Part shown: in pieces, positions 1 through 64,000 of the stretch
Layout of the letters: the number at the start of each line of letters is the position of its first letter
Position numbering within the stretch: position 1 is the first letter of the stretch
Virus record (IMG/VR): IMGVR_UViG_3300027747_004524
Coordinates: 58,855 to 122,854 of that record
Strand: one strand, 5' to 3'
DNA from: a virus
DNA length: 64,000 nucleotides
The notes under the pieces: model-generated
The model's input: the letters and a program-made list of their open reading frames with translations, nothing else
What the model was told of the DNA's origin: nothing
Databases searched by the model: none
Made by a program: the position numbers and the translations under genes

Positions 1-744
1 CATGGAGGGCTGTCTGTTGGGGGTGAAGCTTTTGTAGAAAGTTCTTGGGAAGATCTATTAAATGTTGATTTAAATTTTAGTTTTAACATTACCTTTATTG
101 AGGCGGTGCAATCATTTAAGCAACCAACTGCTACTTTAGTAGGAGCTTCTTCGACAATATCAACTTTGTGTGGATCTTGCACTTCTATGCCATCTACAAT
201 GTATTGTTACACTAATCTAGATAGGTCCTATCTTCTTTCTAGATTGATAGGCAAGAATTCTATAAACTTTCCAAAGTACTTTCCTTTGTATTATAGCACT
301 TTGCTTAAATCTTGGACTTCGAACTATCAGTTCTCAGGCTATGGTGATTCTGGCATAGAAAATTGGAACTTCGTCCTAAGCTGGTCGTGCTTAAATCAAA
401 TAGGCGGTGAAAGCTCAAGTCCTTATTGGAAGTACTCTATGTTTATTAACAGATCACTTTCAAGTAAGGATTTTGATACTAGAATTAATGTTACATTTCC
501 ACCCCAGGAGCTATGCCGTCTTATAAACAATTTGTCTGTAGACCTATCATTTAGTCTTAACACCATCACAGGTTACGTAGACAATAGCACCGTAGACGTC
601 ACAGATCTCGTTTCCATATCAGACAAAATTGGTGTTTTTAAAGATGCCACTTGGACCGCTGATCCTTGGTTGGACGTTAGGATATCTAGGTCAGCAGTTT
701 CTCCGCAATATCAAACTGTTGATTTATCTCCTTTACTTCCCTAA
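1..744 (+). CDS. Hypothetical protein, truncated by the window 5' edge (possibly structural)
   Basis: Frame 1 is open from base 1 (HGGLSVGGEAFVESSW...) to TAA at 744; no family recognised. Confidence 0.6.
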   Translation, partial: HGGLSVGGEAFVESSWEDLLNVDLNFSFNITFIEAVQSFKQPTATLVGASSTISTLCGSCTSMPSTMYCYTNLDRSYLLSRLIGKNSINFPKYFPLYYSTLLKSWTSNYQFSGYGDSGIENWNFVLSWSCLNQIGGESSSPYWKYSMFINRSLSSKDFDTRINVTFPPQELCRLINNLSVDLSFSLNTITGYVDNSTVDVTDLVSISDKIGVFKDATWTADPWLDVRISRSAVSPQYQTVDLSPLLP

Positions 745-769
745 AATATAGTTTAGGAGTCTATACTTT

Positions 770-1033
770 ATGGTGAACGTAAGTTATTGGGTTTTATCCC
801 TATTTTTTGTTTTATCTTTTTCAAATTTGGTCATTTTGTTTTTTGTTTCTGCTTTTTTAGTGCGATTTAGGCTGGATTTAATGAGCTTTTTAGCTGATTC
901 CTTACGTGTAAAGCAGCATCCTGTTTCACAAGAATTAGTAGACGCAAAACCTAAAACATGGGATGAGAAATACGAAGAAGAGGTTGAAATTGTTTCAAGA
1001 AGACTACGGCAGAGTGCTGATGGTGAATTGTGA
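770..1033 (+). CDS. Hypothetical membrane protein
   Basis: AGGAG RBS at about 755; N-terminal hydrophobic helix; stop overlaps the next start. Confidence 0.65.
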   Translation: MVNVSYWVLSLFFVLSFSNLVILFFVSAFLVRFRLDLMSFLADSLRVKQHPVSQELVDAKPKTWDEKYEEEVEIVSRRLRQSADGEL

Positions 1034-1995
1034 AATATACTTCGGTAAAATATTTAGATCTTAGGTCTAAAAGGAGGTTCGGTGTTGAGCTAGAAATGGG
1101 TCACACCGTTCCTAAATCTAGGGTGTCTAATATCATTAAAAGCTTTTCCGACAAGCCTGTTGTTTGCACTGGTTACAAGTTAAGTTCTAACAACAATTAC
1201 TGGCATGTTAAAGACGATTCAACTTGCGGCATATTTGGCAAAAACGGTCCTAAGGGCGTTGAAGTTGCATCGTACGTTGGTGAGAGTTTAGATGACATAG
1301 ACCACATTTCTTTTGTCGGAAGAATGTTGTCTATGTCTGGGTGCAAAACAAACTCTAATTGTGGATACCACATTCACGCAGAAGTAAAAGACTTCGATAT
1401 TAACAATGCTGGTATTTTATTGGCTAGATGGTTAAAAATTGAACCTTGGGTTGAAAGCATGATTTCGCCTCAAAGGAGAAATAGTAAATATTGTAGGTCT
1501 CTTTGTGGGCTAAAAACTTTTGACAAGTCTAAGCTTTGGAAGCCTCATGATCTTTTTGTTTTATTTGCTCCTAAAAATTTAGCCACGTTTGAAAATGAAG
1601 AAAGAAGAGTTTGTTTGAATTTAGTCAACTATGTAAAATACGTCCTTTTCCCAGAAGCAAGCAACCCTAGAGGAACCTTAGAGCTTAGATGTCCAGAGGG
1701 AACACTAGATTATAACGAGATAAAGAATTGGCTTTACTTTTTTTTAAACTTTATAGAGTGCTGTAAAGATGAACCTATGCCTTCCGATCTTGTTCCTTGC
1801 TCCACAATAGATGATTTTCTTTCATTTGTTGGATTGAATCATAAGGACAACAATTTCTTCATATTCAGCAAAGATCTTTTCGATACTAGAAATTGGTTGC
1901 TTAATCGTTTGGTCCTAAACGCCCCAGAGTTCTATAAAAAAAAGGCTAAAAAAAAGTTGTCTTTTTTGAATGAACAGGCACTAGATACTAAGTAA
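1030..1995 (+). CDS. Putative amidoligase (COOH-NH2 ligase type 2, Amidoligase_2-like)
   Basis: Motifs RRFGVELE, W..K.DST, GVEVAS, CGYHIH and TLELR typical of the family. Confidence 0.8.
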   Translation: MKYTSVKYLDLRSKRRFGVELEMGHTVPKSRVSNIIKSFSDKPVVCTGYKLSSNNNYWHVKDDSTCGIFGKNGPKGVEVASYVGESLDDIDHISFVGRMLSMSGCKTNSNCGYHIHAEVKDFDINNAGILLARWLKIEPWVESMISPQRRNSKYCRSLCGLKTFDKSKLWKPHDLFVLFAPKNLATFENEERRVCLNLVNYVKYVLFPEASNPRGTLELRCPEGTLDYNEIKNWLYFFLNFIECCKDEPMPSDLVPCSTIDDFLSFVGLNHKDNNFFIFSKDLFDTRNWLLNRLVLNAPEFYKKKAKKKLSFLNEQALDTK

Positions 1996-2034
1996 ACTTT
2001 TACTAACTTTAACTAAAATTAACTAAGGAGAACT

Positions 2035-2307
2035 ATGATAAATGACTTAATTATTGACAATATATACTTTGCTGACCTATTGGCTGCTGATTTCAAAAAG
2101 AGGTTTTATTTAGTATCTTATGATGAACTCCAAGCCGCAGCCTATCTTGGATTGGTAGAGGCAGCAAACAAGTTTAAATCAAACCCAAATAATGGGTTTA
2201 GGTCTTTTGCTAAATTCAGAATAATTGGAGCAATGAGAGACTATCTAAGAGAAATAAGATGGGGTTCTAGAAGGAAGCCGGTCGTTTTTGAATCTATAGA
2301 GTCTTGA
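2035..2307 (+). CDS. Sigma-70 region-2-only protein (FliA-like region 2)
   Basis: DELQAAAYLGLVEAANKF...FRSFAKFRIIGAMRDYLRE matches sigma region 2.1-2.4; AAGGAG RBS; stops after 90 aa. Confidence 0.75.
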   Translation: MINDLIIDNIYFADLLAADFKKRFYLVSYDELQAAAYLGLVEAANKFKSNPNNGFRSFAKFRIIGAMRDYLREIRWGSRRKPVVFESIES

Positions 2308-2350
2308 ATTTATCCATGCAATTTACTAGAATACACGCAGGAGAATCACT

Positions 2351-3190
2351 ATGAAAATATTTTACTTTTTGGCTTGCTTTCTGCTCCTTCAACAGTCTTT
2401 TGCCCAAGAAGCTACGCCCAAAGGATCTTCTTCTACCGTAGCAGATGAAGATCCTGAACTTAAGAATTTGCAATGGAACAGATATGTAAAGGGCGATTAC
2501 GTTGTTCTTAGCATCGATGAAAGCCAAGGAAGATGGCTAATTGATAATATTGACCTGGTATCAAAATGGTGTACAGGTAGGTGGGGGTTAAAAGACATAC
2601 CACTATCGAAAGAGTGCAGGATATTTTGTGTTCCCTCTAATCATTTATTAAAGAAACTATTTAACATAGAAGATTCTAAAGCAGAAGTTAGACGAAATAC
2701 GGATGGTTCAATAAGTATTAATGTGATTTGGCTGAGCTTAGAATCTTTTAACAAAGAATCGGTTGCTCCTTACTTAACTCACATACTTTTCTCCCAATCT
2801 TCAAAACCAGTTTGGTTTGTTAGAGGGGCAGAGATAATGAACTCCCCTTTGGCATCTATTAAATCTAAACTTCGTACAAAGGACTTAGGCCTCTCTTGTG
2901 AGAGCATTCTCTCTTTTACAGCAGAACAGTACGGCTCTTTATCTAAAGACAAAAAAGAGTCTTTCGATACGCAGTCTTTACTTCTTTGCCTGATGCTTCG
3001 AAAAGAACTTGGCCAAATTAAGCTGTTGTCTTTTTTAGATGGTTCCGATTTTAATTCCAATATTCGTAAAGTTTATGGATACAAAGACATGGCTGATTTT
3101 GAGTCTAAATATAAAATGTATTGCAATGACTTGTTAACTAAGATTAACACGGTTCCTGACTTTTATTTTATTGTGAAAGGAGTTGATTGA
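2351..3190 (+). CDS. Hypothetical exported protein
   Basis: Sec-type signal (MKIFYFLACFLLLQQSFA-Q); AGGAG RBS. Confidence 0.7.
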   Translation: MKIFYFLACFLLLQQSFAQEATPKGSSSTVADEDPELKNLQWNRYVKGDYVVLSIDESQGRWLIDNIDLVSKWCTGRWGLKDIPLSKECRIFCVPSNHLLKKLFNIEDSKAEVRRNTDGSISINVIWLSLESFNKESVAPYLTHILFSQSSKPVWFVRGAEIMNSPLASIKSKLRTKDLGLSCESILSFTAEQYGSLSKDKKESFDTQSLLLCLMLRKELGQIKLLSFLDGSDFNSNIRKVYGYKDMADFESKYKMYCNDLLTKINTVPDFYFIVKGVD

Positions 3191-3450
3191 TGTTTTATTT
3201 ATTTGGCTGGATTTTGTTCGGTCTTTTAGTAGGGATCGTTGCAAAATACATACATCCTGGAAAGGACCCTGTTGGGATTATCCCTTCTTTGATAGGTGGC
3301 GTGGTCGGCTCCTTTGTAGGAGGTTTAGTCAACTATACGCTGTACGGAACTTTATCGGACTTTAGACCCGCAGGTCTTTTTATGTCTGTTATTGGAGCTG
3401 TTGTGTTTTTTGCTTTTCTTCGTTGGTATTCTTCAAAAAATGTTAACTAA
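3187..3450 (+). CDS. GlsB/YeaQ/YmgE (transglycosylase-associated) membrane protein
   Basis: GWILFGLLVGIVAK..HPG...G...SLIGGVVGSFVGG...S.IGAVV pattern; three hydrophobic helices. Confidence 0.85.
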   Translation: MMFYLFGWILFGLLVGIVAKYIHPGKDPVGIIPSLIGGVVGSFVGGLVNYTLYGTLSDFRPAGLFMSVIGAVVFFAFLRWYSSKNVN

Positions 3451-3652
3451 AGACTTAGTAGAAAGCCTTCGACAAAGATATGATGTGCACCCTTTAGTTT
3501 TTAATCGGTGTGTAGGCCGAGCAAAGAACGACGCAGAGCTTTTTGACATGCTCGACTCATTTCCTAAGAAGTTTCCAATAGTTTGGTCTGAAGAGGAATA
3601 CAGGTGGATTACCACAAACGATCCTTACTTATTCCAAGATTTTGATCTATGA
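3440..3652 (+). CDS. Hypothetical protein
   Basis: ATG at 3440 overlapping the upstream stop; operon-like packing. Confidence 0.6.
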   Translation: MLTKDLVESLRQRYDVHPLVFNRCVGRAKNDAELFDMLDSFPKKFPIVWSEEEYRWITTNDPYLFQDFDL

Positions 3653-4245
3653 ATGTTTTTGAAGAGTACGCATCTCGTAAAAAAATAAGCTATCCAATAG
3701 CTTATCATACTTCCTCATCTTTGATTATTTTTGAATCAGACAAAAGAAAATGGAACGCAAAATTGTGTGTTTTGACTGTGGTGTGGAATTCTAATCCGCA
3801 TCATCCTGGAATGTACAAAATTTGCTTAAGGTCACCTTATAACAACGTTATTCCGCAAAATCTTTTACACTTAGACAAGACTCATTTTTTTGTTGAAAAA
3901 TCTTGGTTTGAATATGAGGAATTCTTTTACAAATGGAAACCTAGTTTAGAAGGGTTGCGTCCTGTTTATGATAGTGAATCTTTATTATCTGCGTGGGAAA
4001 TTTTTGTTTCTGTAAATGAATGTTTGTTTTTAAACCAATCAACCTTTGTAAAGAAAAAGCTTTTTGAAACTTTAGACCCCACCGCAACCCCCTCAGAAAG
4101 GCTTGCCTCTCTTTCTGAATTGACTTCCTCTTCTTCTTTTGACCATATGCTTGGTGCGTGGAAAAAAGGTTTTCTTGCTCCTATTGAAGAAGATTACATG
4201 AATTGGTATAAAAAGTTTATTGGGCTTTATCATGAAGAGTTTTGA
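3649..4245 (+). CDS. Hypothetical protein
   Basis: 198-aa ORF with ATGA overlap to the previous gene. Confidence 0.65.
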   Translation: MNVFEEYASRKKISYPIAYHTSSSLIIFESDKRKWNAKLCVLTVVWNSNPHHPGMYKICLRSPYNNVIPQNLLHLDKTHFFVEKSWFEYEEFFYKWKPSLEGLRPVYDSESLLSAWEIFVSVNECLFLNQSTFVKKKLFETLDPTATPSERLASLSELTSSSSFDHMLGAWKKGFLAPIEEDYMNWYKKFIGLYHEEF

Positions 4246-4525
4246 CAAAAAAAAGTTTGATTCACTTCAAAAGTCTGGCAAGGTCTGCATCCTGCAGTTT
4301 TGGTCTGCTTGGTGTGGCGATTGCTTCGATGTTGAACATCTAGAAAAATTTCAAAAGCACAATAGGGGTGTTTGCGTTTTTAGAGTTAACTTAGAAGACA
4401 ATGAAGAATTCGCAGAGAAGTATCAAGTTAAAATAACTCCTTCTTATCTATTCTTCAAAAACTTTAAGCTTCTTGAAACTCTTGTAGGAGTTCAAACCCA
4501 ATCTTCTCTTGAAAGGTCTTTATGA
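4232..4525 (+). CDS. Thioredoxin-family protein
   Basis: FWSAWCGDC active-site motif; cis-Pro TP motif; about 97 aa. Confidence 0.8.
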   Translation: MKSFDKKKFDSLQKSGKVCILQFWSAWCGDCFDVEHLEKFQKHNRGVCVFRVNLEDNEEFAEKYQVKITPSYLFFKNFKLLETLVGVQTQSSLERSL

Positions 4526-5565
4526 AAAGAGTGCTATTAACAGGGGCCAGCGGCTTTATAGGAACACATTGCTTAAAGTATTTTATTGAAAATACCGACT
4601 GGTTTGTTGTGGCAATAGACTCTTTTCGTCACAAAGGCACTTACTCCAGGCTTTCCGAAATTGATATTCCAAAAGACAGGGTTTGCATCTTAAATCATGA
4701 TTTGTCGGTTCCACTAGATGAGGTTCTAGAAAACAAGATTTTAGCAAGATCCATCGATCCATCTGGTTTGGTGCTAAGCTCTAAAATAGATTACGTTATA
4801 AACATGGCATCAGATTCTGCCGTGGAAAGATCTGTTTTAAATCCTGGTTCTTGTTGGTCCAATAACTGCAACTTAATTTTTAACGTTCTTGAATTTGCAA
4901 GAAAAGTTAAACCTAAGGTTTTTTTTCAAGTTTCTACTGATGAGGTTTATGGAGATTGCCCTCCCAATAGCTCTCATTTTGAGTGGGACACTATAATTCC
5001 TTCCAATCCATATTCTGCGTCCAAAGCAGCACAGGAAGCTCTTGCTATATCTTACTGGCGTACATACGGTGTTCCTGTTGTTATTACCAACACGATGAAT
5101 ACAATAGGCGAATGGCAAGACAAAGAAAAGTTTTTGCCTAAAATTATATGGAAAGTTGCAACAAACCAAGAAATGGAAATCTACGGCGAAAAGAATCAGT
5201 CAGGACATTACGAAACAGGTACTAGGTTCTACTTGCACGCTCAAAACCATGCTGACGTTTTTGTTTGGTTGGCAGACAAGCCGCTTTCCTCTTATGAAGA
5301 CGGAGACCCATTGCCAGATAGATATAACGTTGTTGGCGATGTTGAATTAAGCAACCTTGATATGGCGGAGCTTGTTTCTGAAATTATGGGAAAGAAGCTT
5401 AAATACCGTATAGTTTCTTCTGAGTCTGTTAGAAAGGGCTACGATAAGCGATATGCCCTTGATGGATCAAAACTCAGGGAAATGGGCTGGACTGCTCCTG
5501 TGCCCTTTCTAAGGGGCTTAGAGAGGATCGTTAGATGGACTTTAGATAACCCTTGGTGGGTTTAA
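4522..5565 (+). CDS. NAD-dependent epimerase/dehydratase, dTDP-glucose 4,6-dehydratase (RmlB)-like
   Basis: TGASGFIG, STDEVYG, PYSASKA and D.RYALD.SKL..GW motifs. Confidence 0.85.
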   Translation: MKRVLLTGASGFIGTHCLKYFIENTDWFVVAIDSFRHKGTYSRLSEIDIPKDRVCILNHDLSVPLDEVLENKILARSIDPSGLVLSSKIDYVINMASDSAVERSVLNPGSCWSNNCNLIFNVLEFARKVKPKVFFQVSTDEVYGDCPPNSSHFEWDTIIPSNPYSASKAAQEALAISYWRTYGVPVVITNTMNTIGEWQDKEKFLPKIIWKVATNQEMEIYGEKNQSGHYETGTRFYLHAQNHADVFVWLADKPLSSYEDGDPLPDRYNVVGDVELSNLDMAELVSEIMGKKLKYRIVSSESVRKGYDKRYALDGSKLREMGWTAPVPFLRGLERIVRWTLDNPWWV

Positions 5566-5598
5566 CAATCCTAATTTTGAATTAGTCAAAATACCCAT

Positions 5599-5626
5599 TT
5601 TACACGCACCCTTTTTCTGTTATACT
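5599..5626 (+). promoter_or_regulatory. Sigma70-like promoter, possibly giving a leaderless mRNA
   Basis: TTTACA-16-TATACT with TG extension; ATG only 5 nt downstream. Confidence 0.55.
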
Positions 5627-5631
5627 CCAAT

Positions 5632-6381
5632 ATGGCATGGTATTTTACTTCTGACTGGCATCTAAACCACTCTAACATCATTAAGTACTGTAACCGACCC
5701 TTCACAAGCATCGAAGAAAAAGAGCTAATTGAATCTGCTTATAAAGGCTTAATACCCTTAAAGAGCATTAAGATAAGTCAAGAATCTTTAGATAGAATGA
5801 ATAACTCAATAATAGAAGCAACAAACAATGTTGTTTGTGAAACCGATAACTTGGTAATTTTAGGTGACTTTTGTTGGACTTCTACTCCTAAAGATCAAAT
5901 TCGTGATTTAGTGTCTAAGTTAAGATGTAAAAATCTTTATCTGATATGGGGAAATCACGATAACAGACAGACTTTTTTACCTTTTTTTAAGGCAACATAT
6001 GATCAATATGTATTTCACATAGAAGGTCAGCATATATTTGCCATGCACTACCCTTGCAAATCTTGGTATAGATCTTCTTATGGAAGCTGGATGCTTTATG
6101 GCCATGTACACAACCAATTATGTCATCAAGATAATGGGCTTCTATCAGACACAGAGTCTTCTGCTCTTAAAAATGCACTAGAAAGTTTGGTTGGTTCTTC
6201 CTGCCCATCTATTGATGAGTCGTCTATTAACACTGCATATAACTCTATCTCTAGCATATTTCGAAAGAAACTTTTTGCACTCGATGTTGGCGTGGATAAC
6301 CAGAGAGAGGGTGTTCCATTTGGAACCCCTTGGAGCTTCAGTGAAATTAGATGTCACATGGAAAACAAACTTCTTGGTTAG
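5632..6381 (+). CDS. Calcineurin-like metallophosphoesterase
   Basis: SDWH, LGDF, GNHD, MHYP and GHVH motifs. Confidence 0.9.
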   Translation: MAWYFTSDWHLNHSNIIKYCNRPFTSIEEKELIESAYKGLIPLKSIKISQESLDRMNNSIIEATNNVVCETDNLVILGDFCWTSTPKDQIRDLVSKLRCKNLYLIWGNHDNRQTFLPFFKATYDQYVFHIEGQHIFAMHYPCKSWYRSSYGSWMLYGHVHNQLCHQDNGLLSDTESSALKNALESLVGSSCPSIDESSINTAYNSISSIFRKKLFALDVGVDNQREGVPFGTPWSFSEIRCHMENKLLG

Positions 6382-6489
6382 TTATAAGTCCTTGTTTTAA
6401 AAGCACTTGTAATAAAAACTTGCTTCATTACTTTTTACACCTGTTTTTCCCGATGCGTCCTGCTACTATTGTCTTAGCAGGATACTAAA

Positions 6490-7062
6490 ATGAGTTGCCA
6501 ACCAAAGCCCTGTTACGAACAGAGCCATATAAACGTTGAAGACTACCTTTATATGGTCGAAGCAATATCGAACAAGTTTAACTCCGAACGCGTAAGAAGC
6601 ATTAGAGACTCTGAAATCTACGGATATCTTTCACAAGAGCTGGTCTCCTGCCGTTTAAGATTCAATCCCTCCAAAGCATCCTTTGATAAGTACCTTTCTT
6701 CTCACCTTTTTAACAAAGCCATAGATTTTGTAAGAAGGTCGAAAAGAAAGAAGAGATGTCATGGTTGTTTTTCAATGGACCAAGAAGATATAAACAACCT
6801 TCCCCAGCCTAGTTCAAACAATGTTGTCTCTACTGATTTGCTTCCTACTCTTTTGGCAGAATGTTCTCAAGACTCTCCTAGAGACGTTCAGGACAGAATG
6901 ATTCTTATGGAGCACTACCTCACAGGAAGAAGTGTTGCCGAGCTTTCAAAAAAGTACAATACAACAAGAGTGACGATATACAACAGAATCAAGAAAAGCC
7001 TTAAAAAAATTAGAGAGAACCACAACTTATCTTTTGAAACTGGGGGTGATATTATGTTCTAG
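6490..7062 (+). CDS. ECF-like sigma-70 family factor
   Basis: Region 2-like FNPSKASFDKYL...AIDFVRR; region 4 HTH HYLTGRSVAELSKKYNTTRVTIYNRIKKSLKKIR. Confidence 0.75.
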   Translation: MSCQPKPCYEQSHINVEDYLYMVEAISNKFNSERVRSIRDSEIYGYLSQELVSCRLRFNPSKASFDKYLSSHLFNKAIDFVRRSKRKKRCHGCFSMDQEDINNLPQPSSNNVVSTDLLPTLLAECSQDSPRDVQDRMILMEHYLTGRSVAELSKKYNTTRVTIYNRIKKSLKKIRENHNLSFETGGDIMF

Positions 7063-7129
7063 TTCCTTGCTTTTATTGTTACTTCGTTAATTCACACTCA
7101 ATTTCACAATTTAGAATCGGAGATTTAAA

Positions 7130-7507
7130 ATGTCCCACTTTGAACCCAGACCTAACGTTAATCCGCCCTTTAAGGTAGATCTTTGTTGCAACGTCAACAT
7201 CGAAGTTCATGTTGCAATGAGACTTGGTGAACTTATTAAGGCATCGAGAACAGAAGACAAACAGCTTATGGCCTTGGGCCATAGACTCGCTTCTGCGATG
7301 ACTCATCTCATTGACCAATTAGACAACAGGCAGTTTGAAAGACTATCGCAGCATATGGACGAGCAGTCTGATGACTCCTACGAGTCTAATGATTCCGATT
7401 CTTATGTTACAAAGGCTAGACGCTCTTTTCCAAACTCAATGGATTACGTTAAGGGTTCCATGGATATGAAGGATTTTGTTTCGGCTGTTGCGTCTAAAAA
7501 AGAGTAA
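7130..7507 (+). CDS. Hypothetical protein
   Basis: GGAG RBS; followed by a terminator. Confidence 0.7.
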   Translation: MSHFEPRPNVNPPFKVDLCCNVNIEVHVAMRLGELIKASRTEDKQLMALGHRLASAMTHLIDQLDNRQFERLSQHMDEQSDDSYESNDSDSYVTKARRSFPNSMDYVKGSMDMKDFVSAVASKKE

Positions 7508-7528
7508 AGCTACCTATTTTTAGATCTC

Positions 7529-7563
7529 AAAAACCCCTGCCCTAAAAAGGCAGGGGTTTTTTT
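7529..7563. terminator. Bidirectional intrinsic terminator
   Basis: AAAAACCCCTGCC-ctaaaaa-GGCAGGGGTTTTT perfect stem with A- and T-tracts. Confidence 0.85.
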
Positions 7564-7595
7564 GTTTGACAATCAGCTACTTTTTACTTATTTTT

Positions 7596-7733
7596 ATGGA
7601 ATGTGGCCTTACAGATGACGACCAAACTCTATTTTTGATGAACGTTAGAAGGCAACCTTCATTATACAAACTTTTATTTGTTCCTCCTCTTGCTTGGTCT
7701 GCGGGCTTTTACCTATTTTCAAAAAGCATTTGA
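7596..7733 (+). CDS. Possible 45-aa small protein (not in the ORF track)
   Basis: MECGLTDDDQTLFLMNVRRQPSLYKLLFVPPLAWSAGFYLFSKSI; TTGACA-17-TATTTT immediately upstream (7566-7594). Confidence 0.35.
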   Translation: MECGLTDDDQTLFLMNVRRQPSLYKLLFVPPLAWSAGFYLFSKSI

Positions 7734-7757
7734 CGCATGGCTTTTATATGTTAAAAT
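7730..7757 (+). promoter_or_regulatory. Sigma70-like promoter
   Basis: TTGACG-16-TAAAAT with TG extension upstream of 7779. Confidence 0.5.
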
Positions 7758-7778
7758 ACTTTTTAAGAGGATTCTTTT

Positions 7779-8459
7779 ATGGGTATGTTTGATCGAATAG
7801 AAGTCCACAAGGAAATTGCTCTTCCTTATCCTAACGATTTTGGAAATTTCGATTTTTCTGAACTTGAATTCCAAACAAAATGTTTAGAAAACTGCCTTTC
7901 TGATTACATTCTTAAAAAAGATGGATTGTACTTGCTAGAAGACGGCAAACTAGTCAATAAGCAGTTTCATGGAGTCCTAGACTTTGGTGCGTATTACACA
8001 ACTGACTTAATTGATTACTTGATCGATTTTAGAGCAAAATACACAGACGGTACCTTAGTAGAAGTTAAATTACATAGATTCCAAAAGTTTTTTCATGAAA
8101 GCACAAAAGAAAAATTTAAGATTTTGAAGGATAGGGAAGAGAAAAGAAGAAAAAATATTTTTTTAAGACTGCAATCATTCTTTGTCCGCTTTATTGGGTT
8201 GAAGTCTAAATGGCTTGGTGTCTTCGAAAAAGATAACACTATAATTTCTTTGTACTCGCCCAAATTGATACTTCTTAGAAAAAGAGATTTTAGAGGTTGC
8301 TATTCTTATGGACTAATGCTAGAAAACTTTGACTTTGGTTTTAAGTTCAGCTTTAGTCATCACGATAATGTTTTTTGCATTAAGTTTTTTGGATTTGGCT
8401 TTGAACTAAGAAAGTTTTTAAGTCCACTTTTCGAAGATTTTATAAATGAAAAGACTTAA
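7779..8459 (+). CDS. Hypothetical phage protein
   Basis: 226-aa ORF with AGAGG RBS; MGMFD....FQTK start seen in phage hypotheticals. Confidence 0.7.
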   Translation: MGMFDRIEVHKEIALPYPNDFGNFDFSELEFQTKCLENCLSDYILKKDGLYLLEDGKLVNKQFHGVLDFGAYYTTDLIDYLIDFRAKYTDGTLVEVKLHRFQKFFHESTKEKFKILKDREEKRRKNIFLRLQSFFVRFIGLKSKWLGVFEKDNTIISLYSPKLILLRKRDFRGCYSYGLMLENFDFGFKFSFSHHDNVFCIKFFGFGFELRKFLSPLFEDFINEKT

Positions 8460-8709
8460 AGAGGGAGATAAGGTAAGGGTTTCTGGCGGACCTTACTATC
8501 TCACTAAAGAAGGAAAGAAAATTAAATTGGGCGAGAGGGGAGTCGGTACGTTCATGGGGATGCACCCAGACGGAAACGGAGCTCTCATAGCTTTTAACGG
8601 CGACAAGTCTTCTAGCTACGTTTACGTAGGTCCAACCCATGTGTCCCCCATAACAGGAACAACTATGACCTCCCACAAAATATCTAAAAAGAGATATCGT
8701 AGGTCTTAA
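8446..8709 (+). CDS. Small basic protein, KOW/SH3-like
   Basis: LKEGDKVRVSGGPY resembles a KOW motif. Confidence 0.55.
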   Translation: MKRLKEGDKVRVSGGPYYLTKEGKKIKLGERGVGTFMGMHPDGNGALIAFNGDKSSSYVYVGPTHVSPITGTTMTSHKISKKRYRRS

Positions 8710-8716
8710 TCTATTT

Positions 8717-11700
8717 TTAACTACATGTACCTGTAGTATTACAGGTTACTGTTCCTGAAACGGTTCCTATATTATTGGACGCATTATTAAAGGTAGCATT
8801 TCCGTTGATAGTTCCCTCGTTAACTGATGTGCCATTAAATATAGCGTTACCATTAACAATTGAAGTTCCGTCGTAGTTAACAGAATTATCATAGAAAGTA
8901 GCATTTCCGTTAACAACTCCTCCAAGGTAACGAACGTTGTTGTCTCTATAATTTTTTGAATTATCATAGAATGAGGTTATTCCATTTGTAAAGCCATGGT
9001 TGTTATTGTAGGTGTAAAACCGAGCCGCTCCTGTAACGATTCCAATGTTTGATGTATTACGAAACTCCCAAGTAGTAATCTCTGCATCCCCACCACCAGC
9101 ATTATTAACATAAGTTAGTCCTCCAACACTTCCGTTTGCATAGCCAGTAACATCTACCGCAACACCATATTCGTTCGAAGTCAAATAATTAAATGTAACG
9201 TTTCCATTAACTTGTCCTAAGTTTATTGCAGAATCATTAAAAGTAGCGTTTCCTGCTACTACTCCACAATTTCCTACCTCAAAGTCTCGTCCAATGCGAG
9301 AGCTGTTATTAAATGTTGCATTACCTTGAACTGTACCGTAATTAAAAACAGAGGTATCGTTGAAGGTTGCATTTTGATTAACAGTTACATAATTTACGTC
9401 ACTAACTCCGCCATTATACGTCCCAGCAGCAGAGCTGTTGTTAAATGTTGCGTCTCCTTCTATTACACCGCCTATCCAAGGCTCACCACCGTTGTTACCA
9501 CCAAAACCTGCACATGAATTGTCATTAAATGTTGCATTTCCTTTAACTCTTCCGTTCATAATAGAGTTGTTATTAAATGTAGCGTTACCATTTATTATGC
9601 CATAAAAGTTATCTCCGTGTTCGTTCGATAGCGAGGCATCGTTGTTAAAGGTTGCATTTCCCGATACAGTGCCTTGACACACTGCGTTGTCGTTAAATAT
9701 TGCGTCACCGACTATAGGGTAATCGTTGGTCACTATAGAAACGCACTTTGAACTATCGTTAAAGACAACAGGATTGTTTATCATGTATAATTTTCCATAG
9801 TTTGCTCCGTCGCCAGAAAGTAATGCGTTGTTGTTGAAGTTAGCTGTGCCATTAACCGTTAAACCTATCGCGAGCTCAGCGTTTACAACCAAGTTTAGAA
9901 TTGTAGGTGGTGTTATACTACTAGTGTGAGTTAAAGGAGAATCTACTACAACTAAACCTGTATACTGATCTGGTGCCGACGTCGAAACTGTATGGGCAGC
10001 ATCAGAGTACCAATTGGACGCGTTCCATGAACCCCCCGATCCCGCACTTCCTGTCCAGAAGTATCTTTCTACTAAATCGCAAGGTGGAGCTCCTATATCA
10101 ATCTGTCCAGACTCATATTGAACATGGTTTATGCAACCGTCACCATTTTGGTCTAGGGTTGTTGGGGATCCGTTTATATAATAAGTGCTGTCACATAAAC
10201 TATAACCACTGTCGTAGTCGCCGTTAGATGGATCGAATGTTAAACTTCCGCCTGAGTAGCTCTTTCCTTCCCAACATCCGTTACCAGTAGAGTCTAGTGT
10301 TGTTTCAACGTTATCAATGTAATAATAATAACTATTCCATCCTGTTGGTTGAATGTTTCCTTGATAATAAGGGTGATAGAAGACGAGGTCGGGACCGTTC
10401 CAAACTCCGTTTCCGTTAGAGTCTAGAGTTGTTTCAACGCTATTAATGTAATAATAATAACCATTCCATCCTGTTGGTTGACTGTTTCCTTGATAATATG
10501 CGGAAGTATTCCAGTATCCACTTCCATTAGAATCTAGCGTTGTTTCAACGCTATTAATGTAATAATAATAACCATTCCATCCTGTTGTTTGACTGTTTCC
10601 TTGATAATAAGGACTACCGTTCCAAACTCCGTTTCCGTTAGAGTCTAGTGTTGTTGCTTGTCCACTAACGTAATAAGTGCTGTCACATGTGAAATAACCA
10701 GTACCACTCGATGAATCAAATGTTAAACTTCCGCCTGAATAGCTCTTTCCGTCCCAACATCCGTCACCATTCTGGTCTAGAGTTGTTTCAGTATTGCCGA
10801 CATAATAATAATAACCATTCCAACCTGTTTGTTGACTGTTTCCTTGATAATATGCGGAAGTATTCCAGTATCCACTTCCATTAGCATCTAGAGTTGTTGC
10901 TTGGCCGCTAATGTAGTAAGTGCTGTCACATGAGAAATAGCCTGTACCATTGGATGAATCAAATGTAACTACTCCGGCTGAGTAGCTCTTTCCGTCCCAA
11001 CATCCTATTCCAAAAGAGTCTAGTGTTGTTGTTTGGCCGCTAATGTAATAAGTGCTATCGCAACTATTAAACCCTGTGCCGTTATTTGGGTCAAAATCAA
11101 TATTACCACCTGAGTAGTGAGCGTTATTCCAACATCCATCGCCATTCTGGTCTAGTGTTGTTTCAGTATTGCTGATATAATAATAATAACTATTCCAACC
11201 TGTTTGTTGAGTGTTTCCTTCATAATATGCTTGAGAACTCCAGTATCCACTTCCATTAGAATCTAGCGTGGTAATTTGTCCATCTTTATAATAAACTCCT
11301 GTGCACGAATTCCAACCATTATAAACTAAAGACGCTGTTGGCATTCCATTTTGATAGTCGGTGCTGTTTAAGCAGCCATTGCCACTACTATCCAATGCAG
11401 TTGCTTGGCCGCTAATGTAGTACACATCGTCACAAATGTTGTAACCGTTGTCTGTTGAAGGGTTGAAGAGAACCGAAGCAGGAGTTGCACCATTAAGTCC
11501 ATATAGAATATTATTCCAACATCCAGATCCATTAAAGTCTAGTGTTGTTGCTTGGCCGTTAATGTAGTAAATGCTGTTCCAATAACCGGATCCATTAAAG
11601 TCTAGTGTTGTTGCTTGTCCATCTATATAGTATGTGTTTCCATCCCAGCCATTCTCAAAAGGTGTAGGTGAAGGTGTAGGAGAGATACCTGTAGGTGAAG

Positions 11701-11785
11701 GCGTGGGAGAAACACCTCCTGCTACTCTGTTAAAAAAAGCTTTTTTAACACTATCATCATATCTAATAATCTTTGGGTTTGGCAT
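8717..11785 (-). CDS. Large repeat-rich, probably virion-associated/adhesin-like protein
   Basis: PSPTP linker; many YYI.G..TTLD.NG.G.W repeats; C-terminal GNATFN(D/N)(N/S)S beta-helix-like repeats; TAAATA motif upstream. Confidence 0.8.
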   Translation of the reverse strand: MPNPKIIRYDDSVKKAFFNRVAGGVSPTPSPTGISPTPSPTPFENGWDGNTYYIDGQATTLDFNGSGYWNSIYYINGQATTLDFNGSGCWNNILYGLNGATPASVLFNPSTDNGYNICDDVYYISGQATALDSSGNGCLNSTDYQNGMPTASLVYNGWNSCTGVYYKDGQITTLDSNGSGYWSSQAYYEGNTQQTGWNSYYYYISNTETTLDQNGDGCWNNAHYSGGNIDFDPNNGTGFNSCDSTYYISGQTTTLDSFGIGCWDGKSYSAGVVTFDSSNGTGYFSCDSTYYISGQATTLDANGSGYWNTSAYYQGNSQQTGWNGYYYYVGNTETTLDQNGDGCWDGKSYSGGSLTFDSSSGTGYFTCDSTYYVSGQATTLDSNGNGVWNGSPYYQGNSQTTGWNGYYYYINSVETTLDSNGSGYWNTSAYYQGNSQPTGWNGYYYYINSVETTLDSNGNGVWNGPDLVFYHPYYQGNIQPTGWNSYYYYIDNVETTLDSTGNGCWEGKSYSGGSLTFDPSNGDYDSGYSLCDSTYYINGSPTTLDQNGDGCINHVQYESGQIDIGAPPCDLVERYFWTGSAGSGGSWNASNWYSDAAHTVSTSAPDQYTGLVVVDSPLTHTSSITPPTILNLVVNAELAIGLTVNGTANFNNNALLSGDGANYGKLYMINNPVVFNDSSKCVSIVTNDYPIVGDAIFNDNAVCQGTVSGNATFNNDASLSNEHGDNFYGIINGNATFNNNSIMNGRVKGNATFNDNSCAGFGGNNGGEPWIGGVIEGDATFNNSSAAGTYNGGVSDVNYVTVNQNATFNDTSVFNYGTVQGNATFNNSSRIGRDFEVGNCGVVAGNATFNDSAINLGQVNGNVTFNYLTSNEYGVAVDVTGYANGSVGGLTYVNNAGGGDAEITTWEFRNTSNIGIVTGAARFYTYNNNHGFTNGITSFYDNSKNYRDNNVRYLGGVVNGNATFYDNSVNYDGTSIVNGNAIFNGTSVNEGTINGNATFNNASNNIGTVSGTVTCNTTGTCS

Positions 11786-11968
11786 GTCTTTCCTTTTTGT
11801 GCACTTACTATTACTTTATTTACGGACTTTTCGCCTAATTTTGAATTAGCTTTGGTAGGTTTTTGGTAATTTGGGTAGTTTATTCGATATCTTCAGCCAT
11901 TGATTTTACTTTTCTGCTTTTTGAGCTATAATACTTGGGTGTTCGTAACTCTCTAAGAAAGGATCTTT

Positions 11969-12460
11969 ATGAAACCTTGTTTTTTTGCTTTGATGATTGC
12001 CCTGACTACTCAGGTTCTTGCTGCTGATTCGACTTCTCTTACCACTCCTGACAATACCAAGAGTATTCTGACAACCGAGCAAGCTCAGACCGCTCAGGCC
12101 GCCCCTGCACAGCAAACCACTGCATCGGCACAGCCTTGTGCTTGTACCTCTAAATGCAGTTGCAATGCTCCTACCCTCTCTTATAGGGGCAAGGACAAGA
12201 TTGCTCCATGTGCTGTCCAAAAGGCGGGTTGTCTGTCTTTCTGTGAGAAGAGCACAGACGCTTGCTGCAACACAACCTCGCAGAGAGTTAGTGTCGAGGT
12301 TCCTATTTGTGCTCCTGCTTGCCCAACTAAGGAGTCTGTTACCAGAAGCCGAAACGGAAAGAGAGCCGTGTACGACTACGGCAGATATGAAGCCGTTCTT
12401 CGTGCAGATGATTCTGGTAACGTAGAAGTCAGATATAGAAAGAGATTGTTGGACCGATAG
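11969..12460 (+). CDS. Cys-rich exported protein
   Basis: Signal peptide (MKPCFFALMIALTTQVLA-A); multiple Cys; followed by a terminator. Confidence 0.7.
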   Translation: MKPCFFALMIALTTQVLAADSTSLTTPDNTKSILTTEQAQTAQAAPAQQTTASAQPCACTSKCSCNAPTLSYRGKDKIAPCAVQKAGCLSFCEKSTDACCNTTSQRVSVEVPICAPACPTKESVTRSRNGKRAVYDYGRYEAVLRADDSGNVEVRYRKRLLDR

Positions 12461-12485
12461 TTCCAACAATACTATTAATTGAAGT

Positions 12486-12519
12486 AAGCAGGCCATGGGA
12501 AACCATGGCCTGCTTTTTT
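12486..12519 (+). terminator. Intrinsic terminator
   Basis: AAGCAGGCCATGG-GAAA-CCATGGCCTGCTT plus T-tract. Confidence 0.85.
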
Positions 12520-12922
12520 ATGTGCTTACACAGACTTTTACACATCCACCACTGCCGCTTCCACCACCACCACCACCACCACCACCACCACCACTACCAC
12601 TACCATCGCCTTGGGAGCTTATTACAGTTGAGTATTCTTTTCCTGGTTGAGGTCTGCAACTTGATGGCGAGTTTTCACCACCACCAGAACCGGGATCACC
12701 ATATCCATTACATCCAAATGATATTGTAACTTTTACATTGCCTTTATTTGAAGACCAAGAAGGTGTTTGTGTAACCGATTTAGAGGGTACACATTCTCCG
12801 CTGTTGTTGCCTCCATTGTCTCCATTACCTCCGCCTTTACACGGTCTTTTAGACGGAGAGCATGATGATTGGCTCTTTAGTTGATTGTTCCAAGTTATTC
12901 TCTCTAGAAACTTAACGTCCAC
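12518..12922 (-). CDS. Gly/Ser/Cys-rich low-complexity protein
   Basis: GTG start with GGAGA RBS; CATAAATA upstream; poly-Gly near the C-terminus. Confidence 0.6.
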   Translation of the reverse strand: MDVKFLERITWNNQLKSQSSCSPSKRPCKGGGNGDNGGNNSGECVPSKSVTQTPSWSSNKGNVKVTISFGCNGYGDPGSGGGENSPSSCRPQPGKEYSTVISSQGDGSGSGGGGGGGGGGGSGSGGCVKVCVST

Positions 12923-12969
12923 ATTATCTCCTTTGTTCTATTTATGTAGAAACTAAGGAGATGTTAAAG

Positions 12970-13042
12970 AGCCGATGGTCGGAGTCGAACCGACGACAGG
13001 CAGTTTACAAAACTGCTACTCTACCAACTGAGTTACATCGGC
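12970..13042 (-). tRNA. tRNA-Thr(UGU), CCA not encoded
   Basis: Full cloverleaf: GCCGATG/CATCGGC acceptor, ACTC/GAGT D-stem, GCAGT-TT TGT AA-ACTGC, GTCGG-TTCGACT-CCGAC. Confidence 0.95.
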
Positions 13043-13100
13043 ATAAGCGTTTCGTATTCTCGATCTTGAGAAATTGTGAAAACCAAGATGTCTTAGATTA

Positions 13101-13155
13101 TACCACCTTTTTGACGCTGACACAATTCTTCTTCGCTTTTGTCAAAAAGGTGGTA
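13101..13155. repeat. Perfect 15-bp inverted repeat over the tRNA-Thr promoter
   Basis: TACCACCTTTTTGAC (13101-13115), 25-nt spacer, GTCAAAAAGGTGGTA (13141-13155); minus-strand TGgTATAAT overlaps the left arm. Confidence 0.8.
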
Positions 13156-13218
13156 AAAACGCCTAAATATAGATAGTGGGCATGTACCCAATTTTAAAAC
13201 AACAACATTACCTTAACA

Positions 13219-14049
13219 ATGAATAATTCAACCACACTAATCGTCGCAACTTGGGCTCGTCAAGATTCGCTGGATATTTCCAAAAGTATGTTGGTTAGAT
13301 CTTTTAAGAAACATAATCCTTTAGATTCTATTTATCATATTCATTTTAATCGTATCAACTACGCAGCATTAGAGCTAGAGTTTGCTGGTAAGTATGGGTA
13401 TCAATTTGAGTTCATACTTTATAGAATTTTTCTTCTTAGAGATGCTTTGAAAAAGGCCTACTTAAAAGAAGACTTTGAAAGAGTTGTTTTTTGCGACACA
13501 TCAGATGTGATTTGCCAGGGTTCTATTCAAGATATACCTAACAGTTTCGACTTGGATTCTTATGTGATATTCGGAGCAGAAAAGAATCAATGGCCCGGTG
13601 TAGAGGCAAAGAAACAATGGGCTAACTATAACGATTATTCTTCTTTTGATCTTAATAATCGTTATTTCATTAATGCTGGGGTTGTTTTGTCTAAACTCGA
13701 ATTATTCATTGACTTATTGGATCAATGTGTTTATAAGGCGCTTCCTACATTCCCTCGTTCATTAAATACTCTTGCTTATGCTGGAGATCAAGGCGTTTAC
13801 ACATATTATTACAACAACTTGAATTCTAAAGCAGTAACTCCTAAAATAAAATTAGATTATGGTAATTTTTTGGCACTCAATACGTTTTCAACATCTTTGG
13901 ACGATTACTACTTTCACAATGAAAAGGTTTACTCAAATCATACTGGGGTCGCACCAGTTTTTGTGCATGATAATGGTTGCAATCACCATGGGAGCCCAAG
14001 ACTCACTCAGGTGTTCAATCTAAACAAATTGTACGAGGATGAAACATGA
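13219..14049 (+). CDS. GT-A glycosyltransferase resembling the PLOD/LH3 GT domain
   Basis: VVFCDTSDV, IFGAEKNQWP, YFINAGV, DQGVYT, KLDY and P.FVH.NG motifs. Confidence 0.65.
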   Translation: MNNSTTLIVATWARQDSLDISKSMLVRSFKKHNPLDSIYHIHFNRINYAALELEFAGKYGYQFEFILYRIFLLRDALKKAYLKEDFERVVFCDTSDVICQGSIQDIPNSFDLDSYVIFGAEKNQWPGVEAKKQWANYNDYSSFDLNNRYFINAGVVLSKLELFIDLLDQCVYKALPTFPRSLNTLAYAGDQGVYTYYYNNLNSKAVTPKIKLDYGNFLALNTFSTSLDDYYFHNEKVYSNHTGVAPVFVHDNGCNHHGSPRLTQVFNLNKLYEDET

Positions 14050-14279
14050 ATGTTTGGCTTAAGTTCAATAGAGCCAGAAAGATAGCAGAGTTCTTACAAA
14101 AAAAGTACTTTGATATGCACTACGGCGATCCAGATGACCCCTTAGAATTTAAAATTCTAGAAGATCTTTGGAGTCATCCTCTGCACACCGTAGATATGTC
14201 TCTAAATATAGTTTGGGACGATAGAGATCGTCTTGTTTGGCTTCAGGTAGGAGTGAGAGAAGGATCGGTCCCCAGATAA
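14046..14279 (+). CDS. Hypothetical protein
   Basis: ATGA overlap with the previous gene. Confidence 0.55.
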   Translation: MNVWLKFNRARKIAEFLQKKYFDMHYGDPDDPLEFKILEDLWSHPLHTVDMSLNIVWDDRDRLVWLQVGVREGSVPR

Positions 14280-14372
14280 GGCTTTGACGCATCCGCCATG
14301 TGTGGAAGGCGATCTTGGGTCGTCAATTTTGGCGACCCTTGCATTTTTATTGTTTTGTGCTAAATTTGGTGC

Positions 14373-14630
14373 ATGGAAAAAGAGTTAATAGATCAATTTA
14401 TCCGTAGATTTGCCTACGGAAAAGAAATTAAGCAAATAGATTCTTTTGGAGCCCATAGTGGGTCTCCTTTTTACTTCTATTGCGAAGATTGTGGTATACC
14501 TACTGAAGCTTTCCCCGAACAACCAATAGTCGATCCCATCAAATCATGCAGCCAATGCGTTTTCCTTTCTGAAAAAAGAATGCTAGATCAAGCAAAAGCA
14601 GTGGCAAAAAAGTTTTTTGGTTTTGAGTAG
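14373..14630 (+). CDS. Hypothetical zinc-finger-like protein
   Basis: CEDC...CSQC pairs; TTGCAT..TAAATT promoter-like sequence upstream. Confidence 0.6.
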   Translation: MEKELIDQFIRRFAYGKEIKQIDSFGAHSGSPFYFYCEDCGIPTEAFPEQPIVDPIKSCSQCVFLSEKRMLDQAKAVAKKFFGFE

Positions 14631-14638
14631 GTGCTAAA

Positions 14639-14833
14639 TTGGAAGAGAAGTCTTTGTCTGAAATTTCGGCTGTTTTTTCTTTGGTTCTTCTGATTTTGAT
14701 TTTTGCTTTTCCTATGAACTTTTTGTGGAACAGCGTTTTGTTGGACCTATTTGGTCTTTCTCCTTCTACGTATTGGAAAATGGTGGGCCTTAGTTTCTTT
14801 GTGTATTTTTTTTCTAAGATAGCTAGGGCTTGA
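14639..14833 (+). CDS. Small membrane protein
   Basis: Two hydrophobic segments. Confidence 0.5.
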   Translation: MEEKSLSEISAVFSLVLLILIFAFPMNFLWNSVLLDLFGLSPSTYWKMVGLSFFVYFFSKIARA

Positions 14834-14858
14834 CAAAACACTCTATTTTTTTTATGAT
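14830..14858 (+). promoter_or_regulatory. Sigma70-like promoter
   Basis: TTGACA-17-TATGAT. Confidence 0.65.
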
Positions 14859-14895
14859 TGAATTAGTTCGGAAACTTTGCACGAAAGGAAACAAA

Positions 14896-15132
14896 ATGAC
14901 AAGTAACATTTTCTGGCAGCAGAAGGATTCCAAGACCTGCTGCAACTCTAACACCACAGCTCAGCTGGACGCTTCTTCTGAGATTAGTGCAACCAGCGGG
15001 GGTTGCTGCTCAATGTCTTCCTCAAAAGAAGACATTATTAGAGAAAGAGCATATTTTCTTTGGGAAGAAGCCGGTCGTCCCGAAGGAGATGGAATCGATT
15101 TTTGGATCGAAGCAGAGAAACAGTTTGTCTGA
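14896..15132 (+). CDS. DUF2934 domain protein
   Basis: EDIIRERAYFLWEEAGRPEGDGIDFWIEAEKQ is the DUF2934 signature; AAGGA RBS. Confidence 0.85.
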   Translation: MTSNIFWQQKDSKTCCNSNTTAQLDASSEISATSGGCCSMSSSKEDIIRERAYFLWEEAGRPEGDGIDFWIEAEKQFV

Positions 15133-15156
15133 TTTTCTATAAAACTCACTGTTTGA

Positions 15157-15194
15157 AAATAGGATAGGAACATAGTTCCTGTCCTATTTTTTTT
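15157..15194 (+). terminator. Intrinsic terminator
   Basis: AAATAGGATAGGAAC-ATA-GTTCCTGTCCTATTT plus T-tract. Confidence 0.75.
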
Positions 15195-15288
15195 GATCCT
15201 TTCATGTGCTTAGGAACGTAGGGGCAATTTCTGCACCTGTTCCCACAACATTGTTTTCTTGACGCCAATTCTTCTCTGGACATTGGCT

Positions 15289-15648
15289 TTATTTCTTTAT
15301 GTGCTTTATGCTCCATGGTTCTCCTTCACCGTTGTTTGCTGCAAAATTGCTGTTCTTTTTAAGATGGCTTGGTTCTCCTTTTATGTGTTTTATATTCCAT
15401 CTTCCACCTTCTCCGCTGTTCATTCTTTTCGGTGGGCTTCCTGGTATGTGCGTTATGTCGAATTGTCCTCCATCATTATTCTTAAATATTCTCTCGTCAA
15501 TTGACATATAAAATATTGCATCTGCACTTCTTGTGGGATACCACTGTGGAGGATACAAGCCTATCCCACCATAACCTAATGGATATAGCCCTGTTTTTGC
15601 ACCAGCGTTGGTTCCTTCGCTAATTAACCAATCTTTGAACTTTAACAT
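15289..15648 (-). CDS. Phage protein with an N-terminal capsid-targeting-like motif
   Basis: Starts MLKFKDWLISEG; repeated G.GG.W.IKHI motif; TAAATA 5 nt upstream. Confidence 0.7.
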   Translation of the reverse strand: MLKFKDWLISEGTNAGAKTGLYPLGYGGIGLYPPQWYPTRSADAIFYMSIDERIFKNNDGGQFDITHIPGSPPKRMNSGEGGRWNIKHIKGEPSHLKKNSNFAANNGEGEPWSIKHIKK

Positions 15649-15741
15649 ATTTTTATTTAGTCATTCTTTCCTAAATATGATTAGAATTTTTGACTCTCTT
15701 GATCGATTCTTGTATATTATTACCTATCGAAAGGTTAGCTT

Positions 15742-16353
15742 ATGGTTGGTACTATCCAACAATCGAAAGTTTTAGTTCTGAATAGGTCGTGGCTTGCTAT
15801 AGGGATAACCACTTTAGAGGTTGCCATAGCCCGCGTCATGTCCGTTTACGCAGACGGAACTCCTAAGGCAAAAATCGTTGATCCTGTAAATGATTTTAGA
15901 TCTTTTGATTGGACTGATTGGACAAAAATGAGACCGACTGCTGGTGAAAAAGGTATAAGAACTGTGAACTACGTTCTTAGAGTACCTGAGGTGATACAAT
16001 TTACAAAATATGACAAGATGCCATCTAGAAAAATACATTACAACCGAAGAACAATTTACTTAAGAGATAACAACCAATGTCAATATTGCTCTTCAAAGAA
16101 CGATCTTTCATTGGACCACATTATCCCTAGATGCCAAGGTGGATTGACTACATGGGATAATATTGTTGTTGCCTGTGTTAAATGCAATCTCAAAAAGGCC
16201 GGAAGAACCCCTCAGGAAGCAGGCATGAAACTTTTAAAAGTTCCATCAAAGCCTAAATCCAATCTTTTTGTGACTACTGTAAAAGTTAAGTCCTGGGAAG
16301 CATTTTTAGGCGAAGCATACTGGATGACGGAACTAGACCACGACCACGATTGA
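15742..16353 (+). CDS. HNH endonuclease
   Basis: RD...CQYC, LDHIIPRCQGG..TWDNIV.AC.KCN.KK. Confidence 0.9.
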   Translation: MVGTIQQSKVLVLNRSWLAIGITTLEVAIARVMSVYADGTPKAKIVDPVNDFRSFDWTDWTKMRPTAGEKGIRTVNYVLRVPEVIQFTKYDKMPSRKIHYNRRTIYLRDNNQCQYCSSKNDLSLDHIIPRCQGGLTTWDNIVVACVKCNLKKAGRTPQEAGMKLLKVPSKPKSNLFVTTVKVKSWEAFLGEAYWMTELDHDHD

Positions 16354-16361
16354 ATAATAAA

Positions 16362-16919
16362 ATGACACCGGCACCAATTTATACATTTTTAGTTAATAAC
16401 ATAGATTATGAGATCATATACTCTCAGCCACTTCCTAGTAGTATAGAGAATGTGATAGGCAATCTTAACGAACAAGCCGTTTATGTACCTTACATAAACA
16501 AGCCATTAAAGAATGGCGATGCTTTTACTCTTTATGGCAAGAGGGCACAAATAGTTTATGATATGTTCATTGGTAAACGTCCAAAGATTTTGGAACTTTT
16601 AGCCACAACAGATCATATTCCTACCTTGATAACAAAAGATTTAGAGTTTGATAAGGTTTCTTTGCCTATAAAATCTGCTATTTCTTCTAGCTATAAAGCC
16701 ACCATAATAAATCGTTCTAGTCGTGAGGCTTTCTTTATTACAAAGGCATTTGACTCAAATGGTGATTCTATAAACATTTCTTTGAGCTCAAACGAGAGTT
16801 TAGACCCTTCTTCTCCTTCTGAATCGTTCTCCGTAAGTGTAGTTGGTGGAGCTATTTTAGAGCTAAAACTTCAAGCTTCTGAAAAGTTCTATTTCACATA
16901 CAATGAACTAACTTTTTAA
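16362..16919 (+). CDS. Hypothetical protein
   Basis: ORF in an operon with the flanking genes. Confidence 0.6.
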   Translation: MTPAPIYTFLVNNIDYEIIYSQPLPSSIENVIGNLNEQAVYVPYINKPLKNGDAFTLYGKRAQIVYDMFIGKRPKILELLATTDHIPTLITKDLEFDKVSLPIKSAISSSYKATIINRSSREAFFITKAFDSNGDSINISLSSNESLDPSSPSESFSVSVVGGAILELKLQASEKFYFTYNELTF

Positions 16920-17428
16920 TGACTTCTTTAGAAACCAACGTTAAAGATTGTTTCATAATCTCTCCTAATAGGATTCGAGATGACAGGGGGTTTTTTCAAG
17001 AAACCTTTGAAAAAGAAAAATACAGTTTTTTACCTGACTTAAATTGGGTTCAATCTAATTGGTCTTCGAGTAAAAAAAATGTTTTAAGAGGCATTCATTG
17101 TGCTTCATATTCTAAATTGGTTACTTGCGTTAAGGGTTCTGTGTGGGACGTTGTTATCGACTTAAGAAGAGATTCGTTTAGCTTTAAGGAGTTTTTCTTT
17201 GCCGAGTTAAGCGAATCAAATGGCAGACAGATTTATGTCCCCAAAGGTTGTGGTCATGGTTTTCTTTCTCTAGAAGACGAATCTTGTGTATTTTATCTTC
17301 AATCTGGTCTTTACTCTGTTTTAGGAGAAGAAACTTTTAAGTACGATAGTTTTGGTGTTGACTGGCCTAAGAATGGCGAATATATTTTGTCTGAGCGTGA
17401 TTCTCTAGCAAACCCTTTTAAAGATTAA
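16919..17428 (+). CDS. rmlC: dTDP-4-dehydrorhamnose 3,5-epimerase
   Basis: D.RGFF.E, Q.N.S.S...VLRG.H, KLV.CV.G.V.DV.IDLR, .P.G.GHGF.SL. Confidence 0.9.
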   Translation: MTSLETNVKDCFIISPNRIRDDRGFFQETFEKEKYSFLPDLNWVQSNWSSSKKNVLRGIHCASYSKLVTCVKGSVWDVVIDLRRDSFSFKEFFFAELSESNGRQIYVPKGCGHGFLSLEDESCVFYLQSGLYSVLGEETFKYDSFGVDWPKNGEYILSERDSLANPFKD

Positions 17429-17431
17429 AAT

Positions 17432-18607
17432 ATGTGGTCCGCTATTTTTGCTTTTTTTGCTTCTTTGGTAGGCGTATGGGCAATATTTAAGTACGTACTT
17501 CTTATAGAAGTTAGAATAGACACTAATACTTTTAAGACTCTCTATGAGCTTTGCAAAGAAGAAAAAAAAATAATTCTTCATGAAGAGCTCACCATGGAGA
17601 ATAGGCATCCTGTGTCTTTTGCGGCATTCTGCTTTTTTAAGGGGGCCCCATGGTTCTACATAGACAGAAATGAACGACTCATGCAGGCCGGTTGGAATGG
17701 AAAAGATCATGTAACCAATGTTACCTGCCTTCGATGGAAATACAAACTTCTTAAGAACTACTTTAACCAAAAAATAAAAGACATGCAGCTAGAAGCTCTT
17801 GGTGTGCCTGTTGAGCTGATGCTTCCTTATGGGACTGATAAAATAGGTTCTATTAAGAAGAGTTATCCTGAGCCCGTTGTAGAAGATCATCTTTGGAAAG
17901 ACTTTGAAAAAGAAGTAGAAGAGGTTTCACAAGGTGCTAGAAACAAAACTAGTGCTTTGCTATATGGCTTGCCAGGTAACGGGAAAACTAGCTTTGTTAA
18001 GCATCTAGCAACAAAGCACAGGTTGCCGATAATGATTTTCACTTTAGACCCAGAATGGAACAATCATGATCTACTCCTGTTGTTTTCTCAGATACCTAAA
18101 AGATGTATTGTTTTATTTGAAGATTTTGATAATTATTTTGATAAAAGAAAATGTATCATGGGCGGTGAGAACAAGTTTGTTAAGTTTACCTTTGATATTA
18201 TATTGAATGGTCTAGATGGAGTTTATACAACTCATGAGAACGTAGTCTTTGTGATGACCGTTAATGATATATCTAAAGTTGATTCTGCTTTAAGAAACAG
18301 ACCTTCTCGCTTTAAGTACACAAGACATTTTGATAACCCCCCAATCGAAGTTAGGAAAAAAATTCTTCCTGATGATTGGGCAAATTCCACCGAAGGTCTA
18401 AACCTAGACCAAGTTTTTAGAATGGCAGAGTATAGAAAAAGAGGTCTCTCAGTTGTTGACTCTTTGAACATGTTGGAAAAGGAACTGAACAAAAGCGATA
18501 TAGAAGCTATAGCTTACGAACGTTTCAAGCACAGAGAATCACTATCCATAGAAGGATCTGCTGAAGAAGATTGGGATTACGCAATCGACTTTCTTAAATC
18601 AAAGTAA
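17432..18607 (+). CDS. Membrane-anchored AAA+ ATPase (BCS1-like) with a DUF2934-like C-terminus
   Basis: N-terminal TM helix; Walker A GLPGNGKT; Walker B LFEDFD; LNGLDGV; RPSRF arginine finger; IAYERF...GSAEEDW tail. Confidence 0.8.
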   Translation: MWSAIFAFFASLVGVWAIFKYVLLIEVRIDTNTFKTLYELCKEEKKIILHEELTMENRHPVSFAAFCFFKGAPWFYIDRNERLMQAGWNGKDHVTNVTCLRWKYKLLKNYFNQKIKDMQLEALGVPVELMLPYGTDKIGSIKKSYPEPVVEDHLWKDFEKEVEEVSQGARNKTSALLYGLPGNGKTSFVKHLATKHRLPIMIFTLDPEWNNHDLLLLFSQIPKRCIVLFEDFDNYFDKRKCIMGGENKFVKFTFDIILNGLDGVYTTHENVVFVMTVNDISKVDSALRNRPSRFKYTRHFDNPPIEVRKKILPDDWANSTEGLNLDQVFRMAEYRKRGLSVVDSLNMLEKELNKSDIEAIAYERFKHRESLSIEGSAEEDWDYAIDFLKSK

Positions 18608-19499
18608 AGTCTATGAATTGGGTTTCTAAAATTTCTCTGGGGAATAAAGCACCAGATGCCAGTTCTGGTGTTTCGCTGTTCTTCCATTTGGATTTAATTC
18701 TTCTAAGTATCTCTGGCGTGTGAGTAAAAAACATTTCTATTGGTTGAGTTGTTACATGTTCCTTTATAATGCTAAATCCTGACTCCCTTATTATTTTTTT
18801 GTAAAAACTGATTGGATCTAGAATTTTTAAAGTCCTCATCTCTTCCAGACCCATGGAAATAAGCTCCTCCTCAGTAAATACCAAATGCAGATAAGCTTTG
18901 TTTAACTGCTTGTAGATATGTGTTCCATGTCTGCTTGACCATGGATGAATTCTTAATATTACTTTTCCTGTTTGTGGTTTTTTAACGCTTTGTATCTTTG
19001 CTAGTTCTTCTTTTGGATTCTTCGTGTGATCTAATACGTCATTAACTAGAATTATGTCGAATGGGCCTAGCTTCTCTACATCTTCCCAATTGCTTGTAAG
19101 TGTGAGTTTGCTTGGTTTGTCGAAATGTTCCCATTCTTGGTTTTTTAAGTCATACCCGACTGATTGTTCTGCCTCTTGGTTTGCAACAACGTATGGTATG
19201 TGTCCCTCTCCACATCCAAAATCTAAAAAGCTTTTTTCTTTTAAGCTTTCTCCTATAAACTCCTCAACGATACCATTTGCTCTAGATATTTTGTCTTCTT
19301 CTGAATCTCCACATATTAGGTCTTTAGGAACTGCTTCTGGCCAAATGCCAGACTTCGAAAGCATCCTAAGCTCGGTAATCTCAGAAAGCTTGTCCACCGG
19401 TTCTGGTATTACTCTATTTTCTTCATCTAGAAGTGTTTTAAGAAAGTCACTTATGTGATTTAAGGCTCTTATATACTCTTTAATGTTTTTTTGGTTCAT
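18594..19499 (-). CDS. Class I SAM-dependent methyltransferase
   Basis: FLDFGCGEG, VGYD, FDIIL..DVLDH motifs. Confidence 0.8.
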   Translation of the reverse strand: MNQKNIKEYIRALNHISDFLKTLLDEENRVIPEPVDKLSEITELRMLSKSGIWPEAVPKDLICGDSEEDKISRANGIVEEFIGESLKEKSFLDFGCGEGHIPYVVANQEAEQSVGYDLKNQEWEHFDKPSKLTLTSNWEDVEKLGPFDIILVNDVLDHTKNPKEELAKIQSVKKPQTGKVILRIHPWSSRHGTHIYKQLNKAYLHLVFTEEELISMGLEEMRTLKILDPISFYKKIIRESGFSIIKEHVTTQPIEMFFTHTPEILRRIKSKWKNSETPELASGALFPREILETQFIDFTLI

Positions 19500-19543
19500 T
19501 TTTACTCTCTTATAATATAAGAGTTATCCTAATTAATTTACAT

Positions 19544-20326
19544 ATGGAAGATAAAAAGAATACTATATCTAGAACTATAGAAAGAAAACAGTTTGATGGC
19601 GACGTTGAGATAATAGTGCCTTTTTACGGCAAACACTCTAACGTAAGCAAATTGTTGCAATCTATATTTAACAGCATCCACTCTAACCGGTATCTTATTA
19701 CCTTGGTTGACGATGCTTCAAAGAACGACAACTACTACTCACAGATTCAGAAAGCAAATCTACCCGGCGTTAGAATTCTTAGAAAAACCACTAACGGTGG
19801 TTTTGGATCAGCCGTTAATTTTGCCCTAAAAAATCCATTTAAATTTTCTGAACCTGAAAGGGTAATTCCGTATGTTGTCATAATGCACTCAGACGTTTTG
19901 CCTTCTTCTAAAGACTGGCTTTTTAATTTAGGATCTTCTTTAGAGAGAATGAAGGCAGACGGTGTTAAGATGGTTTCTCCTCTTACCGACAATCCTGTGG
20001 ACCCAATAGAACGCTTGGTCTCTAAAACAATGAATCCGAATGAAGACGATTTTGTTTTAACAGAAGAAGAATTTTTACCAATGTATTGTTCTATATGCCA
20101 TAGAGACTTATTTAAGTATGTAAGTATTCCCGAGTTGCCGTCTCATGTTGGTTTAGAAGCAAAAGAGTTCGCTCAAGGAATGAGAGCTAGAGGCTTTTTT
20201 CAAGGAGTTTGTTGTAAGAGCTGGGTTCACCATGAAGGAGGATCGACATTAAAGCTGTTTGAGAAAAAAAGGCGTAGGCTCAATAATGTTGCCAAAAATC
20301 AAGGAACTGACGGCACAAACGTTTAA
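19544..20326 (+). CDS. Glycosyltransferase family 2
   Basis: IIVPFY, LVDDAS, NGGFGSAVN, HSDV, W..H.GG.T. Confidence 0.8.
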   Translation: MEDKKNTISRTIERKQFDGDVEIIVPFYGKHSNVSKLLQSIFNSIHSNRYLITLVDDASKNDNYYSQIQKANLPGVRILRKTTNGGFGSAVNFALKNPFKFSEPERVIPYVVIMHSDVLPSSKDWLFNLGSSLERMKADGVKMVSPLTDNPVDPIERLVSKTMNPNEDDFVLTEEEFLPMYCSICHRDLFKYVSIPELPSHVGLEAKEFAQGMRARGFFQGVCCKSWVHHEGGSTLKLFEKKRRRLNNVAKNQGTDGTNV

Positions 20327-20389
20327 TTCAGTTTCTATTTTTACTATATAATTTAGTAATGGATTATTCATTCAAGGAGGATTTTTTCA

Positions 20390-20545
20390 ATGAAATGCAA
20401 AAAACCAGACGGAACCTATACGGTAGCTTCTATGAAGTACTACTACCCACGTTGCAGTAGAATTCTTCAGTCTTTAGGCATTTGCAATGGTAAGGCTGGA
20501 GCATGGGTTGCAGCCGTAACTGTTTGTGCACAAAGACTCTTCTAA
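20390..20545 (+). CDS. 51-aa four-Cys peptide (not in the ORF track)
   Basis: AAGGAGG RBS; MKCKKPDGTYTVASMKYYYPRCSRILQSLGICNGKAGAWVAAVTVCAQRLF; TATAAT upstream and terminator downstream. Confidence 0.7.
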   Translation: MKCKKPDGTYTVASMKYYYPRCSRILQSLGICNGKAGAWVAAVTVCAQRLF

Positions 20546-20574
20546 TGTTTCATAAAATTTGAACACAAAAAAGG

Positions 20575-20606
20575 AGCCGCTGGGTAACCCCTGGCGGCTT
20601 TTTTTT
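20575..20606 (+). terminator. Intrinsic terminator
   Basis: AGCCGCTGGG...CCTGGCGGCT GC-rich stem plus T-tract. Confidence 0.75.
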
Positions 20607-20633
20607 GACAATTTTCTTTTTTCTTGGTACAAT
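20605..20633 (+). promoter_or_regulatory. Sigma70-like promoter for the csrA operon
   Basis: TTGACA-17-TACAAT with TG extension. Confidence 0.75.
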
Positions 20634-20674
20634 TTTTTTGTTCCGAAACTTTCTTTCAACATGAAAGGGACTTT

Positions 20675-20875
20675 ATGTTGGTGCTTAGCAGAAAAAAGAA
20701 TGAAAATATAGTTATTGGTGACGATGTAAAAGTTTATGTTGTAGACATTCGAGGCGACACTGTGAGGCTTGGCATAGTTGCACCCGACAATGTTCCGGTC
20801 CACAGAAACGAAGTTTACGAAGCAATCAAAGAACAACACTATGACCGCCCTTCAGCCCAAAGAAGAAGACATTAA
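20675..20875 (+). CDS. csrA: Carbon storage regulator CsrA
   Basis: MLVLSRKKNENIVIGDDVKVYVVDIRGDTVRLGIVAP..VPVHRNEVY. Confidence 0.95.
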   Translation: MLVLSRKKNENIVIGDDVKVYVVDIRGDTVRLGIVAPDNVPVHRNEVYEAIKEQHYDRPSAQRRRH

Positions 20876-21494
20876 GATTGTTTCTTTTTTAGAAAAAATT
20901 TCTGAAGAAGTAAGTTATCGCTTTTTTGGAAAGAAACTTTATTTAAGCATAAAGCCTAGGTTTGAAAAAAACCTGGGCTTTATGTCCTTAAACGATACAC
21001 TGTTTTTTGGGCCAAAGATTTTTTCTTTGACCCCCACACAGATTGTAATTGAAACTTTTCACGAGATGGTGCATCGTGAAAATGAAAAGAGAGGAAACAA
21101 GGACGTTGGAACAAACTGCTATCACAACAAGCATTTTCTTAAGGAATGCGTTCAACGTGGGTTTTTTGTTATAAAGCACAGAAATCAAGGTTGGTCATTG
21201 CTATCTCTTTTGCCACCTAGAAACGTAGTTGAAATCAATTCCCTAAAAAATCCAGAGAAAGTCACGAACACAGAAGCGAGCAAAGCGGTAAATGAGATTG
21301 TTGAAGAAATTTGTTGGAAATATTTTTACAACTGTAGGTCTTCTATTCCTTCAAAACGAGAATATACCTACAAGTATACATGCTCATGTCCTTCTCCATT
21401 CAATAGCATACGCTCAGGTCGTGGCCCAACTAGCATGAACCCACCTAAAATTGTGTGCATGGTATGTGGACAGATGTTTACCCCAGCTGAATAG
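20841..21494 (+). CDS. SprT-like zinc metalloprotease
   Basis: T.FHEMVH (HExxH), H...F, C-terminal Y.C.C...C..C zinc ribbon. Confidence 0.7.
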   Translation: MTALQPKEEDIKIVSFLEKISEEVSYRFFGKKLYLSIKPRFEKNLGFMSLNDTLFFGPKIFSLTPTQIVIETFHEMVHRENEKRGNKDVGTNCYHNKHFLKECVQRGFFVIKHRNQGWSLLSLLPPRNVVEINSLKNPEKVTNTEASKAVNEIVEEICWKYFYNCRSSIPSKREYTYKYTCSCPSPFNSIRSGRGPTSMNPPKIVCMVCGQMFTPAE

Positions 21495-21599
21495 GCAGAC
21501 TGGGCAAAATGGGAAGAAATGCCCTTTTTTGGGCGGTTTTACAACGCCAAAAACGCTGTTAAACTTAGGGCATCCCTCTACTTGGTGGCATGGTGCGTC

Positions 21600-22235
21600 G
21601 TGAGAATAATTTACCCCCCTAGACCTAAAGGCAGGATGCTTCCTTCCGATTTGCCTTCTTATGAGGCGACCGGTCAATGGGTTGCCCAAAGGAAGTTTAG
21701 GGGTTCTAGGATAGTAGTTTATATTGGCAAGGATAGGAGCATAACGGTAGGTTCAAGGCACGGCAAGCCTTTCGCAAATTTCGAATTTACTCCTCAGCAA
21801 AAAGATGAGCTAATTTCAACGTTGAACTTAGAAGAGGGAAAAGATTACTGGCTGGATGGGGAGCTTATGAACAAAGATGTAGGCTCCACAAAAGAGGTAA
21901 TATTTTTTGATATTCTTCAAGCGGGCAAGTACTTGTTCTATCGCCCAGCACAGATCGAGAGATTCCAGCTTTTAACCAACATTTGTAACTCTCCTTCAAA
22001 GTTGTGCAAGGCAGGGATTGCATTGGAAATCTCGAAAAACTTTTGGCTTGCTGAATTATTTGACAAGAATTTCGAAGACCGTTATAAAGAGAGCCTTCAA
22101 AATCCACAACTTGAGGGGTTGGTTCTTCGTAAAAAGAATGTTGGTCTAGACTTTACTGGAGAAAAGGAATACGAAACCTCTTCTCTTTTAAGGTGCAGGA
22201 AGCCCTTTTCTGAAGATAAGGGTTACGAGTTTTGA
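21600..22235 (+). CDS. ATP-dependent ligase, adenylation domain only
   Basis: Motif I QRKFRG, III WLDGEL, IIIa IFFDIL, IV LEGLVLR, V RCRK; GTG start; no OB domain follows. Confidence 0.7.
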   Translation: MRIIYPPRPKGRMLPSDLPSYEATGQWVAQRKFRGSRIVVYIGKDRSITVGSRHGKPFANFEFTPQQKDELISTLNLEEGKDYWLDGELMNKDVGSTKEVIFFDILQAGKYLFYRPAQIERFQLLTNICNSPSKLCKAGIALEISKNFWLAELFDKNFEDRYKESLQNPQLEGLVLRKKNVGLDFTGEKEYETSSLLRCRKPFSEDKGYEF

Positions 22236-22293
22236 AAAACTGATTGTTTTTTTTGTTTTCTTTTCTTCTTACTCGTGAAAAGGGATTTTTTCG

Positions 22294-23739
22294 ATGAAAA
22301 AAGCTAGTGGTGTCGAACAACTTCACGGCAACTTCTACAAAGTTCCATTTTCGTCAATTCTGACCCCAGATAAAACTGAAGATTCTAGCGACTACTCTTT
22401 CTCTAATCCTAGGCTGCTTACTCAGACCGGTCTTAACGCCCTTACTGATAAAAAAGTTTCTTCTGATCTGCGTGAAGATATCAAGAAAAGAACTCTTCTC
22501 ACAGCTTTAATTTGTAGATGGGTCGATCATAATGGAGAGCTAAGGCCACAGCTTGTTGGTGGCGACCGTAGATATAGAGCTTTGGATTACCTCATTAAAA
22601 GAAAAGAAGAGGTTGTTGATCCAAGAACTCAAGGTACTTCCAAAGCTACCGCAGATGTTGCATACGAGCACATCGTATGCCAGATCTTTTCTTGTGAAAC
22701 CGACTTGGATGCAGCAGTTCTGTCTTGGGCAGAAAACAAGAATAGAGTAGACTTAACAGAAGGTCATGAAATTGCTGCTGTCATGGAACTTAGAAAGTTC
22801 AATGTTCCTGATGATAGAATCTTAGAGGTTCTGCAAAAAGACTCTAAATGGTTAAAAGAGACGGATGATCTGATTGAATCTTTAGATCAAGAATCTTTGA
22901 ACCTTCTTTGTGAAGACAAGCTCAAAAGAGGAGCTGCCATTCACGTTGCAAAGATAGACGTAGAAAAGCGGCCAGCTGTTCTCAAGGCTGCTTTAGAAAG
23001 GTCCGAGGAAATCCACGATAGAAAAATCGAAGCCCTCGACAAGCAACTTGTTTCTGTTAACAAAAAGAAAGACAGAGCAGAGACAAAAAAGGTAATAGCT
23101 GAAGGCTGTGGCGATAAAAAGCTTCTGGAAAGAGCACAAAAAGTCCTCAATAGGTCTGAGGAAAGAGAAAAAGAAATAGCAGAAAAGCGTTCTAAGTCAA
23201 AGCCAATAGCCTCCAAAAAAATGGTAGAGGTTGCTTGTAAGGAGGTTGGCGTTGATGTTGATGAGTCCAAAAAAGCCGGGAAGAAATCCATCAGAAAGGT
23301 CATGGATCAAATTCAAGAAATAATTGAGAAAGAAGGCGAAATCTCCTTCCTGGAAGGCGAGAGCATCTTTCTTGATGTAACTTTCCTTGAGTTGATCAAG
23401 ATGGTTTTGGACAAGCACGCTTTGAACGACTCCATAGACTTTGCAGAAACTTTGTCTGAGTGGCGAGATCTCTTTCCAGAAGAAGGTTCCGTTGCTACAG
23501 AAGATGAGGAAGAAGAAGATCAAGACGAGGAAGAATCTTCTTTGACCGATCAAGACAATGAAGATGAAGACGAAGATGAAGACAAAGATGAAGACAAAGA
23601 TGAAGACGAAGATGAAGATAATGAAGACGAAGAAGACGAAGGTGGAGACGATCAAGCTGTAGAAGACAACTATTCTGAGGATAATTATCCTGAGGATTGC
23701 GACTTCTATAATGAAGAAGACTCAGAAGACGATGACTGA
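22294..23739 (+). CDS. ParB/Srx-like N-terminal domain protein with coiled coil and acidic tail
   Basis: QLVGGDRRYRAL (GxRR box), EN..R.DL...EIA; C-terminal roughly 80 aa dominated by D/E. Confidence 0.7.
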   Translation: MKKASGVEQLHGNFYKVPFSSILTPDKTEDSSDYSFSNPRLLTQTGLNALTDKKVSSDLREDIKKRTLLTALICRWVDHNGELRPQLVGGDRRYRALDYLIKRKEEVVDPRTQGTSKATADVAYEHIVCQIFSCETDLDAAVLSWAENKNRVDLTEGHEIAAVMELRKFNVPDDRILEVLQKDSKWLKETDDLIESLDQESLNLLCEDKLKRGAAIHVAKIDVEKRPAVLKAALERSEEIHDRKIEALDKQLVSVNKKKDRAETKKVIAEGCGDKKLLERAQKVLNRSEEREKEIAEKRSKSKPIASKKMVEVACKEVGVDVDESKKAGKKSIRKVMDQIQEIIEKEGEISFLEGESIFLDVTFLELIKMVLDKHALNDSIDFAETLSEWRDLFPEEGSVATEDEEEEDQDEEESSLTDQDNEDEDEDEDKDEDKDEDEDEDNEDEEDEGGDDQAVEDNYSEDNYPEDCDFYNEEDSEDDD

Positions 23740-23762
23740 GTAAAAAATAGTCATATAATTTG

Positions 23763-23806
23763 GAAAAAAAGAAGGGGTGGTAGGCTAACGCTTACCGCCC
23801 CTTCTT
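23763..23806. terminator. Intrinsic terminator-like hairpin
   Basis: AAGAAGGGGTGGTAGGC-TAAC-GCTTACCGCCCCTTCTT with flanking A-tract. Confidence 0.7.
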
Positions 23807-23820
23807 GCATAAATAGTTAT

Positions 23821-24111
23821 ATGATTAGTTTATGTCCAAACTGTGGGCACAAGTTGAGCAAAGAGCTTTTAGACGGTATTACACAATGCTGTCATTGCAA
23901 CAGGGTAGTGTCTACTACCATTCTAAACGAGCTGCTCTCGGCAGCATGGGACGCCCGTAAAAACGACCTTTCAGCGGAAGCCATCCAATGGCAGACCAAA
24001 CTTGACAAAGATTTTTCTAATTTGGTTTATTATTTCATTTGCGTTCTTGGCTACTCTCACGATGAGTTTTTAAATCTCATGCGAAAATTCCACCTAATAA
24101 ACAAATCCTGA
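23821..24111 (+). CDS. Zinc-ribbon protein
   Basis: CPNCG...CCHC; CATAAATA 5 nt upstream. Confidence 0.65.
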   Translation: MISLCPNCGHKLSKELLDGITQCCHCNRVVSTTILNELLSAAWDARKNDLSAEAIQWQTKLDKDFSNLVYYFICVLGYSHDEFLNLMRKFHLINKS

Positions 24112-24132
24112 AAAAAAATTTAAAAAATGGGT

Positions 24133-24160
24133 TTGCGAAAAAGATTTTTTCTGCTATACT
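24133..24160 (+). promoter_or_regulatory. Sigma70-like promoter
   Basis: TTGCGA-16-TATACT with TG extension. Confidence 0.55.
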
Positions 24161-24205
24161 GAATCCGTTGGTTCGGTTCCTTTTTAGCAAGAAAGGCTTT
24201 AAGCT

Positions 24206-24421
24206 ATGGCTAGAGTTAAGAAAGAGACCCAGGAAAAAGTTTCTGCAATTATGAAGGAGGCTTCTTTTATCTGGCAAGAGATTCACCCGAAGCTCGACCA
24301 GATTCAGAAGCAGTTCAACGAGATTGGTGATGGAGCAACCACCAGAAACAAGAAGCTTGAAAGAGTAATCAAATACTTTTCGAACTTTGTTGGTGATTCC
24401 AAGACTCCTTCCAACGACTGA
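24206..24421 (+). CDS. Hypothetical protein
   Basis: 71-aa ORF downstream of a promoter; host-like codon choice. Confidence 0.6.
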   Translation: MARVKKETQEKVSAIMKEASFIWQEIHPKLDQIQKQFNEIGDGATTRNKKLERVIKYFSNFVGDSKTPSND

Positions 24422-24430
24422 GGTGATAAG

Positions 24431-24925
24431 ATGCCCAAGGGCAAAAAAACATGTCCTGAATGCGGCATCGAGAGCGGTGTCCGTACCTCTACATGTGGGT
24501 GCGGACACCGCTTTTCTTTCAAACAACCTTCTGTGGATCAATCTCAAAAAGCTATCCACACAGCAAATACTGGTGTAAACATCGGTGCAAATACTGCTGT
24601 AAAGGTAGAACAAACAATAGTTGAAAGACCCGCACAAAGTCCTAGGCTATTCTCTTCTATCTCTTGTCCGCTTGTTCAAACCCCAGCAGGAAGATGTCCT
24701 ACAAAGCCACAGGGCTTCATTAAAAAGGACTGGCCCGATGGACCCGCTACCACTGAGGCTGTTGAGTCTTGGGCACTCAAAGTCTTTTCTAGCGGCAACT
24801 ACCTCCCAGATGCAGTCATATACTGGATTCATGAGTTTTGGGACATGAATCTTAATTATGGCGAAGAATACAAGAGAGTAAAATCAATTGTTCTAAGAAC
24901 TTTGTGCGGAAGTCAACAAGAATAA
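24431..24925 (+). CDS. Zinc-ribbon protein
   Basis: KTCPECG....VRT.TC.CGH.F; GAGGT RBS. Confidence 0.7.
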   Translation: MPKGKKTCPECGIESGVRTSTCGCGHRFSFKQPSVDQSQKAIHTANTGVNIGANTAVKVEQTIVERPAQSPRLFSSISCPLVQTPAGRCPTKPQGFIKKDWPDGPATTEAVESWALKVFSSGNYLPDAVIYWIHEFWDMNLNYGEEYKRVKSIVLRTLCGSQQE

Positions 24926-25135
24926 TTATACATTCTTTGTTACTTCTTTGCTATCAGATCTAATATCCGATCTACTTGATAGCTCACTTCTTAGTACTGT
25001 GATTTCTTTGTCTGCTTCTATTCCAACTCTTACTTTATTCTTATTGTCTATTCTAACAATAGTTATCTTGATATCGTCCATATTTGGACCTCTTAAGATA
25101 ATTGTCTCGTCTTTCTTTCTGCTCAGAACTAACAT
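24926..25135 (-). CDS. csrA: Second, divergent CsrA-family protein
   Basis: MLVLSRKKDETIIL....DIKITIVRID..KVRVGIEA.KEITVLRSEL; AGGAG RBS. Confidence 0.85.
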   Translation of the reverse strand: MLVLSRKKDETIILRGPNMDDIKITIVRIDNKNKVRVGIEADKEITVLRSELSSRSDIRSDSKEVTKNV

Positions 25136-25279
25136 CCTATTTCTCCTTTTCTTTTTCAAGCAGCTAATCTAAATTTTGCTTTAGCACATAAACCCTTTGT
25201 TTGTTTGTGCTTAGTCCTAAATCAATATAGTGGCAGGCTTTTATTTTTCACCTGTTCGCAAAAAAAAATAAACCTTGGT

Positions 25280-25308
25280 TTTACAATCCTACTTTTTTGG
25301 CGTACACT
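25280..25308 (+). promoter_or_regulatory. Sigma70-like promoter
   Basis: TTTACA-17-TACACT. Confidence 0.55.
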
Positions 25309-25394
25309 TCTTATAGAGACAAAAGACTTTGAGTAAAAAGCCCTTGCTCAAAGATTCTTTTTGAAAATAGAAGGGCTTTTTGGGAGATTGAAAC

Positions 25395-25844
25395 ATGCCT
25401 GCTAAAGGTTTTTCGTCCCTTGAAAAGAAGCTTCAGAAGACGGCCACTAGTCTTGAAGAACTTTTCAATGCCCTTGGCGATTTCGTCTCTGTCAACTTTG
25501 AAAGAGTGACAGATACGGTGGTCAAGGCCGGTAATAAGAAGGTTGTTCGTAAGGCCGCGAAGAAGGCTAAGGTTCAAAAGACCACCAAGGCCAAATCTTC
25601 GGGAACCAAGAGAGGCCGTCGTGCCGGTGGTGGTTTAAAGGAAGCACTTGTTGAAATCTGCTCTGAGGCTGGTAGTCCGCTTACTGAAGCGGAGATTGCT
25701 ACCAAACTCTTGGCCGATCAAACCAAGTACAAGTGGAACAAGAATGAAAGCACTCTCTATCAGACCCTTCGCAGGGCCGTCAAAGAGAAGCTGATTTCTG
25801 ATTCTGGTAGAGATAAGAACTCCAAGACCTATCAGGTCGCTTAA
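25395..25844 (+). CDS. Lys-rich winged-helix DNA-binding protein
   Basis: K/A-rich linker then LKEALVEIC.EAGSPLT..EIA.KL wHTH-like pattern. Confidence 0.65.
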   Translation: MPAKGFSSLEKKLQKTATSLEELFNALGDFVSVNFERVTDTVVKAGNKKVVRKAAKKAKVQKTTKAKSSGTKRGRRAGGGLKEALVEICSEAGSPLTEAEIATKLLADQTKYKWNKNESTLYQTLRRAVKEKLISDSGRDKNSKTYQVA

Positions 25845-25852
25845 AGAAAGGA

Positions 25853-26245
25853 ATGGTGGCATCTATGGCCGTTGCAGAAAAGTCTGGTAAAAGCAAGCCG
25901 AGCAAGGCTAGTATTGCTCGTGACTTCATGAAGAAGATCGGAGCATTCACCAAGAATCCACCCGAGAATTGGGTGGAGAAGGTTGAAGGACACTTGAAGG
26001 ACCAAGGTTTTTCCTTACCGGCTTCAAGCAGGGTCCAGATCTATGCCATTAAGAGCAAAGCAATGAAGAAAAGCTCGAAAAGTTCGAGCAAAACTTCTGC
26101 CAAAGCTTCTAAGAAGAAACATACCGGAAGTTTGCAGAAAGTGTCCATATCGGACCTGTCTGCTGCTAAAAAGTATGCCTCTTCTAATGGTGGCGTAGAG
26201 AAGTGCATTGATATCTTTAAGGCACTTCAGCTGCTTTCGAAATAA
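25853..26245 (+). CDS. Lys/Ser-rich basic hypothetical protein
   Basis: 130-aa basic ORF followed by a terminator. Confidence 0.65.
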   Translation: MVASMAVAEKSGKSKPSKASIARDFMKKIGAFTKNPPENWVEKVEGHLKDQGFSLPASSRVQIYAIKSKAMKKSSKSSSKTSAKASKKKHTGSLQKVSISDLSAAKKYASSNGGVEKCIDIFKALQLLSK

Positions 26246-26270
26246 GCTTTAATCAGCTTCTTTAAAAGAG

Positions 26271-26302
26271 AACCCTGCTGAGCTTGCTCAGCAGGGTTTT
26301 TT
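26271..26302 (+). terminator. Intrinsic terminator
   Basis: AACCCTGCTGAG-CTTG-CTCAGCAGGGTT plus T-tract. Confidence 0.9.
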
Positions 26303-26870
26303 ATTTGTTGTTTTTAGTGCTTTCCATTAGATCTTTTACATTGTCTTTACAGAAGCCATGCTTGCCTCTTTCAATGAATTCATAGATAACACCTGTTAGT
26401 TGACTTGGCTTTGTAAAAACTTGTGTTAATCCTGGACATGTTAGTGGTTTATTTGAGGAGAACTCTGCATAACCCTTTGTTCGCCATTCTTCCATCGTCT
26501 TCTCTACACTTTCTACCTGATATGCTATATGATGAACTCCTCCTACATTGTCTCTTCTAGCAACCCACTGTCCTACTATAGATTCTGGGTCACCGTCTGA
26601 TACGAATATTTCAGGAGGTAAGTGATATTCGGCAAACTTTGTCTCATCAATATCTCTGTTTGTGTTTGGTCCCACGTATTGTCTTATTAGCCAATGTAAT
26701 TCATCAACTACTGGCTTTTCTGGTGGTTCTAGTGCTATGCACTTAGCACAAGTTCCATCTGCAAAGTTAATGTCGAATTCTGTTTGAATTCTATAGCCCA
26801 ATGCATCAATGAAGAATTGGGCTGTTTTTTTTCTATCCAAGGCTCTATATGCAATGTGGTCTAGCCTCAT
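26301..26870 (-). CDS. VOC/glyoxalase superfamily protein
   Basis: LDHIAY, GGVHHIAYQV, QVFT...GVIYEFIER metal-binding motifs. Confidence 0.8.
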   Translation of the reverse strand: MRLDHIAYRALDRKKTAQFFIDALGYRIQTEFDINFADGTCAKCIALEPPEKPVVDELHWLIRQYVGPNTNRDIDETKFAEYHLPPEIFVSDGDPESIVGQWVARRDNVGGVHHIAYQVESVEKTMEEWRTKGYAEFSSNKPLTCPGLTQVFTKPSQLTGVIYEFIERGKHGFCKDNVKDLMESTKNNK

Positions 26871-26922
26871 GTTATTATCCCCTTTTTATAGTTAACCTTC
26901 AACTATAAAATAGTATTTTCTA

Positions 26923-27444
26923 TCAATTATCCAACGACCAATGCATAAAAAGTTTGGTCGTCCACTGGTCAGGCAAACACACCAAATCATCCCGCCAATG
27001 TTCCATAGTGCGGCCCAGCATCATGGCACCATCACCATCTTCAACATTAAGAACAACTGTATTCCCCTTTTTGTCTATGCAATAAAGAGGCCATTCGTTT
27101 GTTAATGTAGACTTTAATGATATTGATAGGGTGTAATCTAACCCAACCCTATCGACATGTTTTTTTAATCGCCCGCCGTTGTAGTAAATTCTTCCGTAAG
27201 TATTAGCAGGCTTTATTTTTATTTGAAGCTTTTTTGCTATTTGTGGTGTTAAGGCTCTTAAATATTGTTCAAACTCCGGGCAGTTTCCTCCATATGATTC
27301 TCCGTAGTGATCGGAGGCACCGCTCTCATGCTTCAGCATGTTTTCATTCTTCATCCGAAAAAGAATGTCCGTAAAATGCTGACAGATAGAAGGAGGTAAT
27401 ATGCCTTTTACATAAACGTAACCAAGATCGCTAAAGTGCTGCAT
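26923..27444 (-). CDS. 2OG-Fe(II) oxygenase
   Basis: RIYYNGG.LKKHVDR (HxD), GDG...G...HWR (distal His plus Arg). Confidence 0.85.
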   Translation of the reverse strand: MQHFSDLGYVYVKGILPPSICQHFTDILFRMKNENMLKHESGASDHYGESYGGNCPEFEQYLRALTPQIAKKLQIKIKPANTYGRIYYNGGRLKKHVDRVGLDYTLSISLKSTLTNEWPLYCIDKKGNTVVLNVEDGDGAMMLGRTMEHWRDDLVCLPDQWTTKLFMHWSLDN

Positions 27445-27466
27445 GTTGGTCTCATGATAAATTAAA

Positions 27467-27538
27467 TGGGACGTGAGGGAATCGAACCCCCGACCAAAAG
27501 ATATGAGTCTGTCTCACAGTTTCTCCTTTTGGCGTCCA
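27467..27538 (-). pseudogene. Degenerate tRNA(CAU)-like RNA
   Basis: Minus strand ...ACAGACTCATATCTTTTGGTC-GGGGG-TTCGATT-CCCTC-ACGTCCCA; T-arm intact, anticodon loop one nt short, D-arm absent. Confidence 0.65.
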
Positions 27539-27542
27539 CAAC

Positions 27543-27570
27543 ATTATATGCAAAAATCTTTTTTTTTCAA
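27543..27570 (-). promoter_or_regulatory. Sigma70-like promoter for the tRNA-like RNA
   Basis: Minus strand TTGAAA-16-TATAAT ending just upstream of 27538. Confidence 0.6.
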
Positions 27571-27620
27571 CGTAGCTCAGTTGGTTATTATTTTTTGATT
27601 AGACCATACTATATAAAAGT

Positions 27621-28187
27621 ATGGAATACGATAAGTTAAAGGGTTATCTTGATAAGAACATGACTCTAAGGCAAATTTCAATCGAAAGCAAAAAATGTCT
27701 TGCTTCTGTTCGTTATTGGATGAAAAAACATGGGTTTAAACCTAATTTTGCGAACTTTAAGGGAGGCTATAAACCTGGTCAAAAAATAATTGGCAATGAC
27801 AGATATTGTCCTTCTTGCAAAGTTTATAGAAACATAAACGATTTTTACTCAAGAAGGAAAACTAACTGCACGGGCTACTGTAAGACTTGTATATCTAAAA
27901 AGACTACTGAACGACAAAGAAAAATTAAGAAGGAGATGGTCGAATACAAAGGGGGCAAATGTCAAAACCCGAAGTGCTCCACGCCAGGAGGATATAGTCG
28001 TTCAATAAATGGTTTGGACTTTCATCATATAGATCCTTTGAAAAAAGAATTTAGTATTTCTCAAATAAGGCTTACTAAGATGAACAAAAAAATTAAAAAA
28101 GAGTTGGATAAATGTATTTTGCTTTGTGCCAACTGCCATAGAGAAAGACATGAAGAGCTGCTTCTTGAAAGAAAAAAAAGCACCTGA
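27621..28187 (+). CDS. Free-standing HNH (homing-type) endonuclease
   Basis: N-terminal HTH-like segment, CPSC/CKTC zinc finger, GGKC...LDFHHIDP..K.F.I...ELDKCILLCANCHRE.H. Confidence 0.85.
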   Translation: MEYDKLKGYLDKNMTLRQISIESKKCLASVRYWMKKHGFKPNFANFKGGYKPGQKIIGNDRYCPSCKVYRNINDFYSRRKTNCTGYCKTCISKKTTERQRKIKKEMVEYKGGKCQNPKCSTPGGYSRSINGLDFHHIDPLKKEFSISQIRLTKMNKKIKKELDKCILLCANCHRERHEELLLERKKST

Positions 28188-28193
28188 AAACAG

Positions 28194-28478
28194 TCCGAGA
28201 GGTGGGGCACGATCCCACAACCCACAGATTATGCAATCCACTTCGGCTTTCGCCGCCAGAACTTCTTCTGTTCGTGGTCTGGACTATGCCTTCACCTTTG
28301 TTGTTGCCAACTTTAGGTGGGTGATTATAGTCTCTACACGTTCCCTTTCGGGCTTCGCTCGGCGTTGGGTCGTCCTTTTGAGACAGGCCGTTCACCGAAT
28401 TTACACCTGACTAACCACCCGTTTCCAGATGGCCGACCCGTAAAAGTCTGTTGCTCTAACCAATTGAGCTACTCTCGG
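28194..28478 (-). tRNA. Intron-containing tRNA(CAU), probably tRNA-Ile2; exons 28478-28445 and 28233-28194; no encoded CCA
   Basis: Spliced form CCGAGAG-TA-GCTC AATTGGTTA GAGC-A-ACAGA CT|CAT AA TCTGT-GGGTT-GTGGG ATCGTGC CCCAC-CTCTCGG-A; all four stems pair. Confidence 0.9.
28234..28444 (-). ncRNA. Self-splicing group I intron (211 nt, no ORF)
   Basis: P1 GACU/GGUC with a U.G pair at U33; P AAATTCGGTGAA; Q AACGCCGAGC; R GTAGAGACTATA; S AAGGCATAGTCC; GNRA loops in P2, P6, P8 and P9; terminal omega-G. Confidence 0.9.
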
Positions 28479-28485
28479 AATGTTT

Positions 28486-29145
28486 TCAGACGCTCTTTTG
28501 TGTGATCACCTCTTCAACCAATGACTCAATTTTTTTCTTTGCAAACTTTTCCAAAGACAGTTCGTTTTTTGCCATCTCTGGAATTATTCTTTGACGAACC
28601 CAATTTCTTCTGCTGCCCTTGACTGCAGAGTTGGTTTCGTCCTCTACAATATAATGCTTTAATTTGTTTCTGTCAACGTACTGTTGAAAATCTTTTTTCT
28701 TCGTTAGAAGAAATGGGTGCACAACCTTATAGTTTGGAAATAGACTCCACAAGGGAATTGGTTCGTGATCTGGTTTCCCCCTGAAACAGTTCAGAAGGTA
28801 GCTTTCAATCCAATCGTTTAAGTGGTGGGCCGTTATTAGAATTCCTTCTTCCTCTTTGAAAATAGTAGAATAGAATTCAACTCTAGCTCTTCTGCATTCT
28901 GATTCTGTGTTTAGATTATTGCCATATCCACAAATTCCTTTTATGTGAAATTCTTCGCAAAACTTTTGGAAATTTTTTTCCATTTCATCGTTTTGTTCTC
29001 TGATTTTGTGGTTAAAGTGTACTCCAACAACCTTGTATCCTTTCCACATTAACCAATGCAAAGATGCTAAACTGTCTACTCCCATAGAAACTGTAACGTA
29101 AACAGTTTTTTCTTTGTTGAGTAATTGCTTTATGATCTTTATCAT
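28486..29145 (-). CDS. tilS: tRNA(Ile)-lysidine synthetase, catalytic domain only
   Basis: PP-loop SMGVDS, HFNHKIR, RR.R..F, TAHHLND..ES.LLN, HPFL, DETN, RN.VR..IIP. Confidence 0.85.
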   Translation of the reverse strand: MIKIIKQLLNKEKTVYVTVSMGVDSLASLHWLMWKGYKVVGVHFNHKIREQNDEMEKNFQKFCEEFHIKGICGYGNNLNTESECRRARVEFYSTIFKEEEGILITAHHLNDWIESYLLNCFRGKPDHEPIPLWSLFPNYKVVHPFLLTKKKDFQQYVDRNKLKHYIVEDETNSAVKGSRRNWVRQRIIPEMAKNELSLEKFAKKKIESLVEEVITQKSV

Positions 29146-29194
29146 GTTCCTATTTCCGAATTTTGAATTTGCCTAATTTCTTTTTGGGCAAGGC

Positions 29195-29223
29195 TTTACA
29201 TCTTGAAACCTACGTGTTATCAT
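29195..29223 (+). promoter_or_regulatory. Sigma70-like promoter for clpX
   Basis: TTTACA-17-TATCAT with TG extension. Confidence 0.6.
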
Positions 29224-29282
29224 TAGGTTGTGTAGGCTAAGTATGGGCTTAACAAGTACAAAATTTAGAATAGGAGATCTAA

Positions 29283-30554
29283 ATGGCTAAGAAAACTATG
29301 AGTTGCGACTTTTGCGGCAAACCAAACAAGGCGGTAGGAACTTTAATCGAATCACCTTCTTTTGACAAGGAGGTAAACGGAAGACCAAAGGGAACTAATT
29401 TTTTCATCTGCTATGGTTGCGTTGAATTAGCTCATAAGATGGCAAGACAAGACAACAAGAAACAAAACAACCAGCAGAAGCAAACAGAGACTTCGGCCTA
29501 TCCTGTTTCTCCTAATCCCAAAAAAGTTGTTGAGTTTCTTGATCAATATATTATTGGACAAGATTTGGCAAAGAAAACTCTTGCCGTTTCTGTTTGTAAT
29601 CATTATAAGCGTCTTATTTCTCAAGAAGACGATGATGTTAACATTGAAAAGTCTAACGTGCTTCTAATTGGCCCAACCGGATCGGGTAAAACTCTTTTTG
29701 CAAAAACCTTAGCAAAATATTTGAACGTTCCTTTTGCGATTGGAGACGCTACAACCCTAACAGAAGCGGGCTATGTGGGGGAAGACGTAGAGAACCTTGT
29801 TCTAAAGCTTCTTCATGCTTCTGACTTTGATGTTGAGGCCGCACAGAGAGGCATCATTTACATAGACGAAATAGACAAGATAGGCAGAACAAACAATAAC
29901 GTCTCCATCACTAGAGACGTTTCTGGCGAAGGTGTTCAACAGTCTTTGTTGAAGTTGGTAGAAGGAACTGTTTGCAATGTCCCTCCAGCAGGAGGCAGAA
30001 AGCATCCCGAACAACAGTTTATTCATGTTGATACCACCAACATTCTGTTTATCTGTGGTGGTACATTTACTGGTTTAAATGACATAATCAAGAAGAGAAT
30101 TGGTAAAACCGCTATTGGGTTTAACAACTCCTCTTCGGATAATATCGAAGACAAAGATCTCTCATTTCAGGTTGTTGAAGAAGACTTGGTTGAGTTTGGC
30201 CTGATTCCAGAGTTGATTGGTAGGCTTCCTTGCATCACTCCCTTGAAGCAGTTTGACATTGAATCTCTTGTTAGCGTTTTGTGTGATCCGAAGGACTCTC
30301 TAATCATGCAATACAAGAAGCTGTTTAGGTTTGATAACGTGGAATTAGACTTCACAAGGGAAGCTTTAGAGGCTATTGCCAAAAATGCCCTTGATAAGGG
30401 CACTGGAGCTCGCGGCCTTAGAAGTTCTATGGAGAAAATACTCCTTGAACTGATGTACGAAGCCTCCGATCATAGGGGAGAATCGATTGTGATAACCGAT
30501 GGCGTCGTTTTAGGTAAGGAAAAGCCTTGTTTTGCCAAAAATAAGGCTGCATAA
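29283..30554 (+). CDS. clpX: ATP-dependent Clp protease ATP-binding subunit ClpX
   Basis: C4 zinc finger, [47 protein letters not shown] loop, GARGLR. Confidence 0.97.
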
Positions 30555-30566
30555 CTAATTTAAGTT

Positions 30567-31130
30567 ATGCGAGTTTTTACCTATTTCGATAGCAATCTTT
30601 GGGATCTCCACAACAAAGGTTGGCGAAAGCTTGGTAGCATCGATGCTGTGGCATTGATGTCTCCTGACTTAGATGCGGATGACAGGAGGGAAATAGAACG
30701 CTTGTTTCCCTCCTGTCATCTTATTGATACATCTTTCTATGATATGTGCAATTTTATCCTTAGCCAAGTTAAGGACGGCCAAGAGTATTTATTTACATCC
30801 CCTGCCAACTACCCTCCTTTTGAATTTCCCACAAACAAAGATGCATTTTGTAGATCAAAGGAAGACGCTTCTTTAGACCTTAAAATGCAGCTTTCTGAAC
30901 CAATAACAAGTCTTTTGAATAAAGTAGACCTGATAAAAAGCACAGAGGTTGTGTTGGATTCATCCTTGATTTTCGGCACAACAGATTTTTGGGTTGCTTT
31001 TGTCGGCTTCCAGAATTATTTGAAGCAAGCTGGCTACTTTACCAACACAGTTAACGCAAAATATGGTGATTTAGTACTGAGTCTTTTTTATCGTAATTCT
31101 TCTTCCTTTTCTACAGAAATCCAGAAATGA
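30567..31130 (+). CDS. Hypothetical protein
   Basis: 187-aa ORF in the clpX operon. Confidence 0.6.
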   Translation: MRVFTYFDSNLWDLHNKGWRKLGSIDAVALMSPDLDADDRREIERLFPSCHLIDTSFYDMCNFILSQVKDGQEYLFTSPANYPPFEFPTNKDAFCRSKEDASLDLKMQLSEPITSLLNKVDLIKSTEVVLDSSLIFGTTDFWVAFVGFQNYLKQAGYFTNTVNAKYGDLVLSLFYRNSSSFSTEIQK

Positions 31131-31540
31131 CAACCCCTATATTTGTTTATGGAACGTTAAAAAGCGGTCACTCTAGGAACACTCTTCTAAAGGACCAGAG
31201 ATATCTCGGTACAGCATCAACAATTCCAAAGTATAAAATTTACAGATACAGCTCTTTTCCTGCATTGGTTTCTGACGATGATGGTAAGAGCATATTTGGT
31301 GAATTGTATGAAGTTTCTGATTCCTGCTTGGTTGAGTTAGATGAGGTTGAAGGCACAAAGTTTGGATTGTTCTCTAGGGGTACGATTCTTCTGAAAGAAA
31401 CTACATTTTTTTCTTTACCTCTATATAAGAGATCTTCAGACATGCTAATGGAAAACTCTGCGATAGCTTATTTTTTTGTTAACAAGGAAAAATTGTCTGC
31501 TTTAAAAGATTGTGGGAACAATTGGACCATTATGGAGTAG
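31127..31540 (+). CDS. Gamma-glutamylcyclotransferase (GGCT/AIG2-like)
   Basis: IFVYGTLKSG..N, GELYEV, LDEVEG. Confidence 0.85.
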   Translation: MTTPIFVYGTLKSGHSRNTLLKDQRYLGTASTIPKYKIYRYSSFPALVSDDDGKSIFGELYEVSDSCLVELDEVEGTKFGLFSRGTILLKETTFFSLPLYKRSSDMLMENSAIAYFFVNKEKLSALKDCGNNWTIME

Positions 31541-31940
31541 AGCAGTGAACCAACAATACTATTTCTTCTACCCCCTCCTTTCTATCTTAGTTTTGTTCTG
31601 TTTAAGATTTATCTTCTTACTTAGGAAAGAGAATAACAGGCTTTATTCTTTAAATAAAGAATTGGATATTAAATTAAAAAACGATATAGAAGATACTCTG
31701 GGGCTTGCTACATCCGAGCAGCTTGTAAAGCAATTAAGGATAAGAACAAACATGCCTTTTATACTTCTCTTACCGATAAAAGAGAGAGACTATAATGGGA
31801 TTACGATAGAGTCCCACGGCATAAATCAAACTTCTTGTTTTGCAATTCTTCATTTAGCAAAAGCTATAACTGCACAGAATTTTAAAAAAAATGGCATGGA
31901 GCCTCCTAAGCTTCCTCCTTTAAATGATTATTTTGAGTAA
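31512..31940 (+). CDS. Hypothetical membrane-anchored protein
   Basis: N-terminal TM helix followed by a coiled coil. Confidence 0.55.
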   Translation: MGTIGPLWSRAVNQQYYFFYPLLSILVLFCLRFIFLLRKENNRLYSLNKELDIKLKNDIEDTLGLATSEQLVKQLRIRTNMPFILLLPIKERDYNGITIESHGINQTSCFAILHLAKAITAQNFKKNGMEPPKLPPLNDYFE

Positions 31941-31999
31941 TCTCTATTTACTCAAGAGAAGTTTTCATATAAAATTCTTTCTATCAAAAGGAAGAATTT

Positions 32000-32860
32000 A
32001 TGAAAACTCTAAAAGACAGACATAGCAAAGCTAAAAACTATTGTGAGCGTGTTTTTGCTCACGACAACTTTAAAAGCACAAAAGAAGTCAAAAAGTTTAT
32101 ATCTAGAGTTTTTGACTTTTCTTCTCCAAACCTTCTTTCGCAAGAAGATGAGATTATTCTTTTTAAGAAGATGAATTATTTTAAGTTTAAGGCAAAGCGT
32201 TTGCTTGAGGTGGAAGATATTTCTGAGAAGAGACTTTTAAAGGCTGAGTCGTTCATAAAAGAAGCAAAAAATATTAGGAACTTTATTGCTGAGTGCAACT
32301 TTCGTCTTGCTAACCAAGTTTTGAAATGCAATATTTCGTACTATAAAAAGAACAGTTTGGTAGATTCCCTTTTGTCCGATGCCTACTTCGACATCATAAA
32401 GTCTGTTGACTACTTCAATTGGACCCTGGGCAATAGGTTCAGCACTTACGCCACATGGGTTGTTAAGAAAAACTTTTTCAGGGAATCGAAAGAAAACCAA
32501 AAGAGATCCAAAAAAGTTGTTCATCTGGAAGACTTTGATTCTTCTCTTATGAAGGAGGGTGAAAGCTCATTAAAGATAGAGCTTGATCATAAAAGCCATA
32601 AACAGGTGGTTTCAATTCTTCTTTCAATGTTGGAAACAGGAGACTGTGCTAAAGATCAAAAAAGGCAGGTTTTTATACTAGAGCATTATTTTGGCCTTAA
32701 TGGACAAGACGATTGTACACTTGAGGAAATAAGCCACAAACTTGGAATTACTAAGGAGCGAGTAAGACAGTTAAAGGAGAAAGGGCTCGATTGGCTTAGG
32801 GGCCAAATAGCACATATGAATTTAAATTACGATTCTATTTTCGAGTCTGTGAGGTATTGA
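32000..32860 (+). CDS. Sigma-70 family factor (group 1/2-like)
   Basis: LLS.E.E..LF.KMNY.KF, N.RL, F....G.RFSTYATW, YFGL....TLEEI...LGITKERVRQ. Confidence 0.9.
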   Translation: MKTLKDRHSKAKNYCERVFAHDNFKSTKEVKKFISRVFDFSSPNLLSQEDEIILFKKMNYFKFKAKRLLEVEDISEKRLLKAESFIKEAKNIRNFIAECNFRLANQVLKCNISYYKKNSLVDSLLSDAYFDIIKSVDYFNWTLGNRFSTYATWVVKKNFFRESKENQKRSKKVVHLEDFDSSLMKEGESSLKIELDHKSHKQVVSILLSMLETGDCAKDQKRQVFILEHYFGLNGQDDCTLEEISHKLGITKERVRQLKEKGLDWLRGQIAHMNLNYDSIFESVRY

Positions 32861-32885
32861 CAAACTAATTAATTTAGATCATAAT
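32857..32885 (+). promoter_or_regulatory. Sigma70-like promoter
   Basis: TTGACA-17-CATAAT. Confidence 0.6.
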
Positions 32886-32918
32886 AGGACCCTCGTCCAG
32901 AACACAAGAACAAGGGGG

Positions 32919-33167
32919 TTGCCTATGCTAAGAAGATATAAAATAATTAGCGGAGAATTTTCATTGGTCCTTAAAGAGGCCGATTGTGAAAAAGCTGCTT
33001 ATGAGGCTATACGTCTTCATAGTGAGAGCAGACACCACTCCCAGCTTGGTCAATTAACAATGGTGGAGTGCAAGCAAGAAGATGTTAAGTTTTTTTTCAC
33101 TCAAAACATTTTAGACGATCTTATTTATGAGCCAACAGCAGTAGCAAAAAATCTCTCCCGCTTTTAA
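32919..33167 (+). CDS. Hypothetical protein
   Basis: 82-aa ORF downstream of a promoter. Confidence 0.55.
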   Translation: MPMLRRYKIISGEFSLVLKEADCEKAAYEAIRLHSESRHHSQLGQLTMVECKQEDVKFFFTQNILDDLIYEPTAVAKNLSRF

Positions 33168-33238
33168 TTGTGGATTTATATGACATTGCGAACGGGTCAA
33201 TCGTCCCGCTGTACCGTGATCCGGTTCTTGATTAGCCT

Positions 33239-33997
33239 ATGATCTGCTACACGCGTAATTTCGAAGATGTTATTTTACAAAGAGTTTTTTCTGAAGTTGT
33301 TCAGGGCAGTTATTTAGACGTTGGTGCCTCTTCGCCCGTCTTGGATAGCAACACTTACGCTCTTTATGAAAAGGGCTGGCGAGGTGTTGCTATAGAGCCC
33401 ATCCCAGACTATAAAGACTCATGGGAGAAATATAGACCTCACGACATTCTGATAAATTCTGCCGTTGGTTCTTCCAAAAAAAATTTAACTCTACACATAT
33501 ACGATCAGGCCCCACAATGCTCTAGTGCCTCTAAAGATGTGCAAATTCACTTAGAATCTGCCGGTCTACAAAAAACTCGTACGTTAACAGTTTCTGTTTT
33601 GTCTTTAGATGATCTAGTAAACAAATACTTTTTACAAAAAGTTTTGCATCTTCTTTCCATCGATGTAGAAGGAATGGAAAAAGAAGTGCTGCAAAGTTTA
33701 GACTTAAGAGTTAATCGCCCTTGGGTTGTGATTTTGGAGGCAACTCTTCCTGGAACTTCAAAGCCTACCCACCACGCTTGGGAACCTTATTTGTTAAACA
33801 ATGGTTACTTGTTGACTTATTTTGATGGGGTAAATCGTTTTTATCTTGCCCAAGAACATAGGCGTCTTTTGGTGCATTTTGCTCTGCCCCCAAACGTTTG
33901 GGATGGGTTTCGCTCTATAAAGGAGCTAAATCTAGAGAGCCAAGTCCAACAACTAAAAGCCCAAGTCCAGAGTTTGCAAACGCAAATTTTGAATTAA
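33239..33997 (+). CDS. FkbM-family methyltransferase
   Basis: YLDVGA..P..DSNT..LY..GW.G..IEP, LSIDVEG.E..VL. Confidence 0.9.
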   Translation: MICYTRNFEDVILQRVFSEVVQGSYLDVGASSPVLDSNTYALYEKGWRGVAIEPIPDYKDSWEKYRPHDILINSAVGSSKKNLTLHIYDQAPQCSSASKDVQIHLESAGLQKTRTLTVSVLSLDDLVNKYFLQKVLHLLSIDVEGMEKEVLQSLDLRVNRPWVVILEATLPGTSKPTHHAWEPYLLNNGYLLTYFDGVNRFYLAQEHRRLLVHFALPPNVWDGFRSIKELNLESQVQQLKAQVQSLQTQILN

Positions 33998-34034
33998 GGC
34001 TATTCTTAAACTTAGCTTTAGCTGGGCAAAATCA

Positions 34035-34055
34035 TTGTACCCTATAAGGGTGTGC
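34035..34055. promoter_or_regulatory. 21-bp palindromic motif, copy 1
   Basis: TTGTACCCTATAAGGGTGTGC (ACCCT-ATA-AGGGT); 20/21 identical to 42857-42877. Confidence 0.6.
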
Positions 34056-34084
34056 CTCGGAGCTAAAGGCTTCCAAAAACTGGT

Positions 34085-34112
34085 TTTACAACGGTTTTTT
34101 GGTTGCTATGCT
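34085..34112 (+). promoter_or_regulatory. Sigma70-like promoter
   Basis: TTTACA-16-TATGCT with TG extension. Confidence 0.6.
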
Positions 34113-34202
34113 TAAGGTACCAAGAGAGTCAATCATTCTCTGGGACTCACAACGTTTGTGAAGTCCCTGAATTTAGAATGGCAACTTTCTAGGAGTAATG
34201 TT

Positions 34203-35144
34203 ATGTCTGCTGCTAAAAAGAATGTAACTGGTAAGTCTGCTCCTTCGAAGAGAGCCACGCTTTCTTCCATGGAAGTTCTGGCAAAGCTTCAGGATGATAA
34301 CGTTGATCTCAAGTCAACCGTTAAAAAGACCGAATCCAACAAGGAAAAGTGGGAGCTTCCGCTTGATGACTCCTCTAAGGAAGTCGCAAGTCAGTGGGTT
34401 TGTGCTAAGACTATAGCTGACATTGTCAATGCTAGGATGAACAATGTCAAAGAGCAGTTTTGCTCGTATGCTATCGAGAAGATGGCTGAGAAGATCTTTT
34501 CGATGAGATGTCATCCTGGAAATCCGAACGTTGTTCTCAAGAACAGCTTGGGTAAAGATGACCACAAGTTCATCCTCGTCATGCAGGATAACTTTAAGGT
34601 AGAAGTTCCCAAGAACTTCCCTGATGGAGTTAATCAGGTTGAGTGGCTGAAGGATCATTTCAAGGAACTTCTTCAGCAGGTTGGCTTGAGGAAGGACAAC
34701 GCAAGCAGCTTGGTTGAAAACGAGATGGAAGTTTTCCCCGTGACCGGTATTAGGAGCCTCACAGAACTTCTTGATGGTCACTATGGCGAGAAGAGGGTTT
34801 GGTTCGACAGCAGTGAAGAGGAAAAGGAAGCTGGCACGAGGCTTGCTGCCCTGCTTATGTGGGACGGAAGTTCGCCTACTCCCGATCCCCTTTCTGCTTC
34901 GGACAAGTCCATTGTTGTTCGTCGGGATACCACTGTTACGATGAAGAGCGACTTCTATAGTAGAGTTGCCCTTTATTGTGATAATGTCGAACAGCTTAAG
35001 GGTGTCTTGACGATTATCAAGCCCATCACGTTCCCGAGTTATAGTAAGTTTGCTATAAGCGATAGCGAGATGGATCGCACCAAGAGAAAGATCGAGGCTG
35101 CTGCTGAGATTCTTGGGTCTGGTTCTAATCTGGAATCTAACTGA
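34203..35144 (+). CDS. Hypothetical protein (host-like codon usage)
   Basis: AGGAG RBS; about 313 aa; downstream hairpin. Confidence 0.75.
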   Translation: MSAAKKNVTGKSAPSKRATLSSMEVLAKLQDDNVDLKSTVKKTESNKEKWELPLDDSSKEVASQWVCAKTIADIVNARMNNVKEQFCSYAIEKMAEKIFSMRCHPGNPNVVLKNSLGKDDHKFILVMQDNFKVEVPKNFPDGVNQVEWLKDHFKELLQQVGLRKDNASSLVENEMEVFPVTGIRSLTELLDGHYGEKRVWFDSSEEEKEAGTRLAALLMWDGSSPTPDPLSASDKSIVVRRDTTVTMKSDFYSRVALYCDNVEQLKGVLTIIKPITFPSYSKFAISDSEMDRTKRKIEAAAEILGSGSNLESN

Positions 35145-35152
35145 TCTGTTGT

Positions 35153-35215
35153 TTTGGCTAGGTGCGTGTGGTTTTCCTCCTTTTGCCCACGCACCTAGCC
35201 AAACTTTTTGGAGGA
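35153..35215 (+). promoter_or_regulatory. 16-bp hairpin whose loop is complementary to the downstream RBS
   Basis: TTTGGCTAGGTGCGTG / CACGCACCTAGCCAAA; loop TCCTCC (35175-35180) versus GGAGGA (35210-35215). Confidence 0.55.
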
Positions 35216-35222
35216 CATAACT

Positions 35223-36143
35223 ATGGAAGGCAGTAAATTTGACTTTGGTGGATACAGACACACCAAAGAGAACGCTATGCTTATAAAGCAGCGTAGACAA
35301 CGCATTTTAGAGATGAGAGATTCTGGTCTTTCATTTGATGAGATTTCAAAGGCATTTGGCTTATCAAAAGCCAGATGTAGGAAGATTTACTCGACCGCTT
35401 CTAACGGTAAAAAGCCAAAATCTTTGAATGTGTCTTTCTATGTTAGAGATGTTTTAAGAAGTCACCTTCCCCTTTTGATTCTCAAGGAAGGCTCATATGT
35501 AAAAATGAATTATCCTTTGCTGTTTATTGTTCTTGAGTCTAAGAACGACTACTTCAGGCAGAAAAAAGCAAAGCAATACATTAGAATGATAGTCCACTCC
35601 TCCAGGCAGGAGTTGTTGAATGCTTACAACAACCTTTTGCTTCGTTTTGGTCACAACAACCCTGCTAAGAAGTGGATTAGATCTGAGGGTGCTGTTGTTC
35701 CATCTTGCTTTTGGAACAATAAAGAAATCGAATCTTTTTTGCTTTCATGTTTGTCGATAAAGCATCCCTCACAGGACGCGGTCGATGTGGTTCTTCAGAA
35801 GGTAAAACAGATTCTTGATGTTTCTCCTGATTTCTCTTTGACAGATGATGAAAACGCTAAAGAAACTAAACTCGATCTTGACAACAAAACACTACCTAGC
35901 GATTTGCTAAACAAGTCGGACGAGCTTGTTTCTTATATTGAGATTATTAAGTCTGATGAGTCTCTAAAGAGAGAAGACTACATTTTTGTTTTGGATTCTG
36001 CTTTGGATTGTTTGAAGTCATTTAGGAGCATGTTTTCTTCGCCTGTGGTTGAAAAAGAGCCTGAAGAAGAGCCCGTTAAAGAAAAGGATAAGGAACCTAT
36101 TAAAGAAAAGCCAAAAGCGTTTTGGCCTAAACCTAAGTTTTAA
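35223..36143 (+). CDS. Protein with an N-terminal HTH (sigma region 4-like)
   Basis: ILEMRDSGLSFDEISKAFGLSKARCRKIY. Confidence 0.7.
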   Translation: MEGSKFDFGGYRHTKENAMLIKQRRQRILEMRDSGLSFDEISKAFGLSKARCRKIYSTASNGKKPKSLNVSFYVRDVLRSHLPLLILKEGSYVKMNYPLLFIVLESKNDYFRQKKAKQYIRMIVHSSRQELLNAYNNLLLRFGHNNPAKKWIRSEGAVVPSCFWNNKEIESFLLSCLSIKHPSQDAVDVVLQKVKQILDVSPDFSLTDDENAKETKLDLDNKTLPSDLLNKSDELVSYIEIIKSDESLKREDYIFVLDSALDCLKSFRSMFSSPVVEKEPEEEPVKEKDKEPIKEKPKAFWPKPKF

Positions 36144-36159
36144 TTTTGGAGGACTACTC

Positions 36160-36672
36160 ATGAAAAAGTTCATTTTAACGTTTTTGATTGTGGTTCTTGG
36201 AACCCCTCTTGCAGAGGCCCAGACAAAGACCCAGGCTAAGACAGACAAGGCACAAGAGGGCGTTAACGCTGCTATGCTTCGCAATTTTGAAGCCTGTAAT
36301 CGAGAGGACATTAATGCGGTTATGGACTCTTGTTCTATGGAAATGCCCGATAGGGACAAGTTTGAGAAAGAGACTTTGACTGTTTTTAAGGACAAGGACA
36401 TATATTATCGGCTTCTTGATTGCGAGCTGTTGGAGGTTAAGTTTCCTTATGCACTCGCAAGAATTAGGCAGCAGACTCTTTTAGAAGACAGAACTGCTAA
36501 CGACCAGGGCCAGAAGCTCTATAGGAATTCGAGTGCTCTTATACCGGACGAACACGTAGAATACCTTAACACCTTTAAGTATGAAAATGGCGAGTGGAAA
36601 CTCTTGGTTATTGTTAGCGAAATGAGGCCCTTTAATCCTGACAACTCTGATAAGAAAGAGACTGAGAAATGA
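36160..36672 (+). CDS. Exported NTF2/SnoaL-like protein
   Basis: Signal peptide; N.EA.N.EDI.A.M, F...NGEWKLL pattern; GGAGG RBS. Confidence 0.65.
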   Translation: MKKFILTFLIVVLGTPLAEAQTKTQAKTDKAQEGVNAAMLRNFEACNREDINAVMDSCSMEMPDRDKFEKETLTVFKDKDIYYRLLDCELLEVKFPYALARIRQQTLLEDRTANDQGQKLYRNSSALIPDEHVEYLNTFKYENGEWKLLVIVSEMRPFNPDNSDKKETEK

Positions 36673-36980
36673 GTGCCACAAAGAAAGATATAGCGAAAAT
36701 ATTTGCAGAAAAGACTTCTATTCATCCATCTACATCACTTAAAATGATCGATCAACTTTTTGATTCAATCACAGATGTTCTTGTGGAATCGGGTAGGATA
36801 GAAATAAGAAACTTTGGTGTGTTTGAGACAAAGAAAACCTTGCCTAGAAAGGCAAGAAATCCTAAAACTGGTGCTGTTATTTTCACCATTGAAGGACATA
36901 AGGTTAAGTTCAAAGCTGGAAAAGAGATGTTGGTCAAGTTGAACAACAAACCCGTACTTGTGAACGATCATGCAAACTAA
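36669..36980 (+). CDS. HU/IHF-family DNA-binding protein
   Basis: TKKDIA, GRIEIRNFGVF......RKARNPKTG, VKFKAGKEM. Confidence 0.95.
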   Translation: MSATKKDIAKIFAEKTSIHPSTSLKMIDQLFDSITDVLVESGRIEIRNFGVFETKKTLPRKARNPKTGAVIFTIEGHKVKFKAGKEMLVKLNNKPVLVNDHAN

Positions 36981-37521
36981 TTCCTTTGATATCAAAACCT
37001 TTGCGTCTTTTACCTCTCCTCTGGAGCGTTGTTCCTTTTTATGGGAGCATTATCTGTCGAGAAAGAGGCAAGACAACTTTGAACCATTGTGGGTTCTTAA
37101 ACCCTATTCTTTGGTTAAAAGCTTCTTAGACCTTGAAGGAAAGACAGAAGGTGTTTTTACCGAACAGGATTATTTTGTTCTTAATGAAACGATCAAGAGT
37201 CATGTTCAAAGAGACGGCACAGAGGTTCCCATAAAGACTGGCTTTCCAAATGAGGGATCACGCATAATGCATGACTGCTGGAAAGCTGGTAGTTTTTCTT
37301 GGTTGTTTATGGGAAGGATAGCCGCTCAAGACATATTTGAACACAAAGGATTCGTTGTTTTGAGTAGAGCTTTGCCCGACCACCTGTACGATCTTTTGGA
37401 TAAAGACTTTGCACCCCAAACATTGTTTGCTGCCTATAGTGTTGAGAATGATTCTAAGAACATTGGACCCGCTGTTTGCGTCGATGATCTTTTACAAGAA
37501 TTGGAGGATAAGCATGTTTAA
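36970..37521 (+). CDS. Hypothetical protein
   Basis: 183-aa ORF in an operon. Confidence 0.6.
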   Translation: MQTNSFDIKTFASFTSPLERCSFLWEHYLSRKRQDNFEPLWVLKPYSLVKSFLDLEGKTEGVFTEQDYFVLNETIKSHVQRDGTEVPIKTGFPNEGSRIMHDCWKAGSFSWLFMGRIAAQDIFEHKGFVVLSRALPDHLYDLLDKDFAPQTLFAAYSVENDSKNIGPAVCVDDLLQELEDKHV

Positions 37522-38116
37522 TCGAACCGCTATACTGTTCTGCTTGATGGCCTCTGTTTGCCACGCTGAAACCAACCCAGAGATTGCCGACTTTTTAAGT
37601 AATGTTGTGCAAGACTTTAACAGCCAAGACTGCGCAGCATACTCTTCTCATTTTGTTGAGTCTAACAGACAAAAGAAGAGAAGAGAGTCTGGGCTCTATT
37701 TTGCTTCAAACGATCACACCATGAAGTTGAAAGAGAACCATATTCTCTCAGAATCAGAAGATTCCGCCGAAGTTGCCGTTGCTTATTCTATAAAGGATTC
37801 TGACTATGTCTCTAGAGTTTTTCTTTCGAAGGAAGATGGTAGCTGGAAAATAAGCAAAGAGTTAGTTGTGCGTAATGAGTCTCCCTATTCGGACTCTGAT
37901 TCCGACTACCAGCCGGTTGTTCAAACTGGATCGAGACAAGTTTATACATCTAATCCTTTCTCTAACAGGCCTCTCCCGCCTCAGAATAACAATGTTCAAA
38001 ACTGCCCAGGCGGAAAATGTGGTGGCCCACAAGCACCATTTAGTACCTTAAAGGCCTGTAGGGACTATGGTTTTGAGCCAATTCCTTGTAGAAATGGAAA
38101 CTGCTCTATTAGATAG
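37514..38116 (+). CDS. Exported NTF2-like protein with a Cys-containing tail
   Basis: Signal peptide (..SVCHA-E); L.KEDGSWKI; C-terminal CPGGKC...CRNGNC. Confidence 0.6.
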   Translation: MFNRTAILFCLMASVCHAETNPEIADFLSNVVQDFNSQDCAAYSSHFVESNRQKKRRESGLYFASNDHTMKLKENHILSESEDSAEVAVAYSIKDSDYVSRVFLSKEDGSWKISKELVVRNESPYSDSDSDYQPVVQTGSRQVYTSNPFSNRPLPPQNNNVQNCPGGKCGGPQAPFSTLKACRDYGFEPIPCRNGNCSIR

Positions 38117-38119
38117 AGC

Positions 38120-38818
38120 ATGAGAGTAGCTGTAGTAACGCCGACGATAGGGACTGCATTTTTAAAAGAATGTCTACAATCGGTAGCAGACCAGTCCTAC
38201 AAAAACATAAGCCACTATATCTTTGTTGATGGTAAAGACCATTTCAATAAGGTCCGCAGAATAGCATCTTCTTTTCAAACAAAAAAGGTTCTATTAGAGG
38301 AAAATACCGGTGCAAATGGGTGGTTGGGACATCGGGTTTATGCTTCTTGCTCTTTTTTAGTAGATGCTGACTTAATTTGCTATTTAGATGAAGATAACTG
38401 GATAGAGCATTCTCACATAAGCTCTCTTGTAGATAAAATAAACCAAGGTAACGATTGGGCTTTTTCTTTGAGAAAGGTCTACTCCAAATCTGGGGAATAC
38501 CTTTTTGAAGACAATTGCGAATCCCTTGGTAAGTGGCCTGTCTACAATAACCCAGCTCTTTACCATGTAGACACCTCTGCCTACATGGTAAAGACAGATG
38601 TGGCATTAAAAATTGGTCACATGTGGTGCAAGAAATGGGACGCGGACAGGCAGTTTTTTGCTAATTTAAAGCATTTCTTTCCAAAGTTTGATTGCACTGG
38701 GCAATATACTCTTTGCTACAGGCTTGGTGGAAATACTAATTCTGTATCTAAAGATTTTCTTGAGATGGGAAACCTTTTAAACAAAAACAAATATAATAAA
38801 TTTCCTTGGTCTTTATGA
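38120..38818 (+). CDS. Glycosyltransferase family 2
   Basis: AVVTPTIG, QSV..Q.Y, YLDEDN, VDTS, DR.FF. Confidence 0.85.
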   Translation: MRVAVVTPTIGTAFLKECLQSVADQSYKNISHYIFVDGKDHFNKVRRIASSFQTKKVLLEENTGANGWLGHRVYASCSFLVDADLICYLDEDNWIEHSHISSLVDKINQGNDWAFSLRKVYSKSGEYLFEDNCESLGKWPVYNNPALYHVDTSAYMVKTDVALKIGHMWCKKWDADRQFFANLKHFFPKFDCTGQYTLCYRLGGNTNSVSKDFLEMGNLLNKNKYNKFPWSL

Positions 38819-38879
38819 TATTTTTCTATTGACCTACGTACTGTTTTGCTTTAAATTAATTATGATTTGGAGCAAAACT

Positions 38880-39140
38880 ATGAAAAATCTGTTACCAAGA
38901 GTCGATCCATCTGTAGGTGGTTCTTTAGAACACGAACTAGCTAATAAAGCTGATAAGGTTTATATTCAGGAGCAATTAGCTATTATAAAAGAAGAAAATC
39001 CTGTAATATCTTTCTGGATTGAAAACTTTTCTAAAAAGACTAGAGACAAAAAAGGGGCAATGTTTTGTGGCCTTATGGTTTTTAGACTACTAAATATACA
39101 GGCTGAATGTAATAAAATGAAAGAGGATATAAGGTTGTGA
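38880..39140 (+). CDS. Hypothetical protein
   Basis: GGAG RBS, ATG at 38880. Confidence 0.55.
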   Translation: MKNLLPRVDPSVGGSLEHELANKADKVYIQEQLAIIKEENPVISFWIENFSKKTRDKKGAMFCGLMVFRLLNIQAECNKMKEDIRL

Positions 39141-40019
39141 ATGAATAAGGTTTCTTATAAGCTAAATTTTAATACGGATTTATCAGAGAATAGTATAAAT
39201 CTTCTTATAAAAAATATTGAAGCAAGATTATCTTCCAATAAGAGTTTGTTTGAAATAAACTCTACTTTAGATTTTGAAGCTCTAAACCCCAAATCTAGAG
39301 TTCGTGTTTTTGAAGTTTCTGTGGAAGAAGTTTTAGAAAATTTGTCTGATGGCAAAAGGTCTTTTGTTTTTGAGGATAAAAGTTATTTGGTTAAGATGAA
39401 CGCACAGCGTTACTTTATGTTCAAAGAGAACCGTCGCTGTGTTTGCTGTGGCCTAAAAGGCACAAGGATGTTTCTTGAATATCACCCTTATGACATGACT
39501 CCTCATTTTAATCTTTATGGGGAATTAGATGACGGTCTTGTTTTGATGACAAAGGATCATATTCTTGCCAAGGCTTCTGGTGGAGATGACAGACACTCAA
39601 ACTATCAAACAATGTGTGCCATTTGTAATGGACTAAAAGGTCATACTTCTTTAACTCTAGAGTCTCTAAGAATGTTAAGAAGGTTTTTTGATGAAGCCAA
39701 GCTCAGTATGACAAAGAAACAGCTGCACACTTCCTTGGAAGGACAAAAACTTCGACTAAGAAAGAAAGAAAAACGATCTAGGCCTAAAAAGCCTAAGAAA
39801 GGATCTGTTTTCTTAAGTTGTGATATAGCCTGTTATGTTGATGCCAAAGGAGGGCTTTACGGTAGGCACATTTATGAGAAGAATTCTGACAAAAGAGTTG
39901 GTTGCATGAAAAAAGGTCTAATTTTGGATCCTATATTGGAATATCGTGGAGAAATTATTTGTTCTCTTGGCGAAAAAAGTTCTATAAGGATATTAAAGCA
40001 CAACCTTTGTCACGGTTAG
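39141..40019 (+). CDS. HNH endonuclease-domain protein
   Basis: CVCCG, MTKDHILAKASGG.D..SNYQTMC..CN..KG. Confidence 0.8.
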   Translation: MNKVSYKLNFNTDLSENSINLLIKNIEARLSSNKSLFEINSTLDFEALNPKSRVRVFEVSVEEVLENLSDGKRSFVFEDKSYLVKMNAQRYFMFKENRRCVCCGLKGTRMFLEYHPYDMTPHFNLYGELDDGLVLMTKDHILAKASGGDDRHSNYQTMCAICNGLKGHTSLTLESLRMLRRFFDEAKLSMTKKQLHTSLEGQKLRLRKKEKRSRPKKPKKGSVFLSCDIACYVDAKGGLYGRHIYEKNSDKRVGCMKKGLILDPILEYRGEIICSLGEKSSIRILKHNLCHG

Positions 40020-40705
40020 TAGACTTTGTTGGATCCGAGTAATGTAAAGTGCTTTGCAACTAAAGTTTCAATAATTGCTTCGCCTAGATAACCCCCTGTC
40101 CGCTCAGCAATTCTGTCACTTTCTCTCATTTCATGAACTATCTCTATCTGAATAGAGCTTACTCGCACATCTAGGTACCATTTTCTGAACAGTTGGTTCA
40201 TATTGTTTTTTGACCAACCTGCCATAGAGCTGCCTTGTGAAGCCTCGTATGTTGTAAACCCTAGGTTCTCTAGCCTATCTATAAAAAAGTTTTTTTTCCA
40301 AAGGTCGAAGGTTATGCTGTGTGGAATTCCGACCCCATACCCCAAAACCATATCCATCATGGGATCGTTTGCTAAGATTCTATGTCTATTCGACATGCCA
40401 TGAATGTAGAAGATGTTAACTTCATTGGTGCCACCCGACAGAATTTTATTTTTGAATCTGATTATTGGGTCAAAAAACTCTTCTCTCACAACGTCCTCGT
40501 GACAATGCAGAACATTGTTGCAGTCCGCATAATCGTTCATAAAGTCTACTTTTTCGCCTTTTTGCCACCCCATGTTGATTACGGCGTATGACTTCGTCTC
40601 CTTGGCAGCCTTTTCTGCCACCAAAGCCGTTCTTTCATCGTCAGCCCCGTGTGGGGCAATGATAATAATAGGCGTTCTCCCTTGGATTATTTTTACTCTT
40701 TCCAC
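40016..40705 (-). CDS. N-formylglutamate amidohydrolase-like Zn hydrolase
   Basis: IIAPHG..D..T, IHG, IQIEI motifs; TAAATA 4 nt upstream. Confidence 0.55.
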   Translation of the reverse strand: MERVKIIQGRTPIIIIAPHGADDERTALVAEKAAKETKSYAVINMGWQKGEKVDFMNDYADCNNVLHCHEDVVREEFFDPIIRFKNKILSGGTNEVNIFYIHGMSNRHRILANDPMMDMVLGYGVGIPHSITFDLWKKNFFIDRLENLGFTTYEASQGSSMAGWSKNNMNQLFRKWYLDVRVSSIQIEIVHEMRESDRIAERTGGYLGEAIIETLVAKHFTLLGSNKVY

Positions 40706-40759
40706 AAATTATTTATCAGCAACGCACAAAAAAGTAGATTATTGCATATATAATTTTCT

Positions 40760-40918
40760 ATGGGGAAAAAATGCAAGTCATCTCACACAAACTCTAATTA
40801 CCCCAAGGTTAGATTTGATCTCTCTAAAAAGCCACCGCTCGAAATAGTTCATCTTATTTCTGTTTTAAAGAAGCTGGAAAAACAAGGAAAAATAAAAATA
40901 AAAGAGCTTCAAAATTAA
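40760..40918 (+). CDS. Possible 52-aa basic protein (not in the ORF track)
   Basis: MGKKCKSSHTNSNYPKVRFDLSKKPPLEIVHLISVLKKLEKQGKIKIKELQN; TATAAT at 40749-40754. Confidence 0.45.
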   Translation: MGKKCKSSHTNSNYPKVRFDLSKKPPLEIVHLISVLKKLEKQGKIKIKELQN

Positions 40919-40946
40919 CTCTGATATTGATACCTTGGAGGAAATC

Positions 40947-41858
40947 ATGTCAGACTTTTTAATCACTGGTGGTACCGGTATGGTGGGTTCTGCACTAAGA
41001 ACCATTTTGCCCGATGCTTTATGTATTGACCGAGAATCTTTGCATAATTCTTCTTACAATGTAGAGCAAAAGGTTGTTGTTCATTTGGCTGCTAGAGTTG
41101 GAGGGGTCAAAGCGAACACTGACTATGTTGGTGACTTTTATTTTGAAAACTCGATAATCAATCAAAAAGTTTTAGAAAAAGCTAGAGTCGGGAAAGCAAA
41201 AAAAGTCGTTTCTATGTTGTCAACATGTGTCTACCCTGACGCACAGTACGTCACCTATCCACTAACAGAGGACCAGCTTCACATGGGTCCTCCTCATGAT
41301 TCTAACTTTGGATATGCCTATTCAAAAAGAATGTTAGACGTTATGTCAAGAGCATATCGACATCAATATGGTTGTGACTTTATAACTGTCATTCCTAACA
41401 ATCTTTATGGATTTAATGATAATTTTGATTTAAATAGTGGTCATGTTATACCTTCTCTTATAAGAAAAGTTTTTGAAGCAAAGATATCAAGGCAACCTTT
41501 TGTGGAAGTTTGGGGAGATGGTTCTCCTTTACGAGAGTTCACGTTTTCGATGGATGTAGCAAAGATTCTTCTCTTTGTTACAGAGAAATACTCAGGAGCA
41601 GATCCCGTAAACATAGGCAACTCTGAAGAACACACAATAAAACAAGTTATCGAAGAAATATGTCGTTATATGGAATACAGTGGCAGCATACATTGGAAAA
41701 CTAATTTCCCAAACGGTCAGGCTAGAAAACCTAGTAGCAATAAAAAACTTATCGATCTCGGTTGGAAAGAAAATGATTTTACTCCTCTAAAAGAAGGACT
41801 AAGACTTACCTGTAAATGGTTTGTTGAAAACTATCCAAATTTAAGAGGTATTTCATGA
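40947..41858 (+). CDS. fcl: GDP-L-fucose synthase
   Basis: TGGTGMVG, HLAARVGG..AN, STCVYP, YAYSK, PNNLYG.NDNF, VWGDGSPLREF, P.G..RK. Confidence 0.93.
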   Translation: MSDFLITGGTGMVGSALRTILPDALCIDRESLHNSSYNVEQKVVVHLAARVGGVKANTDYVGDFYFENSIINQKVLEKARVGKAKKVVSMLSTCVYPDAQYVTYPLTEDQLHMGPPHDSNFGYAYSKRMLDVMSRAYRHQYGCDFITVIPNNLYGFNDNFDLNSGHVIPSLIRKVFEAKISRQPFVEVWGDGSPLREFTFSMDVAKILLFVTEKYSGADPVNIGNSEEHTIKQVIEEICRYMEYSGSIHWKTNFPNGQARKPSSNKKLIDLGWKENDFTPLKEGLRLTCKWFVENYPNLRGIS

Positions 41859-42823
41859 AAACCGCAATCATAACAGGAGTCACCGGCCAAGATGGCTCCT
41901 ACTTGGCAGAACTTCTTCTTTCTAAGGGATATAAAGTTATTGGTCTAAAAAGAAGAACTTCTTTGATTTGCACCACAAGAATAGATGGTCTTTTAGACAA
42001 CCCCAACTTTGTTCTTGAATACTTTGACCTGAATGACTCTGGCTCTATAGAACGCTTGCTAATGAGATATAAACCCGAAGAGCTTTACCATCTAGCAGCA
42101 CAGTCGCATGTTAAGGTCTCCTTTGAAATACCTGAATCCACGATTGAGAGTATTGTTATGGGAACCACCAAAATATTAGAGTCTATAAGGAACTCTCTTC
42201 CATCTTGTAAGTTTTATCAAGCTTCTTCTTCTGAGATGTTCGGAGACAATCCAAACTATCCTTACAATGAAGATTCAAGATTCATGCCAGCTTCTCCCTA
42301 CGCAGCTGCTAAAGTCTTTGCTCATAACCTTGTAAGAAATTATCGCAAGTCTTATGGCATGTTTTGTTGCTCTGGTGTTTTATTCAATCATGAATCTCCT
42401 CGTAGAGGAGAAACTTTTGTCACTCGCAAAATAACCATAGGAGCAGCAGAGATAGCTCTTGGTAAGAGAAAAGAGCTCTTCTTGGGAAATATGGATGCTT
42501 TTAGAGATTGGGGTTTTGCTGGTGATTATGTTTATGCAATGTGGCTCATGATGCAACACGATAAGCCTGATGACTTTGTTGTAGCCACTGGCCAAGCTTA
42601 TTCTGTAAGAGACTTTTGCAAGATGGTTTTTGATTACTCGGGATTAGGTGACTATAAAAATTTTGTTAAGCAAGACCCCAAGTACTTGAGACCACATGAA
42701 GTTCCATATCTTCTTGGTGATAACTCTAAGGCTAGACTTGAGTTAAATTGGGAACCAAAACACAGCTTACAAGACCTTGTTAAAATAATGTATGACTTTG
42801 ATTATAATCGAATGAAAGTCTAG
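41855..42823 (+). CDS. gmd: GDP-mannose 4,6-dehydratase
   Basis: ITGVTGQDGSYLAELLL, AAQSHVKVSF, QASSSEMFG, SPYAAAK, FNHESPRRGETFVTRKI, RDWG. Confidence 0.97.
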   Translation: MKTAIITGVTGQDGSYLAELLLSKGYKVIGLKRRTSLICTTRIDGLLDNPNFVLEYFDLNDSGSIERLLMRYKPEELYHLAAQSHVKVSFEIPESTIESIVMGTTKILESIRNSLPSCKFYQASSSEMFGDNPNYPYNEDSRFMPASPYAAAKVFAHNLVRNYRKSYGMFCCSGVLFNHESPRRGETFVTRKITIGAAEIALGKRKELFLGNMDAFRDWGFAGDYVYAMWLMMQHDKPDDFVVATGQAYSVRDFCKMVFDYSGLGDYKNFVKQDPKYLRPHEVPYLLGDNSKARLELNWEPKHSLQDLVKIMYDFDYNRMKV

Positions 42824-42856
42824 CTTCAATTTCAAAGTTAAAATTCACCAACTTCT

Positions 42857-42905
42857 TTGTACCCTATAACGGTGTGCTTGACAAGTGCCGGATTCCTGTT
42901 ATGCT
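42857..42905 (+). promoter_or_regulatory. 21-bp motif copy 2 abutting a sigma70-like promoter
   Basis: TTGTACCCTATAACGGTGTGC directly followed by TTGACA-16-TATGCT. Confidence 0.7.
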
Positions 42906-42968
42906 TGTGAATGGGCCATTAGGCCCCACATAGCAGGAGACGGTCTACCCACAGGAGGTCCTTAACCC

Positions 42969-43976
42969 ATGTTAACCAGCGAACTGCCGGTAGTGATGCT
43001 GACTGCATCCCAAAAAGCCTTTGTCAAAAGTGAGCTTCTGAAGGTGACATCCTGTCTTGAACACTGGCAGGAAACATACAACCAAACTTTTTCGCCTGAG
43101 AAGCCGATCTCAATCTCGGGAATCAAGAAGAAGATTCTTGATTCTTCTCTTGAGGAAACTTTCCCACAGATCGTGCAGGCTAAAGCTCTGCTGAACAGTT
43201 TCATAAACGACCATGTGAATTCCCTTGGTGCTCCGCTAGAGTACACTGTTATATGTTCTTTTTCCGCCATGTGTATATCGTTGGCTAGAAGCAGATCGCA
43301 GAAAGTTTCTGCAGACCTTAATGTAGATCCTCAAAGTGTGTACGAAGACATCCTGCAGGATGCCTACGCTAGTGTGCATCACGCAATGTACTACTTCACT
43401 CAAAGCAACATACAGCTCTCTACTTTTGTTCTGAATGCCGTCAAGAGAAGTATTGAGAGATGTTCTCACTATAAGTACTCAAAGCTTTCCCCGATGTCTC
43501 CTGACGACATTCGAGACGTATACAAGTGTCGAACCGCAATGGGCGAAGACCCAGGAATGACTGTTGAGGAGTTGGCTCAAGAAGTTGGTTTAACACCCGA
43601 CAGAGCGGAAGAAGTTCTGTCTTACATGACAAAAGTTGTCAGATCATCGCAAAGTACTTCGTCCAATGATTCTTTCGACGTAGTTTCCAACATTCCACAA
43701 GATTCGTCTTCGTTGGAAGAAGTTGATAACATCGACACCGTAGACTTCTTGAAAAAGATCTTTGACCAGACTGATCATACAATGCTCTCTCTTTCGAAGG
43801 AGGAAAAAGAAGTCATTGCAGCTGCTGTCTTTTACCGCTTTGAAAGAGGATGGCAATCCACCTTTGCAAAGCAGTACATCAATCAGTCAACTGGTAGGCC
43901 CTACACAAGAGCCCGTATAGGTCAATTCTTTAGTTCTGCTTTAACAAAGATCAAGGCCCATTTGGAGGCCGCGTAA
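42969..43976 (+). CDS. Divergent sigma-70 family factor
   Basis: EDILQDAY...LSTFV.NAV (region 2), TVEELAQEVGLT (region 3), LSKEEKEVI...TRARIGQ..SSAL.KIK (region 4). Confidence 0.7.
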   Translation: MLTSELPVVMLTASQKAFVKSELLKVTSCLEHWQETYNQTFSPEKPISISGIKKKILDSSLEETFPQIVQAKALLNSFINDHVNSLGAPLEYTVICSFSAMCISLARSRSQKVSADLNVDPQSVYEDILQDAYASVHHAMYYFTQSNIQLSTFVLNAVKRSIERCSHYKYSKLSPMSPDDIRDVYKCRTAMGEDPGMTVEELAQEVGLTPDRAEEVLSYMTKVVRSSQSTSSNDSFDVVSNIPQDSSSLEEVDNIDTVDFLKKIFDQTDHTMLSLSKEEKEVIAAAVFYRFERGWQSTFAKQYINQSTGRPYTRARIGQFFSSALTKIKAHLEAA

Positions 43977-46129
43977 TGTCTGTTTTCCCAAATAAGTTTC
44001 CGTGCTTTTGTTCTAACAAATCTTGCTCTAAAAGATTAGGAGTAGGAGAAGGGTTGGTTCAAAGATTAGATCAAGGTTATGTTCCTTGGTGTAGAGATTG
44101 CGTTCCCGTTCGGATTGGGGCTCCTACAACCAAATCAACTATGAACGATAATTTTGAGATATTCACTCAATACGATCCTTCTATTGTGGCCCTGATAAAA
44201 TCTTTGCCAAAGTCCAAATGGAACCCCGATAAAAAGTGTTGGTCTGTTAGCAAGGAACTTTCAGATAGACCTAGAATATTGGAAGTTGCTGACTACCTAG
44301 GTATCGCTGTTCCCTCTTCCATAAAAGAGGTAGACACGACTAAAGCATTAGACCCAGCCCTTGTCACCGCTATAAACTCCAGCCCAATGTACCCCTTCCA
44401 GAAGGAAGGGTCTTTGTTCTGTGCGTCAAAAGACAAGTCTCTTTTAGGCGACGAAATGGGTCTTGGGAAAAGCGTCCAAGCCCTTATGTCCGTTCCCGGT
44501 TCCGCTCCTGCGGTGATCGTCTGTAGGGCAGGAATCAAATACAATTGGGTTGAAGAGGTTTCTAAATGGAGACCAGACTTAAAGCCCACAGTTGTTTCTG
44601 GCAAAGATGGTTTTTATTGGCCCGATGCTGGTGAGGTTGTAATAGTAAATCATGATATTTTACCTAAGATTTTTACGACTCCGTCCAAGATTGTTGGCGA
44701 AAGCAAGCCTCGATACGCAGAGAGGCTAAAGACTTTTAGGAAAGAATTGCTGTCTCTTAATCCTCAAGCGTCCTCTACATATCTGATTGTTGATGAAGCA
44801 CATGACTTTAAGAACTATGCTTCTCAAAGAAGCAAGAAGCTTAAAGAGATGTGTAAGCTTGTAAAAAAGGTGGTTGGCTTGACCGGTTCACCTCTTACAA
44901 ATAGACCGCCTGAGCTTTATGGTGTTTTTGATGTTTTGGGAATAGCTGGTGAAACTTTTGGTTCTTTTGAGAACTTTAAGAAGCTTTTTAATGCAACTGA
45001 AGAAACAGTTAACAAATCCGGTCAAAGAATGATTGTTTGGGGGATGCCAAAGCCCATAGTTCCGGAGCTTCTTAAAAGGACTATGTTAAGGCGATTGAGG
45101 AGTAACGTTCTTCCTGATCTTCCTCAAAAGACTTACACAACGATATTTACCGATCTTAATGACAAATGCCTTCTAAAGAAAATGGATGGTCTCCTAGGTG
45201 ATTGGGAAGATGTTATTAACAAGGGAGAGTTGCCGCCGTTCTCTTCTTTTAGTGAGATAAGAAAGAAGCTTGCTGAGAACAGAATTCCTCAAATGATAGA
45301 GTTCATTGAAGATGCTGAAGACCAGGGTATCCCTCTTGTTGTCTTTAGTGCTCATCTTCCTCCTTTAGATGCCCTCTTAACAAGAGAGGGCTGGGCTGTT
45401 ATTTCTGGAGATACACCTCCCGAAAGCAGACAAAAGATTGTTAACCTCTTTCAACAGAACAAACTTAAGGGGGTAGGCGTAAGCATTAGGGCAGGTGGCG
45501 TTGGAATAACTCTGACCAACGCATGGAAGGCTCTTTTTGTTGACTTAGACTGGACCCCCGCCGCAAACTGGCAGGCAGAAGACAGGATCGCAAGAATTGG
45601 TCAAAAGTCTAACAAGGTAGAAATAGTTAGGATGGTGGCTAATCATCCCTTGGACATTCATGTTAACAAACTCCTTTGCCACAAAATAAAGGTCATACAG
45701 GATTCGATTGATAACAACATAAAGGTTTGTGTTAGCGGCTCTGAGACCGAATATGAGTTTAAGACTCGTATGGATAAACTCTTAACTGAGCAGGAGTCTG
45801 AGAAGAAGGCAAAGATATCCGTTAAGGTTGCTCACATACATGAAAAAGAAGTTGCTAAGTCCAAAGGATTGGACTTATCTTGTTGTTCATCAAAAGCAGA
45901 CGTAATAAGACATGCGTTTAAACACATGCTATCGGTTTGTGATGGTGCACTTCAACGTGATGGAATGGGTTTCAATAAACCGGATTCGATTATCGCTCAT
46001 TGGGTCCTTTCTTCTGGTCTTAATGAGTTATTTGAATTGGAAGCGGCTTTTCTTATTCTCTCTAGGTACAAAAGACAGTTGAAAAAGAGTTTTCCGTCGC
46101 TTTTTGAAGAAGAAAAGATCGTCTTATGA
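43976..46129 (+). CDS. SNF2-family helicase (SMARCAL1/HARP-like)
   Basis: LGDEMGLGKS, DEAH, LTGSP..NRP.EL, RRL...VL.DLP, GGVGITLT, DW.PA...QAEDR..RIGQ; HARP-like W....K.W.V segment. Confidence 0.92.
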   Translation: MSVFPNKFPCFCSNKSCSKRLGVGEGLVQRLDQGYVPWCRDCVPVRIGAPTTKSTMNDNFEIFTQYDPSIVALIKSLPKSKWNPDKKCWSVSKELSDRPRILEVADYLGIAVPSSIKEVDTTKALDPALVTAINSSPMYPFQKEGSLFCASKDKSLLGDEMGLGKSVQALMSVPGSAPAVIVCRAGIKYNWVEEVSKWRPDLKPTVVSGKDGFYWPDAGEVVIVNHDILPKIFTTPSKIVGESKPRYAERLKTFRKELLSLNPQASSTYLIVDEAHDFKNYASQRSKKLKEMCKLVKKVVGLTGSPLTNRPPELYGVFDVLGIAGETFGSFENFKKLFNATEETVNKSGQRMIVWGMPKPIVPELLKRTMLRRLRSNVLPDLPQKTYTTIFTDLNDKCLLKKMDGLLGDWEDVINKGELPPFSSFSEIRKKLAENRIPQMIEFIEDAEDQGIPLVVFSAHLPPLDALLTREGWAVISGDTPPESRQKIVNLFQQNKLKGVGVSIRAGGVGITLTNAWKALFVDLDWTPAANWQAEDRIARIGQKSNKVEIVRMVANHPLDIHVNKLLCHKIKVIQDSIDNNIKVCVSGSETEYEFKTRMDKLLTEQESEKKAKISVKVAHIHEKEVAKSKGLDLSCCSSKADVIRHAFKHMLSVCDGALQRDGMGFNKPDSIIAHWVLSSGLNELFELEAAFLILSRYKRQLKKSFPSLFEEEKIVL

Positions 46130-46455
46130 AAAATTACTCAGATTTAGACTATTTTATCTTAGAGTCTTGTCGGAAGAGCCTTCTTTCGAAAGGTTTGGAT
46201 CTTTCTCATAAGCAGATACTGAAAAAGATCAAAAAGCTTCATAAGCTTTACGACAAGTTTAACTTCACACAACACAGTTTATTTCATCTTTGGAACATGT
46301 ATAATACTGATCCGCCTCATCCCCCTTATAACTACTTTTTTGAAACTCAAAATGAAGCGGCTAGTTTTGCGAAGAAGGCTAAAGAGAAGTACAATGTTAA
46401 ATGTGAAATAACCCCACAGAACAGTGTTTGGAAACTAACGGGTAAAAATGAATGA
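46126..46455 (+). CDS. Hypothetical protein
   Basis: ATGA overlap. Confidence 0.55.
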   Translation: MKNYSDLDYFILESCRKSLLSKGLDLSHKQILKKIKKLHKLYDKFNFTQHSLFHLWNMYNTDPPHPPYNYFFETQNEAASFAKKAKEKYNVKCEITPQNSVWKLTGKNE

Positions 46456-46891
46456 AGCAGACATAGAAGATTACAAAAAAATTGGTGTAGATGTAATACG
46501 GATTTATAAATCTGGGGGCCGCTGGCTTTTTAAGAAAGACGGCCACGAATACAACATGGCCCCAGCAGATGCGGTAGGGGCTTCTCTTTCTCCTACTGTT
46601 TTAGGAGCCAACCGTGTTATAGAACACGGTTGTAATATTAAAGGCATAAAAAACCCTGAAAAAGGTTTTTATTTGCTTTTTTCTACTCAATACTTTCCTA
46701 ATTCTGACGTCAAACTTACTTTCAAAGAGATTAAGTTCGACGGTTGGGTTTATAGTCTGGAAAGTATGTCTCTACAAGTTCCAAAAATTGTAGAATCAAT
46801 ATGGGTTTGTCCCTATTTGGGTGTTTATTATGCAAAAGGTGCCCCCAAAAACTTATATTTGAGGATTCTCCCAGATGAAAATTCAAATTAG
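46448..46891 (+). CDS. DUF6717-like protein
   Basis: YK..G.W.F, GF.L.FS..YFP, W.CP.L..YY...PK.LY pattern. Confidence 0.55.
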   Translation: MNEADIEDYKKIGVDVIRIYKSGGRWLFKKDGHEYNMAPADAVGASLSPTVLGANRVIEHGCNIKGIKNPEKGFYLLFSTQYFPNSDVKLTFKEIKFDGWVYSLESMSLQVPKIVESIWVCPYLGVYYAKGAPKNLYLRILPDENSN

Positions 46892-47072
46892 TGTAGAAAT
46901 ACTCAATAAGGGCCATTCTCTGACAGCTAAAGATTTAAAGGTCTTTGGAGCCATCTCTTTTATTAAACGCCTTCCAAAGGTGATTAAGAAGGCTATAAAG
47001 GTAGTCTGCTGGCCTTTTGATGCAACCGTACAGGTTCGCATATTAGATGTTCCGAAGGTGATTAATAAATAA
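46875..47072 (+). CDS. Hypothetical protein
   Basis: 65-aa ORF overlapping the previous stop. Confidence 0.5.
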   Translation: MKIQISVEILNKGHSLTAKDLKVFGAISFIKRLPKVIKKAIKVVCWPFDATVQVRILDVPKVINK

Positions 47073-47075
47073 CTT

Positions 47076-47384
47076 ATGAATTCTCAAAAATCAGTGGGTC
47101 TTTTTAGCGTTTTTCTTTTGTTCTTGTCCTTGGTAAGACTGTGGGATCGTGACGTTCTTGGATCCATTTTATTCTTCGTTTTTTCTGCTTTGTTTTTCTT
47201 TTCCTATTTTATGGAAAAACAAAGACTTGTGAAGCAAGAAGAATCGGACCAAAGAAAGAAGGTATTCACAAACCTCGCATCACCTAAAATAATATCAAAG
47301 AATGAGGGAAATTCTCAAATTACAACTTTAATTGTACCTTCCCTTGAGCTTTTTAACGAGATGAGAAAAGATGCAAATATATAA
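47076..47384 (+). CDS. Membrane protein
   Basis: Two N-terminal TM helices. Confidence 0.6.
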   Translation: MNSQKSVGLFSVFLLFLSLVRLWDRDVLGSILFFVFSALFFFSYFMEKQRLVKQEESDQRKKVFTNLASPKIISKNEGNSQITTLIVPSLELFNEMRKDANI

Positions 47385-47721
47385 GATAAAGCAACCTAGC
47401 TCGCACAAATTGTATGTAGCCTTGTCACAGGACGATGACACGCTTAACTTAAGCGAACTGTTGTTGGCTGGACACACTACGGATGAATCCATAAAAGTTA
47501 AAAAAGAGGATGTAGAAATCGTTTCTAATCCTTCTCCACCTTGGAAAGCTGCTTTCTTGGTTTGGAAAAACTCATTAATTATGAGCGAGATAGAGGACCA
47601 AGAATTTCGAAAAAGAGTTAAGTACAAGAAAAAGATCGTAGAACTGCTATCACACAAATACCAGATTGACATTGACATTCTTACCCAAATAGTTCACGAG
47701 CTTGAAGAAGCAGAGTATTAA
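47371..47721 (+). CDS. Hypothetical protein
   Basis: 116-aa ORF at the end of the operon. Confidence 0.6.
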   Translation: MQIYKIKQPSSHKLYVALSQDDDTLNLSELLLAGHTTDESIKVKKEDVEIVSNPSPPWKAAFLVWKNSLIMSEIEDQEFRKRVKYKKKIVELLSHKYQIDIDILTQIVHELEEAEY

Positions 47722-48686
47722 TCATCTTCTTTTCTGTCTAAGAAGTACTGCTTTACACGTTGGTTGTATTCTTTTGTGTTCTTCCAATGCATTAGCTTGT
47801 CTGGGTCTTTACACATAAACATTCTTGGATTTTCGCAAATAGCGTCAGGGATGTAGTCTTTCCTTCTTTGGTAATTTCTATTTTTGAAGGTTCCATGGTA
47901 GAGGTGATAGACTGTACTGTCTCTTAAGAACCCCACTCTTAAATTATTTTTTTCTACGTTATACGCATACTTCTTATAATTATCTGACCGTGTGCATGGT
48001 AGGTCTGCTTTTTTCTTTATTAGGCTGTTGACGAAGCATATGTCTCCCTCTCCCATTGAAACCCAATCATAGAAGCCATTTATTTTCTGAAAAACTTCTT
48101 TTCTGAAACACCAAGCGAAGCCCGGGTGGTAATACTGCTGCTCAAATTCTACCTTTTTAAAGATACCTACAGATGATGCTATCTGTCCTGTCTTTATAGT
48201 TTTTCTGTTTTTGTTAAACCATTTACACGTATCAAACGGTTGTACTACGTCATAGTAATCTAAAAGCCTGGACGATTCATCGTACCAATTTTCATTGTCA
48301 AAAATTATGTCACTATCTATAAAACATATTTTTTGAAAGTTTTCTTTTGAGCCTAGGATGTTGTACAAGTTCTCCTTGTAGAACATAAAAGAATCAGACT
48401 CGCCCCAGTAGTCAGCATCTACATTCTTTTTTTGCCCTGGGAACAATAGAGATATTGTCTTAAAAGGTATCCCATCAGACTTTAGCTTGTTTGTAACCTT
48501 AATCCAGTTTTCTATTGGCCTTTTGTATTCGACTATAGAAAAAAAACACATGCATACCAAAAGGTCTTTCTTGGTACAATTATACTTTGTGTTCTCTACC
48601 TTCTCTATTGGAATAGACTCTTGTAGCTTTTCAATTGAACGAGTCAGCCACTCATCATCTGGTTCTTTTACAACACCCATTTCCAT
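47718..48686 (-). CDS. GT-A fold glycosyltransferase
   Basis: KENLYN, FIDSDIIF (DxD), GFAW.FR...F.KI.GF, GEGD, HLYHG. Confidence 0.7.
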   Translation of the reverse strand: MEMGVVKEPDDEWLTRSIEKLQESIPIEKVENTKYNCTKKDLLVCMCFFSIVEYKRPIENWIKVTNKLKSDGIPFKTISLLFPGQKKNVDADYWGESDSFMFYKENLYNILGSKENFQKICFIDSDIIFDNENWYDESSRLLDYYDVVQPFDTCKWFNKNRKTIKTGQIASSVGIFKKVEFEQQYYHPGFAWCFRKEVFQKINGFYDWVSMGEGDICFVNSLIKKKADLPCTRSDNYKKYAYNVEKNNLRVGFLRDSTVYHLYHGTFKNRNYQRRKDYIPDAICENPRMFMCKDPDKLMHWKNTKEYNQRVKQYFLDRKEDD

Positions 48687-48877
48687 AAAAAGTTAAGTAT
48701 GGTGCAGATACCAGAAGCAAAGCATATAGCATAGAAAACTACTAACAGGCAACCTGTAGCCACTACGAATTGTGCTTCGACCTCATTTCTCTTCTTTCTT
48801 TTTTGATATACGATATATCCTAATGAGGCCAAGAAGACCACCAAAATCACCCAGAAGTTTTGTGATATCAATTCCAT
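48668..48877 (-). CDS. Small membrane protein
   Basis: Two TM helices separated by a basic loop. Confidence 0.6.
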   Translation of the reverse strand: MELISQNFWVILVVFLASLGYIVYQKRKKRNEVEAQFVVATGCLLVVFYAICFASGICTILNFLWKWVL

Positions 48878-48878
48878 G

Positions 48879-49622
48879 CTATTCCTTATTTAAATAATTT
48901 ATTAGGTTAGAACAATTAACAAGGCCCTTGTACTCTTTCTGCTGCTCATCCATTCCCTCTATGGCTTTTACAAGTAGCTTCTTGTCTATGTTCTCTTCTT
49001 TAATTATATATTGCCTTAGTAGGAACAAACAGAATTTTTCTTTTGTAAATCCCACGGTAACCTGTCTTTCAACCTTAATTAGCACCTTTGGTTCATTTGG
49101 ATCAAATTTCTTTTCCGGGAACCTTGGGTGAAAGTTGTACTTATCCTCATAGACCACGCTCCAGACAAATCTTTCAAACATACCGTTGTTTATTATGGCC
49201 TCAACGAGTTTTTTGCTGTTCTTCAGGTTCATTGGTACCGGTTTATGTATTTCTTCAAAAGATGTGCCAATCTTTTTTTCGGGCAACCAATGGCTTGCAA
49301 AAACCACATGGGCAGAACACATATAATCTCTGTCTTGATCAATTCTGTGTATTATGAGGTCTTCGTCTATTTCTTTTGCTATATCAAGATACTTGCTGCT
49401 TTTAAGCTTTATTGGGTAGTTCTGTAGTATAAATTCTTCACATATTTCGTAAAACCTTGGTTCGTTTTGGCTCTCAAAGAAGTACTTTTGGTTTTTGAGA
49501 CCCTCTTGCTTTTCATCTTGTATTCTTTGTGATTCTTCTCTGTTGGTCTCGAATACTTCGCTTTTTGATACTTTTTTAAGGTTTGGGAGGGTGCTGTATC
49601 CTTGTTTGTATGGGTGGAACAT
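48879..49622 (-). CDS. DUF3445 / heme-dependent oxidative N-demethylase alpha-subunit-like protein
   Basis: EDL.I, V.F.S.W....KIG..F..IH.PVP, ERF.W, .VERQ motifs; GGAGG RBS. Confidence 0.7.
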   Translation of the reverse strand: MFHPYKQGYSTLPNLKKVSKSEVFETNREESQRIQDEKQEGLKNQKYFFESQNEPRFYEICEEFILQNYPIKLKSSKYLDIAKEIDEDLIIHRIDQDRDYMCSAHVVFASHWLPEKKIGTSFEEIHKPVPMNLKNSKKLVEAIINNGMFERFVWSVVYEDKYNFHPRFPEKKFDPNEPKVLIKVERQVTVGFTKEKFCLFLLRQYIIKEENIDKKLLVKAIEGMDEQQKEYKGLVNCSNLINYLNKE

Positions 49623-49684
49623 TAAATAACCTCCTTTTTTCTTCTATTCTACGCTAAATAGATGAGTAAACATGGAACATTATT

Positions 49685-50323
49685 ATGACTGAATCCTTTA
49701 AAGAGTGGTTAAAAAACGAAGAGTTAAACGAACAAGGTTTAACTCGTAGAAAACTTTTGTCTGGTGGGGCCGCCGCTCTTGTAGGAGCATTAGGTTTAAA
49801 CAAGGCCATGGGAGCCAACACATCAGCTAATTCACCTGGAGTTACAGCACCAGAGGATTCGGTTGGAATGATTCCACAGATAAGAAATTGGTCTGATAGA
49901 GATGGTACATTCTCTAAACAAGGTCATTTAGAGAGTTTAGACAAAAGCTTTGCTTACATAAGATTCACTGATAGCCCTGATAAGCTTACAAGAATACCAA
50001 GGAATTGGTTGTCTGACGAGGACAAGGAATACTTATCAATGTTTGAACAAGGAAGAAGAACACATCCAGCAGGCGATGCACAAGTTCAAAATGGTCCCTC
50101 AACGGTTCAACAAGGACAGGCAGAGAAGAAACCATTTAATCCAAAGTTTGGACCAAAGCCTTCTACAAAGAATCCAACACCGATGCAAGTGTATAGGCAT
50201 CAAGTAAGAATAGCTAGAGATGGAGCACATCAAGTTAGTCTAGGAAAGAAACCTCCTGTTGATTACCTGATTCTTTATAGATACTACAACGGTATTATGC
50301 CCGACCCTCCAGAGGATGAGTAA
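49685..50323 (+). CDS. Protein with a capsid-targeting-like tag, Tat-like signal and SHD1 domain
   Basis: SFKEWLKNEELNE | GLTRRKLL-hydrophobic-AMG; RNWSDRDGTFS...IP...LSDEDKEYL (SHD1-like). Confidence 0.7.
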   Translation: MTESFKEWLKNEELNEQGLTRRKLLSGGAAALVGALGLNKAMGANTSANSPGVTAPEDSVGMIPQIRNWSDRDGTFSKQGHLESLDKSFAYIRFTDSPDKLTRIPRNWLSDEDKEYLSMFEQGRRTHPAGDAQVQNGPSTVQQGQAEKKPFNPKFGPKPSTKNPTPMQVYRHQVRIARDGAHQVSLGKKPPVDYLILYRYYNGIMPDPPEDE

Positions 50324-50966
50324 CATGAATTTTAAAGAATGGTTTGAAATAAACGAAGTAAAAGATGCCTGTTACCATAAAGTTAAAAAAAGGTATAAAG
50401 TGTTCCCATCTGCTTATGCCTCAGGGGCTCTGGTAAAGTGTCGTAAAAAAGGAGCGAAAAATTGGGGCAACTCTAAGAAGAAGAAAAAGAAAATGTACAA
50501 GGAAGATATTAATGAGGCTCTAAAAGATAGAAAGCAATACGATGATGCTACAAAGGCAATGATGGCTCTTCACTATAGTGGTTTTGATGTAGAAAATGCA
50601 TCTGCAAAAGAAATAGAAGTTGCTCTTGAAAAAATGGGTAAGAACCCAACAGAGGGAGCTTCTCCCGGACTTTTTGCAGCAAGGGTAAAGTCTGTTGCAA
50701 AAGGCACAGTTCAGCCAGAAGACTTTAAAGAAGGTACTTTTGACCTTGAAAAGAAAAGAGGCTTAAGAGGCTGGTTTGATAGAAATGGAGGAAAAGGTTG
50801 GGTTGATTGTAAGGCTAGCCGAAAAGGAAATATAGTTCCATGTGGAAGAAAGTCTGCTGGTAAAGGAGCAGAGAGAAAATATCCAGCTTGCAGACCAAAT
50901 TTATCAGCTTGTAACAAAAAAGGTACTAAAAGTAAGAAAAGCAGCAAAAGAGTTTCCTGGGATTAG
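50316..50966 (+). CDS. Basic phage protein with a capsid-targeting-like N-terminus
   Basis: NFKEWFEINE; KDACYHKVK.RYKV.PSAYASGALVKCRK.GA.NWG; LR.WF...W..C...PCGR...YP.CRP. Confidence 0.7.
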   Translation: MSNMNFKEWFEINEVKDACYHKVKKRYKVFPSAYASGALVKCRKKGAKNWGNSKKKKKKMYKEDINEALKDRKQYDDATKAMMALHYSGFDVENASAKEIEVALEKMGKNPTEGASPGLFAARVKSVAKGTVQPEDFKEGTFDLEKKRGLRGWFDRNGGKGWVDCKASRKGNIVPCGRKSAGKGAERKYPACRPNLSACNKKGTKSKKSSKRVSWD

Positions 50967-51030
50967 GCGAGTTTGGCTCCCTATTTCAGCATATCAGATG
51001 ATAATATGTCTTTATGAGGTAACATGATAA

Positions 51031-51708
51031 ATGAATGATGCTGTGATAGTGAGCGACATACATTTGGGCAGTTCAGTTTGTCAATCCAAGAGGGTGTTGG
51101 AGTTATTAAAGCATATTGAAACTGGTGTTATTGAAACAAAAGAAATTATAATTAATGGGGATTTGTTTGATAGTTGGGATTTTAGAAAGCTTAGAGGTTC
51201 TCATTGGAAAGTTTTGTCTAAAATGCGAAGTCTTGCTAAAAGCAAACATATTGTGTGGATAAATGGTAATCATGATGGTCCGGCGGAAATAATATCTCAC
51301 TTAATTGGGGTTGATTTTGTGGATGAGTATGTGCTTGTGAGTGAGAATAAAAAAATATTAATTTTACATGGAGATAAATTTGATAAATTTATAGTAGATC
51401 ATCCTATTTTCACAAAGATCGCAGACCTAACATACAGAGCTATACAAAAGATAGACAATAGCTTTTATTTAGCTAAATTGGCCAAAAGAAGCAGCAAGAC
51501 ATTTCTAAGATGTTCGGAGCAGATTATGGACAGGGCCAAGATTTATGCAGAGAGCAAAGGTGTTGATGTTGTGTGTTGTGGTCACACCCACATGATTATG
51601 CAAAACGAAAAAGATAAGGTTTGGTATTACAATAGTGGTTGTTGGACTGAAGATCCTTGTCATTATATATTAATTAATAAAGGACTAGCTAGTATAAATC
51701 AATTTTAA
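51031..51708 (+). CDS. UDP-2,3-diacylglucosamine hydrolase-like metallophosphoesterase
   Basis: VSDIHLG, NGD.FD, GNHD, LHGD.FD, CGHTH, NSG.W. Confidence 0.75.
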   Translation: MNDAVIVSDIHLGSSVCQSKRVLELLKHIETGVIETKEIIINGDLFDSWDFRKLRGSHWKVLSKMRSLAKSKHIVWINGNHDGPAEIISHLIGVDFVDEYVLVSENKKILILHGDKFDKFIVDHPIFTKIADLTYRAIQKIDNSFYLAKLAKRSSKTFLRCSEQIMDRAKIYAESKGVDVVCCGHTHMIMQNEKDKVWYYNSGCWTEDPCHYILINKGLASINQF

Positions 51709-51765
51709 AACTTACTAACAAAATTCTAACAATTGAGCATAAATACTTTAAAAGAGGGAATCTTT

Positions 51766-52020
51766 ATGCAAAATTTTAGATTGATTTTAAGATGTTTGTT
51801 TTTTGGGTGTTTCACTTGTTGGATGGTGGTTTCTATGTTGAGCACGGAGCTACAAATACTAACCAACAGTGGATTTTCCGAGTTTATGGCAAAGGATCTT
51901 TATTATGGCTATTTGTCTGTGAGAGTGTTTTATGAAAACATATGTTTCATATCGATAATTAGTTTTTGTTGGGGATGTTTGATGGGATTTTTTTGGAGGC
52001 CCAACACATTCAATCTTTGA
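51766..52020 (+). CDS. Membrane protein
   Basis: Two hydrophobic helices; CATAAATA upstream. Confidence 0.55.
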   Translation: MQNFRLILRCLFFGCFTCWMVVSMLSTELQILTNSGFSEFMAKDLYYGYLSVRVFYENICFISIISFCWGCLMGFFWRPNTFNL

Positions 52021-52202
52021 TTTTTATATATCTCATCCACATGATTTTGGTTGTTGGAATGAGTATTTCTATGAGCATTATTCCAACTAATATTAATTTA
52101 ATTTCTATATTTTGTTGATTTATTTTTTCAATAAAGTCCATGAGTGCAATGGTTGTTATCAAAAGATAAGAACAAATTAGAAAATATAATTAAAAGTTTA
52201 CG

Positions 52203-53132
52203 TCAAGAAGCTGCTAAAGCTATAGCCGCAAGGTCTCCATTAAAGGCATAAGATCCAATGTGCTTGGTTTTCATCCAAGGACACAGGAAAACTTTACCAC
52301 CGATCTTTCTCCACATCTGACAGAACATATAGTCTTCGCTTAAGTACCTATCTGTGCCACCACCGGTTATGCTGTCTTGGGTGTCTATGACTGTATCAAA
52401 ATAAGCATGGATATATCTCGAACCATCAAAGTTTTCTTGTCCTACATGATCTGGTTTGTATTGTATCTGGGGTAATTTTTGATTCATTGCCTCAAAAACC
52501 TGTCTCTTTATCATCATGTAGCCGGTTCCTATTTCTAAAACTTCTGTTGGATCGTATATCAAAAGCTTCTTTTCTCCTCTTCCAACTGGTGAGTTTTTGT
52601 CTAGGTTGAAAACGAAGGTTCCAACAAGTTTTTCTAGTTCCTTTGGAGGTAGTTCTGGATTTCTTCTTGCTGCTTCTGCGATTGCTTCCCAGTTAATTGC
52701 CTTCTTTGGATAGGGCCCACCTACTAAATCTTTTTCTAGTGCCAATAGTGCAAGCACATCGTGTGGATCAACTTGAACGTCTGCGTCTATAAATAGCAAG
52801 TGGGTGCAATCTGATCTAAGAAACTCATCAACTAGGTAATTTCTAGCTCTTGTTATGAGCGACTCATTGAACAGGAACGAGAATCTAACCTCCACATTAT
52901 TGGCAGTCATAAGGTTTTGAATACCGAGGCATGACATTAAGAAAAGTCCGTGTGCCATCCCTCCATACATTGGGCACGCAACAAACAGCTTATACTTTTT
53001 TTCTCTTACACCCGCTAAAGCTGCTTTGAGGGAATCTTCGGTCAAAGAAAGCTTCTCTTCAGATGATTGTGCTTCGGTTTGTGCCTGGGGCTGTACAATT
53101 TCTTGGCTTTCTTTCTTTTTCTTTTTGGCCAT
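52203..53132 (-). CDS. GT-A fold (glycosyltransferase-like) phage protein
   Basis: P.YGG, SLI.RARN, THLLFIDAD, YPKK, GTG.M.I.R.VF, LSEDY.FC. Confidence 0.7.
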   Translation of the reverse strand: MAKKKKKESQEIVQPQAQTEAQSSEEKLSLTEDSLKAALAGVREKKYKLFVACPMYGGMAHGLFLMSCLGIQNLMTANNVEVRFSFLFNESLITRARNYLVDEFLRSDCTHLLFIDADVQVDPHDVLALLALEKDLVGGPYPKKAINWEAIAEAARRNPELPPKELEKLVGTFVFNLDKNSPVGRGEKKLLIYDPTEVLEIGTGYMMIKRQVFEAMNQKLPQIQYKPDHVGQENFDGSRYIHAYFDTVIDTQDSITGGGTDRYLSEDYMFCQMWRKIGGKVFLCPWMKTKHIGSYAFNGDLAAIALAAS

Positions 53133-53190
53133 TTTTATGGTCTCCTTTTTTTTACGACACCAATATATATTAATTAACAGGAGTTTATAA

Positions 53191-54450
53191 TTGCAAAATT
53201 TTAAATTATTTTTTGAGAGCTTATCTGAGGCTGCTGATTTAAAAAGCCAAATACTTGAGAGTTCCTTTTTAAAAGAAATACGGTATATGGGCGGAAGGCT
53301 CTACTTCGTTGGGGGGGCTACAAGAGACCATTATCTTGGCACCCCCTCAAAAGATATTGACGTAATTATATCAAACATTCCCGCAGACCAACTTACAAAC
53401 ATACTGAAAAAGCATGGAACAGTGAGTAGTGTTGGAGAATCTTTTGGAGTTATAAAGTTTATTCCTAATGAGTTTAAAGTTAGTGAGCCTATAGACATAG
53501 CTTTACCAAGAAAAGAACGTCCTATGACGGCTGAGGAGAGAGAAAACTATAAGCAAAAATATGGAAAATACCCCTCTGCCTACCAGGCTTTTACCGTAGA
53601 ACCAGACCACTTTTTAAAGATAGAAGACGATCTACTTAGAAGAGACTTTACGATAAACGCTATCGCCCACGATCATCTTGGGAATAGTGTGGATCCTCAT
53701 GGAGGAGTGAGAGACATTAAAAACAAAGTAATTAGAATGGTCTCTGCGAAAAACTTCTCAGAAGATCCTCTTAGGATGCTAAGAGGCGTACAGTTTGCTT
53801 CACGCTTTGGATTCAAGATTGAGTCTAAAACATTCGATGCTATCAAAAAAAATGCTTCTCTCATAAATGGCATACCAGGCGAACGCATACTCGTTGAACT
53901 AGAAAAGATAGTTAAAAAAGGAAATCAACTTTTGGGTGCAAAATTGCTTTGTGAAACAAGCTTATGGCAGGAGATATCAAGCTTATCTTGTAAAGACCAT
54001 AGCAAGGATGCCGCTTTATTTGAAGAAAGCGAAAAGTCTAAAACCGTAGCAGAGTTTTTGTTTTTAATGATGTTCAATGTCGCATCCTCTCAAGAAGCTT
54101 CTTCTTTGATTAAGAGATTAAAATGCGAAATCATCACCGAGAAGCAGATAAAAGGATTGTATTACGCATGGGAGAGTGATGACAATCCTCATTTAGTTGT
54201 TTTTAATCTTAACAGAATTCACCCAACATGTTTGCGGTTACTTGTTCTACCCCAGCATGTTAAGAATTCTATTTCTTCTGATATGCCTAAAAGTGTTAAA
54301 GACCTACAAATAAACGGCAGCGATTTAATGAGCTTGGGCTATAAAGGAGAAGACATATCAAGTGCTTTTAGTAATATTTTAAGGCAAATATTTAATGGAT
54401 CTATAGGTAACTCAAAAGAAGAAATAATTGACTTTCTTCAAAGCAATTAA
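53191..54450 (+). CDS. CCA-adding/poly(A) polymerase-family tRNA nucleotidyltransferase
   Basis: VGGATRD, KDIDV, RRDFTINA, EDPLRMLR..QFASRFGF, ERI..EL.K; N-terminal FKLFFESLSE tag; TTG start with AGGAG RBS. Confidence 0.9.
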   Translation: MQNFKLFFESLSEAADLKSQILESSFLKEIRYMGGRLYFVGGATRDHYLGTPSKDIDVIISNIPADQLTNILKKHGTVSSVGESFGVIKFIPNEFKVSEPIDIALPRKERPMTAEERENYKQKYGKYPSAYQAFTVEPDHFLKIEDDLLRRDFTINAIAHDHLGNSVDPHGGVRDIKNKVIRMVSAKNFSEDPLRMLRGVQFASRFGFKIESKTFDAIKKNASLINGIPGERILVELEKIVKKGNQLLGAKLLCETSLWQEISSLSCKDHSKDAALFEESEKSKTVAEFLFLMMFNVASSQEASSLIKRLKCEIITEKQIKGLYYAWESDDNPHLVVFNLNRIHPTCLRLLVLPQHVKNSISSDMPKSVKDLQINGSDLMSLGYKGEDISSAFSNILRQIFNGSIGNSKEEIIDFLQSN

Positions 54451-56420
54451 AGATTCCATTTTATTTCTTGACCGTATGCCTCTAAATCAAAGTCCTTGTA
54501 TTTGTTAACAAAAGTCTTTCTGCAAGTTTCCATGTATTCGTTGAGTTTGTTTCTTGTGGTCGATCTTCCTTTGTGGATATAAACACATTTAGGTTCATAT
54601 AAGATTTTAAGATTTAGTAAATGAGCCCGATACTGCCAGTCTGTGTCTTCAAAATAAAGTGGCTTAAAGTTTTCATCTAGTAGCCCAACTTTATTAATTG
54701 CGTCTCTTCTTAGGTATAATAAAGAGCCAGAACAATATCCAACAAACTTTCTTATATTATGCTCTTTTTTGTTTGGGTCGTCATCTCTTCCAAAGTTATG
54801 TCCATAGCCGTTATTAAAAACCATACTACCCGCTTCTTCTAGTAGTCCATTTTCCATTATTGCCTTCCCCCCACAGCAGGCGATCTCCCCAGCAATGTAG
54901 GCGCTATCCTGTATTATGCTCATCCAGCATTTAGTTGTAATAACAGTATCATCGTTTAACAAGATTATGTCTGAGCTCTTGAATCTTTCTATAACTTTGT
55001 TGTGAGGCCTAGAAAAGTATTCATTTTCTTCGTTTCTTACGTATTCTATCTTCATCTTTCTAAACTTGTACTTTTGCACTATACTCTCTACCGCATCCTC
55101 AGAACCGTTGTCTGTTACTACTACTTGAAAGTTTTTATAATCTGTATTTTTTTCTATAGAGTCTAAACAAGAGTCTAGTATTTCTTGGTTTTTGTAGGTT
55201 ACTATCGACACCACTACATGCGGCTCTGGGTTTGTTATTTTTTTAAGAATAGTCCTAGCTGATTCTTTTGAAACCAAGTTTATTGTTTTATTAAATGCTT
55301 TTGTTGTAATTTCTTTTATAAGATCATCATTTAGAGAATATATTTGCTTTAAACAGCCTATAAACTCTCTATCGTTATTTGCAACGAAGCAGTCTTCAAA
55401 GTTATTAAGATCAAACCCTTCGATTCCTATTCTACTTGTTAACACAGGAACTTTATTCATTATCGCTTCGCAGATTTTGCCTTTTATGCCAGCCCCCCAT
55501 GTAAGAGGAGCTATCAAGACTCTTGCTTTTTTAAGATATTCTCTTATGTCCTCCACATATCCAGTAACAAATACATCCTTATTGTCTGCTAGGCTTTTAA
55601 TTTCTTCTGTTGGTGCGTCACCTACTATGTACAAAGAGCATTTCTCTTTAGACTCTCTTTTAAACTTTTGATATATATCATAGGTTCTTATTGCTGCTAT
55701 TATATTTGGTTGGTGAATGAAACCTCCAATAAATACGATATCATTCCCGCCTTGGAATTTGTCTTTTTGTTCCTCATGTATGTTCGACAGCACCCGAACG
55801 TTACTCAGCCTGCATTCATTTTCGATTTCGATTCTGTCGTTATGAGTTACTGAAAGTACAATGTCACACGACTTGTAGAATAGCTTTTCTGACTCTTTCC
55901 TTTCAAAACTTGGAGCCCTTCCTCGTTCCTCTCTCAGCCAATGCACATCTACACTGTCTCCTACAATTTTGGTATTTGGTAATATAGATTTAACCACATT
56001 GACATAATAACCGGACTCCCACCAAGAAAAAAAAGCAGATGAGAACTTCAAACCTTTTTTCTCAAAGTCTTTCAGCTTTTCTGCTACATCTATACCATAG
56101 CAAAAATGTTTTATTCCTAAACTATCAAGTTTTCTTTCGTACTCTTTATTTGGCCCTTCATTAACAAAATAATAAACGTTATTATTTTCAGACAATATAG
56201 ATAAGATCTCTAGCAACCTCTTGCCACCGGAGTTTCTGTTGTAGTACGGCCACTGTGGAGAAAAATATAGTATATTATTCTTTTGCTTTTCTCTAAAAGA
56301 TCTGTTTTCTTTATGACCTATTGTAAGATAATGTAAGGTCGCTTGAGAACCATCGAGATGCATCAGATCGGGATTGCATCTTTTATAAGATTCTGCATTG
56401 AAGTCTAAGGGCAAAGCCAT
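54447..56420 (-). CDS. Multidomain glycosyltransferase (GT4-like plus GT2)
   Basis: F.GGF.HQPN, APL..GAG.KGKI.EA, DNGS, FSRPHN, LLNDD, YFEDTD. Confidence 0.85.
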   Translation of the reverse strand: MALPLDFNAESYKRCNPDLMHLDGSQATLHYLTIGHKENRSFREKQKNNILYFSPQWPYYNRNSGGKRLLEILSILSENNNVYYFVNEGPNKEYERKLDSLGIKHFCYGIDVAEKLKDFEKKGLKFSSAFFSWWESGYYVNVVKSILPNTKIVGDSVDVHWLREERGRAPSFERKESEKLFYKSCDIVLSVTHNDRIEIENECRLSNVRVLSNIHEEQKDKFQGGNDIVFIGGFIHQPNIIAAIRTYDIYQKFKRESKEKCSLYIVGDAPTEEIKSLADNKDVFVTGYVEDIREYLKKARVLIAPLTWGAGIKGKICEAIMNKVPVLTSRIGIEGFDLNNFEDCFVANNDREFIGCLKQIYSLNDDLIKEITTKAFNKTINLVSKESARTILKKITNPEPHVVVSIVTYKNQEILDSCLDSIEKNTDYKNFQVVVTDNGSEDAVESIVQKYKFRKMKIEYVRNEENEYFSRPHNKVIERFKSSDIILLNDDTVITTKCWMSIIQDSAYIAGEIACCGGKAIMENGLLEEAGSMVFNNGYGHNFGRDDDPNKKEHNIRKFVGYCSGSLLYLRRDAINKVGLLDENFKPLYFEDTDWQYRAHLLNLKILYEPKCVYIHKGRSTTRNKLNEYMETCRKTFVNKYKDFDLEAYGQEIKWNL

Positions 56421-56421
56421 G

Positions 56422-56610
56422 TTACTCTGACTTTTTCTTTTTTGTTGTTTTCTTCTTTGTGGCTTTCTTAGCCTTCTTTTTCACTGACTTCTTTTTTACT
56501 TCTTCGGTTTTTTTTGTGCTTTCAACTGAAGGTTCTATCGAAGGTTCTTCTTGTTGTTCACAAGGCTTTTGAACGGTAAAAAATTTCTTTATAAGTTCAA
56601 CTAAATTCAA
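56422..56610 (-). CDS. Small Lys-rich protein
   Basis: KKKAKKATKKKTTKKK tail; in an operon. Confidence 0.55.
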   Translation of the reverse strand: MNLVELIKKFFTVQKPCEQQEEPSIEPSVESTKKTEEVKKKSVKKKAKKATKKKTTKKKKSE

Positions 56611-56984
56611 CTTGACGCCTTTCTTGGATGGATTAAAAAAGATTCTTCACCTATTGTGAGATAGATGGAGTGCTCTTTTATAATATAGCAAATTGAAGAA
56701 AGAAATTTAACGAACTTTTTTAGGTTATTTTGGCCTTTAAAAGATACTTCGTATCTTTCGTGCTTATCTTTTATAACTTCATCGTCTTTAGACCAAAAGC
56801 CATGTATTTTACTGGTTTCATGTGTATAAGCGTAATAATTGTTAACAAAGAAGTCATGGATTTTACCCCTGACTTCTTTGTTCAATTTTTTGACAGGTAT
56901 ATAGAATGTGGCTACTTTGCCTATGTGCTTAACATTAAGCTCTTGTTTTATCCATTTTTTGAAATTGATCTTATCTAACGCCAT
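56607..56984 (-). CDS. Hypothetical protein with a capsid-targeting-like N-terminus
   Basis: NFKKWIKQE near the start. Confidence 0.6.
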   Translation of the reverse strand: MALDKINFKKWIKQELNVKHIGKVATFYIPVKKLNKEVRGKIHDFFVNNYYAYTHETSKIHGFWSKDDEVIKDKHERYEVSFKGQNNLKKFVKFLSSICYIIKEHSIYLTIGEESFLIHPRKASS

Positions 56985-57666
56985 ATTTCTTTGCCATGCC
57001 AGCCTTGCTGTTAAGCATACCCATATAAGGTGGTGTTGACGTTGGAGTTGGCACCGTTGGGGTTGGAGTGCAATCTGGAGGCGACTCAGATGGACAATTT
57101 AGTGAGGCACAAGATGATCCTTCTTGGAAGTTTTGTACCTGATCTGCAGCATTACCTGAGGTCCAATCACCTAAGCTTCCTGAAGCACAACCGCTTATGT
57201 AGAATTTACCATCGCAGCCAAGGCTGCCAGTGCACCAAGCTCCTGACTTTCCACCAGGTGGTGGTGGTGGTGGTGGCGGTGGCGGTGGTGGTGTTGGACC
57301 AGGTGTTGCCGTTGGACCAGGTGTTGCCGTTGGACCAGGTGTTGCCGTTGGACGAGGTGTTGCTGTAGGACGAGGTGTTGCTGTAGGACGAGGTGTTGCT
57401 GTAGGAATTGGAGTTGGCATTTGAGGGCAATCTGCTCCTGAGCATTCGCAGTTGCCGTTGTTGCATGAAAAAGAAACGTCGCCATCTAGTGGTCCGCCGT
57501 TAGCTTTTTCTGCTGCTTCTTGACATTGTAGGTTGTTATAGCAAGGACCACTGCCACCATTTTGTTTTGCTTCGGTTTCCATTTTAGGACCACCAGCACT
57601 AACTGATCCGCCCTTTACTTGTACTCTGAAGCTACCTCCGCTAAATGAACCCTTTATGTCAGGCAT
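56971..57666 (-). CDS. Pro/Thr-rich, Cys-rich protein
   Basis: Two Cys-rich domains separated by (PTATPR/G)x6 and poly-Pro; GGAGG RBS. Confidence 0.7.
   Translation of the reverse strand: MPDIKGSFSGGSFRVQVKGGSVSAGGPKMETEAKQNGGSGPCYNNLQCQEAAEKANGGPLDGDVSFSCNNGNCECSGADCPQMPTPIPTATPRPTATPRPTATPRPTATPGPTATPGPTATPGPTPPPPPPPPPPPPGGKSGAWCTGSLGCDGKFYISGCASGSLGDWTSGNAADQVQNFQEGSSCASLNCPSESPPDCTPTPTVPTPTSTPPYMGMLNSKAGMAKKYGVR
57296..57403. repeat. Six 18-bp tandem repeats encoding PTATP(R/G)
   Basis: GGACCAGGTGTTGCCGTT x3, one hybrid unit, then GGACGAGGTGTTGCTGTA-type units. Confidence 0.85.
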
Positions 57667-57682
57667 GATCCTCCGTTATATG

Positions 57683-58336
57683 CTAAAGATGATTTTTAAT
57701 TATATACCATCTGTCAAAATTATTTCTGTATTTTTTAAGTGTTTCTTTTGGTAGATTTTTTGTTAACACACTTTTTTCTGTAGAAAGGTATGCTTGTATC
57801 TCGTCCATCAAAACCTTTTCACAGTAACCCCACTTTTTTAGTTCGGTCTTAATGGCCTTAAGCTTTTTAACGCTGATTAATTTTGTAATTTGGTCCATGC
57901 TTTTTTTATATTCTTTGTTTGTGTAGTACAAAGCATGAGCTACTTCATGCTTAAAAATACTAGATTCTATTGAGTCTACTCCTAACAAGTACGCTTTTTT
58001 AACATCTGTCATTTTGCATATTTTGTTTAAAGATTTATTCATTTCCCGGTCATAGGGGGTTTCAATTTTGCTCACCCCTTTGCATTTTATTGCCACTTTT
58101 AAAGGCACATTAAATCCAGACCAATCAGAAGTATAGGTGAAATTTCCTTTTTTTATAGAGGAATACCACTCTTTATAGTCCCAAAAAGAGAACTTTTTGC
58201 CTTTAAATCTTCTATTTTTTGACTCATAAAACTCTTGTATTCTTAGAAAGAGCATTGCTCTAATATAATTGTCTGGAACAATAAATACAAATACTTTTGG
58301 AAATAATTCTGTTATTTTGTACTCTATATTAGGCAT
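57683..58336 (-). CDS. Hypothetical protein with an HExxH motif
   Basis: F.R.QEFYES, FKHEVAHALYY, DEIQAYLST. Confidence 0.65.
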   Translation of the reverse strand: MPNIEYKITELFPKVFVFIVPDNYIRAMLFLRIQEFYESKNRRFKGKKFSFWDYKEWYSSIKKGNFTYTSDWSGFNVPLKVAIKCKGVSKIETPYDREMNKSLNKICKMTDVKKAYLLGVDSIESSIFKHEVAHALYYTNKEYKKSMDQITKLISVKKLKAIKTELKKWGYCEKVLMDEIQAYLSTEKSVLTKNLPKETLKKYRNNFDRWYIIKNHL

Positions 58337-58490
58337 ATGGATAAAAATAAGAAGAGATTCATAGGTACTATAGTTTCAACTCCTTTATTTATTTGGTTGT
58401 TTCAAATAATTTTAGGTGGGATGCTTCAAGCAATAGTTATGTTTTTTACAAAGAACAAACTAGAAGAAATGAAAGAAAAGAAAGAAAAAG

Positions 58491-59126
58491 ATGTCTAACA
58501 CAATCAGAGACTTAAGTGAGCTTTTAACACTTTTTGCGGACAACAACTCGAACCAGATTACCGCACAAGATTTAAGAGACCTTATAGTCACAACAGATTC
58601 CTGGAGATTTAGTGGCGACTACAATGATTTGGAAAACCTTCCCACTCTTGGAACCTTAAGCTCACAAAATGCTAACAATGTAAATATAACTGGTGGCAAT
58701 CTAAGCAACATAACAGTATCGGGTTCTTTCAATACAGGTTTAGATCTTTATCCTTATAGCTTTTCTACATCAAAGCTAAGTATTCGTTCTGCTATAGTAG
58801 ACCTTAAACAGATTGCTGAGAATGAAATATTCACGGTGCCAGCAAGTCATATTTTTTTGATTGATAGCATGGAGATCCTAACCACCATTATATCAGGAAC
58901 GAATAATACACTACAAGCAAGGTTTGGAAACAGTATAGATCCACAGGAATATTATCTTCCTTCACAGATCAACAACTTTAATTCTGGAGACAGACATATA
59001 ATTGAGGTTGCTCAAAATGCTTCTCTTTCTGGCACCACAATAACTTTTGGAGTTGTAACCCCATCATCAGCAGACTACCATGAAGGCTTTGGTTTAATTC
59101 ACGGAAGTTTGATAAAAGTTATCTAA
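58491..59126 (+). CDS. Virion-associated protein, short paralog of the fibre C-terminus
   Basis: LGTLSSQNANNVNITGG and a C-terminal domain align by eye with the end of 59228-63055. Confidence 0.75.
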   Translation: MSNTIRDLSELLTLFADNNSNQITAQDLRDLIVTTDSWRFSGDYNDLENLPTLGTLSSQNANNVNITGGNLSNITVSGSFNTGLDLYPYSFSTSKLSIRSAIVDLKQIAENEIFTVPASHIFLIDSMEILTTIISGTNNTLQARFGNSIDPQEYYLPSQINNFNSGDRHIIEVAQNASLSGTTITFGVVTPSSADYHEGFGLIHGSLIKVI

Positions 59127-59227
59127 GTTTTGACTTTTGATAAAAAATGTCTTTATAGTCTACAAAAAAAATTTTTTGAGATCTATAGATAAATTACAGT
59201 CAAAGCACTTTTAACTTAAGGAGTAAG

Positions 59228-62200
59228 ATGGGACAAGCTTATGTAGAACGTAAGAAAGTTGTCATTACTGGCGGATCTCCGTACGCCATAGACATATCAG
59301 GCAATTCTAAAGTCGGAGTAATAACAAATGGTACATGGAACGGTAGTTCAGTAGGAATCAACTATGGTGGTACAGGAGCCGCCACAGCATCCAATGCAAG
59401 AACCAACCTTGGTCTAGCAATAGGATCGAATGTACAAGCCTACAGCTCAACTCTTGATCAAGTTGCAAATGGAACTTATGTTGGTTCGGGCAACACAACA
59501 ACGGTTGGCACAGTAACAACTGGTACTTGGAATGCTTCTGTAATTGGAGTTCCTTATGGTGGAACTGGAGCCAACACCTTGACTGGATATGTTAAGGCTA
59601 ACGGCACAAATCCAATGACAGCAAGCTCAACAATCCCAGCAACAGACGTTGATGGGTTCAGCAATGCAGTTTCAAACTTGGTCTCCACAGTTTTGGCCGT
59701 TTCACCAGAACTAAGCTTAACTTATGATTCTGGCAATGACACTGTTACTATAGCCATAGACGATCCTACGCTCTTGGCAGTATCAAACGGAACATACACA
59801 GGCGACGATAGCATCACAACACTAGGAACAGTAACAACTGGTACATGGAATGCTTCAACCGTAGCAATCGCTTACGGTGGCACAGGTGCAACAACTGCTT
59901 CTGGTGCTAGAACAAACCTTGGATTGGCAATTGGAACAAACGTTCAGGCTTATGACGCTGAACTTGCTGCTCTTGCTGGTGTTACATCTGCTGCTGATAA
60001 GGTTCCATACTTCACAGGAAGTGGAACAGCCAATGTTGCGACTTTCACATCATATGGTAGAAGCTTGGTAGCCACAGCTAACTCAGCTGATGCCAGAACT
60101 ACACTTGGTGTGGTAATTGGAACAGATGTTCAGGCTTATGACGCTGAACTTGCTGCTCTTGCTGGTGTAACATCTGCCGCTGACAAGCTCCCATACTTTA
60201 CAGGAAGTGGAACAGCCAATGTTACAACACTAACTTCATATGGTAGAGATGTAATTGGTGCTGCCAACGCAGCTGGATTAATAAACACACTTGGCCTTGG
60301 AACAATGTCCTTGCAAAATGCAAACAATGTTTCTATAAGTGGTGGAACAATCACAGCCAATAGCGTCACAGTTAGTGGAAACCTTGTTGTCAATGGTACA
60401 ACAACAACCTTAAATTCAACTGAGCTCTCGGTTGATGATAAGAATATTACGCTTGCTGACACAGCAAGCCCAAGTGATGCATCAGCTGATGGTGGTGGTA
60501 TAACCCTAAAGGGTACAACCGACAAGACCTTTAACTGGGTTAGCTCAACAGGTTCTTGGACTGCAAGTGAGAATATGGACGTTGCCGCAGGCAAAGTCTA
60601 TAAGATCGGTGGAACATCAGTTCTAAGCAATACAACTCTTGGAAGCGGTGTTGTCAACTCATCGCTCACATCAGTTGGAACATTAACATCTGGTACATGG
60701 AATGCTTCAACAGTAGCCATAGCTTATGGTGGCACAGGTGCAACAACTGCTTCTGGTGCTAGAACCAACCTTGGTCTAGTAATTGGAACAGATGTTCAGG
60801 CTTATGACGCTGAACTTGCTGCTCTTGCTGGTGTTACATCTGCTGCTGATAAGGTTCCATACTTCACAGGAAGTGGAACAGCTAATGTTGCTACTTTCAC
60901 ATCATATGGTAGAAGCTTGGTAGCCACAGCTAACTCAGCTGATGCCAGAACTACACTTGGTGTGGTAATTGGAACAGATGTTCAAGCATACGACGCAGAA
61001 CTTGCTGCTCTTGCTGGTGTAACATCTGCTGCTGATAAGGTTCCATACTTCACAGGAAGTGGAACAGCCAATGTTGCAACTTTTACATCATACGGTAGAA
61101 GCTTAGTAGCCACAGCTAACTCAGCTGACGCCAGAACTACACTTGGTGTGGTAATTGGAACAGATGTTCAAGCATACGACGCAGAACTTGCTGCTCTTGC
61201 TGGAGTAACATCTGCTGCTGATAAGGTTCCATACTTCACAGGAAGTGGAACAGCCAATGTTGCAACTTTTACATCATACGGTAGAAGCTTAGTAGCCACA
61301 GCTAACTCAGCTGATGCCAGAACCACTCTAGGATTAGTGATCGGAACAGATGTTCAAGCATATAATTCTAACCTTTCTAATGTAGCTAGCGGTTCTTACG
61401 TGGGTTCAAGCAGCATCACAACATTGGGAACAGTAACAACCGGTACTTGGAATGCTTCGACCGTTGCTGTTAATTATGGTGGTACAGGTGCAACAAATGC
61501 AACTAACGCTAGAACCAACCTTGGTGTAGCAATTGGAACAGATGTTCAAGCATATAACTCCACCCTTTCTAATGTAGCAAACGGTACCTACGTAGGTGCA
61601 AATAGCATTACAACACTAGGAACAGTAACAATTGGTACATGGAATGCTTCAACCGTAGCCATAGCTTACGGTGGCACTGGTGCAACAAATGCTTCTGGTG
61701 CTAGAACAAACCTTGGTCTAGTAATCGGAACAGATGTTCAGGCTTATGACGCTGAACTTGCTGCTCTTGCTGGTGTTACATCTGCTGCTGACAAGGTTCC
61801 ATACTTCACAGGAAGTGGAACAGCCAATGTTGCAACACTAACTTCATACGGTAGAGACGTAATTGGTGCTGCAAATGCTTCTGCTTTGATAAACACACTT
61901 GGCCTCGGAACAATGTCATTGCAAAACGCAAACAATGTTTCTATAAGTGGTGGAACAATCACAGCTAGTAGTGTCACAGTTAGTGGAAACCTTGTTGTCA
62001 ATGGTACAACAACAACCTTGAATTCAACTGAACTATCAGTCGATGACAAGAATATTACGCTTGCTGACACAGCAAGCCCAAGTGATGCATCAGCTGATGG
62101 TGGTGGTATAACCCTAAAGGGTACAACCGACAAGACCTTTAACTGGGTTAGCTCAACAGGTTCTTGGACTGCAAGCGAGAACATGGACGTTGCTGCAGGC

Positions 62201-63055
62201 AAAGTCTATAAGGTTGGTGGAACATCAGTTCTAAGCAATACAACTCTTGGAAGCGGTGTTGTCAACTCATCACTCACATCAGTTGGAATATTAACAAGTG
62301 GCACATGGAATGCTTCAACCGTAGCAATCGCTTACGGTGGTACAGGTGCAAATACTGCATCCGATGCCAGAACAAACCTTGGTCTAGCAATTGGAACCAA
62401 TGTTCAGGCTTACGATGCTGAACTTGCTGCTCTTGCTGGTCTAGCTTCTGCGGCTAATACAGTTCCATACTTCACAGGAAGCGGAACTGCTGCCCTTGCA
62501 ACTTTAACACCTTATGGTAGAGACGTAATCGGTGCTGCAAATTCTTCTGCTTTAATAAGCACACTTGGCCTTGGAACAATGTCTTTGCAAAATGCAAACA
62601 ATGTTGCAGTAACAGGTGGAACGTTAAGCGGAATAACTAATCTAAGCGTAGAAGGTGTGTTCAACTCAGGCGTAAGCTTGGCCACTGATACATACTCAAA
62701 CGCCAAGGTGTCTGTTAGAACACCATTGATTAGCTTCAAGACGGTAGCTGAAACCAACTTGTTCACTGTCCCAGCAGGCTATATGTTCTTGATCGACACC
62801 ATGGAAGTTTTGACCACAGCAATATCTGGAGCAGGAACTGCACCAAATGTTAGATTCGGAAACTCAGGCGACTCATCAGCTTATTACTCAGCTGATACAA
62901 CCTTGAGCAACTCTGCTGGTTCAAGACACGTTATCGATATCCCACAGGATGCTGCAGCCGCAGGCACAGTAGTCACTTTTGGAATATCCAGTGTTTCCTC
63001 GGCTACATCCCACACTGGTTGTGGAATAGTAACAGGATACTTAGTTAAACTATAA
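59228..63055 (+). CDS. Long repeat-built tail-fibre-like protein
   Basis: Repeated GTWNAS.VA..YGGTGA..A..ARTNLGL, QAYDAELAALAG and LSV.DKNI modules. Confidence 0.85.
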   Translation: MGQAYVERKKVVITGGSPYAIDISGNSKVGVITNGTWNGSSVGINYGGTGAATASNARTNLGLAIGSNVQAYSSTLDQVANGTYVGSGNTTTVGTVTTGTWNASVIGVPYGGTGANTLTGYVKANGTNPMTASSTIPATDVDGFSNAVSNLVSTVLAVSPELSLTYDSGNDTVTIAIDDPTLLAVSNGTYTGDDSITTLGTVTTGTWNASTVAIAYGGTGATTASGARTNLGLAIGTNVQAYDAELAALAGVTSAADKVPYFTGSGTANVATFTSYGRSLVATANSADARTTLGVVIGTDVQAYDAELAALAGVTSAADKLPYFTGSGTANVTTLTSYGRDVIGAANAAGLINTLGLGTMSLQNANNVSISGGTITANSVTVSGNLVVNGTTTTLNSTELSVDDKNITLADTASPSDASADGGGITLKGTTDKTFNWVSSTGSWTASENMDVAAGKVYKIGGTSVLSNTTLGSGVVNSSLTSVGTLTSGTWNASTVAIAYGGTGATTASGARTNLGLVIGTDVQAYDAELAALAGVTSAADKVPYFTGSGTANVATFTSYGRSLVATANSADARTTLGVVIGTDVQAYDAELAALAGVTSAADKVPYFTGSGTANVATFTSYGRSLVATANSADARTTLGVVIGTDVQAYDAELAALAGVTSAADKVPYFTGSGTANVATFTSYGRSLVATANSADARTTLGLVIGTDVQAYNSNLSNVASGSYVGSSSITTLGTVTTGTWNASTVAVNYGGTGATNATNARTNLGVAIGTDVQAYNSTLSNVANGTYVGANSITTLGTVTIGTWNASTVAIAYGGTGATNASGARTNLGLVIGTDVQAYDAELAALAGVTSAADKVPYFTGSGTANVATLTSYGRDVIGAANASALINTLGLGTMSLQNANNVSISGGTITASSVTVSGNLVVNGTTTTLNSTELSVDDKNITLADTASPSDASADGGGITLKGTTDKTFNWVSSTGSWTASENMDVAAGKVYKVGGTSVLSNTTLGSGVVNSSLTSVGILTSGTWNASTVAIAYGGTGANTASDARTNLGLAIGTNVQAYDAELAALAGLASAANTVPYFTGSGTAALATLTPYGRDVIGAANSSALISTLGLGTMSLQNANNVAVTGGTLSGITNLSVEGVFNSGVSLATDTYSNAKVSVRTPLISFKTVAETNLFTVPAGYMFLIDTMEVLTTAISGAGTAPNVRFGNSGDSSAYYSADTTLSNSAGSRHVIDIPQDAAAAGTVVTFGISSVSSATSHTGCGIVTGYLVKL
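60785..61342. repeat. Three tandem 186-bp (62-aa) units inside the fibre gene; also a 1608-bp-offset duplication
   Basis: GTDVQAY starts at 60785, 60971, 61157, 61343; block at 60119 recurs at 61727. Confidence 0.85.
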
Positions 63056-63085
63056 TAAGTTTAATTTCTTAAGTTAGAAATAAGG

Positions 63086-63120
63086 TCGGCAATCGGGGAA
63101 ACTCGGTTGCCGATTTTTTT
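63086..63120 (+). terminator. Intrinsic terminator
   Basis: TCGGCAATCGGG-GAAA-CTCGGTTGCCGA plus T-tract. Confidence 0.8.
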
Positions 63121-63168
63121 TGTACACCGCCCATAAATAATTAAAACAACCTTATAGACGGGATACAG

Positions 63169-64000
63169 ATGCCACCGCCAGACGACATTTATAAGAATGC
63201 AGCTAAAAAAGAGTCCTATGCCAACCAGACTATGGATATAAAAGACTCTGTTAGGGTTGCTACTACCGAAAATATAAATTTAAATGGTTTAATGACAGTT
63301 GATGGCATCTCTTTATCTGAAGACAACCGGGTATTGGTTAAGAATCAAAATAACTCTAGTGATAATGGCATATACCTAGCCAAAAGTGGAAACTGGAAGA
63401 GGTCAAATGATGCAAACAGTAGCTCTAAAGTAAGTTCTGGTCTTTTTGTTTTTGTGGAAGAAGGCTCTACTAATGCTGATTCGGCTTGGTTTCTATCAAC
63501 CAACAACCCTATAGTTTTAGGTACAACGCCTTTGTCTTTTGTGAAATTCGGCCCCGCTAATATATCAGCAGAACTCAAGACCGAACTTTTAGCTGGTACT
63601 GGAATAAACTTAAGCTATGACTCTCAAGCTGATACATTGACTATAAATTCACAAACAACAACAGAACTCGTCGCAGGAGAAGGAATAGATTTAACTTATA
63701 ACTCACAGAGTGATGCTCTCACTATATCGGTCAATGCACAGGGAACAACTGGAGCACAGGGTAGCCAAGGATCATCCGGCAGTCAAGGTGTTCAAGGTTC
63801 ACAAGGTATAACTGGTAGTCAAGGTATAACTGGTAGTCAAGGTATAACTGGTAGTCAAGGTATAACTGGTAGTCAAGGTATAACTGGTAGTCAAGGTATA
63901 ACTGGTAGTCAAGGTATAACTGGTAGTCAAGGTATAACTGGTAGTCAAGGTATAACTGGTAGTCAAGGTATAACTGGTAGTCAAGGTATAACTGGTAGTC
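63169..64000 (+). CDS. Collagen-repeat tail-fibre protein, truncated by the window 3' edge (not in the ORF track)
   Basis: MPPPDDIY...[25 protein letters not shown]....RVLVKNQ....NGIY fibre domain, then G-X-Y repeats; CATAAATA upstream. Confidence 0.85.
63802..63999. repeat. Eleven perfect 18-bp tandem repeats (QGITGS)
   Basis: CAAGGTATAACTGGTAGT repeated without variation to the window end. Confidence 0.95.

Follow-up and report, generated by a model that had tools for sequence, protein, structure and literature searches.

The phage from which this DNA derives probably packages diverse proteins, several enzymes included, together with its DNA, since these proteins carry a short N-terminal tag that closely resembles the head-loading tag of phage T4. 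The shared N-terminus is likely to be this clade's counterpart of the T4 capsid targeting sequence, whereby the cargo would be packed, mostly cleaved and partly injected. Should the tag have the same function as in T4, sequence alone would suffice to read off which proteins this uncultured megaphage clade packages: those of 16 genes on the fragment studied here and of 30 or more in a complete relative. Knowledge of the capsid-targeting mechanism in T4 goes back to the 1990s; the advance over T4 would be one of reach and scale and not of principle.

A short N-terminal tag on otherwise unrelated proteins

The window (the whole 64-kb stretch of DNA that was analysed) is part of a 122.9-kb contig of 25% CheckV completeness, a fragment of a very large uncultured phage. 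It holds five of the contig's tagged genes, out of 180 genes called on the contig:

15289..15648, minus strand: P0001, 119 aa; tag residues 1-11 (15616-15648), ending in I-S-E and followed by Gly
49685..50323, plus strand: P0002, 212 aa; tag residues 1-16 (49685-49732)
50325..50966, plus strand: P0003, 213 aa; start codon ATG at 50325; tag residues 1-11 (50325-50357)
53191..54450, plus strand: P0004, 419 aa, CCA-adding tRNA nucleotidyltransferase; tag residues 1-13 (53191-53229)
56607..56984, minus strand: P0005, 125 aa; tag residues 1-15 (56940-56984)

Translation of the sequence gives all five N-termini as an earlier note on this DNA had read them; the observation is real and the set is broader than described there, with 16 tagged genes on the contig, 11 of them outside the window. 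For P0003, the tag reads as reported but the gene had been started at 50316, while the ATG at 50325, with GAGGA in front, is the likelier start.

The tag follows the consensus M-x(1-6)-F-[K/R/N]-[E/Q/D]-[W/F]-[L/F/I/M], usually with a Glu after it. Among 53 tags, Phe is the first aromatic in 51 and W/F the second in 53, the two standing at positions i and i+3; the first of these falls on residue 4 in 27 tags and on residue 3 in 12 (39/53 together), and the second is followed by a hydrophobic residue in most. The Glu lies 2 to 5 residues past the second aromatic, one family being without a conserved Glu. The (I/L)-x-E sequence, which had been said to follow most tags, is only partly borne out, [LIVM]-x-E being present after the aromatic pair in 26 of the 53 tags versus 22% of control N-termini, and it is not universal. 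A few tag-like motifs sit inside proteins and not at the N-terminus; for a 588-aa protein with such an internal motif, comparison of its two halves gave only weak similarity (E 0.085).

Within the first 14 residues, F-K-x-[W/F] occurs in 8 of the 180 genes, where 0.33 are expected from its internal frequency. When residues 2-20 were shuffled, as the earlier note had proposed, the motif was found in 0.68 genes on average and in 5 at most, so that the observed 8 was never reached in 1000 shuffles and chance is ruled out as the origin of the tag. A looser aromatic-pair pattern gave 12 genes versus 0.67 expected. With a position matrix, N-terminal matches on the contig were 45 times as frequent per position as interior ones, a figure that is partly circular as the matrix was trained on the same tags, and the N-terminal over internal ratio was 13-45 fold across three genomes. 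The tagged proteins are indeed otherwise unrelated: no pair among the 16 gives a BLASTP E-value better than 0.076 past residue 20, and their Pfam and PHROG assignments differ.

The conservation of the tag is at the amino-acid level, because its codons vary synonymously (four Leu codons, TTT/TTC, GAA/GAG) and the nucleotide words common to the tag-coding segments are short (longest 15 nt, median 6), which also rules out a DNA repeat as its origin. A plain signal peptide was rejected since the tag is hydrophilic and amphipathic. In the AlphaFold models of P0001 and P0005, it forms a short separate helix outside any folded domain.

The individual families were then compared with their orthologues. 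Past the tag, P0001 has a conserved G-L-Y-P...L-Y-P-P block. Among 60 representatives of its family (50%-identity clusters), the aromatic pair is present in 58 and [LIVM]-x-E after the pair in 51, with Gly or Ala as the most frequent next residue; F4 and E11 are conserved at 90% or more. Helix is predicted only at the tag (residues 4-12), the rest being of low confidence (mean pLDDT 58), and P0001 is predicted to be largely disordered. A tblastn search for P0001 in cultured-phage records gave no match, leaving no proteomically studied homologue to draw on. In P0002, a Tat-like signal (twin Arg and a hydrophobic stretch ending in A-x-G-A) and then a conserved body come after the tag; in its family (45-98% identity), S-F-[K/R]-[E/D]-[W/Y] and the hydrophobic signal are kept in 7/7 members and the twin Arg in 6/7. 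The body of P0003 is Lys-rich, contains Cys and is DUF5872-like, although the Pfam DUF5872 match (E 0.0019) is below the curated cut-off; it also matches phrog_727 (E 3e-19).

P0004 starts with TTG, an AGGAG site lying ahead, and its Pfam PolyA_pol match (1e-22) begins at residue 37. F-[K/R]-[L/I]-F-[F/L/V]-E is kept in 21/21 full-length orthologues (58-99% identity), whereas CCA-enzyme homologues of 48% identity or less start without the tag. For P0005, the AlphaFold model (mean pLDDT 89.6) displays a tag helix at residues 8-14, a coil linker at 15-22 and, from residue 23, a PII/CutA-like alpha/beta domain most like phage SAM lyase. Its best structural match is the phage SAM lyase 6ZM9 (Foldseek E 8.6e-5; VIA Z 9.6 with 107 residues aligned at rmsd 3.7), and CutA/PII proteins score only about 1 Z lower. 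The P0005 family keeps the tag, with no conserved Glu ahead of the domain. Its database entries seemingly without a tag are TTG starts missed by the gene caller, a lesson for annotation given that several family members in public databases seem tagless only for this reason. The tag is kept in orthologues of P0001, P0002, P0004 and P0005 while the linkers past it vary, which argues that the tag is a module under selection.

Likeness to the T4 capsid targeting sequence

T4-type leaders take up about 10-19 residues at the very N-terminus. In T4 IPIII, according to PMC9026906, residues 4 and 7 (Tyr and Phe) determine targeting and residues 8 and 10 (Ile and Glu) processing; gp21 cleaves after L/I-x-E, and targeting can occur without processing. 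Compared with these determinants (aromatics 4 and 7, aliphatic 8, Glu 10), the tag of this phage shows the same spacing. Several tags of the relatives start M-K-T-F-x-[E/Q]-W-[L/I/M], where T4 has M-K-T-Y-Q-E-F-I, the T4 leader sequences having been confirmed from T4 DNA. As in IPII and IPIII of T4, to which the IPI leader is related, otherwise unrelated proteins begin with a peptide some 10 residues long, in a clade that has an S77 protease, a scaffold and a gp23-type shell; cargo genes differ between relatives in both cases. T4 internal proteins are basic, as is most of the predicted cargo here, the median pI of the tagged proteins being 8.9 versus 6.3-6.4 for the rest in two of three genomes.

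The differences concern both the tag and its cargo. The consensus here is F-K-E-W-L and not Y-Q-E-F-I, and the variable distance of the Glu contrasts with the fixed +3 of T4. A quarter-genome fragment of a huge and uncultured phage carries 16 predicted cargoes, some of them enzymes of considerable size and one bearing an export signal, whereas T4 has three named Ip genes, with at least ten across its relatives (PMC12373910). When the tag matrix was applied to T4, the IPII and IPIII leaders scored 1.7 and 0.1, well short of the threshold of 10, and were not retrieved, mainly because the first aromatic of T4 is Tyr. The top matches were Dmd and gp61.1, neither of which is to our knowledge a head protein, and one apparent match lay inside uvsW. 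Consequently, as judged from the sequences, the likeness to T4 is one of pattern and physico-chemistry and not of demonstrable homology.

The nearest complete relative, LR756511.1 (595 kb), is syntenic with the contig and has matches for 64 of the contig's 180 genes at a median identity of 43.5%. It encodes an S77 protease (PF03420, 7e-28) and a gp23-type capsid protein (PF07068, 5e-87), and its portal and large terminase proteins match those of T4 by BLASTP. The T4-type head module recurs in a second relative, G004 (262 kb), and consists in both genomes of S77 protease, scaffold and gp23-type capsid protein; the relatives' head proteins are 23-35% identical to those of T4. The tag is enriched in both, with at least 28 of 1131 genes in LR756511.1 and 16 of 387 in G004, and tagged genes directly adjoin the capsid gene in each. 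A PF03420 search of the contig found no S77 protease, the head module being absent from this roughly 25% genome fragment. Four larger IMG/VR fragments out of the five searched (70-82% marker identity) were also without the protease, which is to be expected at a completeness of 27-52%. We infer a head module in this phage from relatives that are 66-70% identical in one marker protein. The description of the tag as T4-type thus draws support from the determinant pattern, the head module of the relatives, the conservation among orthologues and a late-promoter-like element presented below, with the reservation that the cleavage sequence is not universal.

Proposed packaging and delivery, and the nature of the predicted cargo

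In the mechanism proposed here, the tagged proteins would be made late, alongside the head proteins, and the tag, as a short amphipathic helix (two aromatics three apart, then an aliphatic residue), would bind the prohead scaffolding core, so that the bound protein would be enclosed as the gp23-type shell assembles. In most cargoes, a T4 gp21-type (S77) prohead protease would cut the tag off at the nearby Glu; the cargo would then remain inside the head alongside the DNA, and some or all of it would reach the next host cell with the genome. Core binding, tag cleavage, head retention and injection are all steps that we infer from sequence. An enzyme cargo is plausible because 104 of the 668 proteins of the cultured megaphage G, including many enzymes, are found in its particles (PMC12484599).

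Besides the proteins of the window, the predicted cargo on the contig includes an ArdC-like protein that weakly matches a metalloprotease, a weak 2H-phosphoesterase candidate and an Asp/Glu/His-rich acidic protein. P0006 is acidic, coiled-coil-ended and scaffold-like in appearance. The CCA-adding, ArdC-like, SAM-lyase-like/PII-like, DUF5872-like and acidic proteins, with the candidate 2H-phosphoesterase, would suit early counter-defence and RNA repair, the ArdC-like protein, the SAM-lyase-like fold and the CCA-adding enzyme being concrete candidates for such roles. A bolder version, possible but doubtful, is that the injected proteome is much larger and more enzymatic than any known of T4 type. 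A pre-loaded tRNA-repair kit, made up of the CCA-adding enzyme and perhaps the 2H-phosphoesterase-like protein, might then shield the incoming phage from tRNA-targeting defences, and the P0002 family might bear a two-step address, tag removal in the head exposing the Tat signal for export of the injected protein to the periplasm of the new host.

It is also conceivable, though rather unlikely, that the tag does load the prohead but that the cargo consists of assembly-core or head-internal parts, degraded or retained in the capsid, and not of effectors delivered to the host. In T4, gp22, gp67 and gp68 of the core are cleaved into pieces, most of which leave the head (PMC9026906), and the scaffold-like look of P0006, the predicted disorder of P0001 and the position of tagged genes beside the head module in relatives would fit such parts. 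The CCA-adding, ArdC-like and SAM-lyase-like cargoes, however, have no obvious assembly role, and T4 internal proteins with a similar tag are injected and block restriction (PMC3012670; PMC12373910).

Instead of the capsid, the tag could have another target to which it addresses or docks proteins, for example a membrane or export route, a compartment built by the phage or a hub protein; this is considered unlikely. The P0002 family, in which the tag directly precedes the Tat-like signal, favours this possibility, an arrangement that is odd for a capsid-bound protein and that the simple model leaves unexplained; some tag-like motifs are internal, and the CCA-adding and similar enzymes would also be useful in the producing cell. 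On the other hand, the tag is hydrophilic and amphipathic, unlike a signal peptide, it agrees with the T4 determinants at each position, it co-occurs with the T4-type head module and with an element that lies upstream of head genes, and a protease-type [LIVM]-x-E-Gly/Ala site is conserved in the P0001 family. Capsid targeting remains the preferred explanation.

Known packaging systems differ from the one proposed. Propeptides of phiKZ-like phages are long and varied, with an S/A/G-x-E cleavage motif, and we know of no short shared N-terminal address peptide described for them. For the phiKZ-like giants (phiKZ, 201phi2-1, SPN3US), PMC9026906 and PMC13282480 report dozens of head-loaded proteins, many ejected into the host, and inner-body or ejection propeptides cut after Glu by gp175/gp245-type proteases related to T4 gp21. 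The passages of PMC9026906 consulted here give almost no sequence determinant beyond Glu at these cleavage sites, whereas the phage studied here has a short shared tag. Unlike those of the phiKZ-like phages, the clade's capsid and protease are much closer to T4 (Pfam Gp23 5e-87, S77 7e-28). In phage P1, incorporation by the Dar system depends on a hierarchy of partner proteins and is not known to use one short shared leader; this DarA/Hdf-dependent system builds anti-restriction proteins into the head during morphogenesis and delivers them with the DNA. A literature search found no report of capsid targeting in huge phages or megaphages, nor any on LR756511.1.

A late-promoter-like element upstream of tagged genes

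Three of the tagged genes in the window are preceded by the following elements:

15654..15659, minus strand: TAAATA, 5 nt upstream of the P0001 start codon
49655..49660, plus strand: TAAATA, 24 nt upstream of the P0002 start
53163..53170, plus strand: ATATATAT element, 20-22 nt upstream of the P0004 start

On the contig, TAAATA or TATATA lies upstream of 6/6 tagged unit-leading genes versus 12/74 untagged ones (p 6e-5), and in LR756511.1 upstream of 9/14 tagged versus 64/427 untagged (p 6e-5); in G004 the association between element and tag was not significant (p 0.087). In LR756511.1, the element also precedes capsid, terminase and head-protein genes. It is assumed to be a promoter; no T4 gp55-like late sigma factor was found in LR756511.1 by BLASTP at E below 1e-6, so that the late-promoter reading draws on the motif itself. 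The late-promoter-like element of P0001 would imply a very short leader or none, and the mRNAs of five tagged genes may be nearly leaderless, because the element is only 4-8 nt from the ATG. It is nevertheless very improbable that the shared start reflects a nucleic-acid constraint (a translation-initiation region, leaderless mRNA or a recombination cassette), since, against these close elements and the AT-rich tag codons, stand the synonymous variation and short common words, the choice of Trp (codon TGG) as the best-kept residue, the occurrence of ordinary ribosome sites in tagged genes as frequently as short leaders, and the retention of the tag in orthologues 45-80% identical while adjacent residues drift.

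Tagged genes and the anatomy of the tag

The five N-termini in which the earlier note had seen a common candidate capsid-targeting tag were recovered exactly in the ORF translations. The window is the final 64 kb of one 122,854-bp IMG/VR virus contig (estimated completeness 25%), and gene calling was carried out on the whole contig with a simple script using codon usage and ribosome sites, which gave 180 genes. When the N-termini of the whole contig were scanned, F-K-x-[W/F] was present within residues 1-14 of 8 of the 180 genes, compared with 0.33 expected from the internal frequency of the motif, and in 1000 rounds of shuffling residues 2-20 in each protein the count averaged 0.68 and never exceeded 5. 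With weaker variants and two starts missed by the gene caller included, 16 tagged genes were counted on the contig, 5 of them inside the window. The five proteins of the note had been described as otherwise unrelated, and no pairwise similarity past residue 20 was detected among all 16 (best E-value 0.076). The nucleotide word shared between tag-coding segments has a median length of 6 nt and synonymous codons vary, indicating conservation at the level of the peptide and not of the DNA. The predicted cargo includes the following proteins.

Window 53191-54450, plus strand: CCA-adding enzyme
Window: Lys-rich DUF5872-like protein
Window 49685-50323, plus strand (P0002): protein with a Tat-like signal
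Window: protein predicted to be mostly disordered, in which a G-L-Y-P block is conserved
Window 56607-56984, minus strand (P0005): PII/CutA-fold protein
Same contig, outside the window: ArdC-like protein, weak metalloprotease match
Same contig, outside the window: 2H-phosphoesterase candidate, weak
Same contig, outside the window: Asp/Glu/His-rich acidic protein

A consensus was drawn from 53 tags of the contig and of its nearest complete relative, LR756511.1. The first aromatic, F in 51 of the 53, occupies position 4 in 27 tags and position 3 in 12; K, R or N comes next, and then E, Q or D. The second aromatic (W in 37, F in 16) is followed by L, F, M, V or I, with acidic residues enriched at +2 to +5 from it. 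The note's remark that most of the five tags have (I/L)-x-E just after them held only in part in this larger set: strict [LIVM]-x-E follows 26/53 tags, against 22% of control N-termini. In AlphaFold models of two tagged proteins, the tag forms a short separate helix before a coil linker. Tag-like motifs also occur internally in a few proteins.

LR756511.1 544812-545360, minus strand, and protein P0170: two proteins that open with a domain of about 55 residues, rich in Lys and Ser and containing Cys, then a tag-like K-F-K-E-W motif, then cargo, the tag being internal
L002:7484-9250 (genome 26484-28250, outside the window), minus strand: 588-aa protein with a perfect tag-like S-F-K-E-W-L at about residue 382

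The motif in the 588-aa protein opens a second repeat weakly similar to the N-terminal half (E 0.085), and this protein may be a fusion that has taken in a once separate tagged gene.

Conservation of the tag and comparison with T4 leaders

The CCA-adding enzyme keeps F-[K/R]-[L/I]-F-[F/L/V]-E in 21/21 full-length orthologues of 58-99% identity, in which the 5-10 residues after the tag vary in sequence and length; homologues of 48% identity or less have a tagless start and a catalytic motif correspondingly nearer the N-terminus. About half of the database entries of the P0005 family appear tagless and start at an internal Met. When the nucleotide sequences of IMG/VR relatives (L146:401-751 and L147:401-745) were inspected, a TTG start codon was seen in frame a few codons before this Met, and translation from it restores the full tag; the tagless entries are therefore gene-calling artefacts, and gene callers systematically truncate some tags. 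The tag is present in 7/7 members of the P0002 family, and the aromatic pair in 58 of 60 representatives (50%-identity clusters) of the family of P0001, the tagged gene starting at 15648. [LIVM]-x-E is found in 51 of these 58, mostly 3-5 residues past the second aromatic, and the commonest residues after it are Gly and Ala. Such conservation in four families argues for selection on the tag.

The leaders of T4 IPII and IPIII were checked directly in T4 DNA and share the layout of the tag, and many tags of the relatives start with M-K-T-F. When a position matrix was derived from the tags, the T4 leaders scored near zero against it, and its top T4 matches were Dmd and gp61.1. Therefore, the proposed likeness to the T4 leaders stands as a match of pattern, not as demonstrable homology.

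L050:67-231, T4 gene 61.1: hypothetical protein of 54 aa encoded next to the primase gene, N-terminus M-K-T-F-K-E-F-I-K-E

Judged by its residues, the gp61.1 N-terminus comes close to a perfect targeting-type leader; gp61.1 is not known as a head protein.

According to a review of T4 head assembly (PMC9026906), the first 10 residues of T4 IPIII are enough for packaging; residues 4 and 7 are the main determinants of targeting and residues 8 and 10 of processing, gp21 cleaves after L/I-x-E, and targeting without processing is possible. The tag is probably a capsid targeting signal; injection of the tagged proteins into the host is less certain. For T4, both the mechanism and the anti-restriction cargo are well established (PMC3012670; PMC12373910), and no paper reporting such tags in huge phages was found in the literature.

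Head genes of relatives and the upstream element

No S77 protease (T4 gp21-type prohead protease) was found on the 122,854-bp contig. LR756511.1, an uncultured 595-kb phage, is matched by 64 of the 180 contig genes in long syntenic runs (median identity 43.5%), its PrkA-like kinase being 66% identical to that of the contig, and it carries the following head genes.

S77 protease: PF03420, 7e-28; 35% identical to T4 gp21
Scaffold-like protein: adjoins the S77 protease
gp23-type capsid protein: PF07068, 5e-87
gp20-like portal and gp17-like terminase

Three consecutive tagged genes directly adjoin the capsid gene of LR756511.1. In a second relative, G004 (262 kb; marker identity 70%), this head module is present too, and a tagged gene adjoins the capsid gene. 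The tag is enriched in both relatives, with at least 28 of 1131 genes in LR756511.1 and 16 of 387 in G004.

TAAATA or TATATA was searched for within 50 nt, considering only genes that lead a transcription unit. On the contig, this element precedes 6/6 tagged versus 12/74 untagged unit-leading genes (p 6e-5), and in LR756511.1 9/14 versus 64/427 (p 6e-5), where it is also found upstream of a 616-aa head-cluster gene and of the capsid and terminase genes; the trend toward tagged genes in G004 was not significant. The T4 late promoter is TATAAATA, and we infer that the element is a late promoter in this phage. A BLASTP search of LR756511.1 for a gp55-like factor found none at E below 1e-6. In five tagged genes (window 15654-15659, minus strand; outside the window, genome 2340, 30815, 55847 and 55900), only 4-8 nt separate the element from the ATG, and a ribosome-binding site could not be discerned. 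The mRNAs of these five genes would be nearly leaderless if the element acts as a -10-like promoter.

Properties of the predicted cargo and other genes nearby

The body of P0005 folds like a PII/CutA trimer subunit, with invariant residues including A-Y-T-H-E and H-E-R-Y-E. Among known structures it resembles a phage SAM lyase best (Z 9.6), a tentative match because this score is only about 1 above those of CutA proteins; P0005 may be an anti-restriction enzyme. No Glu is conserved in its family, which may therefore be targeted without processing. In two of three genomes, tagged proteins exceed the other proteins in basicity. In the P0002 family, the Tat-like signal that follows the tag is conserved in 6/7 relatives, and the combination of a capsid-type tag with a Tat-like export signal fits the simple capsid-targeting model poorly.

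Other genes were observed on the contig.

Window 20675-20875, plus strand, and 24926-25135, minus strand: two small genes with near-identical N-termini, M-L-V-L-S-R-K-K
Window 59228-63055, plus strand: 1275-aa tail-fibre-like protein (several PHROG tail-fibre families, best E 6e-93)
Window 63169-63999, plus strand: collagen-repeat protein after the tail-fibre-like gene, running off the contig end
L002:13166-16399 (genome 32166-35399, outside the window), plus strand: DNA polymerase III alpha subunit

The two small genes, whose N-termini look like that of the carbon-storage regulator CsrA, include one with a 75%-identical counterpart in LR756511.1. An AT-rich stretch containing TAAATT precedes the tail-fibre-like gene. 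The polymerase subunit weakly matches an intein-splicing family of Pfam (E 7e-7), scoring 29.7 bits where the cut-off is 35.8, and its N-terminal PHP part is apparently a separate gene at genome 23856-25262.

Follow-up and report, generated by a model that had tools for sequence, protein, structure and literature searches.

Why should the gene for a free-standing HNH endonuclease end within a few nucleotides of a tRNA gene that is itself split by a group I intron lacking any open reading frame (ORF)? We addressed this question for a phage locus in a window of 64,000 nucleotides, which is part of an IMG/VR virus record of about 122.8-122.9 kb (IMGVR_UViG_3300027747_004524). CheckV rates this record as ~25% complete, implying a phage genome of several hundred kb, and the sequencing runs that contain the window sequence are freshwater and lake metagenomes, with no RNA run among them. 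A preliminary description of the window had proposed collaborative homing, in which the nuclease may cut intronless tRNA(CAU) alleles while the intron immunises the resident copy.

A TilS-like PP-loop gene of 219 aa (28486..29145, minus strand; Pfam PF01171, E 7e-27) is followed, 7 nt beyond its stop, by the tRNA(CAU) gene. The 5' exon of this tRNA (28445..28478, minus strand; identified by ARAGORN with introns allowed) comprises the acceptor, D arm, 5' anticodon stem, C32, and U33; the 3' exon (28194..28233, minus strand) comprises the CAU anticodon, 3' anticodon stem, T arm, and acceptor; and between U33 and C34 lies a 211-nt group I intron with an IC3-like core (28234..28444, minus strand). 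The free-standing HNH gene (27621..28187, plus strand; 188 aa) converges on the tRNA gene, with its stop at 28187 and the tRNA discriminator A73 at 28194, and the 6-nt gap reported in the preliminary description was thus confirmed. TilS and tRNA(CAU) form a cassette, and together with the HNH gene a three-part module. On the other side of the HNH gene are a conserved cassette upstream region (27564..27620, plus strand), holding a tRNA D-arm-like box and a promoter-like site; a sigma-70-like promoter matching at 11/12 positions (TTGAAA-16-TATAAT; 27543..27570, minus strand); and, with its 5' end facing that promoter, a broken intronless tRNA(CAU) that we call type C (27467..27537, minus strand). 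The rest of the ~122.8-kb contig holds only three other tRNA genes besides tRNA(CAU) and this remnant, and the whole contig only one HNH gene of the PHROG 2255 family and one IC3-like intron; given this scarcity, their adjacency is unlikely to be due to chance.

The tRNA(CAU) gene at 28194-28478 was missed by a default tRNA scan, and ARAGORN with introns allowed predicted a single minus-strand tRNA at about 28193-28478. Its 3' exon does not encode CCA, and its T loop is unusual (ATCGTGC). If the anticodon loop is to have 7 nt, the 5' exon a terminal U and the intron a terminal G, a single splice choice is left; this choice, U33|C34, gives a CAU anticodon, and predicted splicing would yield the mature loop CU-CAU-AA. 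C1 and G72 are paired, the anticodon stem lacks GGG/CCC, and a TilS gene lies upstream, features that together make tRNA-Ile2 the probable identity of the resident tRNA. Placement of a tRNA(CAU) or an intron-bearing tRNA closely 3' of TilS recurs in at least 9 of 80 IMG/VR TilS loci.

The insert has the hallmarks of an IC3-type group I intron. A 301-nt query matched the full Rfam Intron_gpI model (RF00028) over 28257-28438, scoring 26.2 bits (E 6e-5) against a gathering score of 50, and an Rfam search with 2.5 kb around the locus left the intron unmatched. An alignment of nine homologous introns contains 41 pairs, 15 of them with compensatory changes, and the terminal G is kept in all nine. 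In P1, exon GACU pairs with intron GGUC, and this helix covaries with the host exon: CAU tRNAs have GACU/GGUC and Arg tRNAs GCCU/GGGC, with an intron guide of GGGUC in the former and GGGGC in the latter. By its exon boundaries, P1, terminal G, and covariation, we class the insert as a real group I intron that is predicted to be self-splicing. An ORF scan found no ORF confined to 28234-28444, the overlapping ORFs all crossing exon boundaries, which bears out the preliminary reading of an ORF-less intron; at 211 nt it is too short to encode an endonuclease. Homologues occur in 21 IMG/VR loci, found by pattern and used to build an intron profile, and in others besides; one of them, in a phage contig that we call L023, is 94% identical to the window intron. 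Small introns predicted to be self-splicing are thus common in tRNA genes of uncultured phages, and since default finders miss the split genes, phages have more tRNA genes than such scans report, those of AUA-decoding TilS cassettes included.

The HNH protein is a predicted nuclease. It matches phrog_2255, annotated "HNH endonuclease", with an E of 2.5e-27, and gives a weak match to the Pfam HNH domain (17.7 bits, E 0.004, under the 21.4 cut-off). An AlphaFold model (pLDDT 85) places an N-terminal three-helix HTH at residues 3-36, a CxxC...CxxC zinc ribbon at 60-87, and a C-terminal HNH beta-beta-alpha fold with zinc cysteines at 132-187. The columns of H135/H136 (FHH), N171, H173/H177, and C114/C119/C169/C172 are invariant in 33 homologues. 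Foldseek found nothing significant in the PDB with this model, the best HNH structures scoring E 0.1-2, and a PDB sequence search with the protein returned only a weak match to McrA. By motif, profile, and modelled fold, we assign the protein to the HNH (beta-beta-alpha-Me) endonucleases.

Members of this family reside beside tRNA genes. A database search returned 2189 homologues, the closest being P0001 at 87% identity, whereas single-protein scans of viral contigs recovered almost nothing. We examined 80 viral and 80 metagenomic HNH loci, 142 after removal of duplicates, and 108 of these non-redundant loci have a tRNA gene within 100 nt of the HNH ORF; tRNA-Arg(UCU) is the commonest neighbour, and CAU and Asn tRNAs occur too. 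HNH and tRNA genes are either convergent and abutting, as in the window, or co-directional. The tails of HNH ORFs often run antisense into the tRNA 3' end, and several database homologues end in G-[FIL]-E-P and resemble antisense translations of T arms. The promoter-like site before the window HNH gene (TTTTCA-16-TATTAT) has a -10 element that overlaps the D-arm-like box (27574-27590). We considered whether this box is an inverted fragment of the broken tRNA, and rejected the idea because of this overlap and because the box recurs upstream of HNH genes at other loci (L104, L191, L192, and the tRNA-Arg group).

The patchy presence of the HNH gene shows it to be a mobile, free-standing gene of the homing type, as the preliminary description supposed. 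Two TilS-linked loci that are 96-97% identical, L185 and L186, differ by the clean presence or absence of a 620-bp HNH-bearing segment 58 nt past the tRNA, and in L106/L107 the HNH copy is frameshifted. In L023 the tRNA and intron are 93% identical to the window, the homologous block spans exactly 28188-28479, and the TilS proteins are 58% identical; there the place of the window HNH gene is taken by an unrelated HTH-HNH gene (Pfam HNH_4, PHROG 6050), likewise convergent with the tRNA and separated from it by 20 nt.

The intron has also moved. Between the window and L105, a relative in the same HNH clade, the introns are 79% identical and the exons 63%; the L105 exons resemble the intronless tRNA of L194, and the window exons that of intronless L192. 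In sequencing run X4 a related intron is joined to a type-C 3' exon. The same intron family thus occurs in three tRNA(CAU) exon backgrounds, and for an intron without an ORF to have spread among tRNA(CAU) genes at one site requires either reverse splicing or the trans action of a nuclease. In runs X3-X5 the majority of intron pieces at high depth derive from other tRNAs or introns, and these were left out.

How tightly do the two elements go together? At the HNH loci, scanned with the intron profile, an IC3 intron is present in 16 of the 108 tRNAs nearest to HNH and in 7 of the 421 other tRNAs of the same loci, an excess (odds ratio ~10, Fisher p 2e-7) that ignores shared ancestry and is inflated by it. 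We count roughly 8-9 separate lineages of HNH-adjacent introns: tRNA(CAU) at 33/34 (window, L104-L107) and at 36/37 (L185), tRNA-Arg(UCU) at 33/34 (L024-26, L108), tRNA-Leu(UAA) (L021), tRNA-Asn (L087, L100, L178), and others. Short homologues of the HNH protein are also encoded inside ~555-nt introns of tRNA-Asn(GUU) (L157, L159, L160, L170, L176, L181). All four close relatives of the window HNH (78-85% aa identity) keep the gene together with a convergent tRNA(CAU) bearing a 33/34 intron, and L105 retains TilS as well, so that the arrangement is retained despite saturated synonymous divergence; this set came from an HNH-based search, by which HNH-less alleles are unrecoverable.

Sampling through TilS gives all four combinations. 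Intron and HNH occur together in the window, L185, and L187 (the L023 contig, with its unrelated HNH); the intron without HNH in L186 and L193; a convergent abutting HNH without the intron in L191, L192 (52-58% identical), and L202; and neither in L184, the closest syntenic relative (ClpX 71%, glyoxalase 80%), L188/189, L194, and L196. The resulting two-by-two count, about 3 / 2 / 2 / 5, is not significant. Residence beside intronless tRNA(CAU) and tRNA-Arg genes means that an HNH gene does not need the intron. We conclude, also by the condition of independent distribution that the preliminary description set, that the link between HNH and intron is loose and non-obligatory: the pairing appears as an enrichment and in the close relatives, TilS loci show no significant association, and any requirement for an intron in a tRNA(CAU) beside an HNH gene falls with L191, L192, and L202.

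The broken tRNA next to the HNH gene offers a second view of the history of the locus. Positions 27467-27510 (minus strand) are a genuine tRNA 3' half with anticodon loop, T arm, and acceptor, adjoining HNH; in place of the D-arm segment there are 22 nt of unrelated sequence, and the anticodon loop lacks one A. The remnant matches an intact, TilS-linked, intronless tRNA(CAU) in L196 at 49/50 positions across its 3' half and flank, and this homology ends at tRNA position 28/29, 5 nt from the equivalent of the intron site. For the 72 nt downstream of the sigma-70-like promoter the predicted folding energy is -24.7 kcal/mol (z -2.1).

Two alleles of this region appear to coexist in one metagenome. 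In run X2, from a different study than the window, a unitig bubble with shared flanks at depth 23-24 splits into a path with the window module (27482-28556; depth 11.6) and a short path of 87 nt at depth 7.5; the latter connects 28556-28527 with 27502-27482 via 36 nt, which restore an intact intronless type-C tRNA(CAU). The anchors of this short path, 30 + 21 nt, fall short of the 31-nt bridging rule, and the two alleles are suggestive at that level. A third joint in X2 (27495 to 28450) derives from other tRNAs or introns and was left out. In the short allele the TilS frame is joined to the tRNA 13 codons short of its stop, at AAAATTG, a motif that precedes the tRNA in L196 too; this allele may therefore have arisen by deletion between two AAAATTG repeats instead of being an uninvaded recipient or ancestor. 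Under either origin, both states of the locus, with and without the module, appear to exist in nature. The intronless type-C paralogue being intact only where HNH is absent is likewise suggestive; a scan for the intact type-C 5' half matched the L196 contig only. We had considered the missing A in the remnant anticodon loop as a scar of cleavage, and rejected this because the loop is intact in the X2 module allele.

Taken together, these comparisons of sequences make it rather probable, in our judgement, that the HNH protein is a tRNA-gene homing endonuclease that mobilises the ORF-less intron in trans, and HNH and intron have probably spread together. During co-infection the enzyme would nick or cut tRNA-gene DNA in genomes lacking HNH, and recombinational repair from the HNH-bearing genome would copy the HNH gene with its flank. 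The copied flank would include the tRNA and its intron, about 50-260 bp from HNH, and the intron would in this way be mobilised in trans. At that distance it would be co-converted whether the enzyme cuts at the intron site or in the T arm.

Where the enzyme cuts separates two versions of this mechanism. Under strict collaborative homing HNH would cut intronless tRNA(CAU) at or near U33/C34, and the intron, by splitting the site, would immunise its host; this proposal of the preliminary description is plausible, a reasonable narrower form of the better-supported general reading above, and we regard it as a tentative possibility. The layout is that of the psbA/F-CphI and nrdB/mobE cases (PMC3984707), introns are enriched beside HNH genes, the intron-encoded relatives must by homing logic target anticodon-loop DNA, and the paralogue is broken close to the site in the HNH allele and intact in the HNH-less allele of X2, although the 1-nt loop deletion lies outside the original event. 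Both intron-site cutting and intron immunity are weakened by HNH-bearing relatives without the intron: L191 and L192 homologues sit beside intronless tRNA(CAU); the HNH of L110, whose tRNA-Arg is intronless and differs in its anticodon stem, is 79-81% identical to those beside the intron-bearing tRNA-Arg genes of L025, L026, and L108; and the intronless Arg anticodon arm of L029 equals the spliced junction of L026, although the L029 HNH is only 60% identical. Copies beside intronless tRNAs are readily accounted for if HNH instead recognises the T arm (GGTTCRANYCC) or the tRNA 3' end, the odd T loop protects the resident gene, and the intron is a co-converted passenger. T4 SegB recognises such a motif, GGTTCRANTCC (PMC2330249), and the window HNH gene, 6 nt from the tRNA 3' end, lies ~20 nt from the T loop. 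In the close clade all four T loops are non-canonical (ATCGTGC in the window, L104, and L106; TGCAATT in L105), while the 93% identical tRNA of L023, next to a different HNH, has the canonical TTCGAGT. We nevertheless regard T-arm recognition as unlikely. Phage tRNAs in these loci often deviate from the canonical T loop in any case (49/406), and the enrichment next to HNH genes is slight (21/102; p 0.04, with errors of extraction inflating the signal), which weakens the T-loop substitution as a determinant of immunity; the T loops of L191 and L192 are canonical; the remnant, with a perfect canonical T arm, adjoins HNH; and the tenfold intron excess is left unexplained.

Two further explanations do without any homing of the intron by HNH. 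Intron and HNH could be unrelated selfish elements that tolerate or prefer tRNA loci without interplay, tRNA flanks being safe, transcribed landing sites. Loci with the intron only (L186, L193), with HNH only (L191, L192), or with another HNH (L023) are what such independence predicts, yet within a tRNA cluster introns are found preferentially in the tRNA adjacent to HNH, some family members are encoded within introns, and the arrangement survives saturated synonymous divergence; we judge independent co-residence to be quite unlikely. It is highly improbable, in our view, that the HNH protein is domesticated, for example as a nuclease against host or competitors or in regulation of the tRNA locus, its position being merely historical. 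Between the window HNH and those of L104/L105 pN is 0.13 and pS 0.72-0.82, with synonymous sites saturated, so that the gene has long been kept functional; this purifying selection could reflect a domesticated function unrelated to homing, and the gene is single-copy in the contig. Against this, selfish homing genes typically show what is seen here, a patchy occurrence in genomes that are nearly identical and a copy with a frameshift, and we saw no link to packaging or another module.

We suggest, more speculatively, that the HNH family displays all the proposed stages in the birth of a mobile intron aimed at anticodon loops: beside intronless tRNAs, beside tRNAs with an ORF-less intron, as in the window, and inside tRNA introns, with the nuclease here cutting intronless tRNA(CAU) at the intron site. 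This reading is doubtful in our estimation. If it is correct, intron-site cutting would explain why the paralogue is wrecked in the HNH allele and intact in the HNH-less allele of the same lake population. To our knowledge, collaborative homing has been described in just two phage systems, both in protein genes, and it is the favoured explanation of how a nuclease and an intron without an ORF come to be joined as a mobile intron. The locus would extend this idea to tRNA genes, with one protein family in three states, and because candidate donor and recipient alleles co-occur naturally the pathway can be tested directly. In the literature that we covered, which was incomplete, we found no published description of this HNH/intron arrangement on phage tRNA genes.

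Small introns in tRNA genes are known from bacteria, in Azoarcus tRNA-Ile(CAU) and in cyanobacterial tRNA-Leu(UAA) and tRNA-fMet, the last containing I-Ssp6803I. Part of this background is given in PMC3984707. The window intron resembles these in being a small IC3-type intron in the anticodon loop, with a similar core and a CAU tRNA as host; it differs in residing in a phage and in its insertion at U33/C34 and not after the anticodon, although some phage introns are inserted at 36/37 (L003, L013, L185, and others). I-Ssp6803I is a PD-(D/E)XK enzyme encoded inside its intron, in contrast to the free-standing gene and HNH type of the window nuclease.

The general kind of element, a homing endonuclease of a tRNA cluster, is already known from T4 SegB, a free-standing GIY-YIG enzyme of the tRNA gene cluster that recognises a T-psi-C motif, targets tRNA-gene DNA, and drives preferential inheritance of the tRNA region (PMC2330249). 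The window enzyme is likewise a free-standing, putative homing endonuclease among phage tRNA genes, but is HNH and not GIY-YIG, and SegB comes without an intron. Interspersed with the tRNA genes of the cultured Salmonella phage Felix O1 (NC_005282) are three genes annotated as HNH endonucleases, of which at least one belongs to the window HNH family (42% identity over residues 63-172) and abuts tRNA genes; the Felix O1 HNHs are short, lack the N-terminal HTH, and have no introns annotated beside them.

The nearest parallels in layout are the described cases of collaborative homing, the cyanophage S-PM2 psbA intron with F-CphI and the T-even nrdB intron with mobE (PMC3984707). As in those systems, a free-standing endonuclease gene lies beside a phage gene with a group I intron whose ORF is absent or defunct; in the window the two are convergent across a 6-nt gap, the intron, at 211 nt, has the ~200-nt size of its counterparts, and joint inheritance of both elements is expected. 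The differences are that the window intron is hosted by a tRNA and not a protein gene; that its nuclease is an HNH enzyme with HTH and zinc ribbon, of the kind found in the Felix O1 tRNA cluster, with putative intron-site cutting; and that relatives of this nuclease are found beside intronless tRNAs and within introns as well.

The broken, intronless tRNA(CAU) copy of the third exon type (type C) that lies beyond the HNH endonuclease gene, at 27467-27537 (-), may not be a dead remnant but give rise to an expressed tRNA-like RNA without a D arm. A strong sigma-70-like promoter (TTGAAA-16-TATAAT) is predicted at 27543-27570 (-), aimed at the broken tRNA, and the start predicted from it would fall on the GGACG 5' end. 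The resulting 72-nt transcript folds in our predictions with a 5-bp acceptor, a 7-bp stem (CCAAAAG/CUUUUGG) and an intact T arm; an Rfam search of the region returned a weak tmRNA match (17.5 bits). A second promoter-like site, at 27564-27591 (+), is directed at the HNH gene; the two sites are divergent and their -35 regions overlap, and the -10 of the HNH-side site overlaps a tRNA D-arm-like box that is conserved in many HNH cassettes.

On this side of the HNH gene lies a 173-aa ORF (26923-27444, -) that matches PHROG 2954, labelled "ferrochelatase" (E 1e-23), and has no match in a Pfam search. It is followed by a gene for a glyoxalase/dioxygenase-fold protein (26301-26870), which shares 80% identity with its counterpart in the related contig L184. 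In L196, the contig that carries an intact type-C tRNA, a 50-aa fragment resembling the HNH C-terminus (2802-2951) lies immediately upstream of the TilS-like gene, and is possibly a decayed HNH copy. In the apparent allele of freshwater metagenome run X2 that lacks the module of HNH gene and intron-bearing tRNA (joint 27502/28527), the TilS frame would stay open across the entire tRNA gene and end at a TAA lying 3 nt past it, giving TilS a tRNA-encoded tail of 26 aa.

A TilS-like gene with tRNA(CAU) close behind, as at 28194-29145, recurs among the 80 IMG/VR phage contigs fetched by TilS (L184-L263). The tRNA(CAU) genes of these cassettes have three different exon types, each found both with and without introns. 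The T loop of the resident tRNA(CAU), ATCGTGC (within 28202-28218, -), has A54/U58 in place of U54/A58; because many unrelated phage tRNAs among the fetched loci (also L044, L070, L076, L155 and L177) have T loops of the ATCGT type, we regard this as a variant that recurs in phage tRNAs and no peculiarity of the window's tRNA.

Two intron-bearing tRNAs occur per locus in L006, L020, L087, L132 and L135. Phage tRNA(CAU) introns also include a second class, inserted 3' of the anticodon (36/37); introns of this class are found in L003, L006, L009-L011, L013, L015-L017, L020, L185, L186 and L193. Default tRNA scans detected none of the genes in either group. The Azoarcus tRNA-Ile intron is likewise inserted after the anticodon, at 36/37.

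Follow-up and report, generated by a model that had tools for sequence, protein, structure and literature searches.

TilS, the lysidine synthetase, is described in two architectures built on a common fold, with a PP-loop N-terminal domain and its signature residues: Type I (E. coli 1NI5, Geobacillus 3A2K), which carries two C-terminal domains, CTD1 and CTD2, and Type II (Aquifex aeolicus 1WY5, 2E21 and 2E89), which carries CTD1. The literature holds that no TilS is without an appended domain, and all the characterised enzymes possess CTD1 or more; deletion of CTD2 strongly lowers TilS activity, and CTD1 and CTD2 are the domains thought to reject tRNA-Met (PMC11947777). Among viruses, TilS has been annotated in the Pseudomonas jumbo phages PA5oct and MIJ3 (PMC6892783) and in chloroviruses, where the rationale proposed was that AUA is much commoner in the virus than in the host (PMC7589089). 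On the tRNA side, all T4-like phages carry a putative lysidine-type tRNA(CAU) (PMC1524935), and a vibriophage tRNA(CAU) carries k2C34, as cited in PMC13191261. Each part of the arrangement described below has published precedents, phage TilS and phage tRNA-Ile2 having been reported already, separately.

The locus analysed here lies in a 64,000-nucleotide stretch of viral DNA (the window), taken from a record that is a fragment of a huge uncultured phage; we refer to that record as G000, to other phage records as G00x and to contigs of relatives as L0xx. On its minus strand the window holds a gene for a one-domain TilS-like PP-loop enzyme (28486..29145, 219 aa) and, directly downstream, an intron-split tRNA gene with a CAU anticodon. 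From sequence and comparison we judge it likely that the two form a phage-borne module for decoding AUA. A first-pass annotation had proposed such an enzyme-plus-substrate pair, and this core reading now gains comparative evidence: the grouping of the protein with TilS, the conserved gene order, the preference for ATA and the behaviour of ATA as an isoleucine codon in orthologues. Its description of the pair as self-contained was an overstatement, since IleRS, RNase P and 3' trimming must be supplied by the host. Among the earlier systems, the TilS of PA5oct likewise has a short chain of 203 aa and shares 28% identity with the window protein, and the chlorovirus rationale of AUA demand is the one proposed here. 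The PA5oct, MIJ3 and chlorovirus genes have no adjoining tRNA(CAU) and their function was left open, whereas in the SMG subclade to which the window protein belongs the tRNA is the immediate downstream neighbour. The tRNA-Ile2(CAU) of T4-like phages and of the vibriophage is likewise a phage tRNA meant for AUA after lysidinylation; those phages rely on the host TilS, whereas the window phage brings its own enzyme and its tRNA gene is split by an intron.

The 219-aa ORF matches Pfam PF01171 (6.7e-27) and the NCBIfam model TIGR02432 'lysidine_TilS_N' (101.1 bits against a cutoff of 93.6), with the TtcA, MnmA and QueC models scoring far below the TilS model. Profile matches to the PDB are to TilS (1wy5, 9e-17; 1ni5, 1.5e-16; 3a2k, 4e-12), followed by TtuA at 2e-4. 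The AF2 model (pLDDT 91.5) returns only TilS structures as its top six Foldseek matches, including 2e21, 2e89 and 1wy5 (E 2e-11 to 6e-10; query-normalised TM-score 0.75-0.80). By TIGR02432, the PDB profiles and Foldseek alike, the protein groups with TilS and not with TtcA or TtuA, as the first-pass annotation had supposed. Sequence identity to the Type I and Type II structures is 22-29%, and the chemistry is presumed by analogy to be the same, with ATP activation of C34 followed by attack of lysine. In an alignment of 139 sequences, the TilS signature residues are common to the 133 short and six long homologues; from the PP-loop to the TAHH motif these are S20, G22, D24, S25, H43, H46, E81, R85, R88, H107, H108, D111 and E114, and beyond it N119, G123, P144, F145, K150, D169, N172, R180, N181, R184 and P189. 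The TilS-specific motifs outside the PP-loop (HxxH, TAHHxxDxxE, RP/HPF, DxxN and RNxxR) are all present and align to 1wy5, 1ni5 and 3a2k.

The PP-loop itself, at residues 20-25, reads SMGVDS, so that its sole departure from SGGxDS is Met in place of the first G, a change that may bear on ATP binding. The replacement of SGGxDS, to which the annotation had drawn attention, is real as a trait of the subclade, while the wider short family mostly retains SGGxDS: in the 139-sequence alignment the first-Gly site in the short family is G in 82 cases, M in 18, A in 14 and S in 13, and also C. This departure might suggest a PP-loop protein that has lost its activity or taken on another role, a possibility that we group with the reading of the RNA gene as a tRNA-Lys(UUU) with an intron at 37/38 (discussed below) and regard as extremely unlikely. 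SMG occurs together with all the other TilS signature residues in 117 of 120 close homologues, and across the family the site alternates between G, M, A, S and C; we read it as a variable position under purifying selection and not in decay. Re-purposing as a TtcA-like Fe-S thiolase was considered in view of three cysteines, C63, C84 and C120, that are invariant in the subclade. They are not conserved in the wider short family, where A, L or F stands in their place, and the protein has no CxxC, so that such an activity is unlikely.

The absence of the C-terminal tRNA-binding domains holds up as well: neither CTD1 (PF09179) nor CTD2 (PF11734) gives a match in the protein, which stops after the post-catalytic helices. 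No match was found in G000 or in five related phage records (G001-G005) either, which speaks against supply of these domains in trans. The best 150 cluster representatives are nearly all 200-250 aa long, and in a scan of cellular genome contigs the sole match was on a 6.6-kb MAG contig labelled Pseudomonadales, probably a binned piece of phage. By these sequence comparisons the enzyme belongs to a large clade of ~200-250 aa proteins that lack a TilS C-terminal domain and are almost absent from cellular genomes, and its architecture, without CTD1 or CTD2, falls outside both published types. Given that all characterised TilS enzymes have CTD1 and that loss of CTD2 cuts activity, a domain-less enzyme may be weak or need a partner.

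The tRNA gene follows closely upon the enzyme gene. The TGA stop of TilS occupies 28488-28486; 7 nt later, on the same minus strand, tRNA base C1 lies at 28478. The 5' exon (28445..28478, 34 nt) runs from C1 to U33, and the 3' exon (28194..28233, 40 nt) from C34 to the discriminator base A73, with the T-loop AUCGUGC and no encoded CCA; both were delimited by in-silico splicing, the 5' exon also by means of an intronless orthologue, L001:4665-4739. ARAGORN recognises the spliced exons as a 74-nt cloverleaf with anticodon CAU in the loop CUCAUAA, with A37, A38 and A73. A 219-aa TilS domain stopping 7 nt before a same-strand tRNA whose spliced anticodon is CAU is thus present just as first described. 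The exact junction comes from L001, the closest relative, a syntenic contig whose intronless tRNA(CAU) (66.2 bits on RF00005) lies 7 nt after a TilS 72% identical to that of the window. The orthologue reads ...ACAGACTCATAATCTGT..., and moving the gap a single base in either direction introduces a mismatch; the junction is therefore fixed between CU and CAUAA, and the anticodon is CAU. The tRNA-Lys reading draws on the ARAGORN call obtained when introns are allowed, tRNA-Lys(ttt) i(38,211). That call would make A the last intron base, contrary to the terminal-G rule, and the intronless L001 sequence disagrees with it at the level of single bases. ARAGORN errs in a comparable way with related loci, where it calls 'tRNA-Stop tta', 'Gln ttg', 'Leu taa' and 'Leu caa'.

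Bacterial elongator tRNAs are distinguished from initiators by a paired 1:72, by the lack of three G-C pairs in the anticodon stem and by Y11-R24. The spliced tRNA has a C1-G72 pair, an anticodon stem ACAGA/UCUGU with no GGG/CCC run, and C11-G24. It is therefore elongator-like, and the earlier statement that it is not an initiator stands. Which elongator it is cannot be read from the loop CUCAUAA and A73, which, like the other elongator features, suit tRNA-Met as well as tRNA-Ile2. The top blastn match of the L001 tRNA in E. coli is a tRNA-Ile with a CAT anticodon, a weak match (E = 7), and matches among phages mix Lys, Met, Ile and Arg tRNAs and are uninformative on isotype. In L017, a relative whose TilS-adjacent tRNA(CAU) begins with G1, the acceptor stem matches at every base, the G1-U72 pair among them, the one found in the tRNA-Ile(UAU) genes that G002 and G005 carry.

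Between U33 and C34 lies a predicted group I intron of 211 nt (28234..28444, minus strand) that contains no ORF. It was missed in an Rfam scan of a 3-kb stretch; on a 371-nt stretch it matches RF00028 at 26.2 bits (E 7.9e-5), under the gathering score of 50. Six homologous introns yield a consensus fold in which compensatory changes are seen at 21 of the 48 pairs. P1 (exon GACU, intron GGUC) contains a U(-1)-G pair, the intron ends ...GGAUUG, with G as its last base, and it is precisely absent from L001, where the sequence is collinear with exon 1 joined to exon 2. These features are consistent with removal by self-splicing. Across related loci introns sit at 33/34, as in the window, or at 36/37, with a patchy distribution, and given the two insertion positions and this patchiness they look mobile. 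Both positions have counterparts among bacterial tRNA introns of subgroup IC3, namely fMet.2Ug of cyanobacterial tRNA-fMet and Ile2.5Ug of Azoarcus pre-tRNA-Ile (Williams 2020, doi 10.1101/2020.01.27.920355). Like fMet.2Ug, the window intron interrupts the loop at position 2 (CU, then an intron ending in g, then CAUAA), has U(-1) and a terminal G, and lacks an ORF; its host gene differs, being a phage elongator-type tRNA(CAU) and not a bacterial initiator. The introns of L011 and L020 resemble Ile2.5Ug in lying at loop position 5 (CUCAU, then an intron ending in g, then AA), with P1 CAU/GUG; they too have U(-1), end in G and contain no ORF. The window intron may be placed in IC3 by likeness; its RF00028 score is below the gathering threshold. 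A 2014 review placed all phage introns then known in protein-coding genes (PMC3984707); phage tRNA genes, a location unseen in phages according to that review, would be added to the sites of group I introns.

The gene order recurs, as the first reading had led one to look for. Of 19 distinct related loci, 15 have a tRNA(CAU) downstream of TilS in the same orientation, 11 of them at a gap of at most 25 nt, and the arrangement is therefore not due to chance. In the window, L001, L006, L007, L010, L011, L014, L018, L021, L023 and L067 the tRNA begins 5-25 nt after the TilS stop or overlaps it; in L019, L017, L020 and L003/L013 the distance is 283-984 nt. Only four distinct loci (L016, L022, L024 and L025) have no tRNA(CAU) within 2.5 kb of TilS. 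The order is kept across TilS proteins that are just 47-72% identical. The suggestion that the enzyme may be specialised for its cognate tRNA fares less well: closely related TilS proteins adjoin two tRNA(CAU) backbones, one of C1-G72 type and one of G1 type. A search for co-evolution between enzyme and backbone gave no signal, the TilS tree mixing C1-type and G1-type neighbours.

The finding of a single TilS clade beside two different backbones also bears on whether the domain-less enzyme discriminates at all. It might lysidinylate any CAU tRNA, the elongator or initiator tRNA-Met of the host included, and so reprogram or cripple host translation besides supplying AUA readers; the absence of CTD1 and CTD2, the domains implicated in rejecting tRNA-Met, would fit. 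We consider this improbable, as the phage has its own need to initiate translation and to read AUG (702 ATG codons in 120 ORFs), and a TilS from which CTD2 had been deleted still rejected tRNA-Met (PMC11947777).

The codon usage of the phage matches the proposed AUA-reading function. ATA is the commonest isoleucine codon of this phage, with 962 of 2066 (46.6%) against a share of 33.6% expected from fourfold-site composition, and at 28.2 per thousand codons it is used more often than ATG; the abundance of ATA codons assumed at the outset is borne out. In L001 orthologues ATA aligns with ATA, ATT or ATC and never with ATG, and therefore behaves as an isoleucine codon. The tRNA sets of three larger relatives, G001, G002 and G005 (79-91% complete), point the same way: no CAU tRNA was detected in them besides the TilS-adjacent one, and nearly all the other tRNAs have U at the wobble position and therefore mainly read A-ending codons. 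A tRNA-Ile(UAU) that could read AUA alone is also present in G002 and G005, so that in these two the need for the CAU tRNA is not absolute. G000 represents ~25% of its genome by the CheckV estimate, and its own tRNA inventory is therefore incomplete.

These data allow the main competing explanation to be weighed, namely that the tRNA is an ordinary elongator tRNA-Met, that the small TilS serves another substrate such as a host tRNA-Ile2 in limiting supply or short of modification, and that the two genes are adjacent as members of a shared 'translation island'. Besides the ambiguity of the loop and discriminator base, this explanation can call on the frequent carriage of tRNA-Met by phages, on the more distant phage TilS genes without an adjacent tRNA (PA5oct, LR756502 and RsoM2USA) and on the separate tRNA-Ile(UAU) of G002 and G005. 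We nevertheless think it unlikely. The 5-25 nt linkage holds down to 47% TilS identity and across two unrelated tRNA backbones, a reader of AUG would be the odd one out among phage tRNAs that otherwise target A-ending codons, and ATA is the top isoleucine codon.

Preferring the AUA-decoding module, we envisage the following pathway. The phage would express the one-domain TilS, consisting of the catalytic N-terminal domain only, and the tRNA(CAU) directly downstream would probably share its transcript; co-transcription, asserted in the first-pass annotation, is suggested by the 7-nt spacing and by a terminator scan that found no terminator-like site between 27400 and 29400. A strong promoter-like site (11/12 matches) lies inside the TilS ORF at 28676-28648 on the minus strand, and the tRNA could therefore also be driven independently. 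The intron would remove itself by the usual two transesterifications, using the U(-1)-G wobble in P1 and the terminal G. RNase P and 3' trimming would free the tRNA, to which CCA would then be added by a phage-encoded enzyme. With ATP, the mini-TilS would activate C2 of C34 and attach lysine to give lysidine; since the 3' exon begins at C34, modification has to come after splicing. Host IleRS would then charge the tRNA with isoleucine, and the charged tRNA would read AUA. A different purpose for the same pair, also raised in the first-pass annotation, would be to stand in for a host tRNA-Ile2 that an anticodon nuclease had cut in the infected cell. Phage tRNAs do rescue infection from tRNA-cleaving defences (PMC10264068, PMC11464382). 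We rate a counter-defence role as very unlikely: neither such a nuclease nor an evasive change in the loop was found in the window or the related loci, where the loop is the canonical CUCAUAA, and codon demand alone accounts for the module.

A broader proposal, which we put forward tentatively and at somewhat less than even odds, is that the phage proteins of 200-250 aa constitute a third, domain-less class of TilS, active as lysidine synthetases, recognising the anticodon arm only and travelling, each together with a tRNA(CAU) of its own, as portable modules for decoding. If so, the module would not depend on the host TilS, which reads the acceptor stem, and huge phages could use AUA as their main isoleucine codon whatever the AUA capacity of the host. 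For the study of TilS, a large natural clade limited to the catalytic domain and located beside its presumed substrate offers a test of the minimal protein needed to discriminate tRNA-Ile2 from tRNA-Met, and possibly a compact, perhaps orthogonal, enzyme-tRNA pair for codon reassignment. For phage biology, it would mean that huge phages can bring a tRNA-modifying step as well as the tRNA itself, in keeping with an unusual AUA preference.

Several neighbouring elements complete the picture. A gene for a CCA-adding enzyme (tRNA nucleotidyltransferase; 53191..54450, plus strand; phrog_2244, 4.3e-54) is likely to be an accessory for tRNAs without an encoded CCA. A free-standing HNH endonuclease gene (27621..28187, plus strand; phrog_2255, 2.5e-27, with a weak Pfam HNH match) converges on the 3' end of the tRNA, leaving a gap of 6 nt. 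Reviews describe phage homing endonucleases that are free-standing and lie next to an intron or tRNA target (PMC2988022, PMC3984707). The window resembles those cases in that the HNH gene directly adjoins an intron-containing tRNA gene whose intron has no ORF; it differs in that this HNH family is also found beside intronless tRNA(CAU) alleles, in the same convergent place in L017, L019 and L006. In L003, which does have the intron, the HNH gene is of another, unrelated kind, and on these two grounds the idea that intron and HNH form a collaborative homing unit is not supported. Both look like mobile add-ons and not like regulators of the module.

Further along, a tRNA-like stretch (27467-27545) has a partial Rfam match to tmRNA/tRNA-like models (17.5 bits). 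As a functional RNA it was set aside, since it has no exact copy in IMG/VR and folds no better than shuffled sequences (z = -0.61), and we read it as a gene remnant. The part at 27467..27510 on the minus strand appears to be the 3' two-thirds of a second tRNA(CAU) gene, of G1 type; the 5' half is missing and the anticodon loop has lost 1 nt. Against the TilS-adjacent tRNA(CAU) of L023 it agrees in 45 of 46 aligned columns, the sole difference being the 1-nt gap.

The open reading frame at 28486-29145 (minus strand, 219 aa, stop TGA at 28488-28486) matches PF01171 of Pfam at 6.7e-27 and the NCBIfam model TIGR02432 'lysidine_TilS_N' with 101.1 bits, against a curated cutoff of 93.6; the models for TtcA, MnmA, TtuA and QueC give it about 20 bits. 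A profile built from 29 family members finds the three TilS proteins of solved structure at 9e-17 to 4e-12 and TtuA at only 2e-4. When the AlphaFold model (pLDDT 91.5) was used as a Foldseek query, TilS entries again ranked first, with query-normalised TM-scores of 0.75-0.80. TIGR02432, the profile and Foldseek thus all favour the identification as TilS made in the first-pass annotation, and the protein does not cluster with TtcA or other PP-loop families. Its PP-loop, SMGVDS, is near-fixed among close homologs (117 of 120) and, since the position of its Met is occupied by G, M, A, S or C across the short family at large, appears to be a tolerated subclade trait. The remaining residues common to the short and long TilS forms are all conserved. 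A TtcA-like Fe-S centre is argued against by the three subclade-invariant cysteines, whose conservation does not extend beyond the subclade.

The tRNA(CAU) gene (28478 to 28194, minus strand) starts 7 bases past the TilS stop and was missed by standard ARAGORN. With introns allowed, ARAGORN proposed a tRNA-Lys(UUU) split at 37/38 by a 211-nt intron. This call is wrong, being contradicted by L001, the closest relative, in which an uninterrupted tRNA lies 7 nt after a TilS 72% identical to that of the window. The L001 tRNA corresponds to both window exons joined, bar a few substitutions, and reads ...ACAGACTCATAATCTGT..., which places the window intron between U33 and C34, after a U and ending in G, and gives the anticodon CAU. 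It is therefore barely credible that the tRNA is a lysine tRNA, or, with the shared residues intact, that the enzyme is inactive. The spliced product is a 74-nt cloverleaf with A37, A38 and A73; its C1-G72 and C11-G24 pairs and anticodon stem ACAGA/UCUGU mark an elongator, as the earlier view that it is no initiator had supposed. The T-loop in this tRNA (28201-28220, minus strand) and its L001 ortholog (4711-4730) is AUCGUGC or AUCGUUC, so that A54 and U58 stand, as a swapped pair, where U54 and A58 are normal; UUCRA is retained in every other TilS-linked tRNA. CCA is not encoded in the gene, and the same phage has a CCA-adding enzyme (53191-54450, plus strand; phrog_2244, 4e-54).

Sequence alone did not part tRNA-Ile2 from elongator tRNA-Met, and the case for tRNA(CAU) as the substrate of the mini-TilS rests on context. 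Of 19 distinct related loci, whose TilS proteins share 47-72% identity with that of the window, 15 have a tRNA(CAU) downstream on the same strand, at a distance of at most 25 nt in 11 and of 283-984 nt in four; within 2.5 kb of TilS, none was found in the other four. The pairing proposed for a synteny search in other large phages is therefore recurrent. In three related larger phage records (G001, G002 and G005) the TilS-adjacent tRNA is the sole CAU tRNA detected, and almost all of their other tRNAs carry a wobble U, with which mainly A-ending codons would be read. In the 120 long ORFs of the whole record (G000), Ile is encoded most often by ATA (962 occurrences, 28.2 per thousand, above ATG), which makes up 46.6% of Ile against 33.6% expected from fourfold-site composition, and the abundance of ATA codons first suggested is borne out. 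AGA accounts for 55% of Arg, and codon use generally favours A-ending codons beyond composition. In L001 orthologs ATA is aligned with ATA, ATT or ATC, never ATG, which indicates that ATA means Ile.

The best-supported reading, and probably the correct one, is a phage AUA-decoding module, TilS with a lysidine-type tRNA-Ile2(CAU); here the genetics is observed and we infer every biochemical step. The tRNA might instead be a tRNA-Met, with the mini-TilS acting on host tRNA-Ile2; the tRNA sequence would allow this, but the context speaks for the module and we regard it as unlikely. That the pair serves as a counter-defence spare part appears very improbable. A complication for the substrate case is that G002 and G005 additionally encode a tRNA-Ile(UAU) (G002:320775-320865 and G005:144305-144395), giving two independent AUA readers per genome. 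The G1-type TilS-adjacent tRNA(CAU) of the related locus L017 has the same acceptor stem as these tRNA-Ile(UAU) genes (GGGGCGU/ACGCCCU, G1-U72), a sequence likeness that may point to a common IleRS identity. Within the TilS ORF, in its 3' third (28648-28676, minus strand), is a sigma-70-like promoter close to consensus (TTGACA, 17 nt, TATATT); this promoter-like site lies some 170 nt ahead of tRNA(CAU) and could give a separate tRNA transcript.

The mini-TilS chain runs through the catalytic domain and the helices behind it, and there it stops. When 1.8 billion cluster representatives were searched with HMMER without restriction, 13,247 matched; almost all of the top 150 have 200-250 aa, and matches of cellular TilS size (299-434 aa) come up mostly at E values around 1e-19. 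The C-terminal tRNA-binding domains CTD1 and CTD2 were undetectable in G000 and in five phage records related to it, of which two are roughly 90% complete; this upholds the description of an enzyme without its usual C-terminal domains. A non-discriminating enzyme of this kind, modifying host tRNA-Met as well, is less likely still than the tRNA-Met reading. Of 185,579 species genomes, a single one has a family member, on a 6.6-kb MAG contig also bearing the tRNA. At 203 aa, the PA5oct/MIJ3 'TilS' described in 2019 (PMC6892783) is short too, so this form had already been seen, though without being treated as a class. TilS genes of phages and chloroviruses are published, as are lysidine-type tRNA(CAU) genes of phages (PMC6892783, PMC7589089, PMC1524935, PMC13191261); our literature searches found no recognition of a domain-less TilS class, of its conserved coupling to tRNA(CAU), or of group I introns in such phage tRNA genes.

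The record G000 (122,854 bp, 38% G+C, CheckV completeness about 25%), of which the window is the final 64 kb, also encodes tRNA-Pro(UGG), tRNA-Asn(GUU) and tRNA-Thr(UGU). Phage genes in the window include tail fibre, helicase, CCA-adding enzyme, sigma factor and ClpX. A metagenome contig of 444 kb is the closest relative with matching gene order (sigma70, GGACT, ClpX, then TilS and glyoxalase); the window is therefore a piece of a huge phage. L017 carries a phage-encoded tmRNA gene (L017:273-603; RF00023, 75.9 bits) about 900 nt upstream of TilS.

The intron core matches the Rfam group I model with 26.2 bits (E 8e-5), below gathering, in a narrowed search. Near-identical introns of the same family occupy 33/34 in the tRNA(CAU) of L003/L013 and in two other phage genes, a tRNA-Leu(UAA) (L064:10174-10375) and an unrelated tRNA(CAU) (L065:1216-1414), whose anticodons ARAGORN miscalls as caa and taa. 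A second, related class of 191 nt lies between U36 and A37 of TilS-linked tRNA(CAU) (L011:3207-3397, grouped with L012, and L020:3876-4066). An alignment of six of the introns yields 48 consensus pairs, of which 21 show compensatory changes; the P1 helix is (G)ACU/GGU(C) in the 33/34 class and CAU/GUG in the 36/37 class. The sites correspond to the bacterial classes fMet.2Ug and Ile2.5Ug (Williams 2020, doi 10.1101/2020.01.27.920355), and the Azoarcus tRNA-Ile intron shares the 36/37 position. In a 2014 review, every phage intron then known was in a protein gene (PMC3984707). Intron-bearing and intronless loci are sisters on the TilS tree (window/L001; L020/L019), so the introns are sporadic, as expected for mobile elements, and nothing suggests a regulatory role. 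ARAGORN also reported anticodon-loop insertions of 64, 51 and 27 nt, below group I intron size, in phage tRNA-Asn, tRNA-Asp and tRNA-Gly (L044, L059 and L062; records G005 and G003).

Converging on the 3' end of tRNA(CAU) is the gene of a free-standing HNH endonuclease (27621-28187, plus strand). Homologs 44-59% identical occupy this position behind intronless tRNA(CAU) genes in L017, L019 and L006, so the enzyme may target the tRNA region and not the intron site; the HNH of L003 is unrelated. Beyond the HNH gene, at 27467-27510 (minus strand), lies the 3' two-thirds of a G1-type tRNA(CAU), lacking the 5' half, which matches the TilS-adjacent tRNA of L023 in 45 of 46 aligned columns, a 1-nt loop gap being the sole difference. 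An inverted D-arm-like piece (ACGTAGCTCAGTTGGTTA; 27570-27587, plus strand) sits just upstream of the HNH start, and together the two look like a second tRNA(CAU) gene, wrecked and partly inverted beside the HNH gene.
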